Below are positions 1 to 50,822 of a DNA stretch of 50,822 bases, in pieces. Positions within the stretch are counted from its first letter, which is position 1. Each line of letters starts with the position of its first letter. A program made the translations under genes and the position numbers. The DNA is from Candidatus Aenigmatarchaeota archaeon (GTDB lineage Archaea; EX4484-52), in contig JAGLPV010000021.1 of the NCBI GenBank assembly GCA_023137195.1, positions 1 to 50,822 of the forward strand, given 5' to 3'. The notes under the pieces were generated by a model. The model saw nothing but the letters and a program-made list of their open reading frames with translations. It was not told the DNA's origin and made no database searches.

Positions 1-642
1 TGTGATGACAAAAATCTCTGCACTGATGATTTTTGCTCTGAACAAACAAATTTTAAATGCAGTCATAAAGAAATCACCCCCTGTTGCGGCAATAAGAAAT
101 GCGAACAAGGAGAAAATTATCTGAATTGTAATGACTGTACTAAACCAATAAAAACAGCAATGAAACCATCAAAATTAGCTTTTGACTTGAAAGACCTGCC
201 GGACAATTATATAATTAAAGAAAACAGACCGGTATCTAAATCTGAAGTAAATATGTCTGAAGCACCCAATATTTCAAAAGAATTAATGGAATGGGACGAA
301 GGATATCTTGCTTCGTTTATAAAAAAAGATTCATTCAACTCAATAGGGCAAATGATTTATATTTATCCATCAACAGAAGATATCGCAAAAACAGATTTCT
401 CTCAAGCTATTTTTTTAATGGACGAAAATTCACAAAACACTTACGAAGAAATACCATGCGACATAGGAGACAAATGCACATCCTGGAAAATAACAATCAC
501 CACCAATGACAAAGGAGACAAAGCAACAGTGTATACACTATTGTTTATCAAAATGAATGTTTATGAAGAGATATTTGTATTTCATCTAGACTATGAACTG
601 TTAGTTGATTTAGCAAAAAAAGCTGAAGTAAAAATAAAATAA
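1..642 (+). CDS. 5'-truncated hypothetical exported protein with Cys-rich motifs
   Basis: Frame 1 is open from base 1 and reads CDDKNLCTDDFC...CCGNKKCEQGENYLNCNDC into the 160..642 ORF, so the real start lies upstream of the window. Disulfide-type motifs are typical of extracellular proteins. Confidence 0.7.
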   Translation, partial: CDDKNLCTDDFCSEQTNFKCSHKEITPCCGNKKCEQGENYLNCNDCTKPIKTAMKPSKLAFDLKDLPDNYIIKENRPVSKSEVNMSEAPNISKELMEWDEGYLASFIKKDSFNSIGQMIYIYPSTEDIAKTDFSQAIFLMDENSQNTYEEIPCDIGDKCTSWKITITTNDKGDKATVYTLLFIKMNVYEEIFVFHLDYELLVDLAKKAEVKIK

Positions 643-749
643 CAAAAGACATCATTCCATCTTATGATTTGAAACATACCTTTGTGCAACAAAAACTCAT
701 AAACCACAATATCAGAAATATTAATAAACATAATCTTCTATTTATTATC

Positions 750-2060
750 ATGGAATCTCTAAAACCCTACGACACAGTCGAAGTCAAGATAAAAAAGAAC
801 AGCAAAACAACAACAATAAGCGGAATAGTAATGCCCAAAGAAGAAGACGATGCAAAAAACGAAATCTGCATAAGAATGGAAAACGGCTACAAGATGGGAT
901 TGATTCTGGACAAAAACACAACCATAAAAAAAACAGGACATGTAAAAGAAACCCCAACAACAGAAAATAACCCCAATAAATCACCCAACAAAAACAACCA
1001 AAAAATCCTTTTTATCTCAACCGGCGGAACAATCGCAAGCAAAATCGACTATAAGACCGGCGGAGTCATCGCAAAATTCACCGCAAGAGAACTGGAAGAA
1101 AAAGTCCCTCAACTAAAAGAAATTGCCCAACCTGAAGCAAAAACAATATTCAGCGAAATGAGCGAAAACCTGACTCCAAAACACTGGAAAATCATTGCAA
1201 AAGAAATCGCTCTAAACATAAACCGAAACGACATCGCCGGAATCATCCTAATGCACGGCACAGACACCCTTGGATACACAGCATCCGCATTATCTCTTAT
1301 TCTAAAAGACATAGGAAAACCAGTCTGCGTTGTAGGTGCCCAGAGGTCATCTGATAGGGGAAGTTCAGACACTTTCATGAATCTAATCTGCGCAAGCCAT
1401 GTCGCAGTCGGAAACTTCGCAGGAGTATTCTGTGTAATGCACGCAAACACAGACGACAATTATTGCTCGGCAATAATAGGAACAAGAGCAAGAAAGATGC
1501 ACAGCTCAAGAAGAGATGCATTTAAATCCATCAATGAAAACCCAATAGCTTTTATCTATCCTAACGGCAAAATAAAAAACATAACCAACTCAAAAAAAAG
1601 AGACAACAATCTAAAAACAAGAATTGCCGGAAATTTCGACTCCGATGTCATGCTAATAAAAACCTACCCTGGACTAAACCCAAGCATAATTGATTTTGCA
1701 ATTGAAAACTCAGTCAAAGGGATTGTAATAGAAGGAACCGGACTAGGGCATATCCCTACAGCCGGGAAAAACAATTTTCTCCCTCATTTAAAAAAATGCG
1801 CCAAACTAAAGATTCCTGTAATTATGACAACCCAAACAGTCTACGGCAGGACAAACCCTAATGTATATTCTGCCGCAAGATACATCAGAGAAACAGGAGT
1901 AATTTATGTAGAAGACTGCATAAGCGAAACAGCGTATGTAAAATTAAGATGGGTTCTGTCCCAGACCAAAGACATAAAAGAGATTGAAAACCTGATGACA
2001 AAAAACATCGCCGGCGAGATTAGCGAAAGGAGCGATATTATTGAGGACGATTGCAATTGA
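750..2060 (+). CDS. gatD: Glu-tRNA(Gln) amidotransferase subunit D
   Basis: N-terminal GatD barrel (IRMENGYKMGL), STGGTIASKIDYKTGGV, HGTDTL, GAQRSSDRGSSD, RKMHSSRRDAF. ATG at 750 preferred over TTG at 669. Confidence 0.95.
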   Translation: MESLKPYDTVEVKIKKNSKTTTISGIVMPKEEDDAKNEICIRMENGYKMGLILDKNTTIKKTGHVKETPTTENNPNKSPNKNNQKILFISTGGTIASKIDYKTGGVIAKFTARELEEKVPQLKEIAQPEAKTIFSEMSENLTPKHWKIIAKEIALNINRNDIAGIILMHGTDTLGYTASALSLILKDIGKPVCVVGAQRSSDRGSSDTFMNLICASHVAVGNFAGVFCVMHANTDDNYCSAIIGTRARKMHSSRRDAFKSINENPIAFIYPNGKIKNITNSKKRDNNLKTRIAGNFDSDVMLIKTYPGLNPSIIDFAIENSVKGIVIEGTGLGHIPTAGKNNFLPHLKKCAKLKIPVIMTTQTVYGRTNPNVYSAARYIRETGVIYVEDCISETAYVKLRWVLSQTKDIKEIENLMTKNIAGEISERSDIIEDDCN

Positions 2061-2235
2061 GTTATTAATTACAGAACAACAAACAAGGTAAAAAAAATGG
2101 CAGACCTACAACAGCAAGACAGTAAGGATGTCTATGATAGCATAAAGCAAATAAACTATTTTATCCACGAACGAATTGCTTTGGGCAAAGACAAATATTA
2201 GGTAAAAATAAACAAGTATCAAATGTGTTATAATC

Positions 2236-3075
2236 ATGAAAAAAGAAATAATCACAGGATTGACAAAATCTTTTGAAGAGTCAGCATACCGGAAAGGAGA
2301 TGTAGATTATTGGCTCGCAAGAGAGTTACAGGAATTGCTTGAATATTCTGAATGGAGAAATTTTGCATTAGTAATTGAAAAGGCAAAAAAAGCATGTGAA
2401 AACTCAAAACAAAATGTATCAGACCATTTTGTTGACGTCAACAAAAAGGTAGAAATAGGTTCAGGAAGCGAGAGAGAAGTAGACGATTTAATGCTCACAA
2501 GATACGCCTGCTATTTAATTGCACAGAATGGTGACCCAAGAAAAGAAATAATCGCATTTGCGCAAAGTTATTTTGCAATACAGACAAGAAAGCAGGAATT
2601 AATCGAGGAAAGGATGCAACTTGTAGAAAGAATAAATGCAAGAGAAAAATTAGTTGAAACAGAAACAGAACTATCAAAAAACATTTATGAAAAAGGTGTT
2701 GATAATCTGGGATTTGCAAGAATCAGAAGCAAAGGAGATTATGCATTATTTAGAGGAAACACCACAATCCAGATGAAGAAAAAATTAAATATTCCTCAAA
2801 AAAGACCTTTAGCAGACTTCTTACCAACAATTACAATTAAGGCAAAAGATTTAGCAACAGAAATTACTAATTTTAATGTGAAAGAAAAAGACATGAATGG
2901 AGAATGTTCAATCACAAACGAACATGTAAAGAACAACAAGGATGTAAGAGGATTACTTGCAAAAAGCGGAATAAAACCGGAAAATCTCCCGCCTGAAGAA
3001 GACATCAATAAACTGCAAAGAAGAGTAAAATCAGAAAATAAAAAAGTATTGGCAGAGGAAAGAAAAATAATATGA
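2236..3075 (+). CDS. dinD: DNA damage-inducible protein D (BRO-N/DinD family)
   Basis: YWLARELQELLEYSEWRNF, LTRYACYLIAQNGDPRKEIIAFAQSYFAIQTRKQE, RPLADFLPTITIKAK are DinD signatures. Confidence 0.88.
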   Translation: MKKEIITGLTKSFEESAYRKGDVDYWLARELQELLEYSEWRNFALVIEKAKKACENSKQNVSDHFVDVNKKVEIGSGSEREVDDLMLTRYACYLIAQNGDPRKEIIAFAQSYFAIQTRKQELIEERMQLVERINAREKLVETETELSKNIYEKGVDNLGFARIRSKGDYALFRGNTTIQMKKKLNIPQKRPLADFLPTITIKAKDLATEITNFNVKEKDMNGECSITNEHVKNNKDVRGLLAKSGIKPENLPPEEDINKLQRRVKSENKKVLAEERKII

Positions 3076-4262
3076 AACAAAAACTAATTTACTTAGAAGA
3101 AAACCTATGCTCCTTCAAACCACTATCACCAAACTTCAAAGGAGGCAAAGGAGAATACCAAAAAGCAGAATGGCTCAAAAACTATTTAACCCAAAAAAAA
3201 TTGGGAAAAATCACAGAATACAACACCTCTGACGAAAGAGCAGAAAAAAAAATAAGACCAAACTTTAACCTATTCTACAAAGGTCAAACCGACCAAAACC
3301 TGTGGATTATCTCCCACCTTGATGTCGTCCCTGCAAATGACACGGACAAATGGAACTCAGACCCGTTTAAACTAAAAATTGCCGGAAACAAATTGTACGC
3401 AAGAGGTGTATTTGACAACAACGGAGGACTATGCGCCTCTGTCCTCGCCTTAGAATCCCTGAAAGAAAAAAACAAAAAACCCTACTTCAACGTAAACCTC
3501 CTTTTCATAAGCGACGAGGAATGCGGCAACAAATACGGGATGAAATACCTTCTCGACAACTTCACTTTATTCAAAAAAAATGATTTAATAATTGTCCCGG
3601 ACGCAGGCGACCAAAACGGATTAAGAATAAACATCGCAGAAAAAAGCCCCTTGTGGCTAAAATTCACAATCACCGGCAAAGAATCCCATGGCTCAAAACC
3701 AGACAAAGGCATTAACGCAGCAAAAGCCGCAGCTTATTTTACAGTTGAACTAGACAAACTAAACAAGATTTTTTCTTCAAAAGATGACCTGTTCAGCACA
3801 GGCTCAACATTTGAGCCCACAAAAAAACTCGCCAATACAGAAAACATAAACGCAATCCCCGGAATCGATGTATTCTTCATGGACTGTCGCCTCCTACCCT
3901 CAATAAACTCAGAAGAGGTACTAAAAGAAATAGATAAAATGACAAAAACAATAGAAGAAAAAACAGGCGTAAAAATCAAAAGAGAAATTGCAATGCACGA
4001 GCCAATCGCCCCGGCAACTCCCAAAAATGCACAAATTGTCAAAATCCTGACAGAATCAATCCAAAAGACAAAGAACAAAGAGCCCTATCTCAAAGGAATG
4101 GGCGGCGGAACATTTGCCTCTTTATTGAGAAAAAAAGGACTGGAAGTTGCTGTATACTGCACAACAAATGATTCTCTTCACTGCGCAAATGAATACTGTG
4201 AGATGGATAAAGTAATTGAAGATTCAAAAGTATTTGAGAGGGTTATGAGTAATAATGAATAA
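3072..4262 (+). CDS. M20 family metallohydrolase (ArgE/DapE-like)
   Basis: SHLDVVP, RGVFDNNGG, SDEECG, AEKS, GKESHGS and C-terminal H (LHCANEY) metal ligands. Confidence 0.9.
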   Translation: MKQKLIYLEENLCSFKPLSPNFKGGKGEYQKAEWLKNYLTQKKLGKITEYNTSDERAEKKIRPNFNLFYKGQTDQNLWIISHLDVVPANDTDKWNSDPFKLKIAGNKLYARGVFDNNGGLCASVLALESLKEKNKKPYFNVNLLFISDEECGNKYGMKYLLDNFTLFKKNDLIIVPDAGDQNGLRINIAEKSPLWLKFTITGKESHGSKPDKGINAAKAAAYFTVELDKLNKIFSSKDDLFSTGSTFEPTKKLANTENINAIPGIDVFFMDCRLLPSINSEEVLKEIDKMTKTIEEKTGVKIKREIAMHEPIAPATPKNAQIVKILTESIQKTKNKEPYLKGMGGGTFASLLRKKGLEVAVYCTTNDSLHCANEYCEMDKVIEDSKVFERVMSNNE

Positions 4263-4901
4263 TTACTCTGCTCTTTTTTCAATTCTTTCCAAAATAATTT
4301 TAATTCTTTCCACAATAGACACTTCCTCCTTATCGCTTGAAGATTCATAACTAGGAATTATTTTTGTTATCAGATAATACAGTCCATGAAAAAAATTATA
4401 AAAAGCAACCATGAGTGCCACTAATGCCATAAAAGAAAAAAGACCATCTAACCAATCTGCGGTTATGGAGATGCCATAAGGATGGATATCTTCGTAAATA
4501 TAAATTAAGCTAATTATATAAGTACTTAGAAAAAACACAGTTGAAGTAAAAAATAATTCAGCACTTTTTTTCAAATGTTTTCTTTTTTCTTTACTCTCTT
4601 CATCTCCTTCAAATAGTTTTCTGTATTCTATGACCAATAAACAAAACGTAGCTGAAAGTATGATTATAGGATTATATTTTACTAAATCTATTTTTTTAGT
4701 ATCGCCAGCAATATTTTCTGAAAAAGAATATATCATGTTTAAAAATACAATGACTAATACGGTAAGAAGCACCAAATACAATATTTGTTTAAATATCTCG
4801 CAAAAGAAGAAGAACGCATATTTGATCGAAAACCAAGACTCTTTTAGTATCTTGTTGAATTCTCTTAATTCTCTTTCTAAATCACTCATTATCTTAGTCA
4901 T
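4263..4901 (-). CDS. hypothetical membrane protein (~4 TM helices)
   Basis: 212-aa ORF with four hydrophobic segments; very AT-rich; no recognised motif. Confidence 0.6.
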   Translation of the reverse strand: MTKIMSDLERELREFNKILKESWFSIKYAFFFFCEIFKQILYLVLLTVLVIVFLNMIYSFSENIAGDTKKIDLVKYNPIIILSATFCLLVIEYRKLFEGDEESKEKRKHLKKSAELFFTSTVFFLSTYIISLIYIYEDIHPYGISITADWLDGLFSFMALVALMVAFYNFFHGLYYLITKIIPSYESSSDKEEVSIVERIKIILERIEKRAE

Positions 4902-4948
4902 ATATATTAATACCTCTCATTCTTTAATAATTTAACTTTATCTTTTAG

Positions 4949-4991
4949 TAGGGGATACAAAAACAACAACCTTAAATAAATGTATCCCCTA
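4949..4991. promoter_or_regulatory. 11-bp perfect inverted repeat flanking the putative TATA box of the fic-like gene
   Basis: TAGGGGATACA (4949-4959) / TGTATCCCCTA (4981-4991); the 21-nt spacer contains TTAAATAAA; ATG at 4999. Confidence 0.6.
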
Positions 4992-4998
4992 TATTGAC

Positions 4999-5907
4999 AT
5001 GGTAACTGTAGAAAAAATAAAAAAAGGCGAAAAAGAATACTACCGCCTTGTCCACAGCATCAGAAAAGGAGAAAAAATAATCCATAAAACAAAGTACCTT
5101 GGCACACAACTACCTCCAAAAGCCAGATTAGAACAATTAAAAAAAGAATTTCTTAGCCAGATACAAGACCAAAAATACAAGTACTTCTCAGACAAAGACA
5201 TTAAAAAAATAGAAGAAGAAAAAGCACAATACAAAGCAAAAATTAAAAAATTAGGTCCATTAGAGAAAAAAGAAATGCTGGACGAATTCATCATAAGGTT
5301 TACTTATGACAGTTCTAAATTATCCGGCGTGAATGTAACATTGAGGCAAACCTCATTAATATTAAAAGAAGGCATCATCCCCAAAGATATCAAAAACATA
5401 AAAACTCTAAAAGAATTGGAAAACCACAAAAAAGGAATTATCGCAATAACCCAATACAAAGGAAAATTGGATTTGACATTCCTAAAGAAACTCCATAAAA
5501 TCCTAATGTCTGGAGTCTGGGATGAAATTGCAGGACTTACCAGATATGAATTAAAAAGCGATGTTAAAGTAGCAGGAACTTCCTACGTACCTCCAAAATG
5601 GCAGGAAGTTCAAAAAGAACTGGATTACTTCTTTAACTGGTATAAAACCAAAAACAGAAGACTACATCCATTGGAACTGGCATCATTAATCCATTTAAAG
5701 ATAATATCTATCCAACCATTCAGGGACGGCAACAGCAGACTGTCAAGATTGTTGATGAACTGGATCCTATGGAAAAAAGAGTATCCTCTGGTGGATATTC
5801 CAATCGAAGACCTTGAAACTTATTATGACGCCTTAGATATGTACCAAATAGAGAAAAAAGAAAAACCTTTCGTGGATTATATAAAAAGAAGATATTTGAT
5901 TAGTTGA
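4999..5907 (+). CDS. Fic/Doc family protein with degenerate active site (QPFRDGNSR)
   Basis: LHKILM, VPPKWQEVQKEL, HPLELASLIHLKIISIQPFRDGNSRLSRLLMN. Basic beta-rich N-terminal domain (KKGEKEYYRLVHSIR..KYLG). Confidence 0.88.
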   Translation: MVTVEKIKKGEKEYYRLVHSIRKGEKIIHKTKYLGTQLPPKARLEQLKKEFLSQIQDQKYKYFSDKDIKKIEEEKAQYKAKIKKLGPLEKKEMLDEFIIRFTYDSSKLSGVNVTLRQTSLILKEGIIPKDIKNIKTLKELENHKKGIIAITQYKGKLDLTFLKKLHKILMSGVWDEIAGLTRYELKSDVKVAGTSYVPPKWQEVQKELDYFFNWYKTKNRRLHPLELASLIHLKIISIQPFRDGNSRLSRLLMNWILWKKEYPLVDIPIEDLETYYDALDMYQIEKKEKPFVDYIKRRYLIS

Positions 5908-6072
5908 AATCACCCATAACACATTGTATTTTCAAATGAAAGTCTTTTAAATGCTTCTGATAAAATAATACAATAGCATTATGCTATTAAAAAATGGTAC
6001 TATATTCAACCATAAATAAAATTGCGAACTTCAACCATTTCAAAAGCAATTTTATGTTGGTGAATACTGGGA

Positions 6073-6105
6073 AAACACAACTGATTCAAAAAAACAGTTG
6101 TGTTT
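6073..6105. promoter_or_regulatory. 11-bp inverted repeat immediately upstream of mdh
   Basis: AAACACAACTG-N11-CAGTTGTGTTT, ending 9 nt before the ATG at 6115. Confidence 0.4.
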
Positions 6106-6114
6106 GAGTATATT

Positions 6115-7005
6115 ATGACTAAAATCTCTATTATCGGCGCCGGAAAACTAGGTTCAAAAATAGCCTACACTCTTGCGCAAAGAAAAAGCTCCGATGAAAT
6201 TGCCATCGTAGATATAATGAAAGACGTAGCCCTAGGCAACGCAATAGATATCTCACAATCTATAGCTTACTCAAATAACACAAAAATAATTTCAAATGGC
6301 TATGAAGACATTTCCGATTCGGACATTGTCATCATCACTGCCGGAAAACCACGCACACCAGACATGAACGACCGGCTGGAACTTGCAAAAATTAATGCAA
6401 ATATTGTCTCTTCTGTATGCGAACAAATACTCAAACACGCACCGAACAGCATCGTAATTACCTGCTCCAACCCAATGGACCTCATGAATCACATTGCCTT
6501 CAAAAAACTGGGATTCGAACAACAAAGAGTCATAGGATTTGGAGGCAGGCTTGACGGCTCAAGATTAAAATACATTATCGCAAATCACATTAATGTAAAA
6601 ACGAGTGACATCAACTGCGACGTCATAGGAGAGCACGGTCAGTCAATGACCCCTGTATTTTCAAGACTCACAGTCAATGGAGAAAAACAGGAATTCAGCA
6701 ATACTGAAAAAGAAAAAATCACAGCAGAATTACGCGGTATTGCACTCAAAATCATCTCTCTCAAAGGCATCACTGATTTTGCCCCGGCAAGTGGTGTTGC
6801 CGATATGGCAGATGCTATTTTAAATAACACTAATCTTGTTGTACCTTGCTCAATGAATCTTGAAGGCGAAAATCTAAGCATTGGAGTGCCGGTCCAACTA
6901 AACCAAAATGGCGCCAATATTCTGGAATGGAAAATAACAGACGAAGAAACAAAAATGTTTAATGAAGGCAAAAATAAGCTAAAAGAACTAATCTCTTCAT
7001 TGTAA
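6115..7005 (+). CDS. mdh: malate dehydrogenase (LDH-like)
   Basis: IIGAGKLG Rossmann motif, TAGKPRTPDMNDRLEL (Arg at the specificity position indicates malate), SNPMD, GEHG. ATG at 6115. Confidence 0.88.
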   Translation: MTKISIIGAGKLGSKIAYTLAQRKSSDEIAIVDIMKDVALGNAIDISQSIAYSNNTKIISNGYEDISDSDIVIITAGKPRTPDMNDRLELAKINANIVSSVCEQILKHAPNSIVITCSNPMDLMNHIAFKKLGFEQQRVIGFGGRLDGSRLKYIIANHINVKTSDINCDVIGEHGQSMTPVFSRLTVNGEKQEFSNTEKEKITAELRGIALKIISLKGITDFAPASGVADMADAILNNTNLVVPCSMNLEGENLSIGVPVQLNQNGANILEWKITDEETKMFNEGKNKLKELISSL

Positions 7006-7055
7006 TCCAACTCATCTCACAACACAATCACCATACCGACCCCACCAATAGGCAA

Positions 7056-7064
7056 TTATATAAA
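7056..7064 (+). promoter_or_regulatory. putative TATA box of the histone gene (near-leaderless transcript)
   Basis: TTATATAAA located 22-30 nt upstream of ATG 7086. Confidence 0.45.
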
Positions 7065-7085
7065 TATAAAAAGACAATATCAATA

Positions 7086-7307
7086 ATGTCAGAAATACCA
7101 GCCGCCCCCATGGACAGAATCCTAAGAAACAAGGGCGCAGAAAGAGTCTCTTTTGAAGCAGCAAAGCACTTCAGCGAAGAACTTGAATACCTAGCAAACA
7201 GCATTGCAGAAGATGCAATAAACATATGCAACTACTCAGGAAGAAAAACAATAAACAAAAGCGACATAGAATTCGCAATAAAAAATTTCAAAAAAAAATA
7301 CATGTAA
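7086..7307 (+). CDS. archaeal histone (HMfA/B-type)
   Basis: EIPAAPMDRILRNKGAERVSFEA...SGRKTINKSDIEFA; short basic C-terminal tail. Confidence 0.93.
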   Translation: MSEIPAAPMDRILRNKGAERVSFEAAKHFSEELEYLANSIAEDAINICNYSGRKTINKSDIEFAIKNFKKKYM

Positions 7308-7414
7308 TTCCCCTGTAAACATCAACAAGGAACTAATTTAATCCATAGAAGACCACAAGATTCTATCTTGTTTTCATCGCAAGAATCTCGTGGATTTCAA
7401 TGGTTCCTGTGGAT

Positions 7415-7717
7415 TTATTTAGCCGCTTCCGCCGCCTTTTTCTTTTCAATCGCTCTTCTCTTTTTCAATGCCTCTTTGAGTTTCCCAATCCTTATTATCT
7501 TATCGCAGGCAGGACACCTGAACTTGTATGGCTTTTTTTCAAATTCTATACTCTCGCACTCAGAATGCTCCTTACAAAAAGGGCAGTCCAGGATATATTT
7601 AAATTCTTTTTCTCCTTTCATACGCCACAGGATAATCTCTCCTGTTATGCCGCCACCCCTGTCGTCTAATGTCCTCTTGGTAAAATAAGCTGCCTTGTTA
7701 AAATCTGGAAGTTCCAT
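7415..7717 (-). CDS. small Zn-ribbon protein
   Basis: CPFC-x17-CPAC plus a basic C-terminal helix. ATG at 7717 is preceded by a GTGA SD-like motif. Confidence 0.75.
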   Translation of the reverse strand: MELPDFNKAAYFTKRTLDDRGGGITGEIILWRMKGEKEFKYILDCPFCKEHSECESIEFEKKPYKFRCPACDKIIRIGKLKEALKKRRAIEKKKAAEAAK

Positions 7718-7740
7718 TTCAATCACTCTATTTTTATATA

Positions 7741-8220
7741 TTATACTTCAAATTCCTCTTTCCCGAATTTCCTTTTAAATTCTTCTATCTTAGCTTCCCA
7801 GTCCATTCTCATCTTTTCCATGTCAACAATTATCCTTTCCTTTTCTTTATCTAACTGTTTTACAAATGTGTACGGCAGAGTAGCTCTCCTAAAATCATCC
7901 ATCTCAATCATAGCATATCGCGTATTTGCCATATCTTTTGAAATCAACGTCAAAATTCTACTCAAAAACATATTTGTAGCAACTTTCACTTTGGACGAAA
8001 TCATCTTCCCTTCAGAATGTCTCCTAATCTCTCTTGTAATTGGAGCCAATGGAAATATCAAATCATTGCTTTCTTCCAGCTTCTGATCTTCTTCTTCATC
8101 CGACTCTTCACCTTCACCTTCACTACCTTCTGTCTTTTCTTCTTCAATATCTTCAACATTTTCCTGTTCTTCAACATTCTCTTGTTCTTCAACATTTTCC
8201 TGCTTGTTTTCTTCTTCCAT
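7741..8220 (-). CDS. coiled-coil-type histone variant with long acidic N-terminal tail
   Basis: LIFPLAPITREIRRH..KMISSKVKVATNMFL..ISKDMANTRYAMIEMDDFRRATLPY..KEKERII: histone fold followed by a long helix, resembling HMfC-like CC histones (from recall). The first ~52 aa are E/D-rich. Confidence 0.72.
   Translation of the reverse strand: MEEENKQENVEEQENVEEQENVEDIEEEKTEGSEGEGEESDEEEDQKLEESNDLIFPLAPITREIRRHSEGKMISSKVKVATNMFLSRILTLISKDMANTRYAMIEMDDFRRATLPYTFVKQLDKEKERIIVDMEKMRMDWEAKIEEFKRKFGKEEFEV
8151..8204. repeat. 3 x 18-bp tandem repeat encoding the QENVEE units of the acidic tail
   Basis: cttcaacattttcctgtt / cttcaacattctcttgtt / cttcaacattttcctgct. Confidence 0.85.
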
Positions 8221-8255
8221 TTTATCACTTTAATTAGTTAAACATTACTTTTATC

Positions 8256-9044
8256 TTACTTATTCTTAACTTTCCCTGCTTTTTCTTCCAATGAATCAAA
8301 TTCAGCTTTTATCGCTCTTTGCTCATCAACTATATTTGGAATCACATCTTTAAATGCATTTTCCACGCTTTTGACACGTGGAACAAGATCAGAAATCTTC
8401 TCTTTTAAATTCAAGCTTTCTTTCTCATTATTCTTCCTAAACATCTCAAAATTCTTTTTAATTTCATTAACCGCCGATTCAATAGCATTCACTTTCTTGT
8501 TCGTCTCCTCCAGGCTCTTGACTGTCTTTTCCTTAAACTCATATATTTCATTAAGCTTTGCGTAAAGCATTTCATTCACTATCTCTTCAACTTCTTCTAT
8601 ATTCAGCCCTTCGGTAGGTAAAGGGGGCAGATTATCCATACCTGGTTGAGACGCAGGATAATTCATATTGTTTGGATGATCTACCAGAAGCGGGTCCTGT
8701 GAAGAATATAACGCATTTTGCTGTTGTGGTGCCTGTGTATTCACCGCCTGCATTGTTTTTTCCTTTAATATCCCGGTCATCGCCGAATCTATCTGGTCAA
8801 AACCATAACCCTTCTCTTTCAGACTCTTTATTACCTCTCCCTCAGACATACCCTTACTCAATCTATCACTTATCTCTCTCTGGAGATTTTCATCAGCACC
8901 TTGTGGGACAGAAGAACTTTCCTGCCCTTCGTCCAACTCAATAGAACCCACCGGCTCCTGTAAATTGTCAAAAGAAGCAGTACTTTTCTTGGAATCATCT
9001 GCCTTTTTCTTAAGCCGTGCAAAAAGTTTGAATTTCATATTCAT
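8256..9044 (-). CDS. hypothetical protein with small helical domain and C-terminal coiled coil
   Basis: ISDRLSKGMSEGEVIKSLKEKGYGFDQIDSAM domain, P/Q-rich linker, heptad-rich C-terminus. Resembles a family I recall from DPANN genomes. Confidence 0.7.
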   Translation of the reverse strand: MNMKFKLFARLKKKADDSKKSTASFDNLQEPVGSIELDEGQESSSVPQGADENLQREISDRLSKGMSEGEVIKSLKEKGYGFDQIDSAMTGILKEKTMQAVNTQAPQQQNALYSSQDPLLVDHPNNMNYPASQPGMDNLPPLPTEGLNIEEVEEIVNEMLYAKLNEIYEFKEKTVKSLEETNKKVNAIESAVNEIKKNFEMFRKNNEKESLNLKEKISDLVPRVKSVENAFKDVIPNIVDEQRAIKAEFDSLEEKAGKVKNK

Positions 9045-9160
9045 TTGTTAATCAACTATTAGGTATATATAAAACCTACATTTTTATAATTTTCTTTTAT
9101 TGTTATAGTATCAGATATAGGTATGCAATCCTAACTGAAAAAAATAAATCAAGGAATATT

Positions 9161-9616
9161 ATGGAACAAGAAAAAACACTCGTTATATTAAAACCAGATG
9201 CAGTTCAAAGAGGCTTTATAAGTAAAATCCTGGGCAGATTCGAAGAAAAAGGAATCAAAATAGTAGCTTTAAAGATGCTTTTTGTTGAAAAAGACAGGGC
9301 GCACAAACATTACGCAGACCACAAAGAAAAACCTTTCTTTAGCGGATTAGTAGACTTTATCACTTCCGGACCGGTATGCGTAATTGCTCTTGAAGGAGAA
9401 GATGTAATAGAAGTCACAAGAAACATGGTAGGTGCAACAGACCCAAAAAAAGCCCAGCCAGGAACAATAAGACATGATTTCGGCATGCACATCGGAAGAA
9501 ATCTAATCCACGCATCAGACTCTCCCGAATCAGCAAAAAAAGAACTCGACATCTTCTTCAAGAAAGAAGAAATTGTAGAGTGGGAGCACAACCAATACAC
9601 CTGGGTCTATGAATGA
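9161..9616 (+). CDS. ndk: nucleoside-diphosphate kinase
   Basis: LKPDAVQRG, PGTIRHDFG, NLIHASDS (catalytic His). Confidence 0.98.
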   Translation: MEQEKTLVILKPDAVQRGFISKILGRFEEKGIKIVALKMLFVEKDRAHKHYADHKEKPFFSGLVDFITSGPVCVIALEGEDVIEVTRNMVGATDPKKAQPGTIRHDFGMHIGRNLIHASDSPESAKKELDIFFKKEEIVEWEHNQYTWVYE

Positions 9617-10181
9617 CCCAAAAACTTTGCGTCTCTTCATCGCCCTTGACTTCCCAAAACAAATCTGCTCAAAATTATTCTATCTGCAGGACAAAATAAC
9701 CCCGGATATCGCCAAAATAAAATGGGTAGAAGAAGAGAATTTCCACATCACTCTAAAGTTCTTAGGCGACGTTAATGAGGACAAAATACCCCAAATAAAA
9801 GAAAAATTATCTTTAATCAAATTCAAAGACTTCTCATCATCAATAAACCAATCCGGCATCTTCCCTTCCAACAATTACATCAAAGTAATCTGGCTTGGGC
9901 TAATGCCATATGAAAAAATCTGCCTTTTGCATAACAAAATCGACAATTCCCTTCTAACTTTAGACTTCACCAAAGAAGACTCTTTCCAGTCCCATGCAAC
10001 TTTGGGAAGAGTAAAATATGTCCACAAAAAAGAGTTGCTGATAGAAAAAATAAGGAAAATAGAAGAACTTATCCTGGGAGAAATATTCACCATCTCCTCT
10101 TTTTCCTTGAAAAAAAGCACACTAACAAAAAAAGGTCCTGTATACAAAGACATCGCAATATTCAACAGTAAAAGCCAATAA
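9609..10181 (+). CDS. thpR: RNA 2',3'-cyclic phosphodiesterase (2H family, LigT/ThpR)
   Basis: RLFIALD, HITLKFLG, HATLGRVK, STLTKKGPVY. Confidence 0.93.
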   Translation: MNDPKTLRLFIALDFPKQICSKLFYLQDKITPDIAKIKWVEEENFHITLKFLGDVNEDKIPQIKEKLSLIKFKDFSSSINQSGIFPSNNYIKVIWLGLMPYEKICLLHNKIDNSLLTLDFTKEDSFQSHATLGRVKYVHKKELLIEKIRKIEELILGEIFTISSFSLKKSTLTKKGPVYKDIAIFNSKSQ

Positions 10182-10228
10182 ACTTAATTCTGCCATAATA
10201 TTTTTATAATTACTCGTAAAAGATATAT

Positions 10229-11440
10229 ATGTTTGATTTTTTCAAGAAAAAGATAAAGGAAACCTTCGATAAGACATTCAGGAAAGAGGAAAAAGAACCT
10301 GAAAAAGAAAGTATAAAAGAAAACCAAACTGAACCTGTCCTGGCACCTGAAACTATTCCGGAAAGCACAACAGAAAATATTGAAGAACAATCAAAGGAAC
10401 CTGAAATAAAAAGCACAACCCGAACCATTCCGGAACCCAAAATTATAAGCGAAAACCCACCGGAAAGCATAAATGAACCATCAAAGGAAAGTCCGACAGA
10501 AAGCCCAAAAGAACAGGCAAAGGAAAGTATCGCAAAAAGCGTAAAGGAAACCCTTAAAGAAACCTTCCTATCTGTAAAGAAAAAAGCAGTAGAAAAAGAG
10601 ATAACCCAAAAAGAACTGGATGCCTTTTTCTATGACATTGAGTTGGTTCTGTTAGAAAACAACGCGTCCTATGGTGCAACAAACCAGATTATAGAAAGCG
10701 CAAAAAAAGAACTTGTAGGAACCAAAGCAGACAGATTTAAATTAAAACAAGCCTTGGAAACCTCAATAAAGAACAGCATCTTTGATATTTTAAACCAGGA
10801 AAAAATTGACTTAATAGAAAAAATAAAAGAAGTAAACCAAAACGGAGAACCATGCGTAATCGTATTCCTGGGATTCAATGGCGCAGGAAAAACCACGAAT
10901 CTGGCAAAATTAGGCTCCTTGCTAAAAGAAAACGACCTAAAATGCGTTTTTGCCGCCGGAGACACCTTCAGAGCAGCAGCAATAGAACAATTAAAAAAAC
11001 ACGCCGAAATACTCAATATCCCTCTCATTTCCCACCAGTACGGTGCAGATTCTGCCGCAGTAATATTTGATGCAAAAAAATACGCCTCTGCCCACAATCT
11101 GGATGTAGTTCTATGCGACACAGCAGGACGTGTCCATACAGACAAAAACCTGATGGAAGAACTAAAGAAAATAAAAAGAGTAAACAACCCACATTTAATG
11201 ATTCTTGTAGCAGAATCCATCACCGGCTCAGACATAGAAAACCAGGTCGAGCAGTTCTGTAAAATTGGAATGGACGGCACAATACTGACAAAAACAGACA
11301 TAGACGGAAAAATCGGCTCTGCAATATCGGTGTGCTACATATCAAAAAAACCAATCTTGTATCTGTCATGCGGACAGAAATACAAAGACTTAAATGAATT
11401 TGATGCAAAAAAAGTCTTGGATAGTGTGTTTGAGGAATGA
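10229..11440 (+). CDS. ftsY: signal recognition particle receptor FtsY
   Basis: Acidic low-complexity A region; GFNGAGKTT, GDTFRAAAIEQL, DTAGR, TKTD, GQKYKDL. Confidence 0.96.
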   Translation: MFDFFKKKIKETFDKTFRKEEKEPEKESIKENQTEPVLAPETIPESTTENIEEQSKEPEIKSTTRTIPEPKIISENPPESINEPSKESPTESPKEQAKESIAKSVKETLKETFLSVKKKAVEKEITQKELDAFFYDIELVLLENNASYGATNQIIESAKKELVGTKADRFKLKQALETSIKNSIFDILNQEKIDLIEKIKEVNQNGEPCVIVFLGFNGAGKTTNLAKLGSLLKENDLKCVFAAGDTFRAAAIEQLKKHAEILNIPLISHQYGADSAAVIFDAKKYASAHNLDVVLCDTAGRVHTDKNLMEELKKIKRVNNPHLMILVAESITGSDIENQVEQFCKIGMDGTILTKTDIDGKIGSAISVCYISKKPILYLSCGQKYKDLNEFDAKKVLDSVFEE

Positions 11441-14400
11441 TTAAGTCTTCCCAACCTCCTTCTTAACTTCCTCTATTTCCACATTATTAACAGCAGACGA
11501 TTTCTTAATCTTCCAGAAAAGCAGAAGTATCACCAATATTGCCGCAACTATAATCCAATAATAAGCACTAGGTACCTTCAAACCAACCTTACTCCTCAAC
11601 TCAACAATCATCTGTGAAAACGCATAAGTATTCTGGTCTGCCCCTATAATAATACTCCCCCTACAGATATCCGCATCATTTGTCCTGACAGCAACAGAAA
11701 TAGAAAGACTCTCATTAACATCCAATGAAGGATACTCCGTCTGGTTCGTATCACTCTCAACAACAGACAGACAATCCAGTGCATCCAACTGCACACTAAT
11801 ATTTGTAAGATTCACCTCCCCTGTATTTTTCACCAGAATCGGTACTTTCGCAAGAGAATTCTTCTTCAATCTTATCCTTGAAGGAGACTCCATAATCTCA
11901 ACCCGTGCAAGCCGAAGAATCTTCAAAACCTGCAATTTGAAAAATCCGATACCTCCTTGCTCTTCACCAATCAAACCGCTTATAGGAACAACATAAAATC
12001 CAGGTTCAGTAGTTGTTGACGGCTGAACCATAACCGTCCTCAAGACACTTTCCCCAACATCCAACTTTTCAATATTTGAATCAGTATAAGCCCACCCTTC
12101 AAACTTCACTCCAACAATATCTATATTCTCAAGCATTTTCTCATCAATATTTGTTATATTCAATACGACCGGAACCGCACTCCCCTGGTAAGTAGACTGC
12201 GTAAAATTAAGCGGCTTAATCTCTAAAACAACCCTATATCCCATCTGTTTTTCTGACGGTGGTTTCGGAGGTAATGTCTCATCTGCCCTAACTTCCAACT
12301 TGTAATCTACCCCATTCGCAGAATATTCTTCAGGCGTTGGCTGTGGAGATTTTTGCGGTGTTGGTACAGGCTCTGGCTGAGGTACATACTCAATAACAGT
12401 AACATTCTTGTATAAAAAATCTTTTGACAAAAGAAACAATCCTGGATTGTAATTAGTCGACATCGACATATTAGAATACGCATACAACGGTACAACCCAG
12501 TCAGAAAAAGAACTTGAATTAAACACCAAATCAAGCGTAGCAGAATTCTTATCTGCCATTGAAGAAGAATAAGTTATCGAAAGCAAATTATTATTAATCC
12601 CTGCAGTTATATTTTTTTCTACAATATCACACATCCCTCCACCAGACGAGAACTGGCAATCAGAAACAGTAATATCATCAGGAACAGTAATATTAATCAA
12701 CACGGGTGACGGAATGGTATTATCTCCTGCAAGTGCCGAAAAAGACAAAGTTGCATTATTTACCTCATCTATCATAAAAGACCGGTTGTTATGACTCGCA
12801 TTTTCAGACACACTGAAATAATAATTCATTGATGAATTTTGCGTCAGATACAAAGTGTTTGCAAGCAAAGGATTGTGTATCTCATCAGTCTCTGTTGAAG
12901 TAAGCACATCCCTTATCTGATTCTGGTAATCCACAATCCCGTCAAATTCATAATATGAAACAGAAGAATAAGCATTCATATCTTGTGCAGGAGCAAAAAT
13001 ATATTCTATGGACACATAATTTCTCGGGTATAATGGTTTTGTAATATTAAACACAAGTGTATTATTGTCCCGCTTCTCGCACATGATTACAGGCAAAGAA
13101 TAAGTGCCGTTTGACTCATTATAAACAGTCCAGTTCACAACAGAGTTAGCAGGGCATTCAAAATAAAGAGGCTGACAATGTGTGCTTCCAACAGAACAAT
13201 AACTCTCGGTCCAGCTCTCTGTGTAGATTATATCTCTTGCCTCTGTAGCCCCTTTATTGTATAAAAACACACGATTTACAAAATACTCGCAGGTACCAAA
13301 TGTATTGTTGGAACTGCAAAGAGTCTTTTGCGGTATTGATTCCGGCATCTCCCGTATTATATTAATTTGAGGATTCAGTTGAAATGTCTCTGTTGGTTTC
13401 TTGACCAGGACAAAAAAGCCCGGGTTATAATCCCTGTTACTTTGAGGAACACTATTCATAGTATAATTCGACCGCACAATAAATCCACCTGATTCATGTG
13501 GTGAAACAACAACTTTCACATAATCACTGCTTGTTTTTGTTATATTTTTCTGCGCAATTATATCCACAGTATCTAAATCAACCAAAGTGCAGTTGACCAA
13601 TGAAGATGAAGTAGTGCATGAACTCACAACAAATCCATCAGGAAAATCTAAAGATACGCTCGAATCAGCAGGCAGACTTTCAAAAACAGAAGACAACTCC
13701 AGCTTAAAATAAGAACTCTTACCTGAAAATAAATACCTCTCCTTTTGCGTGGTCATGATATAAGTATCCACATCAAAATCAAATTCGCTTATATTTGATA
13801 GATACATATAATTGGAATAAAGAGGATTAAAATATCCATCTTCCTCTCCCGCAGGTCTCATTCCAGTCCCCTCTTCATTAATATACTGACCAATAGCAGA
13901 AAAAGAGTAATAATTGACATTATCATACAAACTCATATTTTTTGTCCCGTAAACCTTATACTCTGCAACTGCATATTCCTGTGGCTCAATGCTGTTATCA
14001 AAAGTAAATGTAATGACATTATTAGAAACTGAGCAATTATAATTATACTTGTAATTTTTTTCTTCCTCTGTCAGGCATTCAAGTCTGCGAATACTACAAT
14101 TTCCAACGCAATGTTCTGAAAGAGCATCATCAAGAGTTATATTATATGCACTTCTTGTCCCGAAATTATACAAAAACAACCTGTTCTTCACATAAATGCA
14201 ACGGTTATCATTAAACTGGCAGAAGAAATCCTGTGCCATTACTTCAGGCAATTCACGTACAATATAAAGAAAGGGATTGATTCCAAACTCTCTTTGTTTT
14301 TCTTTTGAAAGCAAAAAAATACCGGGTATGTTCTCTGTCGTATGATTGTTTATTGTATAATTCACCCCGATAAAATCTGCCTCTTCCTCGTAATTTGTCG

Positions 14401-17400
14401 CAGTAAATGTAAAATCATATGTTTGTTGATCTTGTTTTGGCAGTAACGAAGAAAAGGTTAATGTTTTATTGACACTATCCACAATGCATGAATCAAGAGG
14501 ATTTGCCGGGTTGCAGACATACAAATCCCACAAACTGTCGAAATAAAACACAACGCTTGCATTATCCACATTATCTCTCGCTTTTATCTGGACAGAAAAG
14601 TAGGTCACATTCCCTCTATCTGCAAGTCTCTGTTCTCCTGTTGTCAGTGCAATTGTATCAAAATAAAATTCAAAGGAAGCATTCTTTTTAAGATATATTT
14701 TATTTGCCTCTTCGGGGTTGAACTCCCCGTCATTTTCCCTGGAGGTAGGATATTGCGTCCCGGCAACATCCGTATAATCCATGTATGCATTGAACCAATA
14801 ATAATTTTCATTATTCTCATACATTGTTAAATTCAAAGCAGGTATATATTCATACCTCAATATCACATATCCTTTTGGCTCTATCATGGTATTTACCTCA
14901 AAATGAATATGCGACTTTTGAAGCCCTTCAATTGAATCAACAGAGCAATTATAATACGGGAGGTTCTCGATACACCTCGCGGCAACAGGATTGCATGAAG
15001 AAGTATTTGCACTGTCGCAATGGCTAAATGAAAAATCATCCAAAGATACATTTATCGCATCTTTATTTCCTCTGTTGTAAATGATTATTTTGTTTTCTGC
15101 CCACTGGCATGTCGCCCATGGATTGGAAGGGTCGCAATTATCTGTCTGGTTGATATGCTCTGCCATCTCCCTGATGATAACAAGATTAGGTGATGGAATA
15201 AAGTCCGGCTCTTCAATATAATTAGACTCCAGCTTCGTCAACAAAAATACCCCTCCAATATAATCCATATCTATATTGCCAAAACGATATGAAGCATTCA
15301 GCAAAAAGTCATTCACCTCGAGGGTGCTTACCTCTGCTGTTACAATAATTGTCTGGTTTGCATCAACTGCCTCTTTTCCCTCGCAAATTACTTGTGGATT
15401 TTCCGGGCTGTTGTCAAATTCACACGAACACAAAGGACCGCTGACATAATCTGCACTATATATAGTAAAAGAAGGAGGAAACAAAAGAGTAACATTCCAT
15501 GAACTTTCATTGCACTCATCCATCGCATTTGCCATAAAAGTCAATTTTCTTGTTGAGCCGATAGGAAAATCTCTCTCCTCTACAACCTTTGAATTCTCTT
15601 CAGAATAAGAACCAGAACCCACATCCACCCGATGTGCATCAAGCGCAAAATCAAAACCCGAACTTTTCACAAATCCAATATAAGATGCCCTGTCTGGGTT
15701 ATATAGTATGCTGTTCTCTATACTAAAAACAGATTTATTGTATTGTGTGTAATTTGCAATAGCCTGGAATTTAAACAATGAACCATTACCTGCATAAGTA
15801 GATGCTGTTTGAGGAGGACTCACATCATATTCTAAAACAACATAATCCTGGCTCTGCAGACGGTTTACATGAAAATCAACATTATCATCTGCATCAATCC
15901 CACAGGTATAATAATGAATATCATCGGCACCAACGGGAGAACTTACGCACGATTTTACCAGACTACAACCCCCTGCCTCGAAACTCGTGCATAAATCAAT
16001 ATAAGATACATCTTCTACATTGATGTCTGTTGCATATTCTCCTGAATTGAACAAAATCAATTTTACTCTAAATGTCTCGTTAAAAGTAGTCTCGGGCATT
16101 TCCCTTATTATTTTTATATTCTCTTCCTGCACAGCAGGATATGTTCTTCTTGAAAGAGTAAATATCCCCGGCATAAAATTGCTGTTTGCTGAAGAGTTGT
16201 CCTGTGTGTTGATTGAAAACATATATATTCCTGTGCTCGTCGCTTTTGCATCAAACCGTATGACTCTCTCTTCTGAATCGCTCAAATTCTTTGAAGTAAA
16301 CACGCAATTGATTATGCGGCTTATTGAATTATAACTGCATGTATTGTCTCCACCATAAACATTCAAGACACTAAGGACATCCATCCTTTCAGGGATAATA
16401 ATGCTCATCTGCTGCGGTGCAAGAGACATAGTGTCTGCTGTCTTTGCAATAAGAGATATCCGGAATGTTGTATTTTCCATCATAAGAAATTCTCTTTTCG
16501 TTGAATTCCCGTCTATTGAAATATTATAGTCAAATGATGGCTTATTTTTAAGATAAAGTATATTTGATCCAAAAGGATTATATGTCTCATCATTCTCATA
16601 AGTGCTATAATCATAATCCTGCTCATCCTTGTAATCACCGCTCATATAAAAATCATAATTGTTTATGCCCTCCGCCGTATAAAGGGATGTTTTGCTGGTC
16701 GGATGAAAAGAATATTTCAATAATACAAATGTCCCTGCCTCGATGCTGGTTATATTGTATTCTAATGTTGTTTTTGTCTGCGACGGGCTGTCTACTGTGC
16801 ACGAATAATCTCCATCAACACAATATGCACGAATGACAGAACAATTCTCATCACTGCATGAATGTGTTATTTCATCCTCCATAGTGACATTGACGGCACT
16901 CCTTGAACCGTCATTGTAGACAATCAATCTCATATCAACTCTCTCGCAGGAAGACCTGTTATTTAAACTACAGTTTTCCTTTTGTGGAATTGAATCAGGC
17001 ATTTCTCTGACAATTATCAAATGAGGAGCCATAGATGTCGTCTCACCATACAATGCATTGATAAACAATCCCGGGATATATTCATCAGATTGCATATTAT
17101 TCATGAAACTTGCATTTACATTAATCAAAAAACCGCCCTGTGCTACTGATCGGGCACTAAAATAAACAGGAAATATATGAGTCAGGTCATAGGTATCAGA
17201 CCAATATGTTATTTTATGCTCTGTGGGGGAGAAAGAACAATTAATATTGACCGAAAAAGTGCTGCATGAAGAAATAGTTATATTTTGCGGTAATGATAAA
17301 TCAATAGTCCACGGAGCAGTTAGTTCACCTTCGAACGGATCTATATTATATTTAAATATCGTTTGTCTTCCTGCACTGAATGTTCTTCTTTTATTGGGTA

Positions 17401-19906
17401 ATGCATCCCGGTTTGCATAAATATCGTAATTTGAAGATTTATTATGGGAAAGTAGAGATATTCTTGAATCCATTGTATTAAAGTGAATGTCGTCCTCCAA
17501 TGTAGTATTCATCTGGTAAAAATAATTGATATTATTTTCTATTTTCCACAAGCCATACTCTGAAGTTGCATCAAACTGATAATATGCCGTTGTATCTTCA
17601 TAATTTGCCTGTTCTGCCGTTGGATAAACATCATATTCTATTACAATATAACTTTTTGCTTCAATTTCTTCAGTTATATAAAAAGTAAGATTTCCGCCGT
17701 TGTTGATTATCTCGTGCGCGCATGTATATGACTCTGTGTTTGAGCAGTCTATCTTAACAGGACTGCATGTGGTTCCCCCCGTATAGCAAAAAGGATACAT
17801 TCCTTCATCAACAGCCCTGAAAAAGTCTGTAACATTTACTTCCTGGGCAGGTTTCCCACCGCGATTATATATTATTAACCTCACAGGCAAACTGTAGCAG
17901 GAACTGATATTTTCAAGACTGCAATTTGCTCTCTGGTCAACCTTTTGAGGCATTTCTCTTATTATTACAAGATTTGGCGCAGATTCCGGAGCTCCGATAG
18001 GTACCGGATTGGGAAATGGCACAAATTCTTTGTCTGTACCTTCTTCGTCAAGAATTGTAAAATTAATAGATAAATCCGCGTACTTGTTACAGATACAGTC
18101 ATCACCAGTATAACCTGGTCCTTTTTCTTCACAGACCGTTTCATTGTAATTTTCATAATTAGCCTGGGCAGTCGCAGTATAGTTGCCAGGATATAAATAA
18201 AATTTTGCAAGATACGCATAAAAATATTCATAATTATAACTCATAAATGCCGGCATATATATATTTGTTTTATTGTATTCACAAAAAAATGAATTGGCAT
18301 AATCATCCCAACAGCAATAGCTGACAATGTTTGTTGAATTGTCCCCTGTAATTGTAATGACTTCGTCCCCCGGAAGCAAAGGATTTTTCCTAAAATATAT
18401 ACAATTCTCTGTAATATTCACATTCACATTTCCGCAATTGGATGCTGTGCTTGTAAACAGCATCAACTGATATACAGAATAATCATAAGTAGGATCATAA
18501 CTCGGGTAATTCCAAAAAAGCTGAGTTTCATTTATATCTTCAGTGAATCCAAGGTACTCAAACCTTAGACAACAATAAGGCGGAACTTCCACGCTCACAT
18601 TGACCTCTTCTGATGCCCTGTAATCTGAAAAAGCCAGGTAAGTAGGATAAGCAAGATTGCCGCGCGAGTCATTTGCATTAATATAAAAATAGTGCCATCC
18701 TTCATTTTGAACAGTATATATCAGCGTGTAAAAATCAACTCCCGTTTTATTGAAAAAAACTTTTTCCTCCACAGGCGAAGTAATATTAATCCATGCTTCC
18801 TCAAAATCACCATGAAAATCACCAAGATTCATTGTTATTGTAACATTTTCTCCTATTGGAATGTTTACCCATTTCGGACGGATAGTAACATTATAAAACC
18901 ATGGTCTTGAAACAATAGTCTTAAATGTACTTGAATCTTGCGTTATTATCCCTTGAGTATCTTTTGCTTCAAAAGTAAAAGTATGTATTCCTCCTATCGT
19001 CGGATGATAAGTGTAGTAATAATAGTCACTTGTATTGGATGGCGTGTACTCTTGCCTTGTGCCGTTTGGAAGGTCAATGAATAATTTTACGTGCTCGTTC
19101 TCTCCAAACTCATTAACAATGGTTGCACTCATCGTTATATTTGGCTCTCCCATTGCCAATGGAAGATTTACATAAAAAAAAGAATCCTGATCATGAGTGA
19201 CATTGGTAATAACTGCATATGGTCTTATTGCAGTAAAATATCTTTTTTTCTGAAAGCATAACCCCAATACATTGCACTGTGTCTCGTGCGCAATAGTTCC
19301 TTTATCATCGCTTGCCCAAATATAATAAGAATAATTCGCATACTGGTCTGGTGTGTAGTTGACACCATATTGTCCTGTCGTCACATTGATTGCATTCATG
19401 GAAATATTTTCTTCCTCGCCAAAAGGAGTAAGTATTTCCACCCATACATTATTTATATTTAAGTCAGCATCTGTTACATTGGCATATATTTCTGTATCGT
19501 AGTCCTTCACCGCCGGGTCTGGGTCAACCCACGAATTCGTAATATTCGGGGAATCATCCATCGAATAAAAATAAAATGTATCTGAAACATCGCTATCCCC
19601 ATTATTGTTTCTTGCCCATAGATAAAAATGATAATATCCTGTTTCATTAGGCCAGTATGTAATATTGTAAATATCCCCTCCGACATTTTCTATATTGTAA
19701 GTCCCTGCCTCCGGACTGATAGTCACAAACAATGCCAAATCAATACTGCCTCCGACATCATCATAAATTGTCGAAGAAATAGTAATATTACTATTCTTAA
19801 ATGTTGAAGAAGGATAATTTACATTTGTAATGACAACAGCCGCAAAAACGACATTCACACAAAAAAACAAAAAAAACAATATTGCAAATACTGTATTTTT
19901 ATACAT
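11441..19906 (-). CDS. giant (2821 aa) membrane-anchored cell-surface glycoprotein / putative adhesin
   Basis: N-terminal signal peptide; several Ig-like units (YxYYIWAxD); six ~305-aa Cys-rich repeats; Pro-rich linker PQPEPVPTPQKSPQPTP; two CARDB/NEW3-like domains; C-terminal TM helix (YYWIIVAAILVILLLFW) with basic tail; many NxS/T sequons. Confidence 0.85.
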   Translation of the reverse strand: MYKNTVFAILFFLFFCVNVVFAAVVITNVNYPSSTFKNSNITISSTIYDDVGGSIDLALFVTISPEAGTYNIENVGGDIYNITYWPNETGYYHFYLWARNNNGDSDVSDTFYFYSMDDSPNITNSWVDPDPAVKDYDTEIYANVTDADLNINNVWVEILTPFGEEENISMNAINVTTGQYGVNYTPDQYANYSYYIWASDDKGTIAHETQCNVLGLCFQKKRYFTAIRPYAVITNVTHDQDSFFYVNLPLAMGEPNITMSATIVNEFGENEHVKLFIDLPNGTRQEYTPSNTSDYYYYTYHPTIGGIHTFTFEAKDTQGIITQDSSTFKTIVSRPWFYNVTIRPKWVNIPIGENVTITMNLGDFHGDFEEAWINITSPVEEKVFFNKTGVDFYTLIYTVQNEGWHYFYINANDSRGNLAYPTYLAFSDYRASEEVNVSVEVPPYCCLRFEYLGFTEDINETQLFWNYPSYDPTYDYSVYQLMLFTSTASNCGNVNVNITENCIYFRKNPLLPGDEVITITGDNSTNIVSYCCWDDYANSFFCEYNKTNIYMPAFMSYNYEYFYAYLAKFYLYPGNYTATAQANYENYNETVCEEKGPGYTGDDCICNKYADLSINFTILDEEGTDKEFVPFPNPVPIGAPESAPNLVIIREMPQKVDQRANCSLENISSCYSLPVRLIIYNRGGKPAQEVNVTDFFRAVDEGMYPFCYTGGTTCSPVKIDCSNTESYTCAHEIINNGGNLTFYITEEIEAKSYIVIEYDVYPTAEQANYEDTTAYYQFDATSEYGLWKIENNINYFYQMNTTLEDDIHFNTMDSRISLLSHNKSSNYDIYANRDALPNKRRTFSAGRQTIFKYNIDPFEGELTAPWTIDLSLPQNITISSCSTFSVNINCSFSPTEHKITYWSDTYDLTHIFPVYFSARSVAQGGFLINVNASFMNNMQSDEYIPGLFINALYGETTSMAPHLIIVREMPDSIPQKENCSLNNRSSCERVDMRLIVYNDGSRSAVNVTMEDEITHSCSDENCSVIRAYCVDGDYSCTVDSPSQTKTTLEYNITSIEAGTFVLLKYSFHPTSKTSLYTAEGINNYDFYMSGDYKDEQDYDYSTYENDETYNPFGSNILYLKNKPSFDYNISIDGNSTKREFLMMENTTFRISLIAKTADTMSLAPQQMSIIIPERMDVLSVLNVYGGDNTCSYNSISRIINCVFTSKNLSDSEERVIRFDAKATSTGIYMFSINTQDNSSANSNFMPGIFTLSRRTYPAVQEENIKIIREMPETTFNETFRVKLILFNSGEYATDINVEDVSYIDLCTSFEAGGCSLVKSCVSSPVGADDIHYYTCGIDADDNVDFHVNRLQSQDYVVLEYDVSPPQTASTYAGNGSLFKFQAIANYTQYNKSVFSIENSILYNPDRASYIGFVKSSGFDFALDAHRVDVGSGSYSEENSKVVEERDFPIGSTRKLTFMANAMDECNESSWNVTLLFPPSFTIYSADYVSGPLCSCEFDNSPENPQVICEGKEAVDANQTIIVTAEVSTLEVNDFLLNASYRFGNIDMDYIGGVFLLTKLESNYIEEPDFIPSPNLVIIREMAEHINQTDNCDPSNPWATCQWAENKIIIYNRGNKDAINVSLDDFSFSHCDSANTSSCNPVAARCIENLPYYNCSVDSIEGLQKSHIHFEVNTMIEPKGYVILRYEYIPALNLTMYENNENYYWFNAYMDYTDVAGTQYPTSRENDGEFNPEEANKIYLKKNASFEFYFDTIALTTGEQRLADRGNVTYFSVQIKARDNVDNASVVFYFDSLWDLYVCNPANPLDSCIVDSVNKTLTFSSLLPKQDQQTYDFTFTATNYEEEADFIGVNYTINNHTTENIPGIFLLSKEKQREFGINPFLYIVRELPEVMAQDFFCQFNDNRCIYVKNRLFLYNFGTRSAYNITLDDALSEHCVGNCSIRRLECLTEEEKNYKYNYNCSVSNNVITFTFDNSIEPQEYAVAEYKVYGTKNMSLYDNVNYYSFSAIGQYINEEGTGMRPAGEEDGYFNPLYSNYMYLSNISEFDFDVDTYIMTTQKERYLFSGKSSYFKLELSSVFESLPADSSVSLDFPDGFVVSSCTTSSSLVNCTLVDLDTVDIIAQKNITKTSSDYVKVVVSPHESGGFIVRSNYTMNSVPQSNRDYNPGFFVLVKKPTETFQLNPQINIIREMPESIPQKTLCSSNNTFGTCEYFVNRVFLYNKGATEARDIIYTESWTESYCSVGSTHCQPLYFECPANSVVNWTVYNESNGTYSLPVIMCEKRDNNTLVFNITKPLYPRNYVSIEYIFAPAQDMNAYSSVSYYEFDGIVDYQNQIRDVLTSTETDEIHNPLLANTLYLTQNSSMNYYFSVSENASHNNRSFMIDEVNNATLSFSALAGDNTIPSPVLINITVPDDITVSDCQFSSGGGMCDIVEKNITAGINNNLLSITYSSSMADKNSATLDLVFNSSSFSDWVVPLYAYSNMSMSTNYNPGLFLLSKDFLYKNVTVIEYVPQPEPVPTPQKSPQPTPEEYSANGVDYKLEVRADETLPPKPPSEKQMGYRVVLEIKPLNFTQSTYQGSAVPVVLNITNIDEKMLENIDIVGVKFEGWAYTDSNIEKLDVGESVLRTVMVQPSTTTEPGFYVVPISGLIGEEQGGIGFFKLQVLKILRLARVEIMESPSRIRLKKNSLAKVPILVKNTGEVNLTNISVQLDALDCLSVVESDTNQTEYPSLDVNESLSISVAVRTNDADICRGSIIIGADQNTYAFSQMIVELRSKVGLKVPSAYYWIIVAAILVILLLFWKIKKSSAVNNVEIEEVKKEVGKT
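12420..17980 (-). repeat. six diverged intragenic repeats of ~900-950 bp
   Basis: Each unit starts I(I/V)RE(M/L)(P/A) (near 17955, 17005, 16100, 15167, 14250, 13348), contains (Y/F)NxG..A and (F/Y/H)N(P/T), and ends (P/G)G(L/I/V/F)F. Confidence 0.85.
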
Positions 19907-19933
19907 ACAAATATAGGGCAGTTGAGTTTTTTA

Positions 19934-20197
19934 ATTGTTGTGTAATTATTGTACATATCGTAAGGAAATAATTACACAACATTAAAAGTAGTATTCCTCG
20001 TAAGGCTCTTTTATTGTTGTGTAATTATTGTACATATCGTAAGGAAATGATTACAAAACAATAAATGTATTTTCTCCGAAGGAGAAAACATTGAAAGCAG
20101 TATCTATTACAAGGAAACATTCATTGAACTTCCATTGGTGAATTTCATAAGGCTCTTTTATTATTGTGTAAATCATAGGGAAACGATTACAAAACAG
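19934..20197. repeat. palindromic direct-repeat cluster (2 near-identical 48-bp copies, 1 degenerate copy) plus a small hairpin
   Basis: attgttgtgtaattattgtacatatcgtaaggaaat(a/g)attaca(c/a)aaca at 19934 and 20013; degenerate copy 20148-20197. Copy 1 has 15-bp perfect arms (19936-19950/19967-19981). ttttctcc-gaa-ggagaaaa at 20070-20088. Confidence 0.85.
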
Positions 20198-22211
20198 ATT
20201 TATCATCTGGTCTTTTACCCAACGGCAAAGCAAAGCAAATTGTCGTCCCTTTATTCAATCCATCACTTTTCACCCATATCCCGCCGTGCATTTTCTTGAG
20301 CATTCTTTTGCATATGGACAGCCCCAATCCGGTACCGCCAAGATTATGTCTTGATTCATCTGCCTTGTAGAATTCCTCGAAGATTTTTTCAAGTTTTTCT
20401 TTTTCTATCCCTATTCCTGTATCAGATATAGAAACAATAACCTCTTTCTTGTTTTTTTCTGCACCAAATGTTATGGTTCCGCCACCCGGCATAAACTTTA
20501 CAGAATTCATCTGTATATTCTCCATTATTTCCCTAACCCTAAGTCTATCGCAAAGAACAAAGACCCTGTCTTTTATATTATTGACTACAACCACATTATT
20601 CTGTTTGTATGCTGTTTTATTTGTCTCTATTACTTCTTCCACAATTTGCAATATATCAATAGTTTTTATGTCAAACTTCATTGTATTGCCCTGGAGTCGC
20701 GCAAGGTTCAATGTATTGTCTACTAAAGAATTCAAATATTTGACATTCTTCAATATCACCTCCAAATCATATCGTGTATCTTTGTCCTTTGAATGTTTTA
20801 TTGCTATTGGAAGAAGAGTAAGCATAGGCGAAATAGGTGTCCTCAAATCATGGCTTAGCTGGTTGACAAACTGGTTTTTTTGTTCCAGCAATAACTCAAC
20901 ATGCTCTTTTTCTTCTTCCAACTCTTTTGTCCGGTCAACTACTTTTTTCTCAACATTTTGTTTTTCTTTTTTCAATTGATTCTTAGCATCAAGCAATTCT
21001 GTGTTTGTTTTTTTTTGCCTCTCCAGAATATATAGCATAGCTTCTGACGTTTTTTCTTCTTTGTTCAATTTTTCTGCAAGTTCTTTTGTCTTTTGATGGA
21101 CTTTGTCTTCAAGCGACGCTCTTGATTTTTTGACTTCAATCCTCATCAATTCAAATGATTTTGAAAGGACGCCAATTTCATCATCAGTACCCATTTGTAT
21201 TTTTGTATCAAGATTTCCTTTTGTGATTTCCTCTGCTGATTTTTTTAGATTAATCAAAGGCAGAGTAACTAAACGCGCTGTGAAAAAAGACAGCATTATG
21301 GTCAATATGATTATTATCGGGAAAACCACCAAAATCGTCTTTTTTAATTGCACTAAGGACTCAAAAGCTTTTGCTTCATCTATTTCAGCCAATAAGCACC
21401 ACTGCATTTCAGTAATGTGAGCATGAACTCCAAGAACATCATTTCCCACATAATTATCGTATGCCATTACATTGAGTTCATGCTCTGTTTCAGAATGAAC
21501 AATATGTTCAAGGCACTCGTTTGCGTTCCGGGTATCAACTTTTTGTACTAAAAATGTATTATTTAAATATTTTGAAGGAGTTATCATATAACCATCCTTA
21601 TCTATGAGGTATATCTCTCCCGCACATTCCATACCAGGTAATTGAGTCATTATTTTGAATATTTCTTCTTCTGCATCAAAATTAACGATAACAACACCGG
21701 AAAATTCATTGTTAATCAAAATTGGCGCAGAAACACTTACAACACTATTTTCAGTAAATCTGGAAATGTGCATATCTCCAATATAAACACCCTTTTTTGC
21801 TTTTATGAATATTTCCTTTGCACTCAGGTCATATCCAATATCTGTATGACTGGAAGCAATCACTATTCCTTCTTTGTTCAAAACCCGAACCCTTGAAATA
21901 CTTTGATAGGATTGTATCAGATTTTTTATTCGTATATTGGTCCGGTTCATTTCTTCGGTGTATTTTTTCGCAACCAGAATATCTTTAAAAGTATTTCCTG
22001 TTGCTATCATTCCTGTAGTGTCCTTATATGTACCTAAAATTGTTTCGATGTGATCTGCTTTTGTTTCTGCTGCTGTTTCCAGATGGGATTCAATTCCATG
22101 ATTCAGGGAATTATAATTTGTGTTGATAGATAAATAAATGAGAACTAGGATGGGCACTAATGATATAATCAAAAACATTAGGACAAGTTTATTATTTATA
22201 TTATTCTTCAT
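20187..22211 (-). CDS. membrane sensor histidine kinase (Cache-HAMP-HisKA-HATPase)
   Basis: Two TMs around a Cache-like domain, HAMP (PLINLKKSAEEITKGNL..DEIGVL), H-box SHDLRTP, N-box NSVKF, DTGIGI, FEEFYK, GTGLGLSIC. Confidence 0.93.
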   Translation of the reverse strand: MKNNINNKLVLMFLIISLVPILVLIYLSINTNYNSLNHGIESHLETAAETKADHIETILGTYKDTTGMIATGNTFKDILVAKKYTEEMNRTNIRIKNLIQSYQSISRVRVLNKEGIVIASSHTDIGYDLSAKEIFIKAKKGVYIGDMHISRFTENSVVSVSAPILINNEFSGVVIVNFDAEEEIFKIMTQLPGMECAGEIYLIDKDGYMITPSKYLNNTFLVQKVDTRNANECLEHIVHSETEHELNVMAYDNYVGNDVLGVHAHITEMQWCLLAEIDEAKAFESLVQLKKTILVVFPIIIILTIMLSFFTARLVTLPLINLKKSAEEITKGNLDTKIQMGTDDEIGVLSKSFELMRIEVKKSRASLEDKVHQKTKELAEKLNKEEKTSEAMLYILERQKKTNTELLDAKNQLKKEKQNVEKKVVDRTKELEEEKEHVELLLEQKNQFVNQLSHDLRTPISPMLTLLPIAIKHSKDKDTRYDLEVILKNVKYLNSLVDNTLNLARLQGNTMKFDIKTIDILQIVEEVIETNKTAYKQNNVVVVNNIKDRVFVLCDRLRVREIMENIQMNSVKFMPGGGTITFGAEKNKKEVIVSISDTGIGIEKEKLEKIFEEFYKADESRHNLGGTGLGLSICKRMLKKMHGGIWVKSDGLNKGTTICFALPLGKRPDDKSVL

Positions 22212-24438
22212 GTTTTTTCAATCTCCTGAGCTCTCTCTTTATGTTCCTGTTTTCTTCCTCAATTTCCTTCATTTTAAGAATCTGGTCGACTGTCGAATCC
22301 TTAAATCGCCCGAGTATAGTTACCTGATGATTTAGCTTATCCTGCACCTGTTTTAGTCTTGTGTTTGCCAGTTCAAGTTCTGATGTTCTTTTCTGAAGCT
22401 GAACTGTATGGTCTTCTCTTTCGTCTTCATATTTTTTTCGATAAGTAACATCCCTAAAGAAACCAACATTGCATTTTGTCTCATCCAGAATAGCCAGGGT
22501 TGTATTGATATCAGCGTAAATTATTGTCCTGTCTTTTTTCAGGCAGGGGATATTTTGCGCAAGACTATTTTTACCTCTTGCCTGCGCTTCAAATTCAGAA
22601 ATTATATGCTTTAGCTTGTCTTTTGGATGAATGTCACTTACATTCATTTGTTTCAGTTCTTTTTCTGTGTAACCAAGCATCCTGCATATTGCAGGATTGA
22701 CATACATGAATTTTCTTGTTTTAATTTCAGCTATAATTATACCATCTGTGGCTGATTCAAATAGCAGGCGGTATCTTTTTTCAGATTGCCTAACTGCATC
22801 TTCTGCTTTTTTTCGTTCAGTAACGTCTCTTGATACAAGGAGGAGTTCATCTTTCATTATACTTGCACGACATTCGAGATTATGCCAGTTTCCTTTAATA
22901 TCCTTCACTCTAAACTCAATAGATTCATAAGCAAATTCAGATTTCCCGGTAATAATCTTTTTTGCTTTCAGCGCAAGATATTTTTTTATCAATGGAATAA
23001 TCTTTTTTTTGTCATCAGGATGGGTTATATCAAACCCGGTTTTTCCGGTGTATTTTTTAGGGTCATAACCAAGGATTCTCTTATGGGATGGACTCATGTA
23101 AACATACTTGGGCGTACGCTCAAACGTCACTACTGCTATCAAGTCACTGGCATTCTCTGTTATGAGACGGTATCTTTCCTCAGACTTTTCAATTTCGCCC
23201 TTTGCCTTCATCAGGGAAACAACATCTTTTTCTGCGGTAACGTCCCGAATCAATCCCTGCATACCATTGACATTCCCGTGAATATCTTTTATGAACGACG
23301 TGGAGATAACAACATAGCGCTTTTTGCCTTTTGATGTCTTAAGACACAATTCCTTTTCTATAATCTCTTTCCCCTGCTTTCCTGTGAATCTTTCATAGTC
23401 CTTTGAATTCTGCCAGAACTGCAAAGGAAGAAACGGCTTATTTAAAAAAACCTTTTTATCATCTGCTTCAACTAATTTCATCAAAGCAGGATTTATATAG
23501 ACAATATTCCCTTCCGAATCAGACGTGTAAACACAGTACTCTGACTTTTCAAGCAGTTTCATGTTTTCTTCTTCTTCATTATGTAGTTTACTCTTAACTG
23601 CCCTGAAAATATCTGTCTGCGTTACGATACCACACAATTCGCCCAACCCCACAATAATCAGCCTGCGGATATTAAGCCGTTCCATAAGCCGACTGGCACT
23701 AAATACTGAATAATCAGGATGCACATATATTGCGGGAGTAGTCATTATCTCCTTCATTCGCGTGGTATGGGGATTCTTTTTCACTGCCACTACTCTTTTG
23801 ATTATATCCCTTTCACTGACTATGCCTGCTAATTTTCCATTATCTAAAACAACAATACATGAAATATTTCTGGATGACATTTTTTTTGTGGCATCTATCA
23901 CAAATGCATCTTTTTCTATCGTGACCACTTTTTTCGTCATTATTGCCCTAAGTGTAGTCCATATACCATAAGAAGTCAGCACCCTTGTAAGATCAGTTTG
24001 GGTTACAATCCCCTCTAGTTTACCTTTATTTATTACCGGCAGACGACGGATATGTTTTTTATCAAGAATTTTACTTGCCTCAAGTACAGATAAGCACGAA
24101 TCAACAGAATACACAGGAAAAGACATCACTGATTCTATCCTTATCCCACTGTGTTCTTTTACTTTAGAAACAGTATGCACCAAATCTCTTTCAGTAAGTA
24201 TTCCAACTATAACATTCTTATCCTTCACAACAACACACGATATATTCCTATCTGCCATTTTTTTTGCCGCAGAAGAAAGAACCTCTCTCGGAGATACAAC
24301 AACCACATTCTTGCTCATCACATCCTTTACTTCCACCCAGACCTTAGATGATGTCACTGCATGCTCCGGCATACCACTACCAATCCTTGCTTTAAACAAA
24401 TTATTTCTCAGAACCATATTATTATTCTCGTTCTGCAT
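22201..24438 (-). CDS. cytoplasmic sensor: 4 CBS + 3 PAS + C-terminal coiled coil, no output domain
   Basis: Two CBS pairs (VKDVMSKNVV..GILTERDL; GIVTQTD twice); PAS domains (YINPA, YMSPS..HPDD, YVNPA..IHP) each ending RDVT; no HisKA or GGDEF. Start uncertain (24438/24417/24372). Confidence 0.85.
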   Translation of the reverse strand: MQNENNNMVLRNNLFKARIGSGMPEHAVTSSKVWVEVKDVMSKNVVVVSPREVLSSAAKKMADRNISCVVVKDKNVIVGILTERDLVHTVSKVKEHSGIRIESVMSFPVYSVDSCLSVLEASKILDKKHIRRLPVINKGKLEGIVTQTDLTRVLTSYGIWTTLRAIMTKKVVTIEKDAFVIDATKKMSSRNISCIVVLDNGKLAGIVSERDIIKRVVAVKKNPHTTRMKEIMTTPAIYVHPDYSVFSASRLMERLNIRRLIIVGLGELCGIVTQTDIFRAVKSKLHNEEEENMKLLEKSEYCVYTSDSEGNIVYINPALMKLVEADDKKVFLNKPFLPLQFWQNSKDYERFTGKQGKEIIEKELCLKTSKGKKRYVVISTSFIKDIHGNVNGMQGLIRDVTAEKDVVSLMKAKGEIEKSEERYRLITENASDLIAVVTFERTPKYVYMSPSHKRILGYDPKKYTGKTGFDITHPDDKKKIIPLIKKYLALKAKKIITGKSEFAYESIEFRVKDIKGNWHNLECRASIMKDELLLVSRDVTERKKAEDAVRQSEKRYRLLFESATDGIIIAEIKTRKFMYVNPAICRMLGYTEKELKQMNVSDIHPKDKLKHIISEFEAQARGKNSLAQNIPCLKKDRTIIYADINTTLAILDETKCNVGFFRDVTYRKKYEDEREDHTVQLQKRTSELELANTRLKQVQDKLNHQVTILGRFKDSTVDQILKMKEIEEENRNIKRELRRLKKHEE

Positions 24439-24459
24439 TTATATGCATTTGCATCCGGA

Positions 24460-24834
24460 TTACACCTTCACGCCCATATTTTCAAGTTTCAGATAAAAAC
24501 TATGCCCTAAATCTCCCTTGAACTCGCATGAAAAATATTCTCTATCTGAACCAAGCACTTCATCGACGCATGATAGTAATTCCTGTATTGCCTTGCCTAC
24601 TTTCTTCGGCTCTATTGAATTTATCTTAGAGTCTATAATTATAACCTCTGAATCACTTGAAAAACTGGTTGTATTTATAGTTACATACTCCAGAAAACTG
24701 TATTTGGATTTTAATTTTCCTATCAGGGAATCCATCACTATCAAAGAATAATGCGAAGAAGAATTTCTGGATACCATACCAATAAGTGTGCGTAACACTT
24801 TATCTGCAATTATCGAGTTTTTTGTTGCTATCAT
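24460..24834 (-). CDS. hypothetical helical protein in the signalling operon (possible output or adaptor domain)
   Basis: 124-aa ORF co-oriented between the REC and CBS-PAS genes; KLKSKYSFLEYVTI..INSIEPKKVGKAI..LENMGV. Confidence 0.65.
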   Translation of the reverse strand: MIATKNSIIADKVLRTLIGMVSRNSSSHYSLIVMDSLIGKLKSKYSFLEYVTINTTSFSSDSEVIIIDSKINSIEPKKVGKAIQELLSCVDEVLGSDREYFSCEFKGDLGHSFYLKLENMGVKV

Positions 24835-24847
24835 TTTAATTTCTTTG

Positions 24848-25219
24848 TTATTTAAACACTTTATCGATCCTCTTTTTCAGGTCAAATGTATCAAACGGCT
24901 TTTCAATATAGTCCTCTGAAACAACATTTCCTAATCCTCTGCTTACCTCATCTGTCTTTGCTGTCAGAAAAATGATAGGAATTTTTTTCCATTTTAGCTT
25001 AGACCTTATCTGCGCCGCCGTCTCCCATCCATCCATGTCCGGCATCATTATATCCAACAGGATAAGATCAGGTATTTGACCCTTTTTTAACAAAGATATG
25101 CATTTCTCCCCACTATCTGCTTCTATAAACTCATAGCCTGACGCCAAATCATCAAGACCTCTCTTCACACTATATATCAAATCCAAATTGTCATCAACTA
25201 TCATTAATTTCTTTTTCAT
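24848..25219 (-). CDS. single-domain response regulator (REC), copy 1
   Basis: IVDDN, LLDIMMP (phospho-Asp), FLTAK, YIEKPF. Confidence 0.93.
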   Translation of the reverse strand: MKKKLMIVDDNLDLIYSVKRGLDDLASGYEFIEADSGEKCISLLKKGQIPDLILLDIMMPDMDGWETAAQIRSKLKWKKIPIIFLTAKTDEVSRGLGNVVSEDYIEKPFDTFDLKKRIDKVFK

Positions 25220-25286
25220 AATATCGCCCTACATTAAATCAATCTTATGTATTTTAATGAACAATAAACTATATATATCTTGTCCT

Positions 25287-25352
25287 CGTAAATAAAGCAT
25301 TCATTTACGGCATAAAAATCCTGTTGCGAAAATTTAAATCCACAGGATTTTT
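25287..25352. repeat. two adjacent inverted repeats in the intergenic spacer
   Basis: cgtaaat-N9-atttacg (25287-25309) and aaaaatcctgt-N17-acaggattttt (25314-25352). Confidence 0.5.
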
Positions 25353-25457
25353 TCCTGTTGGTTAATCACATAAAACCAACCATATTGACAATCCACAGAC
25401 ATTCAATTTTATGTATTTTATCCTCTTTGCAACCGGAAATAAATCCTCTTTTTATTT

Positions 25458-26318
25458 TCAAAACCCTTCAAGAATCTCTTCAATCTGCCTCTTGTTAATC
25501 GGCTTTTTCATGTAGTCTTTCGCCCCAAGTTCAATACACTGTTTTTTCGTCTTCTCATCATACACAGAAGTCTCCATCACAACAACAACACCCGGGTTGT
25601 CTTTCTTAATCTTCCCTAATGCCTCTACTCCGTCCATCTTCGGCATTTTGATATCCAAAAGAACAAGCGCTGGCTTCTCTTCCTTCGCCTTTGCCACAGC
25701 CTCCACTCCATCGACCGCCTCAATCACATTATATTTACCTACATCAATATAACTCTTGAGAGTCCCTCTCATCATTGACGAGTCATCCACAATAAGAACC
25801 TTTTTTTTCTTCCCTATGCTTTTCTCCTGTTTTCCTGCTTCTGCAATAAATGCTACTTCCTTTGCCTCAAGCACTTTGCCAAGATCTACAAGTATTATCA
25901 ACCTCTCATCAAGTATCCCAACACCCTGTATGTAATCGGAATTAATCTTTTTGGTTATCGCAGATGGAGCCGGCTCAACCTTATCTCCTGTGATTCTCAG
26001 CACTTCATTACACTCATCAACCACCATGCCGACAGTATTGTCATGTATATCTGTAATCAGCACCCTTGTGTTCTTGTCTTTCTCCTTAACAGGCAGGTTT
26101 AGTTTTTTTGCAAGGTCTATCACAACGATGATTTTTCCTCTTAAGTTTATGACGCCGAGGATGTAGTCTTCTGTATTTGGAACTTTTGTGACATCCTCCA
26201 TCTTGATAATTTCTCTTACATCATTTATGTCCACGCCGAATTCTTCATTCTCTATTTTGAAGACCACCAACTGTCTCTCGAAGAATTGCTTTTCTGTGTC
26301 TTTTTGTTCATCTGCCAT
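25458..26318 (-). CDS. cheW: CheW-REC fusion (CheV-like architecture), copy 1
   Basis: CheW: QLVVFKIENEEFGVDINDVREII..VPNTEDYILGVINLRGKII..VGMVVDECNEV. REC: IVDDSSMMR, LLDIKMPKMDG, METS, KKP. Confidence 0.9.
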   Translation of the reverse strand: MADEQKDTEKQFFERQLVVFKIENEEFGVDINDVREIIKMEDVTKVPNTEDYILGVINLRGKIIVVIDLAKKLNLPVKEKDKNTRVLITDIHDNTVGMVVDECNEVLRITGDKVEPAPSAITKKINSDYIQGVGILDERLIILVDLGKVLEAKEVAFIAEAGKQEKSIGKKKKVLIVDDSSMMRGTLKSYIDVGKYNVIEAVDGVEAVAKAKEEKPALVLLDIKMPKMDGVEALGKIKKDNPGVVVVMETSVYDEKTKKQCIELGAKDYMKKPINKRQIEEILEGF

Positions 26319-26339
26319 ACGAAGCCTCCTTATATGAAA

Positions 26340-28652
26340 TTATTTCTTTACCTCCTCTTTGCCTTTCTTTTTATTTCCATCCGGCTTGTCTCCTTTTTTC
26401 ACAGATTCTTTCTTATGCTCTATTTTTTTATCCTCTCTTACTGTATCTTCTACAGAAGAATCATCCAACTTAAATTCTGAAACAATCTTCTTTAAGTCCT
26501 CTGCTCCCTGGGCAAGACTCTGTGCTGCTTCACTTACCTGTGTCATGGACGCTGTTGTCTCCTCCATAGATGCTGATACTTCCTCGGATGCTGCTGCACT
26601 CTCTTCTGCTATTGCACTGACCTCTGCTGCCGATTTTGAGACTTTTTCCACACCGGCCTGCGATTCCTGTGCCGCAGCACTTACTTCCTGCACCTGTCCG
26701 GCAATGCCTTTCACAAGCTCACTGATATTTTCAAGCGATTGTACTGCTTCATGGATTACCGCCGAACCCTTATCTACTGCCTTTTTCGTGCTGTCCATCC
26801 CGGAAACAGATGTTTTTGTCTCTTCCTGCACAGCTGTTATCAAATCTGCAATCTGTGTTGTTGCTTTCTGCGACTCTTCTGCAAGTTTTCTTACCTCATC
26901 TGCAACAACTGCAAATCCTCTTCCGGCTTCTCCTGCCCGTGCCGCTTCAATTGCAGCATTCAATGCAAGAAGATTTGTCTGCTCTGAAATGTTGTTTATG
27001 ACATCTATAATCTTGCCGATTTCCTGGCTCTTTGTATCCAAAGCCGCTATATTTCCTGATGTTTTCTCTGCTGTCTCCATTATCTGGGTCATCGACTCGC
27101 CTGCTCTTTTTCCTGCTCCAAGACCATCAACAGCAGTTTTCTGCGCATTAGAAGCATTTTCAGCGGTTTTCTGGGAATTGTCCGCAACCATTTTTGTAGC
27201 ATTACCGACTTCCTCGATAGATGATTTTGTTTCACCGCTAAGCCTTGAAAGATCCTGTCCTCCCTTTGCAACTTCCTGTATTGTGGATGACACCTGCTGG
27301 CTTGATGCATTTACCTGCTCCGATGAAGCAGAAAGCTCTTCAGCAGATGATGCCGCAATATTAGCATTCTTGGTTATATTAGATATAAGACTTCTCAGGT
27401 TGCCAAGCATAGTTTTCATTGCATTTGTAAGCACAAGAATATCTCCCTTAGCATCTATATTTATATCCTTTGTCAAATCCCCTTTCGCAATAGTCTTGGC
27501 AATTTCTGTCAATTTTTGCGCAGGTCCTGCAACATTATCAAGCATTGAATTCAATGAATTTCCAAGCATACCGATTTCATCTTTGCTATCTACAGTAGCC
27601 CGCCTATCTAATTCAACGGTCTCTTCCAGTCCTCTAAGTTCTCTTACAAGACGGTCAATTGGTTTAGTAATAAGTTTTGCAATAAACAATGCAATTAGAA
27701 CGCTCAAAATTACAGCAACAATTGTAAATCCTACAATCATTGTATTTGCAGAAGATTGTGCAGAAAGCATCTCATCTTTTTGATCCGCACGAATTTCATT
27801 TGCTATATTCTCAAATTCCCTTGCTGCTGCAACAACATTTTCTTCCTCTGCCAGTTGTTCATGATAGAGGGATATGTACTCTTCTCCGGCAGTCTCGTAT
27901 TCTCCCAATGCCTTTGTAATCGTATCAATCTGGTCTAAATTCACCTGCTGATTGAACTTTGCTCTTGTAGTCTTGCACTGGCTGTCTATATCCTCAACAA
28001 GACCTCTCCATTCTGCTGCATATTTTTCATCCTTCCTAAGCATGTAGTTCTTTTCAGCAACCCTTACCGATTCCGCGTATTTTATGAGTCTGTTCGCATC
28101 ATCTGCCTTTCCTATTCTATCTGTAAGCTCTGCTGTTGATTTTCCTGATGCTAAATCTGCATCCAACTGCTCCTTCTGAGATATCCTTAGGGCATCGCAT
28201 TCTGCTTCAACAATCCTCGCTTTCTCAACCATTATCATTTTTGCATCTTCCTGTTCATCGTATATGTCCTCAAATTCCGCAATAGAAGCTTCGTATTTGT
28301 CAAGTTCTTCTGAAAGAGCATCCATCTGCGCTATATTGTCAACGCTATTGAACTTGGCTTTTGTTTGGGCAATCTGGGTATGTGCTCCTTCAACAACAGC
28401 GTTTAGTTTCTGTATAGAATGTTCAGTATCGCTCCCCTGAAGGTCGTATCCTCTCAGCTGGAAGTTCTTTTCCTGCTGTCTTGCCTTCAATACATCTTTC
28501 ACAAGACGATTCGCATCATCTGCCTTATCTACTCTATCAACAACAGTAGACATACTACTATATCCGGTATATCCAATTATAGCAGCAATCAATACCACAA
28601 CAACAAACCCGCAAAGAATTTTCGAGCCGATTTTCATATCCTTGAATCTCAT
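26340..28652 (-). CDS. methyl-accepting chemotaxis protein 1 (HBM-like sensor, 2 HAMP)
   Basis: Two TMs; duplicated [12 protein letters not shown](F/Y)xLR sensor halves; two HAMPs; tip [43 protein letters not shown] at 28652 preferred over GTG at 28661. Confidence 0.96.
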
Positions 28653-28710
28653 ATTTTTCACACTATTTTATTTTTATTATCCTATATAAAAAATACTGCA
28701 TATATAAACA

Positions 28711-28729
28711 TACACTACAAAATAGTGTA
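28711..28729. promoter_or_regulatory. putative HxlR-family operator
   Basis: TACACTA-caaaa-TAGTGTA between divergent MCP1 and the HxlR gene; extra half-site acactatttt at 28660-28669. Confidence 0.55.
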
Positions 28730-28764
28730 GTTATATTATATATAATGCATTATATAACTCTACT

Positions 28765-29127
28765 ATGAGCAATCATTATTATGATGAACTAAAAAAAAGC
28801 ATGTTGCTGAAACTGCTTCAACTGCTTGGCAAAAAATGGTCTATGTCAATTTTAATTTCATTTATTGATGATGAAAAACAGCAATATTGCACAATAATGA
28901 AAAAATTCAAAAAAGCAATCAATCCTACTCTTTTGTCAGAGAGGCTAAAATCTTTTGAAAAACACAGCATCATAATGAAATGCGATGACGGCTGTTACCA
29001 GATTACAGAACTGGGCAAAAAAGTAATCACTTATCTCGATACTTTTAAAGAGGAAATGGAAAAAAATAATTTCACCTTCCCTGAAAAACTCAAATCAAAA
29101 AAGTATTTTGGTAATGTATATTATTGA
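28765..29127 (+). CDS. HxlR-family winged-helix transcriptional regulator
   Basis: LLGKKWSMSIL, INPTLLSERLKSFEKHSII, YQITELGK. Confidence 0.85.
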   Translation: MSNHYYDELKKSMLLKLLQLLGKKWSMSILISFIDDEKQQYCTIMKKFKKAINPTLLSERLKSFEKHSIIMKCDDGCYQITELGKKVITYLDTFKEEMEKNNFTFPEKLKSKKYFGNVYY

Positions 29128-29144
29128 AAAGAGCAATCGCTTAT

Positions 29145-30542
29145 CTAAAAATCATCCAGATCAAAGACGACAAACCCGCTCTTTCTTAATTCATCTTTAC
29201 CCTCTATTTTTCTGGCAATCAAACCAAAATGCTCTTTCCGACTCTCATCACGCCACTGGACATAATACGATTTCTGCTTCAACTTTTCAAGAATATCCAA
29301 TGCCTTATTCTTACCCAAATCCATCCATTTGCATTCAAAGAACCCAATCTCTTTTGCATCCTCATTCAACGCAACAAGGTCTAACTCCACCTCTTTCCGA
29401 CCATTATCCGACTTATAATGCCCCCACCAGTTGCCGATTTTTTCAAAATGAAATTTTAATTTATTCTTTCTATTCAAATCAATCAAAAATTCCTTTGATA
29501 TACCTTCAAACACATATCCAATATAAGAATCAAGATTGTCATAGATTAACTTTGCAATCTTGTCTTTATCCCCTCCTTCAATTTCAGACAGATTGGGATA
29601 AATAAAACGAAACCAGAACTTAAAATAATTATCTGAAATCACATAATGCGTATTTTTTGTTTTTACTTTTTTTTCTGTAACCTTTATTATCTTTTTTACA
29701 AATCTCAAATTAGACAGAACAGACAAATATTTAGGCAGTTTATTTACATCTATATTTGACTTGGATGCAAGTATACTCATTCTCAATGGTCTGTCCTTGA
29801 TTTGCTCTAAAAGAGTAAGATACGTCCCTGTATCCCTCAACTCCTGTTTCAACAAAAACAACGGCTCCTTGTACAATATCTTATCCTGTCTGAGGATATT
29901 TTCTTCTATATTTTTTCTGATTGATTTCTTATCATCAAATTCAAGCAGATACATCGGGATATTTCCCAGTATTGAATGTGCCTGTATTTTTTGCCCTAAA
30001 TTATATTTGGGGAAAAACTCAAAAACATTTTTCAAAAACATAGGCAATAACTCGATTTGTCCTGTCCTCCTGCCGTAAAGCGGACTCTTGTAATCCAGCA
30101 AATCCTCCATCATGCTAATAGAAGAGCCGCAAAGAATCAAAAAAATATTTGTATCTTTAAAATACTCATCCCACGCCATCTGGAATAAAGAAGCCATTGC
30201 CTTGTTTTTCCCCATCAAATAAGGAAATTCATCAATTACAAGAATCAATCTTTCCTTAGATTTTTGCGAAATATATTCAAATAAATCCTCCCAACTCTCA
30301 ACAAGAGGTGTCATTTCATCAAAACTCTCAGCAATTCTTTTTGCTATCTTTTTTATCTGGATCAGATCATTTTCCTGGCTGCACAAATAATATATGTATT
30401 TCTTGTTTTTGCAGAATTCTTTAATAAGAGCAGTTTTCCCAACTCTTCGCCTACCATAAACCAGTAAAAATTCAGGATTTCCTGAATCATGCCTTTGATT
30501 TAATGCTGTCAGTTCCTGTCTTCTGTTAATAAACAAACTCAT
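29145..30542 (-). CDS. archaeal ATPase (ATPase_2) - wHTH - DUF234/PD-(D/E)xK protein
   Basis: FINRRQEL, YGRRRVGKT, LVIDEFPYL, SPLYGRRT, DNYFKFWFRFIYPN, EVELDLVA..FFECKW. Confidence 0.92.
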   Translation of the reverse strand: MSLFINRRQELTALNQRHDSGNPEFLLVYGRRRVGKTALIKEFCKNKKYIYYLCSQENDLIQIKKIAKRIAESFDEMTPLVESWEDLFEYISQKSKERLILVIDEFPYLMGKNKAMASLFQMAWDEYFKDTNIFLILCGSSISMMEDLLDYKSPLYGRRTGQIELLPMFLKNVFEFFPKYNLGQKIQAHSILGNIPMYLLEFDDKKSIRKNIEENILRQDKILYKEPLFLLKQELRDTGTYLTLLEQIKDRPLRMSILASKSNIDVNKLPKYLSVLSNLRFVKKIIKVTEKKVKTKNTHYVISDNYFKFWFRFIYPNLSEIEGGDKDKIAKLIYDNLDSYIGYVFEGISKEFLIDLNRKNKLKFHFEKIGNWWGHYKSDNGRKEVELDLVALNEDAKEIGFFECKWMDLGKNKALDILEKLKQKSYYVQWRDESRKEHFGLIARKIEGKDELRKSGFVVFDLDDF

Positions 30543-30580
30543 AATAATAATTATTACAAGTATAATTTTAAATAGTTTTC

Positions 30581-30673
30581 TTAAAAATCATCCAAATCAA
30601 ACACAAAAAAACCAATCTTCCTCAATTCTTCTTTTCCTTCAATTTTTCTGCCAATCAACCCGAAATGCTCTGT
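30581..30673 (-). pseudogene. 3' remnant of a paralogous ATPase-DUF234 gene
   Basis: Translates TEHFGLIGRKIEGKEELRKIGFFVFDLDDF* versus EHFGLIARKIEGKDELRKSGFVVFDLDDF* in 29145..30542; in-frame stop upstream and no start codon. Confidence 0.85.
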
Positions 30674-30746
30674 CTAATTAATTTCCTGAATTATCATGTA
30701 TTAAGATTAAAACTACTTATATACTAAATTATATAAATATAATCTC

Positions 30747-31034
30747 TTGTATAATGATACCTATTCTACAAACAAACAAAATGGTGGTAATATTTCAAGA
30801 CACAAAACCCAATCAGAACAAAAACAAAAAGATATTGACGAACTTACAAATATTCTAAAAGAAGCAATAAAATCAGATGGCTGCTGTTTCTGCAATAATT
30901 CTCATCCCTGCCAGACACTGGAAACTGCAATCCTCTGCAAATACAAAAAAAGCTATGTGCACATAGAATGCTGCTCTTCAAAATGCAGTTGGCATGGTGA
31001 ACCATGCAAGCATGCAATCAACATCCATATGTAA
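30747..31034 (+). CDS. small Cys/His-rich putative zinc-finger protein
   Basis: CCFC..HPC..ILC..VHIECC..CSWHGEPCKH (9 Cys). Start uncertain (TTG 30747, or ATT 30792 after ggtggt). Confidence 0.6.
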   Translation: MYNDTYSTNKQNGGNISRHKTQSEQKQKDIDELTNILKEAIKSDGCCFCNNSHPCQTLETAILCKYKKSYVHIECCSSKCSWHGEPCKHAINIHM

Positions 31035-31048
31035 ACTCTAAATCACAG

Positions 31049-31209
31049 TTACTTGTTCTTAATATTCTTCAACACATCGCCAATCTGTCTCTTGTTAATC
31101 GGCTTTTTCAGGTAGTCTTTCGCCCCAAGTTCAATGCACTGCTTTTTTGTCTTCTCATCATACACAGAAGTCTCCATCACAACAACAACACCCTGGTTGT
31201 CTTTCTTAA
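31049..31209 (-). pseudogene. 3' remnant of a third CheW-REC gene
   Basis: 31081-31209 matches 25481-25609 at 123/129 nt (manual count). Encodes KKDNQGVVVVMETSVYDEKTKKQCIELGAKDYLKKPINKRQIGDVLKNIKNK*; stop upstream and no start codon. Confidence 0.9.
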
Positions 31210-31455
31210 GTTTGTATATTGATGTTTAATTACGAGGAAATTTTTGAGATATCCTTTAAAATAATCATAAATGTTTCCTTACAATCGACTCTACTATTAC
31301 ACTTCATTTCACCTCCGCTGGAGCAAAAGGTATTACAAAGAATCATAAAAAAAGGATTTTTATAACTCATTCCTACAAACGAAGTCATACTACATAACCT
31401 TATATTAAATGTTTGTATATATTCTTATTTACTATTATTGATAATATATTTTTAT

Positions 31456-31671
31456 ATGAGCAAATACATCCCCATGATAATGGACATTTTAGATGAAAAA
31501 GAAATCAAAAGCACAAACGAGATTTTAAAGAAACTCGAAGAAAGAAGCGGAAAAACAATCAATTGGCATTATATTTACCATATTTTAATGAAATTGAAAG
31601 AAAACGGAGAAATTGAACGATATAAAGCAAATGCCGGCTTTTTTTGGAGAAAAAGAAAAGCAAGAGAATAG
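31456..31671 (+). CDS. small winged-helix DNA-binding protein
   Basis: IMDILDEKEIKSTNEILKKLEE..INWHYIYHILMKLKENGEIERYK..FFW: wHTH pattern. ATG at 31456. Confidence 0.65.
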   Translation: MSKYIPMIMDILDEKEIKSTNEILKKLEERSGKTINWHYIYHILMKLKENGEIERYKANAGFFWRKRKARE

Positions 31672-31682
31672 AAAAATCTTTT

Positions 31683-32102
31683 TTAAGTAAACTTTCGACA
31701 ATCGCTGAGTCTATCCTTTCCACTCTTTTGATAGCCAACTATTTTATCTATCCTCTTTTTCAGGTCAAATATATCAAACGGCTTTTCAATATAATCTCTC
31801 GAAACAGCACTACCCAATTCTCTGCTTACATCATCTGTTCTTGCTGTCAAAAAAACAATAGGTATCTTTTTCCATTTAGGCTTTGATTGTATCTGCGCTG
31901 CGGTCTCCAAACCATCTATGCCCGGCATCATTATATCCAGCAAAATTAAATCCGGTATTTGTCTGTTTTTTAACAAAGATATGCATTCCTCCCCACTATC
32001 TGCCTCCATAAAAGAATAACTCGATGAGATATCATCAAGACCTCTCTTCACACAATGAATCATATCATAATTGTCATCTACAATCATTATTGTTTTTTTC
32101 AT
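31683..32102 (-). CDS. single-domain response regulator (REC), copy 2, with C-terminal extension
   Basis: Close paralogue of 24848..25219 (QIPDLILLDIMMP, KWKKIP, DYIEKPFD). Confidence 0.92.
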   Translation of the reverse strand: MKKTIMIVDDNYDMIHCVKRGLDDISSSYSFMEADSGEECISLLKNRQIPDLILLDIMMPGIDGLETAAQIQSKPKWKKIPIVFLTARTDDVSRELGSAVSRDYIEKPFDIFDLKKRIDKIVGYQKSGKDRLSDCRKFT

Positions 32103-32113
32103 AACTTTCCTTT

Positions 32114-32986
32114 TTAGATACTTTTCAAAATATCAACAATCTGCTTCTTGCTAATTGGTTTTTTCAGGTAATCCTTTGCCCCTGATTTAAGACACAACTC
32201 CTTTGTTTCATCCTCGTAAACTGATGTTTCCATCACAACAACAGTCTTTGGATTCACCTCTTTAATCTGTTTGAGTGCTCCAATTCCGTCCAGCTTTGGC
32301 ATCTTAATATCCAACAGGATAAGAGAAGGCTTTTCTTCCTTTACCTTCAATACAGCTTCCTCCCCATCTCCTGCCTCAATCACATCATATTTATCTGCAT
32401 CAATATAACTTTTCAATGTCCCTCTCATCATTGACGAGTCATCCACAATAAGCACTTTTTTCTTTTCCTCTTTTTTTTCTGGTTGCCCTGAATGTTGATC
32501 TTCCACCTGCTTTATATAATCCACATCCTTGTTTTCAAATACTTTCCCCAGATCAAGCAGAATCAGAATCCTATCCTCCAATATACCAACACCCTGCAGA
32601 TAATCTGAATCTATTTTTTTGGTAATTGTGGAAGGAGCCGGCTTTATTTTATCTCCGGTAATTCTCAATACCTCATTACACTCGTCAACAACCATCCCAA
32701 CGGTATTACCTTCAAATTCTGTTATTATTACTCTTGTATTTTTATCTCTTTCTTTAGCAGGCATACCTAATTTTTTTGCCAGATCAACCACAACGATTAT
32801 TTTGCCGCGCAGATTTATCACACCAATAATGTAGTCTTCGGTTCTGGGAATATGGGTAATATCCTCCATCTTAATGATTTCTCTCACATCATTAATGTCC
32901 ACCCCGAATTCCTCTTTCTCGATTCTGAAGATAACGAGCTGGCGCTCGAAAAACCGTTTTTCTGTATCTTTTTGCTCTTCTTCCAT
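32114..32986 (-). CDS. cheW: CheW-REC fusion (CheV-like architecture), copy 2
   Basis: Paralogue of 25458..26318: GVINLRGKII, IVDDSSMMRGTLK, LLDIKMPKLDG, METS, KKP. ATG at 32986. Confidence 0.9.
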   Translation of the reverse strand: MEEEQKDTEKRFFERQLVIFRIEKEEFGVDINDVREIIKMEDITHIPRTEDYIIGVINLRGKIIVVVDLAKKLGMPAKERDKNTRVIITEFEGNTVGMVVDECNEVLRITGDKIKPAPSTITKKIDSDYLQGVGILEDRILILLDLGKVFENKDVDYIKQVEDQHSGQPEKKEEKKKVLIVDDSSMMRGTLKSYIDADKYDVIEAGDGEEAVLKVKEEKPSLILLDIKMPKLDGIGALKQIKEVNPKTVVVMETSVYEDETKELCLKSGAKDYLKKPISKKQIVDILKSI

Positions 32987-32999
32987 TTTAATCACTGCT

Positions 33000-35087
33000 T
33001 TATTTTTTTACCTGTTTTTTCTGTTTTGGTTCTTCTTTTTTGACAGCAGGCGATTTTGCCTGCTGTTTTGTTTCCTGCTGCTGGATGAGGCTCTCATCAA
33101 TCTTAAACTGACTGATTAGCTTCTTCAGGTCTTCTGCGCCTTGTGCAAGTAGCTGGGCAGATTCTGCAACCTGTGTCATGGATGCTGTAGTCTCTTCCAC
33201 AGAAGCTGAAACCTCTTCCGAACCAGCGGCAGATTCTTCTGCAACCGCGCTTACTTCATTGATTGATTTATCTACTTTTTCTGCATTTGCAAGCTGTTCT
33301 TGTGTGGATGCACTAATCTCCTGTATCTGGTCTGCAACACCGGAAACTTTACTGCTTATAAGTTCCAGCGACTTCAATGCCTCATTTACTGTCTGGCTTC
33401 CTTCCTCAACTTCCTTTGTTCCTACCTGCATGGAGTCAACTGCCTTGTTAGTGCTTTCGGTAATGTCACTTATCATTGTCTCAATTTGCTTTGTTGCTTT
33501 TTGCGACTCCTCGGCAAGCTTTCTTACCTCATCTGCAACAACTGCAAATCCTCGTCCTGCTTCTCCTGCCCGTGCTGCCTCAATTGCAGCATTTAATGCC
33601 AGAAGATTTGTCTGCTCTGAAATAGAGTTAATCGCCTCAACGATTTTTGTTATCTCCTTGCTTTTTTCTCCAAGCTCACCAACAACCTTTGCAGAAGTAC
33701 CAACAGCACTACTAATATCACCCATTTTCTCTCCTGCTTTTTTTGCTGCCGCAGCACCACTCAATGAAGCCTCGTTTGCCTCAGTAGCGTTTTTGGCAGA
33801 ATCCTGTGCAGATTCTGCAACTGCCTTTATTGAAGCAATCAATTGCTGGGCTCCTTCTTTTGTTTCACCTGCATTCTTGCTCAAGTTCTGTCCTCCTTTA
33901 GCAATCTCCTGTATTGTTGAACTCACCTGCTCTGTTGATGCATTAACCTCCTGCGCACTTGCCGAGAGTTCTTCTGCAGTTGATGCTGCCATCTGTGAAT
34001 TCTGCATGACTTTTGCTACCATATTAGAAAGATTATCAGCCATCATATTTAATGCATTTGCCAGAGTTCCTATTTCATCCTTACTCTGGTAATTTATCCT
34101 TTTGCTTAAATCACCATTAGCCATTGTCTTTGCAAAATCCACGCCTTTCAACAATGGTCTTGTAATTATTCTGGCCAGGAACAGGGCTATAACCACACCA
34201 AGTATCACAGCAATAATTATCGAAGCAATGATTATCATATTTGCCGTTGAACTCAACTCCTGTGCCTCGTTCTTTGCAACTTCCAACTGAGCATAACCTG
34301 CATTTTCTGCTGCCTGTGCCTGCTCTATAACAGTTAGCCCCATGGTGTTCATATCAACCAAAATAATTTGCAGTTTTTTGACATTTTCAATCCAGTCCAC
34401 GCATAGTTTTTTATATTCTTGTACCTGTATTTTTGCCTGCGCTATTATTTGCCTGTCGGCAGGAGTAGCTACAGTCATTTCCTGTTCATTAAGAAGTACC
34501 GCCAAAGAAGCAAAATCAATCATTAATTTCTCTTCAGATGCCTTATCCTTCCTTAACATGTAATTTTTTTCCTGTACTCTACATTCTTTCACAAGAGCAT
34601 ATGCTTCTTGATTGTTTTTTAATAAATTCTCGATTACTCTTGCATTCTCAACAATTGTTGTTTCAGTTTCCCTGTTTTGGACAAGTAGTGCAACTGCTTC
34701 ATGGTATTTTGCCTCATACGCTTCTGTTTCTTCTCTTGCCTCCCGGGAGAGTTTAAGCAGTTCATCATTATCATACTCTGCCGCCAACTCGTCAACTTCA
34801 TCCAAAAAACCATATAGTTCTGCAACATTTTGCTTTGCACGCTCATAAATTTCATCCTCTTCTTCAAGCAGATAATTCTTCTCTTCCAGAATAGTGGACA
34901 GAGCCATTCTCTCAACGCCTGTCGCATACTCGACGGCTTTTGCATTATTGTCTGTTATGCCAAACAAGGCACCAGATATATTTCCGATATAGCTATAAGC
35001 CAATATCCCTAAAATTACTGTAATTGCAACAAGGGATAAAGAACCACCTAATATCTTATTTCTTACACTCATATCATTTAGATTCAT
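33000..35087 (-). CDS. methyl-accepting chemotaxis protein 2 (helical sensor, 1 HAMP)
   Basis: Two TMs; EEKNYLL / QEKNYMLR sensor repeats; HAMP ([25 protein letters not shown]); conserved hairpin tip. Confidence 0.96.
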
Positions 35088-35374
35088 ATTTTCTCACATT
35101 TTATTCATTTAATCATATATATTTTTGTATATTCAAATATTTATATATTAAATATTATATATAAACCTTTATATATTTTACGGTAACTATTATCATGTAA
35201 TTTTATCATAACAAAATCCTTCGACTTCACAAAATTTCCTAAAAATCAGGGTAAACTTTTCATCTCTATCTTTAAACAATCAAAAACCGCCCTCTTAAAT
35301 ATCTATAAAAATAAAAAGACAATGCATAAATATATATAAAACCTTATATATTTTAAGTAATATAAATAAACCTT

Positions 35375-36205
35375 ATGGAAACCGATGAAGAAAAAAAATG
35401 GCAGAATCTAAAAAAAACAATCACCAAAGAACTTAATTTTGACACAGAAAATTATACCAATAATTTCATAAAAAGAAGAGTCGCCTGCCGGATGAGAGCA
35501 ATTAAAATAGATGATTATTTCGCCTATTCACTCGCTCTTCAAAAAGACAAAGAAGAACAAAAAAAACTCCTGAAGGAACTTACAATCCATGTCACAAATT
35601 TTTTCAGGGACAGGGAAATGTGGAACACTCTGGAAACAAAAATTTTAATCCCTCTAATTGATGCAAAAATTGATGCAAACGACAAAAACCTCTCTTTCTG
35701 GTGCGCCGGTGCATCTTACGGGGATGAACCCTATTCTCTTGCAATCCTCCTGTCAGAAATATTAAGCAAGAAAAACAAACTGTCTAACTTTCACATCAGG
35801 ATAACAGCAGAGGATATTGAATCAAAAGTAATTGAAAAAGCAAAAAAAGGAGAGTTTGTAGATACGCACTTTTCTGAGATGGATGTGTCTCTGCTTGAAA
35901 AATATTTTGACAATATCAATAGTTCTTTTGTTATAAAAGAGGACATAAAAAAGCTTATCTACTTCAGGACAAGAGATATATTATCTCCCTTCGGAGCGCC
36001 AAAAAATATAGATGTCCTTTTTTGCAGGAACACTGTAATCTATTTTGAACGGGAAATAAAAGAAAACCTTTACACGAAATTTTCAGAAATACTCAAACCA
36101 AAAGGATATTTTGTAATGGGTAAAATGGAAACTCTTAGCGGACCTGCAAGAGATGATTTTAATTGCATTGACACCTCAAACAAATTTTTCCGGAAAAAAT
36201 CATAA
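35375..36205 (+). CDS. cheR: chemotaxis methyltransferase CheR
   Basis: LTIHVTNFFRD, WCAGASYGDEPYSLA, DVLFCRNTVIYF, GYFVMGKME. Confidence 0.96.
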   Translation: METDEEKKWQNLKKTITKELNFDTENYTNNFIKRRVACRMRAIKIDDYFAYSLALQKDKEEQKKLLKELTIHVTNFFRDREMWNTLETKILIPLIDAKIDANDKNLSFWCAGASYGDEPYSLAILLSEILSKKNKLSNFHIRITAEDIESKVIEKAKKGEFVDTHFSEMDVSLLEKYFDNINSSFVIKEDIKKLIYFRTRDILSPFGAPKNIDVLFCRNTVIYFEREIKENLYTKFSEILKPKGYFVMGKMETLSGPARDDFNCIDTSNKFFRKKS

Positions 36206-36327
36206 ATATCCTCGAGAAGACATTTACTCCATCTAATAATACTATTTGTATTGTTATCTAACCAGAGGGGGAACTCATGAGAAAAGAAGAATAACCACAA
36301 AAGTATCTTAAAATTCAACGGTTCCGT

Positions 36328-36455
36328 GTGTCATTCAACAAAGTTGAATGTGCAGAAAATCATGGAGAGTCATCGGTCTTTGACTGATGTGCGGAAAATC
36401 TTTGAGTCATCTGTCTCGAACAGATGTGCGGAAAATCTCTTTGATTTTCTTGCAT
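36328..36455. repeat. 3-unit hairpin array GTCAT-N13-ATGTGC(A/G)GAAAATC ending in a GAAAATC/GATTTTC palindrome
   Basis: Inserts tcaacaaagttga (36335-47), cggtctttgactg (36374-86) and ctgtctcgaacag (36411-23) are each self-complementary; periods 39 and 37 bp. Confidence 0.85.
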
Positions 36456-36476
36456 TCCTACATCTCATGGATATAA

Positions 36477-37508
36477 TCATCTTTTTCTTCTACAAATCAA
36501 ATCTACCCTCTTTATTATATTCCCAAGTGGCTCAACATAATCTGCCAGATTATTATCAACAATCGACTTAGGCATCCCATATATCATACTGGTCGCCTTA
36601 TCCTGCGCTATAACAACACCATTATTCTTTTTTATTGCTCTTGCCCCATCTGTACCGTCCTTTCCCATTCCGGTAAGCACAACTCCTATCACATTTTTAC
36701 CTGCAGCCGCAGCCGCAGACCGGAACATCATATTCACGCAAGGTCTCACATATTCTTCCTTTGGCTTTTGATTTAGGGATATATACAGATCAATCCCTTT
36801 TTTTATCTCAATATGATGATCTCCCGGGCAGACATAAACAGTCCCTTTTTTCAGTGCCTCTCCATGCCTGGCTTCCTTTACATTAACCTGGCAGATGGAC
36901 TTCAACCGATTAATAAAATGAATCATAAAATTCCCCGGCATGTGCTGTACAAGAACAACAGGCAGGTAATAATCCTCCGGAAGCGTAATCAAAATCCTCT
37001 CCACGCATGGGGGACCTCCTGTAGATGCACCAATCAGGAGAATCTTTTGTGTCTCCTGTGAATGTATTTTAGGCACAATTATCCTCTTCGTAAACTGATT
37101 CAAATTGCTCCCCGCTGCCGCCAAAACTTTTTCCCGTATCTCTTTTTCAAAAGCAATCTTGTTTTCCGGGATAATCAACCTCTGCGGCTTCTCGATAAAA
37201 TCAACCGCCCCAAGCTCAAGCGCCTTGATTGTTATATCCCCATCCTTCCTTGTATAGGAACTGATCATAACAACAGGAGTTTTCGTCGTATTCATTATCT
37301 GCTCTAAAGTAGAAAGACCGTCTAATTTTGGCATTTCAACATCAAGAGTGACAACATCGTATTTTTTTAACTTTAGTTTTTCCAGAGCCTCCAGACCATT
37401 CACTGCTCTATCGACACAAACATTATCAAAAGACAAAATCGTTCTTGAAATCAGATTCCTGATAAATAAAGAATCATCAACAACCAGAACATTAATTTTA
37501 TTTTTCAT
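36477..37508 (-). CDS. cheB: chemotaxis methylesterase CheB (REC + CheB)
   Basis: VVDDSLFIR, LDVEMP, GASTGGP, VQHMP, RPCVN, LTGMGKDG, YGMP. Confidence 0.97.
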   Translation of the reverse strand: MKNKINVLVVDDSLFIRNLISRTILSFDNVCVDRAVNGLEALEKLKLKKYDVVTLDVEMPKLDGLSTLEQIMNTTKTPVVMISSYTRKDGDITIKALELGAVDFIEKPQRLIIPENKIAFEKEIREKVLAAAGSNLNQFTKRIIVPKIHSQETQKILLIGASTGGPPCVERILITLPEDYYLPVVLVQHMPGNFMIHFINRLKSICQVNVKEARHGEALKKGTVYVCPGDHHIEIKKGIDLYISLNQKPKEEYVRPCVNMMFRSAAAAAGKNVIGVVLTGMGKDGTDGARAIKKNNGVVIAQDKATSMIYGMPKSIVDNNLADYVEPLGNIIKRVDLICRRKR

Positions 37509-37532
37509 ATAACTATTCAACTATGTAAACAT

Positions 37533-37889
37533 TTACAACTTAGACAACTCTTCCAGGATTTTTGCTTCCTGGAACGGTTTTACAATAAACCCCTTTGCCC
37601 CGTTTTTTATAGCATCGCTTACAATAGACTGCTGACCGGCAGAAGAGCACATCAAAACATTCGCATCAGGAAAATCCGCCTTTATCTTTTTCAGACAATC
37701 TATACCGCCAAGATTCGGCATGACAACATCCATAAACACAACATCCGGCTTATTTTGCTTATATTTTTCATAACCGTCATTGCCATCAACTCCCTCTGCA
37801 ACAACCGTATAATTATTCTTGATAAGAATTTTCTTGATTATCATTCTCATGAACGCAGAATCGTCAACAAGCATTACTGTTTTTGCCAT
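37533..37889 (-). CDS. cheY: chemotaxis response regulator CheY
   Basis: MAKTVMLVDDSAFMRMIIKKIL..FMDVVMP..MCSSAGQQS..FIVKPF: F1-type CheY. Confidence 0.93.
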   Translation of the reverse strand: MAKTVMLVDDSAFMRMIIKKILIKNNYTVVAEGVDGNDGYEKYKQNKPDVVFMDVVMPNLGGIDCLKKIKADFPDANVLMCSSAGQQSIVSDAIKNGAKGFIVKPFQEAKILEELSKL

Positions 37890-37922
37890 ATTCTATATTA
37901 TTAATTATACATATTTAAAAAC

Positions 37923-38282
37923 TTATCCGCAAAGCGTCTTCACAGCATTATTTATATCATCGCCCCTAAAGGGTTTAGTAATGTATATTTTTGCGCCCAG
38001 AGCCTTTGTTTCAGCTTTTGTCTTTTCATTCAACACAGAAGAGCACATCACAACTTTCGCAAGAGGATTTATTTTCTTGATTTCTCTTAGCGCACTAATC
38101 CCATCTGTCCCGGGCATAAGTATATCTAAAAATACCAGATTTGGTTTTTTTTCCTTGTACACATCTACTATTGCCGCACCATCTGCCGCTTCCCCAACCA
38201 CCTCACAACCGGCTTTTTTCAGGAAATTCTTTAATATTGTTCTCATAAGACCAGAGTCATCTGCCATAATTACTGTTGTCAT
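37923..38282 (-). CDS. cheY: second CheY-like response regulator
   Basis: ADDSGLMRTILK, FLDILMP, MCSSV, YITKPF. Confidence 0.82.
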   Translation of the reverse strand: MTTVIMADDSGLMRTILKNFLKKAGCEVVGEAADGAAIVDVYKEKKPNLVFLDILMPGTDGISALREIKKINPLAKVVMCSSVLNEKTKAETKALGAKIYITKPFRGDDINNAVKTLCG

Positions 38283-38391
38283 TTTTTCACCTATCTATTA
38301 ATCATACATCATATATTTTTATATTTATATATTTTATCATTACAAGTAAACTCATATATTTAAAATCATATAGTATCTACAACATTGCCTC

Positions 38392-40377
38392 TTACTCAAA
38401 CAAAGTCCCTACATCCACAATCAATATCACCCTCCCGCTCCCAAGGATTGTAGCTCCTGAAAATCCATTTGTTTGCTTTAAAATATTCTCAAGAGGCTTT
38501 ATGATTATATGCTGCTCACCTATAACTTCATCAATAATCAACCCGATTTCTTCTCCCTTCCTCTCGACAACAAGCACAAAATGCATATCCTTTTCTTCAT
38601 CACCTTGATTCTCTTCAATGCAAAGCAGTTTTTTCAGCCAAAATAAAGGCAAATCAGAGTTCCTGTAAATGATTGTATCCTCATTCTGGATTTTTTTTAT
38701 ATCACTTTTCTTTATTGTGATTATATTATTGACAACATCCATTGGCACTGCATATTCGCGAGTTCCCGCACGGAAAAAAAGACTTTGTATAATCGCAAGC
38801 GACAAAGGCAGCCGGAGAGTCACTGTTGTTCCAATATCTTTTTCTGAATTTATTGTGTATGTACCTCTCAAACTGCGTATTGTGGACTGGACAACATCCA
38901 TCCCAACACCCCTACCCGAAACATCTGTTATTACCTCTGTTGTACTAAACCCGGGTAAAAATATCAGATTAAATGCCTCCTTCTCAGTCATCATGCCTGC
39001 TTCTTTCTCTGTTATGAGCCCTTTCTTTATCGCTGTCATTTTCAGCACTTCGGGATTCATTCCATTACCATCATCACTAATCTCTATGACACATGTATTT
39101 TTTTCTTTTTTTGCAACAAGCTTCACAACTCCGGTCGGCTTTTTGTTGTTCTTCTTCCTCTCCTCAGGAATCTCAACCCCATGATCCACTGCATTCCTCA
39201 ATAAATGAACCAAAGGATCTCCAATCTTATCCAACACAGTCCTGTCAAGCGTAATCTCCTCTCCCTCGACAATAAAATTAACTTCCTTGCTCTGCTTCTT
39301 TGCCAAATCTCTTACCATCCGTGGAAATTTATCAAAAATATGCTTTACCGGAACCATCCTTGCTTCAATCACTTCATCCTGTAATTTTATTATCATCTTG
39401 TCTATGTCTGAAATAATTCTGTCAAGTTCTGAAATATGATATCTCTTGCTTAACTCATCAAGCCCTATCTTTGCTATGACAAGCTCCCCTGCCAAATTCA
39501 TCAAAGAATCCAGCTTTGTTATACTTACCCGTATATTCTGCACTGTCTGGACAACATTCTTCTTTGATTCTCCTCCTGCGGGCGCAGAATCTTTCGAAAT
39601 TTCCTGCTTTTCTGCCGCTTTTTTATCGCTGTATTTTTCAATACTCACCTTCTTTATTTCCGCAACACCCATTATTCTTTTTTTAATTTTCCCTTGCTCC
39701 TCTTCTGAGATAATCAACAAATTAAATTCCTTGCCAAAATTACCTTCCTCCAGTAACTTTAAATCAGGATGACTTCCAACCACCTCGCAAACATTCTCAA
39801 GAGCATTGAACACCAGCTGGACACGAACCCCCGGAAACATACAGTCTTCCGTAAGAACAATCTTTGCCCGTAACACCTTATCTTTTGCACCTGCAATTTT
39901 TTTTCTTGCATTATCATCCAGATTAAACTCCACATCTCCTCCCTTATTTCCTGCTCCCTGTTCACCATCCGAATCTTTTTTTTCAACCTCAGACGAAGTC
40001 AGCATTTGTTTAAGTCTCTCTATAATGGCGGCATTCCCGGATGTATCTCCCTCTGAACCTGATGAAGCAACATCATCTACCATTGCCTCTACCTCATCTA
40101 TGCACTCAAAAACCAAATCAATCAAATCGCTATTCACTTTGACCTTATTGTTCCTGACTTCATCAAATACATTTTCAAGCTTGTGCATCATCTCTTTGAT
40201 GCTCATAAAACCCATTGTCGCCGAATTACCTTTTAATGTATGGGCCGCCCTGAATATTACATCTATTGCCTCTTTATCCAACTGATTTTTCTCAAGCACC
40301 AAAATAGAATTATTAAGATTTTCAATCTGCTCTTTTGCATCTGCAATAAATTCTTCTATATACTCCTCATTTGCCAT
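38392..40377 (-). CDS. cheA: chemotaxis histidine kinase CheA
   Basis: HPt IFRAAHTLKG; P2 domain; IRVSITKLDSLMNLAGELVI; PLVHLLRNAVDHG; DDGNG; GFST..DVSGRGVGMDVV; P5 CheW domain. Confidence 0.98.
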   Translation of the reverse strand: MANEEYIEEFIADAKEQIENLNNSILVLEKNQLDKEAIDVIFRAAHTLKGNSATMGFMSIKEMMHKLENVFDEVRNNKVKVNSDLIDLVFECIDEVEAMVDDVASSGSEGDTSGNAAIIERLKQMLTSSEVEKKDSDGEQGAGNKGGDVEFNLDDNARKKIAGAKDKVLRAKIVLTEDCMFPGVRVQLVFNALENVCEVVGSHPDLKLLEEGNFGKEFNLLIISEEEQGKIKKRIMGVAEIKKVSIEKYSDKKAAEKQEISKDSAPAGGESKKNVVQTVQNIRVSITKLDSLMNLAGELVIAKIGLDELSKRYHISELDRIISDIDKMIIKLQDEVIEARMVPVKHIFDKFPRMVRDLAKKQSKEVNFIVEGEEITLDRTVLDKIGDPLVHLLRNAVDHGVEIPEERKKNNKKPTGVVKLVAKKEKNTCVIEISDDGNGMNPEVLKMTAIKKGLITEKEAGMMTEKEAFNLIFLPGFSTTEVITDVSGRGVGMDVVQSTIRSLRGTYTINSEKDIGTTVTLRLPLSLAIIQSLFFRAGTREYAVPMDVVNNIITIKKSDIKKIQNEDTIIYRNSDLPLFWLKKLLCIEENQGDEEKDMHFVLVVERKGEEIGLIIDEVIGEQHIIIKPLENILKQTNGFSGATILGSGRVILIVDVGTLFE

Positions 40378-40392
40378 ATTATTCTATAATAC

Positions 40393-41001
40393 TCAAGCCA
40401 TTTTTTTGTTCAACTCTTTTATTATGCGATTCATCGCCTTTGGCGTTGTCATAAGTATGAATTCTCCTTTAAAATTTTCCTTATCTATGTGCAGTTTTGT
40501 ATTAGTAAGCAAAGCTGTATGCGCAACCATTGCATGCTGTGCTGCAACTGTATTCAAAAGAGAGGCCGCCATATCATAGCAAGAAGACGGAACACTAGGC
40601 AATATCTTCATCTCAAGAAAATCAGCCAGGGAATTTAGGTATGCCGCGCAAATTATATTCCCTACCTCTTTCAAAGTAGAATCTCCCATCTCATCAACAT
40701 CTTTCTTCTCTTCTCCCAATAGCAAAGAAATAAGACGAAGAGCAGTATTTTTTTCAAACATCAAAAGCATTGTGCCGTCAATATCCCCATTAATCTCAAG
40801 AAGTACACCATATACCTGCTCTTCCGGGCGCTCAAGAGTCTCGGCAATTTTTTCTATCGCAACAAAACTCACATCAGGGACCTTTATATCTATCCTCTTA
40901 TTCACCATATCAGATAATGCTGTCGCAGCATTTCCTGCTCCAATATTTGCAATTTCTTTAATCGCATCATGTTCCAGTTCACTTAACATCTTCTTAATCA
41001 T
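40393..41001 (-). CDS. cheC: CheY-P phosphatase CheC
   Basis: DAIKEIANIGAGNAATALS and STLKEVGNII: both E-x-x-N sites intact. Confidence 0.94.
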   Translation of the reverse strand: MIKKMLSELEHDAIKEIANIGAGNAATALSDMVNKRIDIKVPDVSFVAIEKIAETLERPEEQVYGVLLEINGDIDGTMLLMFEKNTALRLISLLLGEEKKDVDEMGDSTLKEVGNIICAAYLNSLADFLEMKILPSVPSSCYDMAASLLNTVAAQHAMVAHTALLTNTKLHIDKENFKGEFILMTTPKAMNRIIKELNKKMA

Positions 41002-41588
41002 TACATCATCTCCTTTACCTTGTCTGTTATTTTCTGTAAAACCATATCAGCACCATCATTGCAGAAATATAAAAATATATGTCCTGTCTTGTCATCCTTC
41101 CCCTTCCAGCAGAATCTTGTATCTATTAAAAATACCTTTCCTTCCTTTGCAACCTCTTTCTCTCCTTCGGAAATGAACACATCCTTTAGAATGTCCACCC
41201 CTAATTTTGAATACTGCTTGCTGAATTCAAATGAATCTTCTATTGAAAGATAATCCTTGCATGAAACAGCATAGCTTGTGCTCATGGCAGTCAGTGATTT
41301 TTTGTCCTTTGATCTCATCTTTACGACAACCATATTATCTGTATCTCTTGGAAACATGACTAAAAGACCGCCTTTGCTTTCTTTCATCTTAAAGTCAAGA
41401 GAATACCTGTTTTTGTCAAGATAATCAAACAAACTACTAAATTTTTCTTCTGTAAAAATATAAGTCCTCGTTACATCAATCACTATTTCTGCACCCGTAT
41501 TCTGGGATATCGCCATTCCAATCCTTCCCGAACCAATATTCCCTATTTCTTTTGCCATTTCATTTTCCATCTCATCGAGCTGTTCCAT
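41001..41588 (-). CDS. divergent CheC-like protein
   Basis: N-terminal EMAKEIGNIGSGRIGMAIS; second site not recognisable; C-terminal DTRF..GHIFLY strand pattern as in CheC. Confidence 0.65.
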   Translation of the reverse strand: MEQLDEMENEMAKEIGNIGSGRIGMAISQNTGAEIVIDVTRTYIFTEEKFSSLFDYLDKNRYSLDFKMKESKGGLLVMFPRDTDNMVVVKMRSKDKKSLTAMSTSYAVSCKDYLSIEDSFEFSKQYSKLGVDILKDVFISEGEKEVAKEGKVFLIDTRFCWKGKDDKTGHIFLYFCNDGADMVLQKITDKVKEMM

Positions 41589-41701
41589 AGTTCATCTTCA
41601 ATCATATATTTAATATATTTATTAAATAATATAGAAAATATATAAATCTATCCACTGTTTTTTTTGATACTCTCACAAAAAAATTCATCAAAAACCAACA
41701 A

Positions 41702-42577
41702 TTACATCCTCAACTTTTTCAGGAAGGCAATTCTCTTTTCCATGTTAGGATGCGTGGAAAACAACTCAACCACTCCTTTTGTATCTATATACATAGAAGA
41801 CATTGAAGGATTCATGTATTTTTTAGCATCAGGCATACTCACACTATTGTGTATTTTTTCCAGTGCACTAATAAGATGCTGTGGTGTATGCATTGCCTTT
41901 GCACTAAACTGATCTGCCCCATATTCCCTTAACCGACTCAAATACAGCACAGGAATATTAAACACAAAATATACTATCTGAGAAACAAAATTTGCAAGCA
42001 TCCACTTCATAATCCCTGCCCCAAATGAATTGTTATCGTCATCTCCGCTACTCAAAACCAGCGCAAACGCAATGTAACTGACAACCATCGGAAGCAATGA
42101 CGCAATAGTAATCACTGTCATATCCCTGTTCTTTATATGCCCTAGTTCATGATTGATTATCGCCGTCAATTCATCATCGCTCAACTTCCCGTCAATATTT
42201 TTCTGCATCATGCCTTTGGTAAGCACAACGCGGGCAGTACTTTGACCCCTTCCATAAGTATATGCATTCATGACCGGGCTTGGATCTACCCCGACCCGAA
42301 CAGGAGGAAGCCCTGCTTTCTTTGCCTCATCATTCACCTTCCTATAGAGAGAATCACTTTCCTGCGCAAAAACAATATGATTAAAATGGTCAAGCATCCA
42401 CGGAGATACAAAATACTGCACCGCCACAAGAACCACGCCGATAATTGCATAGAACCATATGCCCATGGAAGACTGGAAATAAAACATCCCCACAAGACTT
42501 ATGATTGCATAGAACAAGAGGAATATAAATCCAATCGTAATGTAATTAGTATATTTTAATCTGGCTGACGTAATCAT
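41702..42577 (-). CDS. htpX: M48 zinc metalloprotease HtpX
   Basis: NAYTYG, DELTAIINHELGHIKNRD, SRLREYGAD, LFSTHPNMEKRI. Confidence 0.93.
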   Translation of the reverse strand: MITSARLKYTNYITIGFIFLLFYAIISLVGMFYFQSSMGIWFYAIIGVVLVAVQYFVSPWMLDHFNHIVFAQESDSLYRKVNDEAKKAGLPPVRVGVDPSPVMNAYTYGRGQSTARVVLTKGMMQKNIDGKLSDDELTAIINHELGHIKNRDMTVITIASLLPMVVSYIAFALVLSSGDDDNNSFGAGIMKWMLANFVSQIVYFVFNIPVLYLSRLREYGADQFSAKAMHTPQHLISALEKIHNSVSMPDAKKYMNPSMSSMYIDTKGVVELFSTHPNMEKRIAFLKKLRM

Positions 42578-42662
42578 AAAACAATATAGATTAAATGTTT
42601 AAAAAAGTAACTGATTTAAATATTATTTTACCATAACCCAAATGAAAGGCTTCTTTCTTCAA

Positions 42663-43718
42663 CTATAAAGAATACTCCCATATTCTTTTCTCCTTAGGCG
42701 TCCTTATATCAGAAACTTCTCCCGCAATATCTTTCAAAAACAATTCTTTTATTTCTTTCATAGAATAATCAGGATAATTCCCAAGAATCCACATCAACTT
42801 AGTCATCTCAGTCTCACTGACCATATCATGCCCGGGAATTGCCCCAACATCCAGCGCTTTCTTTCCGCATTCATAAAGATACATCCATGAAAAACCAATA
42901 GCGCACTGTGAAGACACAATAATAGGAACTCCCTTTTTTATTGCCTTTTTAATTTCAGGTATCAGTGAATTCTCATCTATTGGAACATTCCCTGCCCCAT
43001 ATCCTTCAAGAATTATTCCTTTATAACCAAGATCTATTAACCCGGAAATTATTTTCGGATTGAACCCCGGCGTTATTTTCTGGATGCATACGGCTTCCTC
43101 TAATTTATCAAAAAATTTTAGTTCTGCATTATTATTGTCATTCTGGTAATGCTCCCCTGTATGCCTAATGTCATGCTCAATCACACCCAAAGGCAGCATT
43201 CCGACACTCTCGAATGCCTCAAATTCAAGTTCACGGAATTTTTTAGTCCTATTCCCTCTCAAAATTTTACTATTGAATACTATCATCACTTCATGCATAT
43301 CTGTTTCTGTAGCAACGCGCATCGCATCAAGAACATTTCTCTTTGCATCAGAACCCAGTTTATGAGGCGGTACCTGCGAACCTGTTAAAACGACAGGCTT
43401 AGATAAATCCTGCAATAAAAAAGACAATGCCGATGCACTGTAATGCATAGTATCTGTCCCGTGAGTTATTACAAAACCATCATAATCAGAATAATTATCC
43501 TTTATTTCCTTTGCAATTTCAAGCCAATATTTGGGTTGCATATTGGAGGAATCAATATTAAATAAATCAATAGTTCTAATATCCGCAATTTCTTTTATTT
43601 CAGGAATAAAAGTCAGCAGTTCTTTCTCATTGAATTCTCCCGGTCTCCAACTGCCATTGACCATCTTGGCAGTAATTGTTCCACCTGTCCCAATAAGCAA
43701 AACTTTCTTTTTAGTCAT
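42663..43718 (-). CDS. ansA: type I L-asparaginase
   Basis: IGTGGTI, NIDSSNM, THGTDTM, LTGSQ, EGYGAGN, SQC; lacks the GatD N-domain. ATG at 43718. Confidence 0.9.
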   Translation of the reverse strand: MTKKKVLLIGTGGTITAKMVNGSWRPGEFNEKELLTFIPEIKEIADIRTIDLFNIDSSNMQPKYWLEIAKEIKDNYSDYDGFVITHGTDTMHYSASALSFLLQDLSKPVVLTGSQVPPHKLGSDAKRNVLDAMRVATETDMHEVMIVFNSKILRGNRTKKFRELEFEAFESVGMLPLGVIEHDIRHTGEHYQNDNNNAELKFFDKLEEAVCIQKITPGFNPKIISGLIDLGYKGIILEGYGAGNVPIDENSLIPEIKKAIKKGVPIIVSSQCAIGFSWMYLYECGKKALDVGAIPGHDMVSETEMTKLMWILGNYPDYSMKEIKELFLKDIAGEVSDIRTPKEKRIWEYSL

Positions 43719-43793
43719 ACACTTGAATGGAATCATAGTATTATAAATCTTGTATCCTCCTCAAACAATCTCATCGTCCGTTGAATGCATCAA

Positions 43794-44666
43794 TCATGCA
43801 ATTATCAGATAAGCCCCGAAAAACATTATGACACAGCACAAAACCCTTTTTAGCAAATGCTTTTCATGAAACAATCCTCCTCCAATTATCGTTGAAAAAA
43901 TTGTGCTTGTCCTCTTTATCGGGATTACCAAACTGACATAAGCCATTGATACCGCCTGCGCCTGGAAATACCTGTAAGTGCACGTAAGAAGGCTTACAAG
44001 AAGTATCCATTTCCCTGCATTTCTTATCCCATTCTTTATCCCGGCAAATCCATTATGAAACAAATGTATAAGAATAATAAAATTCACCGCAATAAAAAAA
44101 TGCACAAATACAAGATATGTAATTGGAGTAATCCGACCAAGTATTATCTTATCGCAAAGAGAGGAAAAACCATACAAAAAAAGAGCAATAAAAATATAAT
44201 GAATATATTTCGAGTGAATCATCTTTTTTACCGGACCCAGCAAAGTAGGGTGTTTTGTGCTTATCTCAAGCAAATACGAACCAAAAATTATAATCCCGAC
44301 CCCAACCAACTGCTGTAAAGTCAAAACCTCTCCAAGAAAAATCCATGCAAGAAGCATAAGAAAAGCAGGTCCGAAATTAAGCAGAGGAGACACCACAGAT
44401 ATCTCCATATGCCTCACTCCCTTTGCCACATAGAAAAAAGCAAGACCTCCTAAAACAGAAGTAGTATAAATAAAACCCATGGTATAGGGCTCTTTTAATA
44501 CGCTAAAGTCTACATAAGACAAAAAAGGAATGACAAAAATAAAGTTGAATATTGAAAAAACCGTTGAAAATTCCATTGAATGTTCCTTCATCAACGTCTT
44601 CTTCTCCACCACAGCAGATATACTGCCCACTATTGCACATGCAAATGCGAACACATACCACTCCAT
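43794..44666 (-). CDS. EamA/DMT family transporter
   Basis: Ten hydrophobic segments; EISVVSPL, FLGEVL, VSLVIPIKR..FHEK. Confidence 0.88.
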   Translation of the reverse strand: MEWYVFAFACAIVGSISAVVEKKTLMKEHSMEFSTVFSIFNFIFVIPFLSYVDFSVLKEPYTMGFIYTTSVLGGLAFFYVAKGVRHMEISVVSPLLNFGPAFLMLLAWIFLGEVLTLQQLVGVGIIIFGSYLLEISTKHPTLLGPVKKMIHSKYIHYIFIALFLYGFSSLCDKIILGRITPITYLVFVHFFIAVNFIILIHLFHNGFAGIKNGIRNAGKWILLVSLLTCTYRYFQAQAVSMAYVSLVIPIKRTSTIFSTIIGGGLFHEKHLLKRVLCCVIMFFGAYLIIA

Positions 44667-44668
44667 AA

Positions 44669-45031
44669 TTATTCCTTATTAAGCATCATTATTGTCTCTG
44701 CAATATCTCCTGTCTCCTCAAGAACTTTCTCTACCTTATCTCTTGTCTTGCCGGTCTGCTCCATTATCATCTTTATATCCTCATCACTAAAAGCTTCCTT
44801 CTCCTCTTCACCGGACTCCAACTCCAACTGGGAATTATCCACTTCAGTTTCAGTCCCCGTTATCTGGAAACTTGTCTGTCCCTGCACTGTTATTTTCTGA
44901 ACATTGGGATTTTCAATAATTATCGTCTTATCCGGGCATATTATCCTGACCTCTGTCGCATCAAGCTCTTTTGTATTCATTCCCATCTGTTGCATCATCT
45001 TCTGCATCTGTTTTGGATTTACATTAAACAT
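44669..45031 (-). CDS. nac: nascent polypeptide-associated complex protein
   Basis: NPKQMQKMMQQMG, GQTSFQITG, UBA domain EDIKMIMEQTG..GDIAETIMML. Confidence 0.93.
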   Translation of the reverse strand: MFNVNPKQMQKMMQQMGMNTKELDATEVRIICPDKTIIIENPNVQKITVQGQTSFQITGTETEVDNSQLELESGEEEKEAFSDEDIKMIMEQTGKTRDKVEKVLEETGDIAETIMMLNKE

Positions 45032-45165
45032 GTTTTCTCACCATCAATAATATTAGTTATAACTAAATTATAAAAATGTATGAATTTAATCAAAAGCAAA
45101 TCCTTTTAAAAATAATAGGTATATTTAATTTAACCTAAATTTAATTTTACTTGGTGGGTGATGAA

Positions 45166-45432
45166 ATGGTAGAAGAAAAAGAAATACACGAACTGATGAA
45201 TAAAGATATATTTACTGACAGGGGCTCTTTTTGCGGTCATATTGTTGACGCAGAACTGGATTTTGCAAAATACAAAATGAAATCCATAATTGTTGACGCA
45301 GCAAAAGGTTCTTATCTGGCAGAAATAGTCGGCGGGAAAAGAGGAGTAATTATTCCATGGGAAATGGTGAAGGCAGTAGATGATGTTGTTATTGTAAAAC
45401 ATATTACCACTCCTTCAATAGGTGAAGAATAA
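45166..45432 (+). CDS. PRC-barrel protein (CdpB-like)
   Basis: KDIFTDRGSFCGHIVD, GVIIPWEMVKAVDDVVIV; GGTGA SD before ATG 45166. Confidence 0.82.
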   Translation: MVEEKEIHELMNKDIFTDRGSFCGHIVDAELDFAKYKMKSIIVDAAKGSYLAEIVGGKRGVIIPWEMVKAVDDVVIVKHITTPSIGEE

Positions 45433-45448
45433 AACAAAAGTGAAATCA

Positions 45449-46348
45449 ATGACAGCCATAGACAATTTATTAAATAAAGCAATAAAATACAATAAATACG
45501 GTCAGATAATATGTATTTTACTTATTGTATTCTCCATATTTATCTTATTCTCTCAATACCAAAAAACAGGAGACTTTATCACAAAAGGAATGGACTTCAC
45601 AGGCGGAAGCGAAACAGAAGTATTCCTCGACAAAAGCATAATAATTAGCTCGGATGTAATTTTAAACCTGAAAAATCAATTTTCTTCAATCAGCGAAAAT
45701 AAAGAAGCAGAAGTAAGATTCTCAACTTCTGTATCCCAAAACAGCATTATTATTATCACAAAAAACCCAATTGAACAAAGCAAAATAATATCTACACTAA
45801 AAGAAAACAGCATTGATGTTTCAAAAAATGATATTCAGCAAAACTATGTAAGTTCCGGGTTGAGTGGCAATTTTCTAAAGCAGGCACAAAAAGCATTGAT
45901 TTTTGCATTACTGGCGATGGCAATCGTTATTTTCATAACATTTAGAGCATTTGCCCCTAGTCTTGGCATAATAATTGCCGCAATATGTGATATTCTATTC
46001 ACTGTCGCAATAATGAATCTTTTAGGGCTTAAATTGACCCTGGCAAGCCTTACCGGATTACTGATGTTACTTGGTTATTCTGTAGATACAGATGTATTGC
46101 TTTCAACAAGATTATTAAAAAGAAGATATGAAGGGACTGTAGACGCCCAGATACTGGATTCCATGAAAACAGGAATCACAATGACCCTCACAACAATCGT
46201 CTCTCTTCTTGTACTGTATGCCTTTGCAGGAGGAACAAAAATAGGAGAAATCGCCATAGTAATAATAATCGGACTGTTCGCAGACCTTCCATTCACATGG
46301 TTCCAGAATGTCGGAATACTAAAAAGACATTTAAAAAACAAAAAATAA
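45449..46348 (+). CDS. secF: protein translocase subunit SecF
   Basis: GMDFTGG, FITFR, LMLLGYSVDTDVLL, GLFADL. Start at 45449 or 45422. Confidence 0.92.
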   Translation: MTAIDNLLNKAIKYNKYGQIICILLIVFSIFILFSQYQKTGDFITKGMDFTGGSETEVFLDKSIIISSDVILNLKNQFSSISENKEAEVRFSTSVSQNSIIIITKNPIEQSKIISTLKENSIDVSKNDIQQNYVSSGLSGNFLKQAQKALIFALLAMAIVIFITFRAFAPSLGIIIAAICDILFTVAIMNLLGLKLTLASLTGLLMLLGYSVDTDVLLSTRLLKRRYEGTVDAQILDSMKTGITMTLTTIVSLLVLYAFAGGTKIGEIAIVIIIGLFADLPFTWFQNVGILKRHLKNKK

Positions 46349-46354
46349 TTGATT

Positions 46355-47887
46355 ATGAAAAAAATAAATTACAATGAATTGTTCAAAGAGCCCATGCTCA
46401 TACTACTATTTTCTCTATTAGTACTCTCCATAGTATTCATCCGCCCTATACCAGTAATGGGAGAAGACGGACTATACACAATACAGACCAATCTCAAAAA
46501 AGGACTGGATTTGGAAGGTGGAGTAAAAGCATTAATCCAGCCGACACTTGAAGGAGATGACATCCTCGAAAAATGCCGGGCAATATTAAGTTCAAGAATC
46601 AATGCATATGGATTAAAGGAAATGACTGTGCGCATTATTGATATAGAAGGAACAGGATATATCCAGTTGGAAATCGCAGATGCAACAGAAGAAGACTTAA
46701 GAGATATTATTTCAAAACAGGGAAAATTCGAGGCAAAAATAAAAAAGCCGGTCAGGATAATAAATAATACAGGACAATTAAAACTAGATGGAAAAGCATA
46801 CAACGTCAGCTTCATCGACATGACAAAAGTCATTGCAGATGGACAGGAAATGATTGTTACCCAAAACAACCTGACTGAAAACCAAACCTATGTTGAAGGA
46901 GAAGATGAATTAAGTTGGCCTCTTTATTCATCCAACACAATCCTTATTGATGGCGTGACTCTCGAAGTCTGTAATATAAGCAATGATGAAATTATATTCT
47001 ATACTATAGCATACCGCGGAGAAGATGTAATCTCTACTTCAAAAGATGCCATGGGGTCGCAAATATCCGGCTCAAAAGACCATTGGACATACTCTTTTTC
47101 CATAACCACGAAAAAACAATCAGCAGAGACATTTGCAAAAATAACAAAAGATATAGGAAACACCATAACAGAAACCGGCAACAATTATCTCAATTCCAAG
47201 ATTGATTTATTCTTGGATGACGAACCAGTAAGTTCTCTCTACATATCTACATCCTTAAGAGGAAGAAAAGAAGCAACAACAACAACTATTTCCGGTCCGG
47301 GAAACTCTAAGGAAGATGCCCTGAGCCGCATGAAAACAATGCAGGCAATATTGGATTCCGGTGCCCTTCCATCACCTATAGAAATAGTATCTTCCAGTAA
47401 CATATCCCCCACATTAGGAAAACAATTCCTGCACAAATCCGTACTTGCAATCCTCCTTGCAATATTTGCCGTCAGCATAATAATATACCTGAGATACAAA
47501 AAAGCATCAATAATCATTCCTGTAATATTTACAAGCGTTTCAGAATTAGTCTTAATATTCGGCTTCGCCGCAATGATAAAATGGACAATAGACCTGGCAG
47601 CAATTGCAGGAATTATGGCTGTTATTGGTTCGGGCATTGATGCCCAAATTGTTCTGACTGACGAAAGCACAAAAAAAGAAAAACTAAGTATGAAAATAAA
47701 AATGAAAAATGCATTTTTCATAATCATGACTGCTGCAGCAACAACAATCGCCGCAATGTTCCCTTTACTCACCATTGCCGGTGGAGTAATAAGAGGCTTT
47801 GCAATCACAACAATAGCTGGGGTTGTCATAGGTGTATTGATTACAAGACCGGTTTATTCAAAAATACTGGAATACATAAGAGACTAA
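46355..47887 (+). CDS. secD: protein translocase subunit SecD
   Basis: KGLDLEGG, RINAYGL, GALP, ISPTLG, IDLAAIAG..IGSGIDAQIV, GFAITTIAGV. Confidence 0.92.
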   Translation: MKKINYNELFKEPMLILLFSLLVLSIVFIRPIPVMGEDGLYTIQTNLKKGLDLEGGVKALIQPTLEGDDILEKCRAILSSRINAYGLKEMTVRIIDIEGTGYIQLEIADATEEDLRDIISKQGKFEAKIKKPVRIINNTGQLKLDGKAYNVSFIDMTKVIADGQEMIVTQNNLTENQTYVEGEDELSWPLYSSNTILIDGVTLEVCNISNDEIIFYTIAYRGEDVISTSKDAMGSQISGSKDHWTYSFSITTKKQSAETFAKITKDIGNTITETGNNYLNSKIDLFLDDEPVSSLYISTSLRGRKEATTTTISGPGNSKEDALSRMKTMQAILDSGALPSPIEIVSSSNISPTLGKQFLHKSVLAILLAIFAVSIIIYLRYKKASIIIPVIFTSVSELVLIFGFAAMIKWTIDLAAIAGIMAVIGSGIDAQIVLTDESTKKEKLSMKIKMKNAFFIIMTAAATTIAAMFPLLTIAGGVIRGFAITTIAGVVIGVLITRPVYSKILEYIRD

Positions 47888-47973
47888 ATCTTATGTGTGA
47901 TGCAAACATTTATAATAGTTATGGCATTAATCAAATGTTGTCAATGCACATTAAAAGAAATAGATATCAAAAT

Positions 47974-48097
47974 GGGTTCATAGCTCAGTCTGGTTAGAGC
48001 ACCGGGCTCTTAAACAGGGTGAAGCTTTTAAGCAGATGAAGCGGGAATCTGTATAGATACCCGGGTGTCGGGGGTTCAAATCCCCTTGGACTCGCCA
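47974..48097 (+). tRNA. tRNA-Lys(CTT) with a 46-nt canonical-position intron (48013-48058) and encoded CCA
   Basis: Acceptor GGGTTCA/TGGACTC, D arm GCTC/GAGC, anticodon stem CCGGG/CCCGG with CT-CTT-A|A loop, T arm GGGGG-TTCAAAT-CCCCT, discriminator G, CCA. Confidence 0.92.
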
Positions 48098-48222
48098 TTT
48101 AGGATAAAAACCTCTTGCGAAGGGGACCTAAAGACAAACAAATAAGTCGTAAACAAAAGGGCATTAGACCCTAATAAAAAAACAGAAGATAAAAATAAAG
48201 GAGAATATATAGTGTAATTATT

Positions 48223-48558
48223 ATGGTTAATGAAAAACAGCATGCCTTGGTTCCAAAACACCAGGTACTAAGTGAAGAAGATTCTGAAAATTTATTGAAA
48301 AAATTAAATACTCGTAAAATAAAATTACCGAAAATTTACTCAACAGATGCTGCCTTGAAAAACATCAAAATAAAAATAGGAGATATAATAGAAATCGAAA
48401 GAAAAAGTCACGACGGAAAGATAATAAAATACTGGCGTCATGTTGTGGAAAAGAAAACAACCGGTTCTTCTGATTCTAAAATAGATGCTCCTGATGTGGT
48501 CAAAAAAGATCCAAAAAAGACCAAAGATGCTGACTCAAAAACAAATGAGAAAAATTAA
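48223..48558 (+). CDS. rpoH: RNA polymerase subunit Rpo5 (RpoH) with charged C-terminal extension
   Basis: HALVPKHQVLS, LPKIYSTDA, GDIIEIERKS, YWRHVV. Confidence 0.95.
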   Translation: MVNEKQHALVPKHQVLSEEDSENLLKKLNTRKIKLPKIYSTDAALKNIKIKIGDIIEIERKSHDGKIIKYWRHVVEKKTTGSSDSKIDAPDVVKKDPKKTKDADSKTNEKN

Positions 48559-48566
48559 AAGATATT

Positions 48567-50054
48567 ATGAAAAACGATAATCTATTAAAAAAATTTCTGG
48601 CTGAAAAAACAAATCACCATGAACTTGCAAAACACCAGATTGATTCATACAATTATTTTGTAAAATACGGCATGAATAAAGTACTGGATGAAATAGGAGT
48701 ACAGGAAATAAATATCACAGAGGATGAACAGATAAAAATAAAATTCTCCAACATAAAAATAGGCAGCCCTCATATAAAAGAAGTCGACGGCTCCAGGAGA
48801 ATGCTTACTCCACTAGAAGCCCGGACAAGAGACCTAAATTATATGGTGCCTGTATATATAGACATAATCCCTTACTTTGGAGATAGAGAATGCATACCAA
48901 AACAAACAGAACTATACCAACTTCCGATAATGGTAAACTCAGACATTTGTATGTTAAATAAAATGACAAGGGATGAAAAAATAAATGCAGGAGAAGATCC
49001 TTATGACGCAGGAGGATATTTTATCATCAACGGGACAGAAAGAGTTATTGTTAATTTTGAACACATTGCCGCAAACAAATTAATCTTAAGGAAAAAAGAT
49101 ACTGATATTTCCGTAAGAATAGACTCATCCCACAATGGATTTACTCAAAAACATTCTTTTGAAAAAACAAAAAAAGGTCTTGTTGTTGCAAGATTTTCTA
49201 TGTTTTCCAAAGAACCGGTACCAATTGTAATATTAATGAAAATACTGGGAATTGAAAAAGACAAGGACATTGTGGACGCTATTACCACAAAGGATAGCGA
49301 AAAAGAAGATATTTACCTAAACCTAATGCAATGCGAATGCCCGACAAAAAAAGAATGCTACGCTTATATTTCAGAACTACTTAACATAAAAGAAGAAGGA
49401 AAAGAACAGGAAATCATCGACAACCGACTGAATACAAACCTACTTGCCTTCATCGGAACAGATGAAACCTCAAGAAAAGAAAAAGCAATCTACCTGGCAA
49501 AAGTATTCAAGAAACTAATTCAGCTCCACAACAACGAATTATCTGATGAAGACATAGATCATTATTCAAACAAAAGAATAAGAACTGTCGGGGAACTGCT
49601 TGAAAATTTATTCAGATACTCAATAATAGGAAAATGGGGTCTGATTTCAAAACTCCAGTTTAACTACCAGAGATTAATAAGAAGAGGAAAAAAAATCGTA
49701 AGACTCGAAGACATGGTATCTCAAAATACAATGACAAAGCAAATCTTAAGAGCAATGGCAACAGGAAACTGGATTAGTGGAGAAACTGGTGTCTGCCAGA
49801 GACTCGAAAGGACAAATTACATGAGAGCCCAGGAACATTTAAGAAGTATTATCTCTCCGCTTACGCCCTCTCAGGAACACTTTGAAGCAAGAGAATTACA
49901 CTGTACTCACTGGGGCAGGCTATGCCCTGTAAGAACCCCGGAAGGTCAAAATATAGGATTAAGAAAATATCTTGCTGTTGGGGCTCAGATTACCGAAGAA
50001 ATTGACAAAAAAACAAAAGAAGAGGCTAAAAACACGATAAAAGAATTGATGTAA
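48567..50054 (+). CDS. rpoB2: RNA polymerase subunit B'' (Rpo2N)
   Basis: HQIDSYNYF, PLEARTRDLNY, GEDPYDAGGYFIINGTERV, DIDHYSNKR, ARELHCTHWGRLCPVRTPEGQNIGL. Confidence 0.96.
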   Translation: MKNDNLLKKFLAEKTNHHELAKHQIDSYNYFVKYGMNKVLDEIGVQEINITEDEQIKIKFSNIKIGSPHIKEVDGSRRMLTPLEARTRDLNYMVPVYIDIIPYFGDRECIPKQTELYQLPIMVNSDICMLNKMTRDEKINAGEDPYDAGGYFIINGTERVIVNFEHIAANKLILRKKDTDISVRIDSSHNGFTQKHSFEKTKKGLVVARFSMFSKEPVPIVILMKILGIEKDKDIVDAITTKDSEKEDIYLNLMQCECPTKKECYAYISELLNIKEEGKEQEIIDNRLNTNLLAFIGTDETSRKEKAIYLAKVFKKLIQLHNNELSDEDIDHYSNKRIRTVGELLENLFRYSIIGKWGLISKLQFNYQRLIRRGKKIVRLEDMVSQNTMTKQILRAMATGNWISGETGVCQRLERTNYMRAQEHLRSIISPLTPSQEHFEARELHCTHWGRLCPVRTPEGQNIGLRKYLAVGAQITEEIDKKTKEEAKNTIKELM

Positions 50055-50055
50055 T

Positions 50056-50822
50056 ATGGGAAAAGTTTATACTGATGGAAAATATCTCGGCGAATGCAAA
50101 GACGCAAAAAAATTTGCTGAAAAAATAAGAGAAGAAAGAAGAAAAAATAAATTGCCTTTATCATTGAATGTTTGCTACAAAGAAAAAGAAGATGAAGTAG
50201 ATATTGCTCTCGATCGTGGCAGAATCATAAGACCATTAATTGTAGCGATTAATGGAAAATCAACACTAACTGATGATTTAAAACAACAAATTCTAAAAGA
50301 AAAAACCACCTGGACTGAACTGGGGGGGAAAGGAGTAGTAGAATATCTGGATGCCGCAGAAGAAGAAAATGCATACATTGCATTCAACGAAGAAGAATTA
50401 ACTCCAAAACACACGCATCTTGAAATTGATGCCTCTTTGATATTGGGTGCTTCTGCCTCACAACTGCCATTCCCTGAAATGAATAGGGGAGATAGACTTA
50501 ATTATGGTTCAAGAATGATTCTTCAGGCATCAGGAATATATTTACAGAATTTTCTTTTAAGAACAGATACCAACAGTTATTTGTTGATGCATCCACAAAG
50601 CCCTTTATGTGCTCCCAAAATACTTGACGTCAACGGCGCACAGTCGCATCCGGCGGGACAAAATTTAGTAGTTGCCCTAATGCCTTACCTGGGCTATAAT
50701 ATTGAAGATGCAATTATACTAAACAAAGCATCTGTCGAACGTGGTCTTGGACGCTCCTTTTCAAGAAGAACATATTCAACACTCGAAAGAAAATACTGGG
50801 GCGGTCAGGAAGATGAAATAGG
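50056..50822 (+). CDS. rpoB1: RNA polymerase subunit B' (Rpo2C), 3'-truncated by the window edge
   Basis: Absent from the ORF track. ATG 50056 reads MGKVYTDGKYLG..DRGRIIRPL..GVVEYLDAAEEENAYIA..HTHLEID..HPAGQNLVVA..GYNIEDAIILN, open to the end. Confidence 0.95.
   Translation, partial: MGKVYTDGKYLGECKDAKKFAEKIREERRKNKLPLSLNVCYKEKEDEVDIALDRGRIIRPLIVAINGKSTLTDDLKQQILKEKTTWTELGGKGVVEYLDAAEEENAYIAFNEEELTPKHTHLEIDASLILGASASQLPFPEMNRGDRLNYGSRMILQASGIYLQNFLLRTDTNSYLLMHPQSPLCAPKILDVNGAQSHPAGQNLVVALMPYLGYNIEDAIILNKASVERGLGRSFSRRTYSTLERKYWGGQEDEI

Follow-up and report, generated by a model that had tools for sequence, protein, structure and literature searches.

An F1-type chemosensory island with an attached two-component module and no recognised archaellum route in a DPANN-like archaeon

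Euryarchaeal F1-type chemosensory systems, such as those of Halobacterium, Haloferax and Methanococcus, contain CheA, CheY, CheB, CheR, CheC paralogues, CheD and chemoreceptors (MCPs); CheF and ArlCDE couple these systems to the archaellum. The F1 systems of Bacillus subtilis and Thermotoga maritima combine CheC with CheD, and have FliM/FliY as output partner. B. subtilis also has CheV, as does the locus described here; among archaea CheV is uncommon. Chloroflexota are reported to combine archaellum loci with an F1-type system that lacks CheF (PMC13747009). For families of Nanohaloarchaeota, a DPANN lineage, the genes cheAWCDBY are reported and a part in host finding is proposed; the main text of that report contains neither 'archaell' nor 'motility', and no CheF, CheV or REC-X pair of the kind described below (PMC9765267). 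In cyanobacterial Tax/Pix systems, the kinase is described as feeding receivers, with the pilus motor bound by their partner domain (PatA-type, PATAN-REC; 10.1101/2021.06.11.447907).

The window analysed is a stretch of 50,822 nucleotides from what is probably a tiny, host-dependent archaeon of the phylum EX4484-52/Caliditerrarchaeota (42 species). Marker genes bear out its earlier description as DPANN-like: EF-2 is 87% and 84% identical to that of MAGs labelled Nanohalarchaeota, against 66% for one labelled Aenigmatarchaeota, and FtsY, encoded on the same contig as the che genes, is 81% and 73% identical to that of same-genus genomes. The phylum is sister to the Nanohaloarchaeota of PMC9765267 but distinct from them, and is non-halophilic. 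The sensory island and its boundary comprise the following features.

20187..22211, minus strand: sensor histidine kinase (dCache, HAMP, HisKA, HATPase_c; Pfam), the last gene of the sensory island
22201..24438, minus strand: protein with four CBS domains and PAS repeats, without a kinase domain (Pfam)
24460..24834, minus strand: X, 124 aa, helical, unannotated family (Pfam: none)
24848..25219, minus strand: REC1, stand-alone receiver of generic type (Pfam REC)
25458..26318, minus strand: CheV1, a CheW-REC fusion (Pfam: CheW 133 bits, REC 94.5 bits)
26340..28661, minus strand: MCP1, transmembrane chemoreceptor (HBM sensor, HAMP, MCPsignal; Pfam)
28765..30542, both strands: two-gene insert separating the two MCP-CheV-REC modules (Pfam)
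28765-29127, plus strand: HxlR-like regulator, in the insert (Pfam)
29145-30542, minus strand: ATPase_2/DUF234 protein, in the insert (Pfam)
30747..31034, plus strand: small Cys/His-rich protein (Pfam: none)
31683..32102, minus strand: REC2, a REC1 paralogue (Pfam REC; alignment)
32114..32995, minus strand: CheV2, a CheW-REC fusion (Pfam)
33000..35087, minus strand: MCP2, chemoreceptor (Pfam)
35375..36205, plus strand: CheR methyltransferase (Pfam: CheR 161.7 bits, and CheR_N)
36477..37520, minus strand: CheB methylesterase, REC and esterase domain (Pfam: 202.6 bits)
37533..37889, minus strand: CheY2 (Pfam REC)
37923..38282, minus strand: CheY1 (Pfam REC)
38392..40377, minus strand: CheA, domains P1 to P5 (Pfam: Hpt, P2, H-kinase_dim, HATPase_c, CheW)
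40393..41001, minus strand: CheC phosphatase, two ExxN sites (Pfam: CheC in two stretches, and CheX)
41001..41588, minus strand: divergent CheC paralogue (Pfam: none; BLASTP and profile)
41702-42577: M48 (htpX-like) gene, island boundary

Every gene that the initial annotation had assigned to the cluster was recovered in place: CheA, two CheY, CheB, CheR, CheC, two MCPs, two CheW-REC fusions and two extra receivers by Pfam, and the CheC paralogue by BLASTP and profile. The boundary at the htpX-like gene also stands, but on the other side the island reaches 20187 and not 24460. Between a 2821-aa surface protein and the latter position, Pfam identifies the dCache-HAMP-HisKA-HATPase kinase and the CBS-PAS protein, both of which are members of the sensory island. 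HxlR- and PadR-like regulators (Pfam) are also located within it. The CheV fusions are the only coupling proteins found, replacing the stand-alone CheW of euryarchaeal systems. Local phmmer searches in six frames placed all che genes of the genome in the window, CheD excepted, and nearly all of its receiver domains in the island. The window itself yielded no CheF, CheD or archaellum genes when searched, in line with the earlier description. The genome as a whole does not lack CheD, however, as this is encoded at C42:490-972 (89.6 bits; also named CheD by NCBIfam), on a contig of 3.1 kb. The genome shares the euryarchaeal gene set and the CheC-CheD combination of B. subtilis and T. maritima; FliM/FliY has no counterpart here, and flagellar genes are not expected in an archaeon.

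The CheY proteins resemble those of P. horikoshii and M. maripaludis. The best solved relative of CheY1 is P. horikoshii CheY (6er7, 97.8 bits) and that of CheY2 is T. maritima CheY (1tmy, 126.7 bits), and on sequence grounds the two receivers adjoining CheA are CheY orthologues. Residues 365-662 of MCP2 align without gaps to residues 12-309 of 2ch7, and its signalling hairpin equals that of T. maritima TM1143 in length. Translations were read by eye against the catalytic and phospho-acceptor motifs. As claimed earlier, these are intact: the HTLKG, N, G1, F and G2 boxes of CheA, GASTGG, His and GMGKDG in CheB, both ExxN sites of CheC, the Asp, Thr/Ser and Lys positions of the receivers, and Cys and His in CheD.

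CheF was not found in this genome (G000), in the two other che-bearing relatives (G002 and G004) or anywhere else among the 42 phylum genomes; ArlCDE was likewise missing from all 42, ten of which are at least 90% complete. In G066 and G380 the CheF position is taken by a protein family for which no relative was found here (best E 0.069). A single sub-threshold match of 20 bits was the only trace of archaellin in the genome. At E ≤ 1e-5 archaellin was found neither here nor in any of the 19 members of families f1 and f2, and none of the three che-bearing phylum genomes has one above threshold. The best scores in this genome were 409.7 for the ArlI model, at most 38 for ArlH and 96.8 for ArlJ, against curated cut-offs of 550, 215 and 550 respectively. 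The real archaellum operon of G066, used as a control, gave 746 and 717 (ArlI), 254 (ArlH) and 494 (ArlJ), passing or nearly passing. The equivalogs of the euryarchaeal motor are missing here, as are the archaellum loci that accompany the CheF-less system of Chloroflexota (PMC13747009).

We read the window (probability about 0.5) as holding an intact F1-type chemosensory island with an attached two-component module; because the route from phosphorylated CheY through CheF and ArlCDE to the archaellum is missing, its output is most likely non-archaellar. The initial annotation had proposed such an output, or an unrecognised coupling; this is the better reading given the missing CheF, ArlCDE, archaellin and ArlI/H/J and the presence of che in 3 of 42 genomes, although the che-bearing genomes are only 81-87% complete. 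It had also held that cheF, cheD and an arl operon elsewhere in the genome, or a lineage in which che is routine, would count against that output; of these only cheD was found. With the swimming-motor genes missing and the sensing pathway complete, the pathway probably steers something else. Ligand at the MCPs would modulate CheA via CheV, CheA would phosphorylate CheY1, CheY2, CheB and the CheV receivers, and CheR, CheB, CheD and CheC would provide adaptation and signal termination, an activity that we infer from gene content and motifs. The output might be control of a type IV filament, in adhesion or host contact, or a protein-protein branch via REC1-type receivers and X.

Three genes had been suggested as unrecognised adaptors. 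That at 41001-41588 is rejected, as it is a CheC paralogue: it is 26% identical to CheC (BLASTP, E 6e-9), a profile of three orthologues matches T. maritima CheC (1xkr, E 4.3e-9), the first ExxN site is retained and the second gone, and orthologues follow CheA in G002 and G004. The Cys-rich protein at 30747-31034 is an unlikely adaptor, since 18 of the 42 phylum genomes, mostly without che, encode members of its C-terminal domain family; its sole che-adjacent relative is in G002 (C114, 59% identity). The case for X (24460-24834) is strengthened, but its partner would be REC1, which by its best solved relatives (3cg4 and RR468, 3dge) is a generic stand-alone receiver and not a CheY orthologue.

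X belongs to an undescribed, unannotated family with 205 relatives at E ≤ 1e-3. It occurs in 2 of 42 phylum genomes and in 3 of 401 genomes, every one CheA-positive, and in all four cases examined it lies directly downstream of a REC1-type receiver gene; in G004 and G380 the gene preceding X encodes a REC1 orthologue of 57-68% identity. Counting against a non-archaellar output through X, G380 is a genome with archaellins. REC2 is 76% identical to REC1, and is not followed by an X gene. The two-component module (dCache kinase, CBS-PAS protein, REC1 and X) is directly attached to the Che island. In G004 the kinase beside the REC-X pair (C49:3179-5296) is 59% identical to that at 20187..22211, and a second protein of the module (C49:589-3189) is 43% identical to the CBS-PAS protein. 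REC1 looks like a HisKA-kinase partner, so that X may belong to this module instead of the Che pathway. The predicted X-REC1 complex scored 0.48 (best control 0.00), passing a mark that 58 of 80 solved complexes but also 2 of 110 mismatched pairs attain, although among scores of 0.60 or less it was reached by only 7 of the 80 solved complexes and both passing mismatches. Runs shared at least 98% of contacts, with partner pLDDT of at least 86. The model thus weakly supports binding of X to REC1, and makes X a candidate receiver-binding protein for part of the output. Receiver pairing with a small non-REC protein, in a genome with a pilus core, recalls the cyanobacterial Tax/Pix systems; in contrast to these, X is not PATAN by sequence (PF14332 matches none of 36 members of its family) and no X-pilus gene link was found. 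The AF2 model of X (pLDDT 91.2) matched no PDB fold, and its structural hint toward PATAN is weak (TM 0.73, with the aligned part outside the named family).

An 'alternative cellular function' without any filament, in which CheA and the adjacent kinase act through REC1, REC2 and X on gene expression, surface proteins or attachment, is unlikely. The gathering of receiver domains in the island, the conserved position of the REC-X pair beside sensor kinases and the HxlR- and PadR-like regulators are consistent with it. Some X-family members and fusions also give weak winged-helix-like matches, but these lie below Pfam cut-offs, and the core resembles F1-class systems, which are tied to motility organelles (PMC13747009).

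The genome encodes a type IV filament core, with five T2SSE ATPases, seven T2SSF matches, a pilin N-terminal domain and Peptidase_A24. Nearly every one of the 42 genomes has the three main ATPase types of such filaments, with or without che; nothing therefore links che to pili specifically. It is unlikely that the genome encodes, in scattered genes, a highly divergent rotary filament resembling the archaellum, on which phosphorylated CheY acts without CheF. Its components would be an ArlI-like ATPase (C39:10654-12588), KaiC-like ATPases, short platform proteins and an ArlF/pilin-like protein (C2:21355-21861). The C39 ATPase is the best ArlI-model match, the genome has three KaiC-like ATPases, and in several relatives about 2 kb separate the C45-type ATPase from a KaiC-like gene. 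Filament genes, including those of the archaellum, are reported to be scattered in DPANN, with an archaellum in 167 genomes (PMC13705601), and Chloroflexota are reported to have an archaellum but no CheF (PMC13747009). Against this, every archaellum-specific model applied was missed by wide margins, ArlCDE is missing, and the ATPases are universal in the phylum irrespective of che.

It is improbable that the unassembled or unbinned 15% or so of the genome encodes a normal archaellum together with CheF and ArlCDE, which would make the island an ordinary archaeal F1 chemotaxis locus. The assembly is 84.8% complete in 57 contigs (G002 and G004 are 81% and 87% complete) and CheD is split off on a small contig. 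The closest CheAs are archaeal (41-48% identity), and the nearest ones beyond the phylum (G066, G228, G096, G380 and others) are from genomes that have an archaellum and belong to archaellum operons, with che and arl forming one operon in G066. All three che-bearing genomes of the phylum, however, lack CheF and above-threshold archaellin, and the searches of the 42 genomes and of families f1 and f2 argue against it.

It is very improbable that the island is foreign or non-functional, whether because the contig was mis-binned or because the cluster was acquired recently and is decaying: che is patchy (a CheW domain is found in 3 of the 42 phylum genomes but in none of 3 of the same genus, so not routine in the lineage, as first noted), but FtsY on the same contig matches a same-genus genome at 81%, G+C content matches that of the genome, all genes are open with intact motifs, and three other DNA runs from the same cold-seep study contain 0.60-0.91 of the sampled che-core words. 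The CheA of the window forms one clade with those of G002 and G004 (SH-aLRT 99). Compared with these genomes, identity is 66-71% for the MCP-CheV module (MCP1 67-68%) but 43-52% for FtsY and 45-47% for CheA, a pattern that suggests transfer within the phylum.

ORF listing and Pfam scans confirmed the che genes that the initial annotation had read from the sequence of the window. One end of the cluster had been placed at 24460; the genes continue beyond this point on the same strand, however, with a CBS-PAS protein and a kinase.

Genes of the chemosensory island and its continuation (coordinates in the window, strand, product)
41001-41588, minus strand: CheC', 195 aa, no Pfam match
40393-41001, minus strand: CheC (Pfam)
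38392-40377, minus strand: CheA with five domains, Hpt, P2, H-kinase_dim, HATPase_c and CheW (Pfam)
37923-38282 and 37533-37889, minus strand: single-domain receivers, CheY (Pfam)
36477-37520, minus strand: CheB (Pfam)
35375-36205, plus strand: CheR (Pfam)
33000-35087, 32114-32995 and 31683-32102, minus strand: module of MCP, CheW-REC fusion (CheV2) and receiver (REC2) (Pfam)
26340-28661, 25458-26318 and 24848-25219, minus strand: module of MCP, CheW-REC fusion (CheV1) and receiver (REC1) (Pfam)
24460-24834, minus strand: protein X, 124 aa
22201-24438, minus strand: CBS-PAS protein (Pfam)
20187-22211, minus strand: dCache-HAMP-HisKA-HATPase kinase (Pfam)

The gene content is that of a complete F1-like pathway. 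CheA has domains P1-P5, including P2, by Pfam, and the genome encodes both CheC and CheD, the latter on another contig (C42:490-972). The MCP hairpin gave a gapless alignment of 298 residues with TM1143 (2ch7), which we take to be a 44H (44-heptad) receptor. Both CheW-REC fusions have the architecture of CheV, a CheW domain with a C-terminal receiver (Pfam). The two modules are paralogous, each running in the order MCP, CheW-REC, REC, and REC1 and REC2 are 76% identical. The two receivers beside CheA scored 126.7 bits against Thermotoga maritima CheY and 97.8 bits against Pyrococcus horikoshii CheY, and on sequence grounds are true CheY orthologues. REC1 and REC2 have 3cg4 and RR468 as their closest relatives of solved structure and are, by the same kind of comparison, generic stand-alone receivers. 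Catalytic or phospho-acceptor motifs were seen by eye in the translations of CheA, CheB, CheR, CheC, CheY and CheD. All che genes of the genome except that for CheD are concentrated in this island. The insert between the duplicated modules (28765-30542) encodes an HxlR-like regulator and an ATPase_2/DUF234 protein.

To our knowledge, archaeal chemotaxis is understood only as signalling from CheY-P through CheF and ArlCDE to the archaellum. The initial annotation had made its proposal, a non-archaellar output or an unrecognised adaptor, depend on cheF, cheD and arl genes being absent from the rest of the genome. CheD was in fact found, whereas CheF, ArlCDE and archaellin above threshold were not. 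The CheD gene lies on a 3.1-kb contig, adjoining ScpB and a Nudix gene; it scored 89.6 bits and is named CheD by NCBIfam. The CheF model (PF04283) matched nothing in this genome, in G002 and G004 (che-bearing relatives from another family of the phylum) or elsewhere in the phylum (0 of 42 genomes); among 14 control genomes it matched three, Methanocaldococcus jannaschii, Haloferax volcanii and Methanosarcina acetivorans. The ArlCDE switch (PF04659) was likewise absent from this genome and from all 42. The best archaellin match (PF01917) in this genome, a 168-aa pilin-like protein (C2:21550-21828), reached 20.4 bits against a cut-off of 29.5; under the same cut-off the best in G002 was 24.1 bits, and G004 had none. 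NCBIfam equivalog models were calibrated on G066, an archaeal genome that carries the closest CheA outside the phylum (48% identity) and has che and arl genes in one operon. For ArlI, with a cut-off of 550 bits, G066 gave 746 and 717 and the best protein in this genome 409.7; for ArlH (cut-off 215) the values were 254 and at most 38, and for ArlJ (cut-off 550) 494 and 96.8. By these tests, the genome lacks an archaellum.

We give the non-archaellar reading as a whole about even odds (probability roughly 0.5). Signals would pass from the MCPs through CheV and CheA to CheY-P, with adaptation by CheR, CheB, CheD and CheC, and CheY-P would act on a target outside the canonical CheF-ArlCDE-archaellum route; the likeliest targets are a type IV filament or some other protein-protein output. 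REC1 and X would constitute a side branch, with its input from CheA, the adjacent kinase or both. A purely regulatory function appears unlikely. What makes the case of interest is an intact F1 pathway without the canonical archaellar route in a reduced, probably symbiotic archaeon; such systems raise the question of which other processes F1 pathways might govern, host finding or attachment in DPANN cells being examples.

The minimal type IV filament core in this genome comprises an ATPase, a platform protein, a class III signal pilin and a prepilin peptidase. There are five T2SSE ATPases and seven single-domain T2SSF matches; a protein with a pilin N-terminal domain scored 29.4 bits with TIGR02537 (cut-off 20), and Peptidase_A24 scored 30.1 bits (cut-off 26.5). 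These genes are scattered, and an ATPase gene is paired with a platform gene only on contigs C35 and C31. Nearly all of the 42 phylum genomes carry the three main ATPase types, which are therefore not che-specific and drop out as che-linked candidates. That the scattered genes build a divergent archaellum-like filament is quite unlikely. The evidence that a KaiC-like ATPase (C50:321-1025) is che-linked is mixed. It has orthologues only in G021 (80% identity), a 57% complete genome in which che genes were not found, and in G004 (58%), where the gene (G004:C166:25848-26540) lies 1.5 kb from the che cluster; G002 has none. As an ArlH it was ruled out by the NCBIfam model. In other genomes of the phylum, a KaiC-like gene is often found at most about 2 kb from the filament ATPase of the type on contig C45 (examples are G041:C5:6359-8670, G003:C56:530-4522 and G008:C6:7477-11463), a pairing that recalls ArlH and ArlI and was not seen in this genome.

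The initial annotation had also asked whether che clusters are routine in the lineage; they are not, as a CheW domain was found in only 3 of the 42 phylum genomes, this one, G002 and G004, and in none of three same-genus genomes (57-75% complete). The three che-bearing genomes are metagenome-assembled and 81-87% complete, and CheF and ArlCDE were found in none of them. We rate an ordinary archaellum missed by assembly as quite unlikely. A quick maximum-likelihood search over 30 archaeal CheAs placed the three in one clade (SH-aLRT 99), with that of this genome on a long branch. Gene order is CheY-CheY-CheB-CheA-CheC'-CheC in G002 and G004, and CheC'-CheC-CheA-CheY-CheY-CheB here. The MCP-CheV modules (25458-28661 and 32114-35087) are 66-71% identical to those of G002:C114 and G004:C166, far above the identities of CheA (45-47%) and FtsY (43-52%) between the same genomes. 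This difference hints that the receptor module may have been transferred laterally within the phylum. Beside a CheV gene in G002 (C182:950-3899) are four short ORFs, of which three (206, 315 and 216 aa) are CheR-like. In G004 (C166:33726-35569) and G002 (C182:8074-9204), the CheY-CheY-CheB-CheA operon is closely preceded by genes for large proteins with repeated winged-helix-like N-terminal motifs, which have no counterpart in this genome.

The window is the whole of contig C14. The genome measures 1.42 Mb in 57 contigs, with 84.8% completeness, 0.7% contamination and a G+C content of about 35% throughout. FtsY, encoded on this contig, is 81% and 73% identical to those of same-genus genomes, and the contig therefore belongs to this lineage; with the motifs of the Che proteins also in place, a foreign or dead island is hardly credible. 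For synteny of the island flank in same-genus genomes, an asparaginase query gave only paralogues at 34-36% identity. The EF-2 of the genome is 87% and 84% identical to those of assemblies titled 'Candidatus Nanohalarchaeota archaeon', 66% to one titled Aenigmatarchaeota, and 67% to one with the isolate name GLR112, which matches a genus of phylum EX4484-52 in PMC13503563. The GTDB phylum has 42 species in one order, and we infer that it fits the EX4484-52/Caliditerrarchaeota of 10.1101/2025.08.05.668663 and of PMC13503563, as far as the available text of these sources goes. Giant ORFs are a further feature of this 1.4-Mb genome, with 2821 aa in the window (11441-19906), 10,910 aa at C54:19771-52503 and 5,673 aa at C1:111116-128137; the sole Pfam match of the 2821-aa protein is one NPCBM_assoc domain.

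Three genes had been put forward as possible adaptors, and two of them fell away. With 26% identity to the CheC beside it (E 6e-9), the protein at 41001-41588 is by sequence a CheC paralogue; a profile built from three orthologues matches T. maritima CheC (1xkr) with E 4.3e-9. Of the two ExxN phosphatase sites of the duplicated CheC fold, the first (KEIGN) is unchanged in 3 of 3 orthologues, the second aligns to non-matching residues and is lost, and in G002 and G004 the orthologue follows CheA. The protein at 30747-31034 was dismissed as a che-specific adaptor because its C-terminal domain occurs in 18 of the 42 phylum genomes, mostly without che genes. A word-based search had returned only the query itself, and the copy in the window has no Pfam match. 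Its family, in the window and 17 other phylum genomes, has ORFs roughly 70 aa long whose C-terminus is conserved and rich in Cys and His, and may bind metal. The only homologue adjacent to che genes is that of G002 (59% identity), beside CheV.

The third candidate, X, had appeared to be an orphan, with one match in a first search. HMMER, run in full against 1.84 billion representatives, overturned this, giving 205 relatives at E<=1e-3 and 98 at E<=1e-10. The family domain is about 120 aa long and occurs as single, double or triple repeats, with no relevant Pfam match in 36 aligned members. An AlphaFold2 model of X based on the family alignment is confident and mainly helical (pLDDT 91.2, pTM 0.84), and Foldseek gave no PDB match at E<=0.001. 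A weak structural lead from the Atlas (TM 0.73) pointed to a DUF4388 cluster with PatA_N in 11% of its members; identification as a PATAN domain was not supported, as PF14332 matched 0 of 36 family members. No fusion to a receiver was found among 20 longer family members, and two scans of metagenome contigs gave no relatives. X is present in 2 of the 42 phylum genomes (this one and G004) and in 3 of 401 sampled archaea, the third being G380; all three are CheA-positive. Because related genomes are not independent, this restriction counts as a lead rather than as a statistic.

At all four loci where X occurs, the gene immediately upstream of it codes for a REC1-type receiver (57-68% identity).

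REC-X loci
window: downstream of MCP and CheV1
G004:C49: CBS-PAS and dCache kinase orthologues present
G380:C6: kinase gene present
G380:C25: C-terminal CheW domain in the product of the gene before the receiver; MCP nearby

The arrangement at G380:C25 (MCP nearby, CheW, receiver, X) mirrors the MCP-CheV-REC1-X order of the window. The predicted complex of REC1 and X scored 0.48 (runs of 0.48, 0.45 and 0.60) against 0.00 for the best control. Of 80 solved complexes 58 reached the mark that it passed, as did 2 of 110 mismatches; among those passing with a score no higher than 0.60 were only 7 of the 80 solved complexes and both of these mismatches. At least 98% of contacts agree between runs, and partner pLDDT is at least 86. 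The model thus lends weak support to a REC1-X complex. The locus adds a candidate for an undescribed receiver-partner family, and a concrete protein pair with which a new output can be tested. The broader proposal is speculative and unlikely: X would found a new receiver-binding family and, with REC1-type receivers directly downstream of CheW or CheV, constitute an unrecognised output branch of chemosensory arrays in archaea, through which an F1 pathway would steer attachment or pilus behaviour towards hosts in archaellum-less DPANN.

The following statements refer to the accessible parts of the sources. Two Nanohaloarchaeota families are reported to carry cheAWCDBY, for which a role in host seeking was proposed (PMC9765267); the main text does not mention archaellum or motility. 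A survey of 352 genomes described DPANN as without a chemotaxis system (PMC9680633). A 2026 survey ties F1 systems to archaella, notes archaellum-bearing Chloroflexota without CheF and does not mention DPANN (PMC13747009), and type IV filament genes are reported to be scattered in DPANN (PMC13705601). Chemotaxis is unmentioned in the main texts examined on EX4484-52; supplementary tables (PMC9765267, PMC13705601, PMC13195033, PMC13747009) may list che or arl genes of this phylum. Because che genes are already reported in Nanohaloarchaeota and, in these texts, unmentioned for EX4484-52, what is new here is that a second DPANN phylum has an F1 island, one documented to be without the archaellar route.

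Among 401 archaeal genomes, 49 have a CheA relative (E<=1e-20), 30 have CheF and 85 have archaellin (E<=1e-5). The genomes with the closest CheAs (G066, G236, G369, G096, G228, G380 and G247) are all CheF-negative by Pfam and archaellin-positive. Two paralogues without Pfam match come directly after CheD in both G066 and G380, and before ArlCDE in G066.

Paralogues without Pfam match
G066:C2:22184-23967: 283 and 311 aa
G380:C52:10473-12750: 353 and 400 aa

They hold the usual position of CheF in genomes without a Pfam CheF match and may be a divergent CheF-like adaptor family; in other archaea, being CheF-negative by Pfam is therefore no proof of a missing adaptor. A profile of the four found no relative in six frames of the present genome (best E 0.069), which thus lacks this alternative family too, and the che loci searched in G002 and G004 contain no relative.

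CheF is present in 26 of the 49 CheA-positive genomes and absent from 23, of which 12 have archaellins. Eleven have neither (the present genome, G002, G004, G058, G073, G142, G190, G266, G314, G319 and G376), so the case described here is not unique. Several of the eleven (G058, G190, G266, G142, G073, G319 and G376) are 91-98% complete, and the genomes of G319 and G376 measure only 0.8-0.9 Mb.
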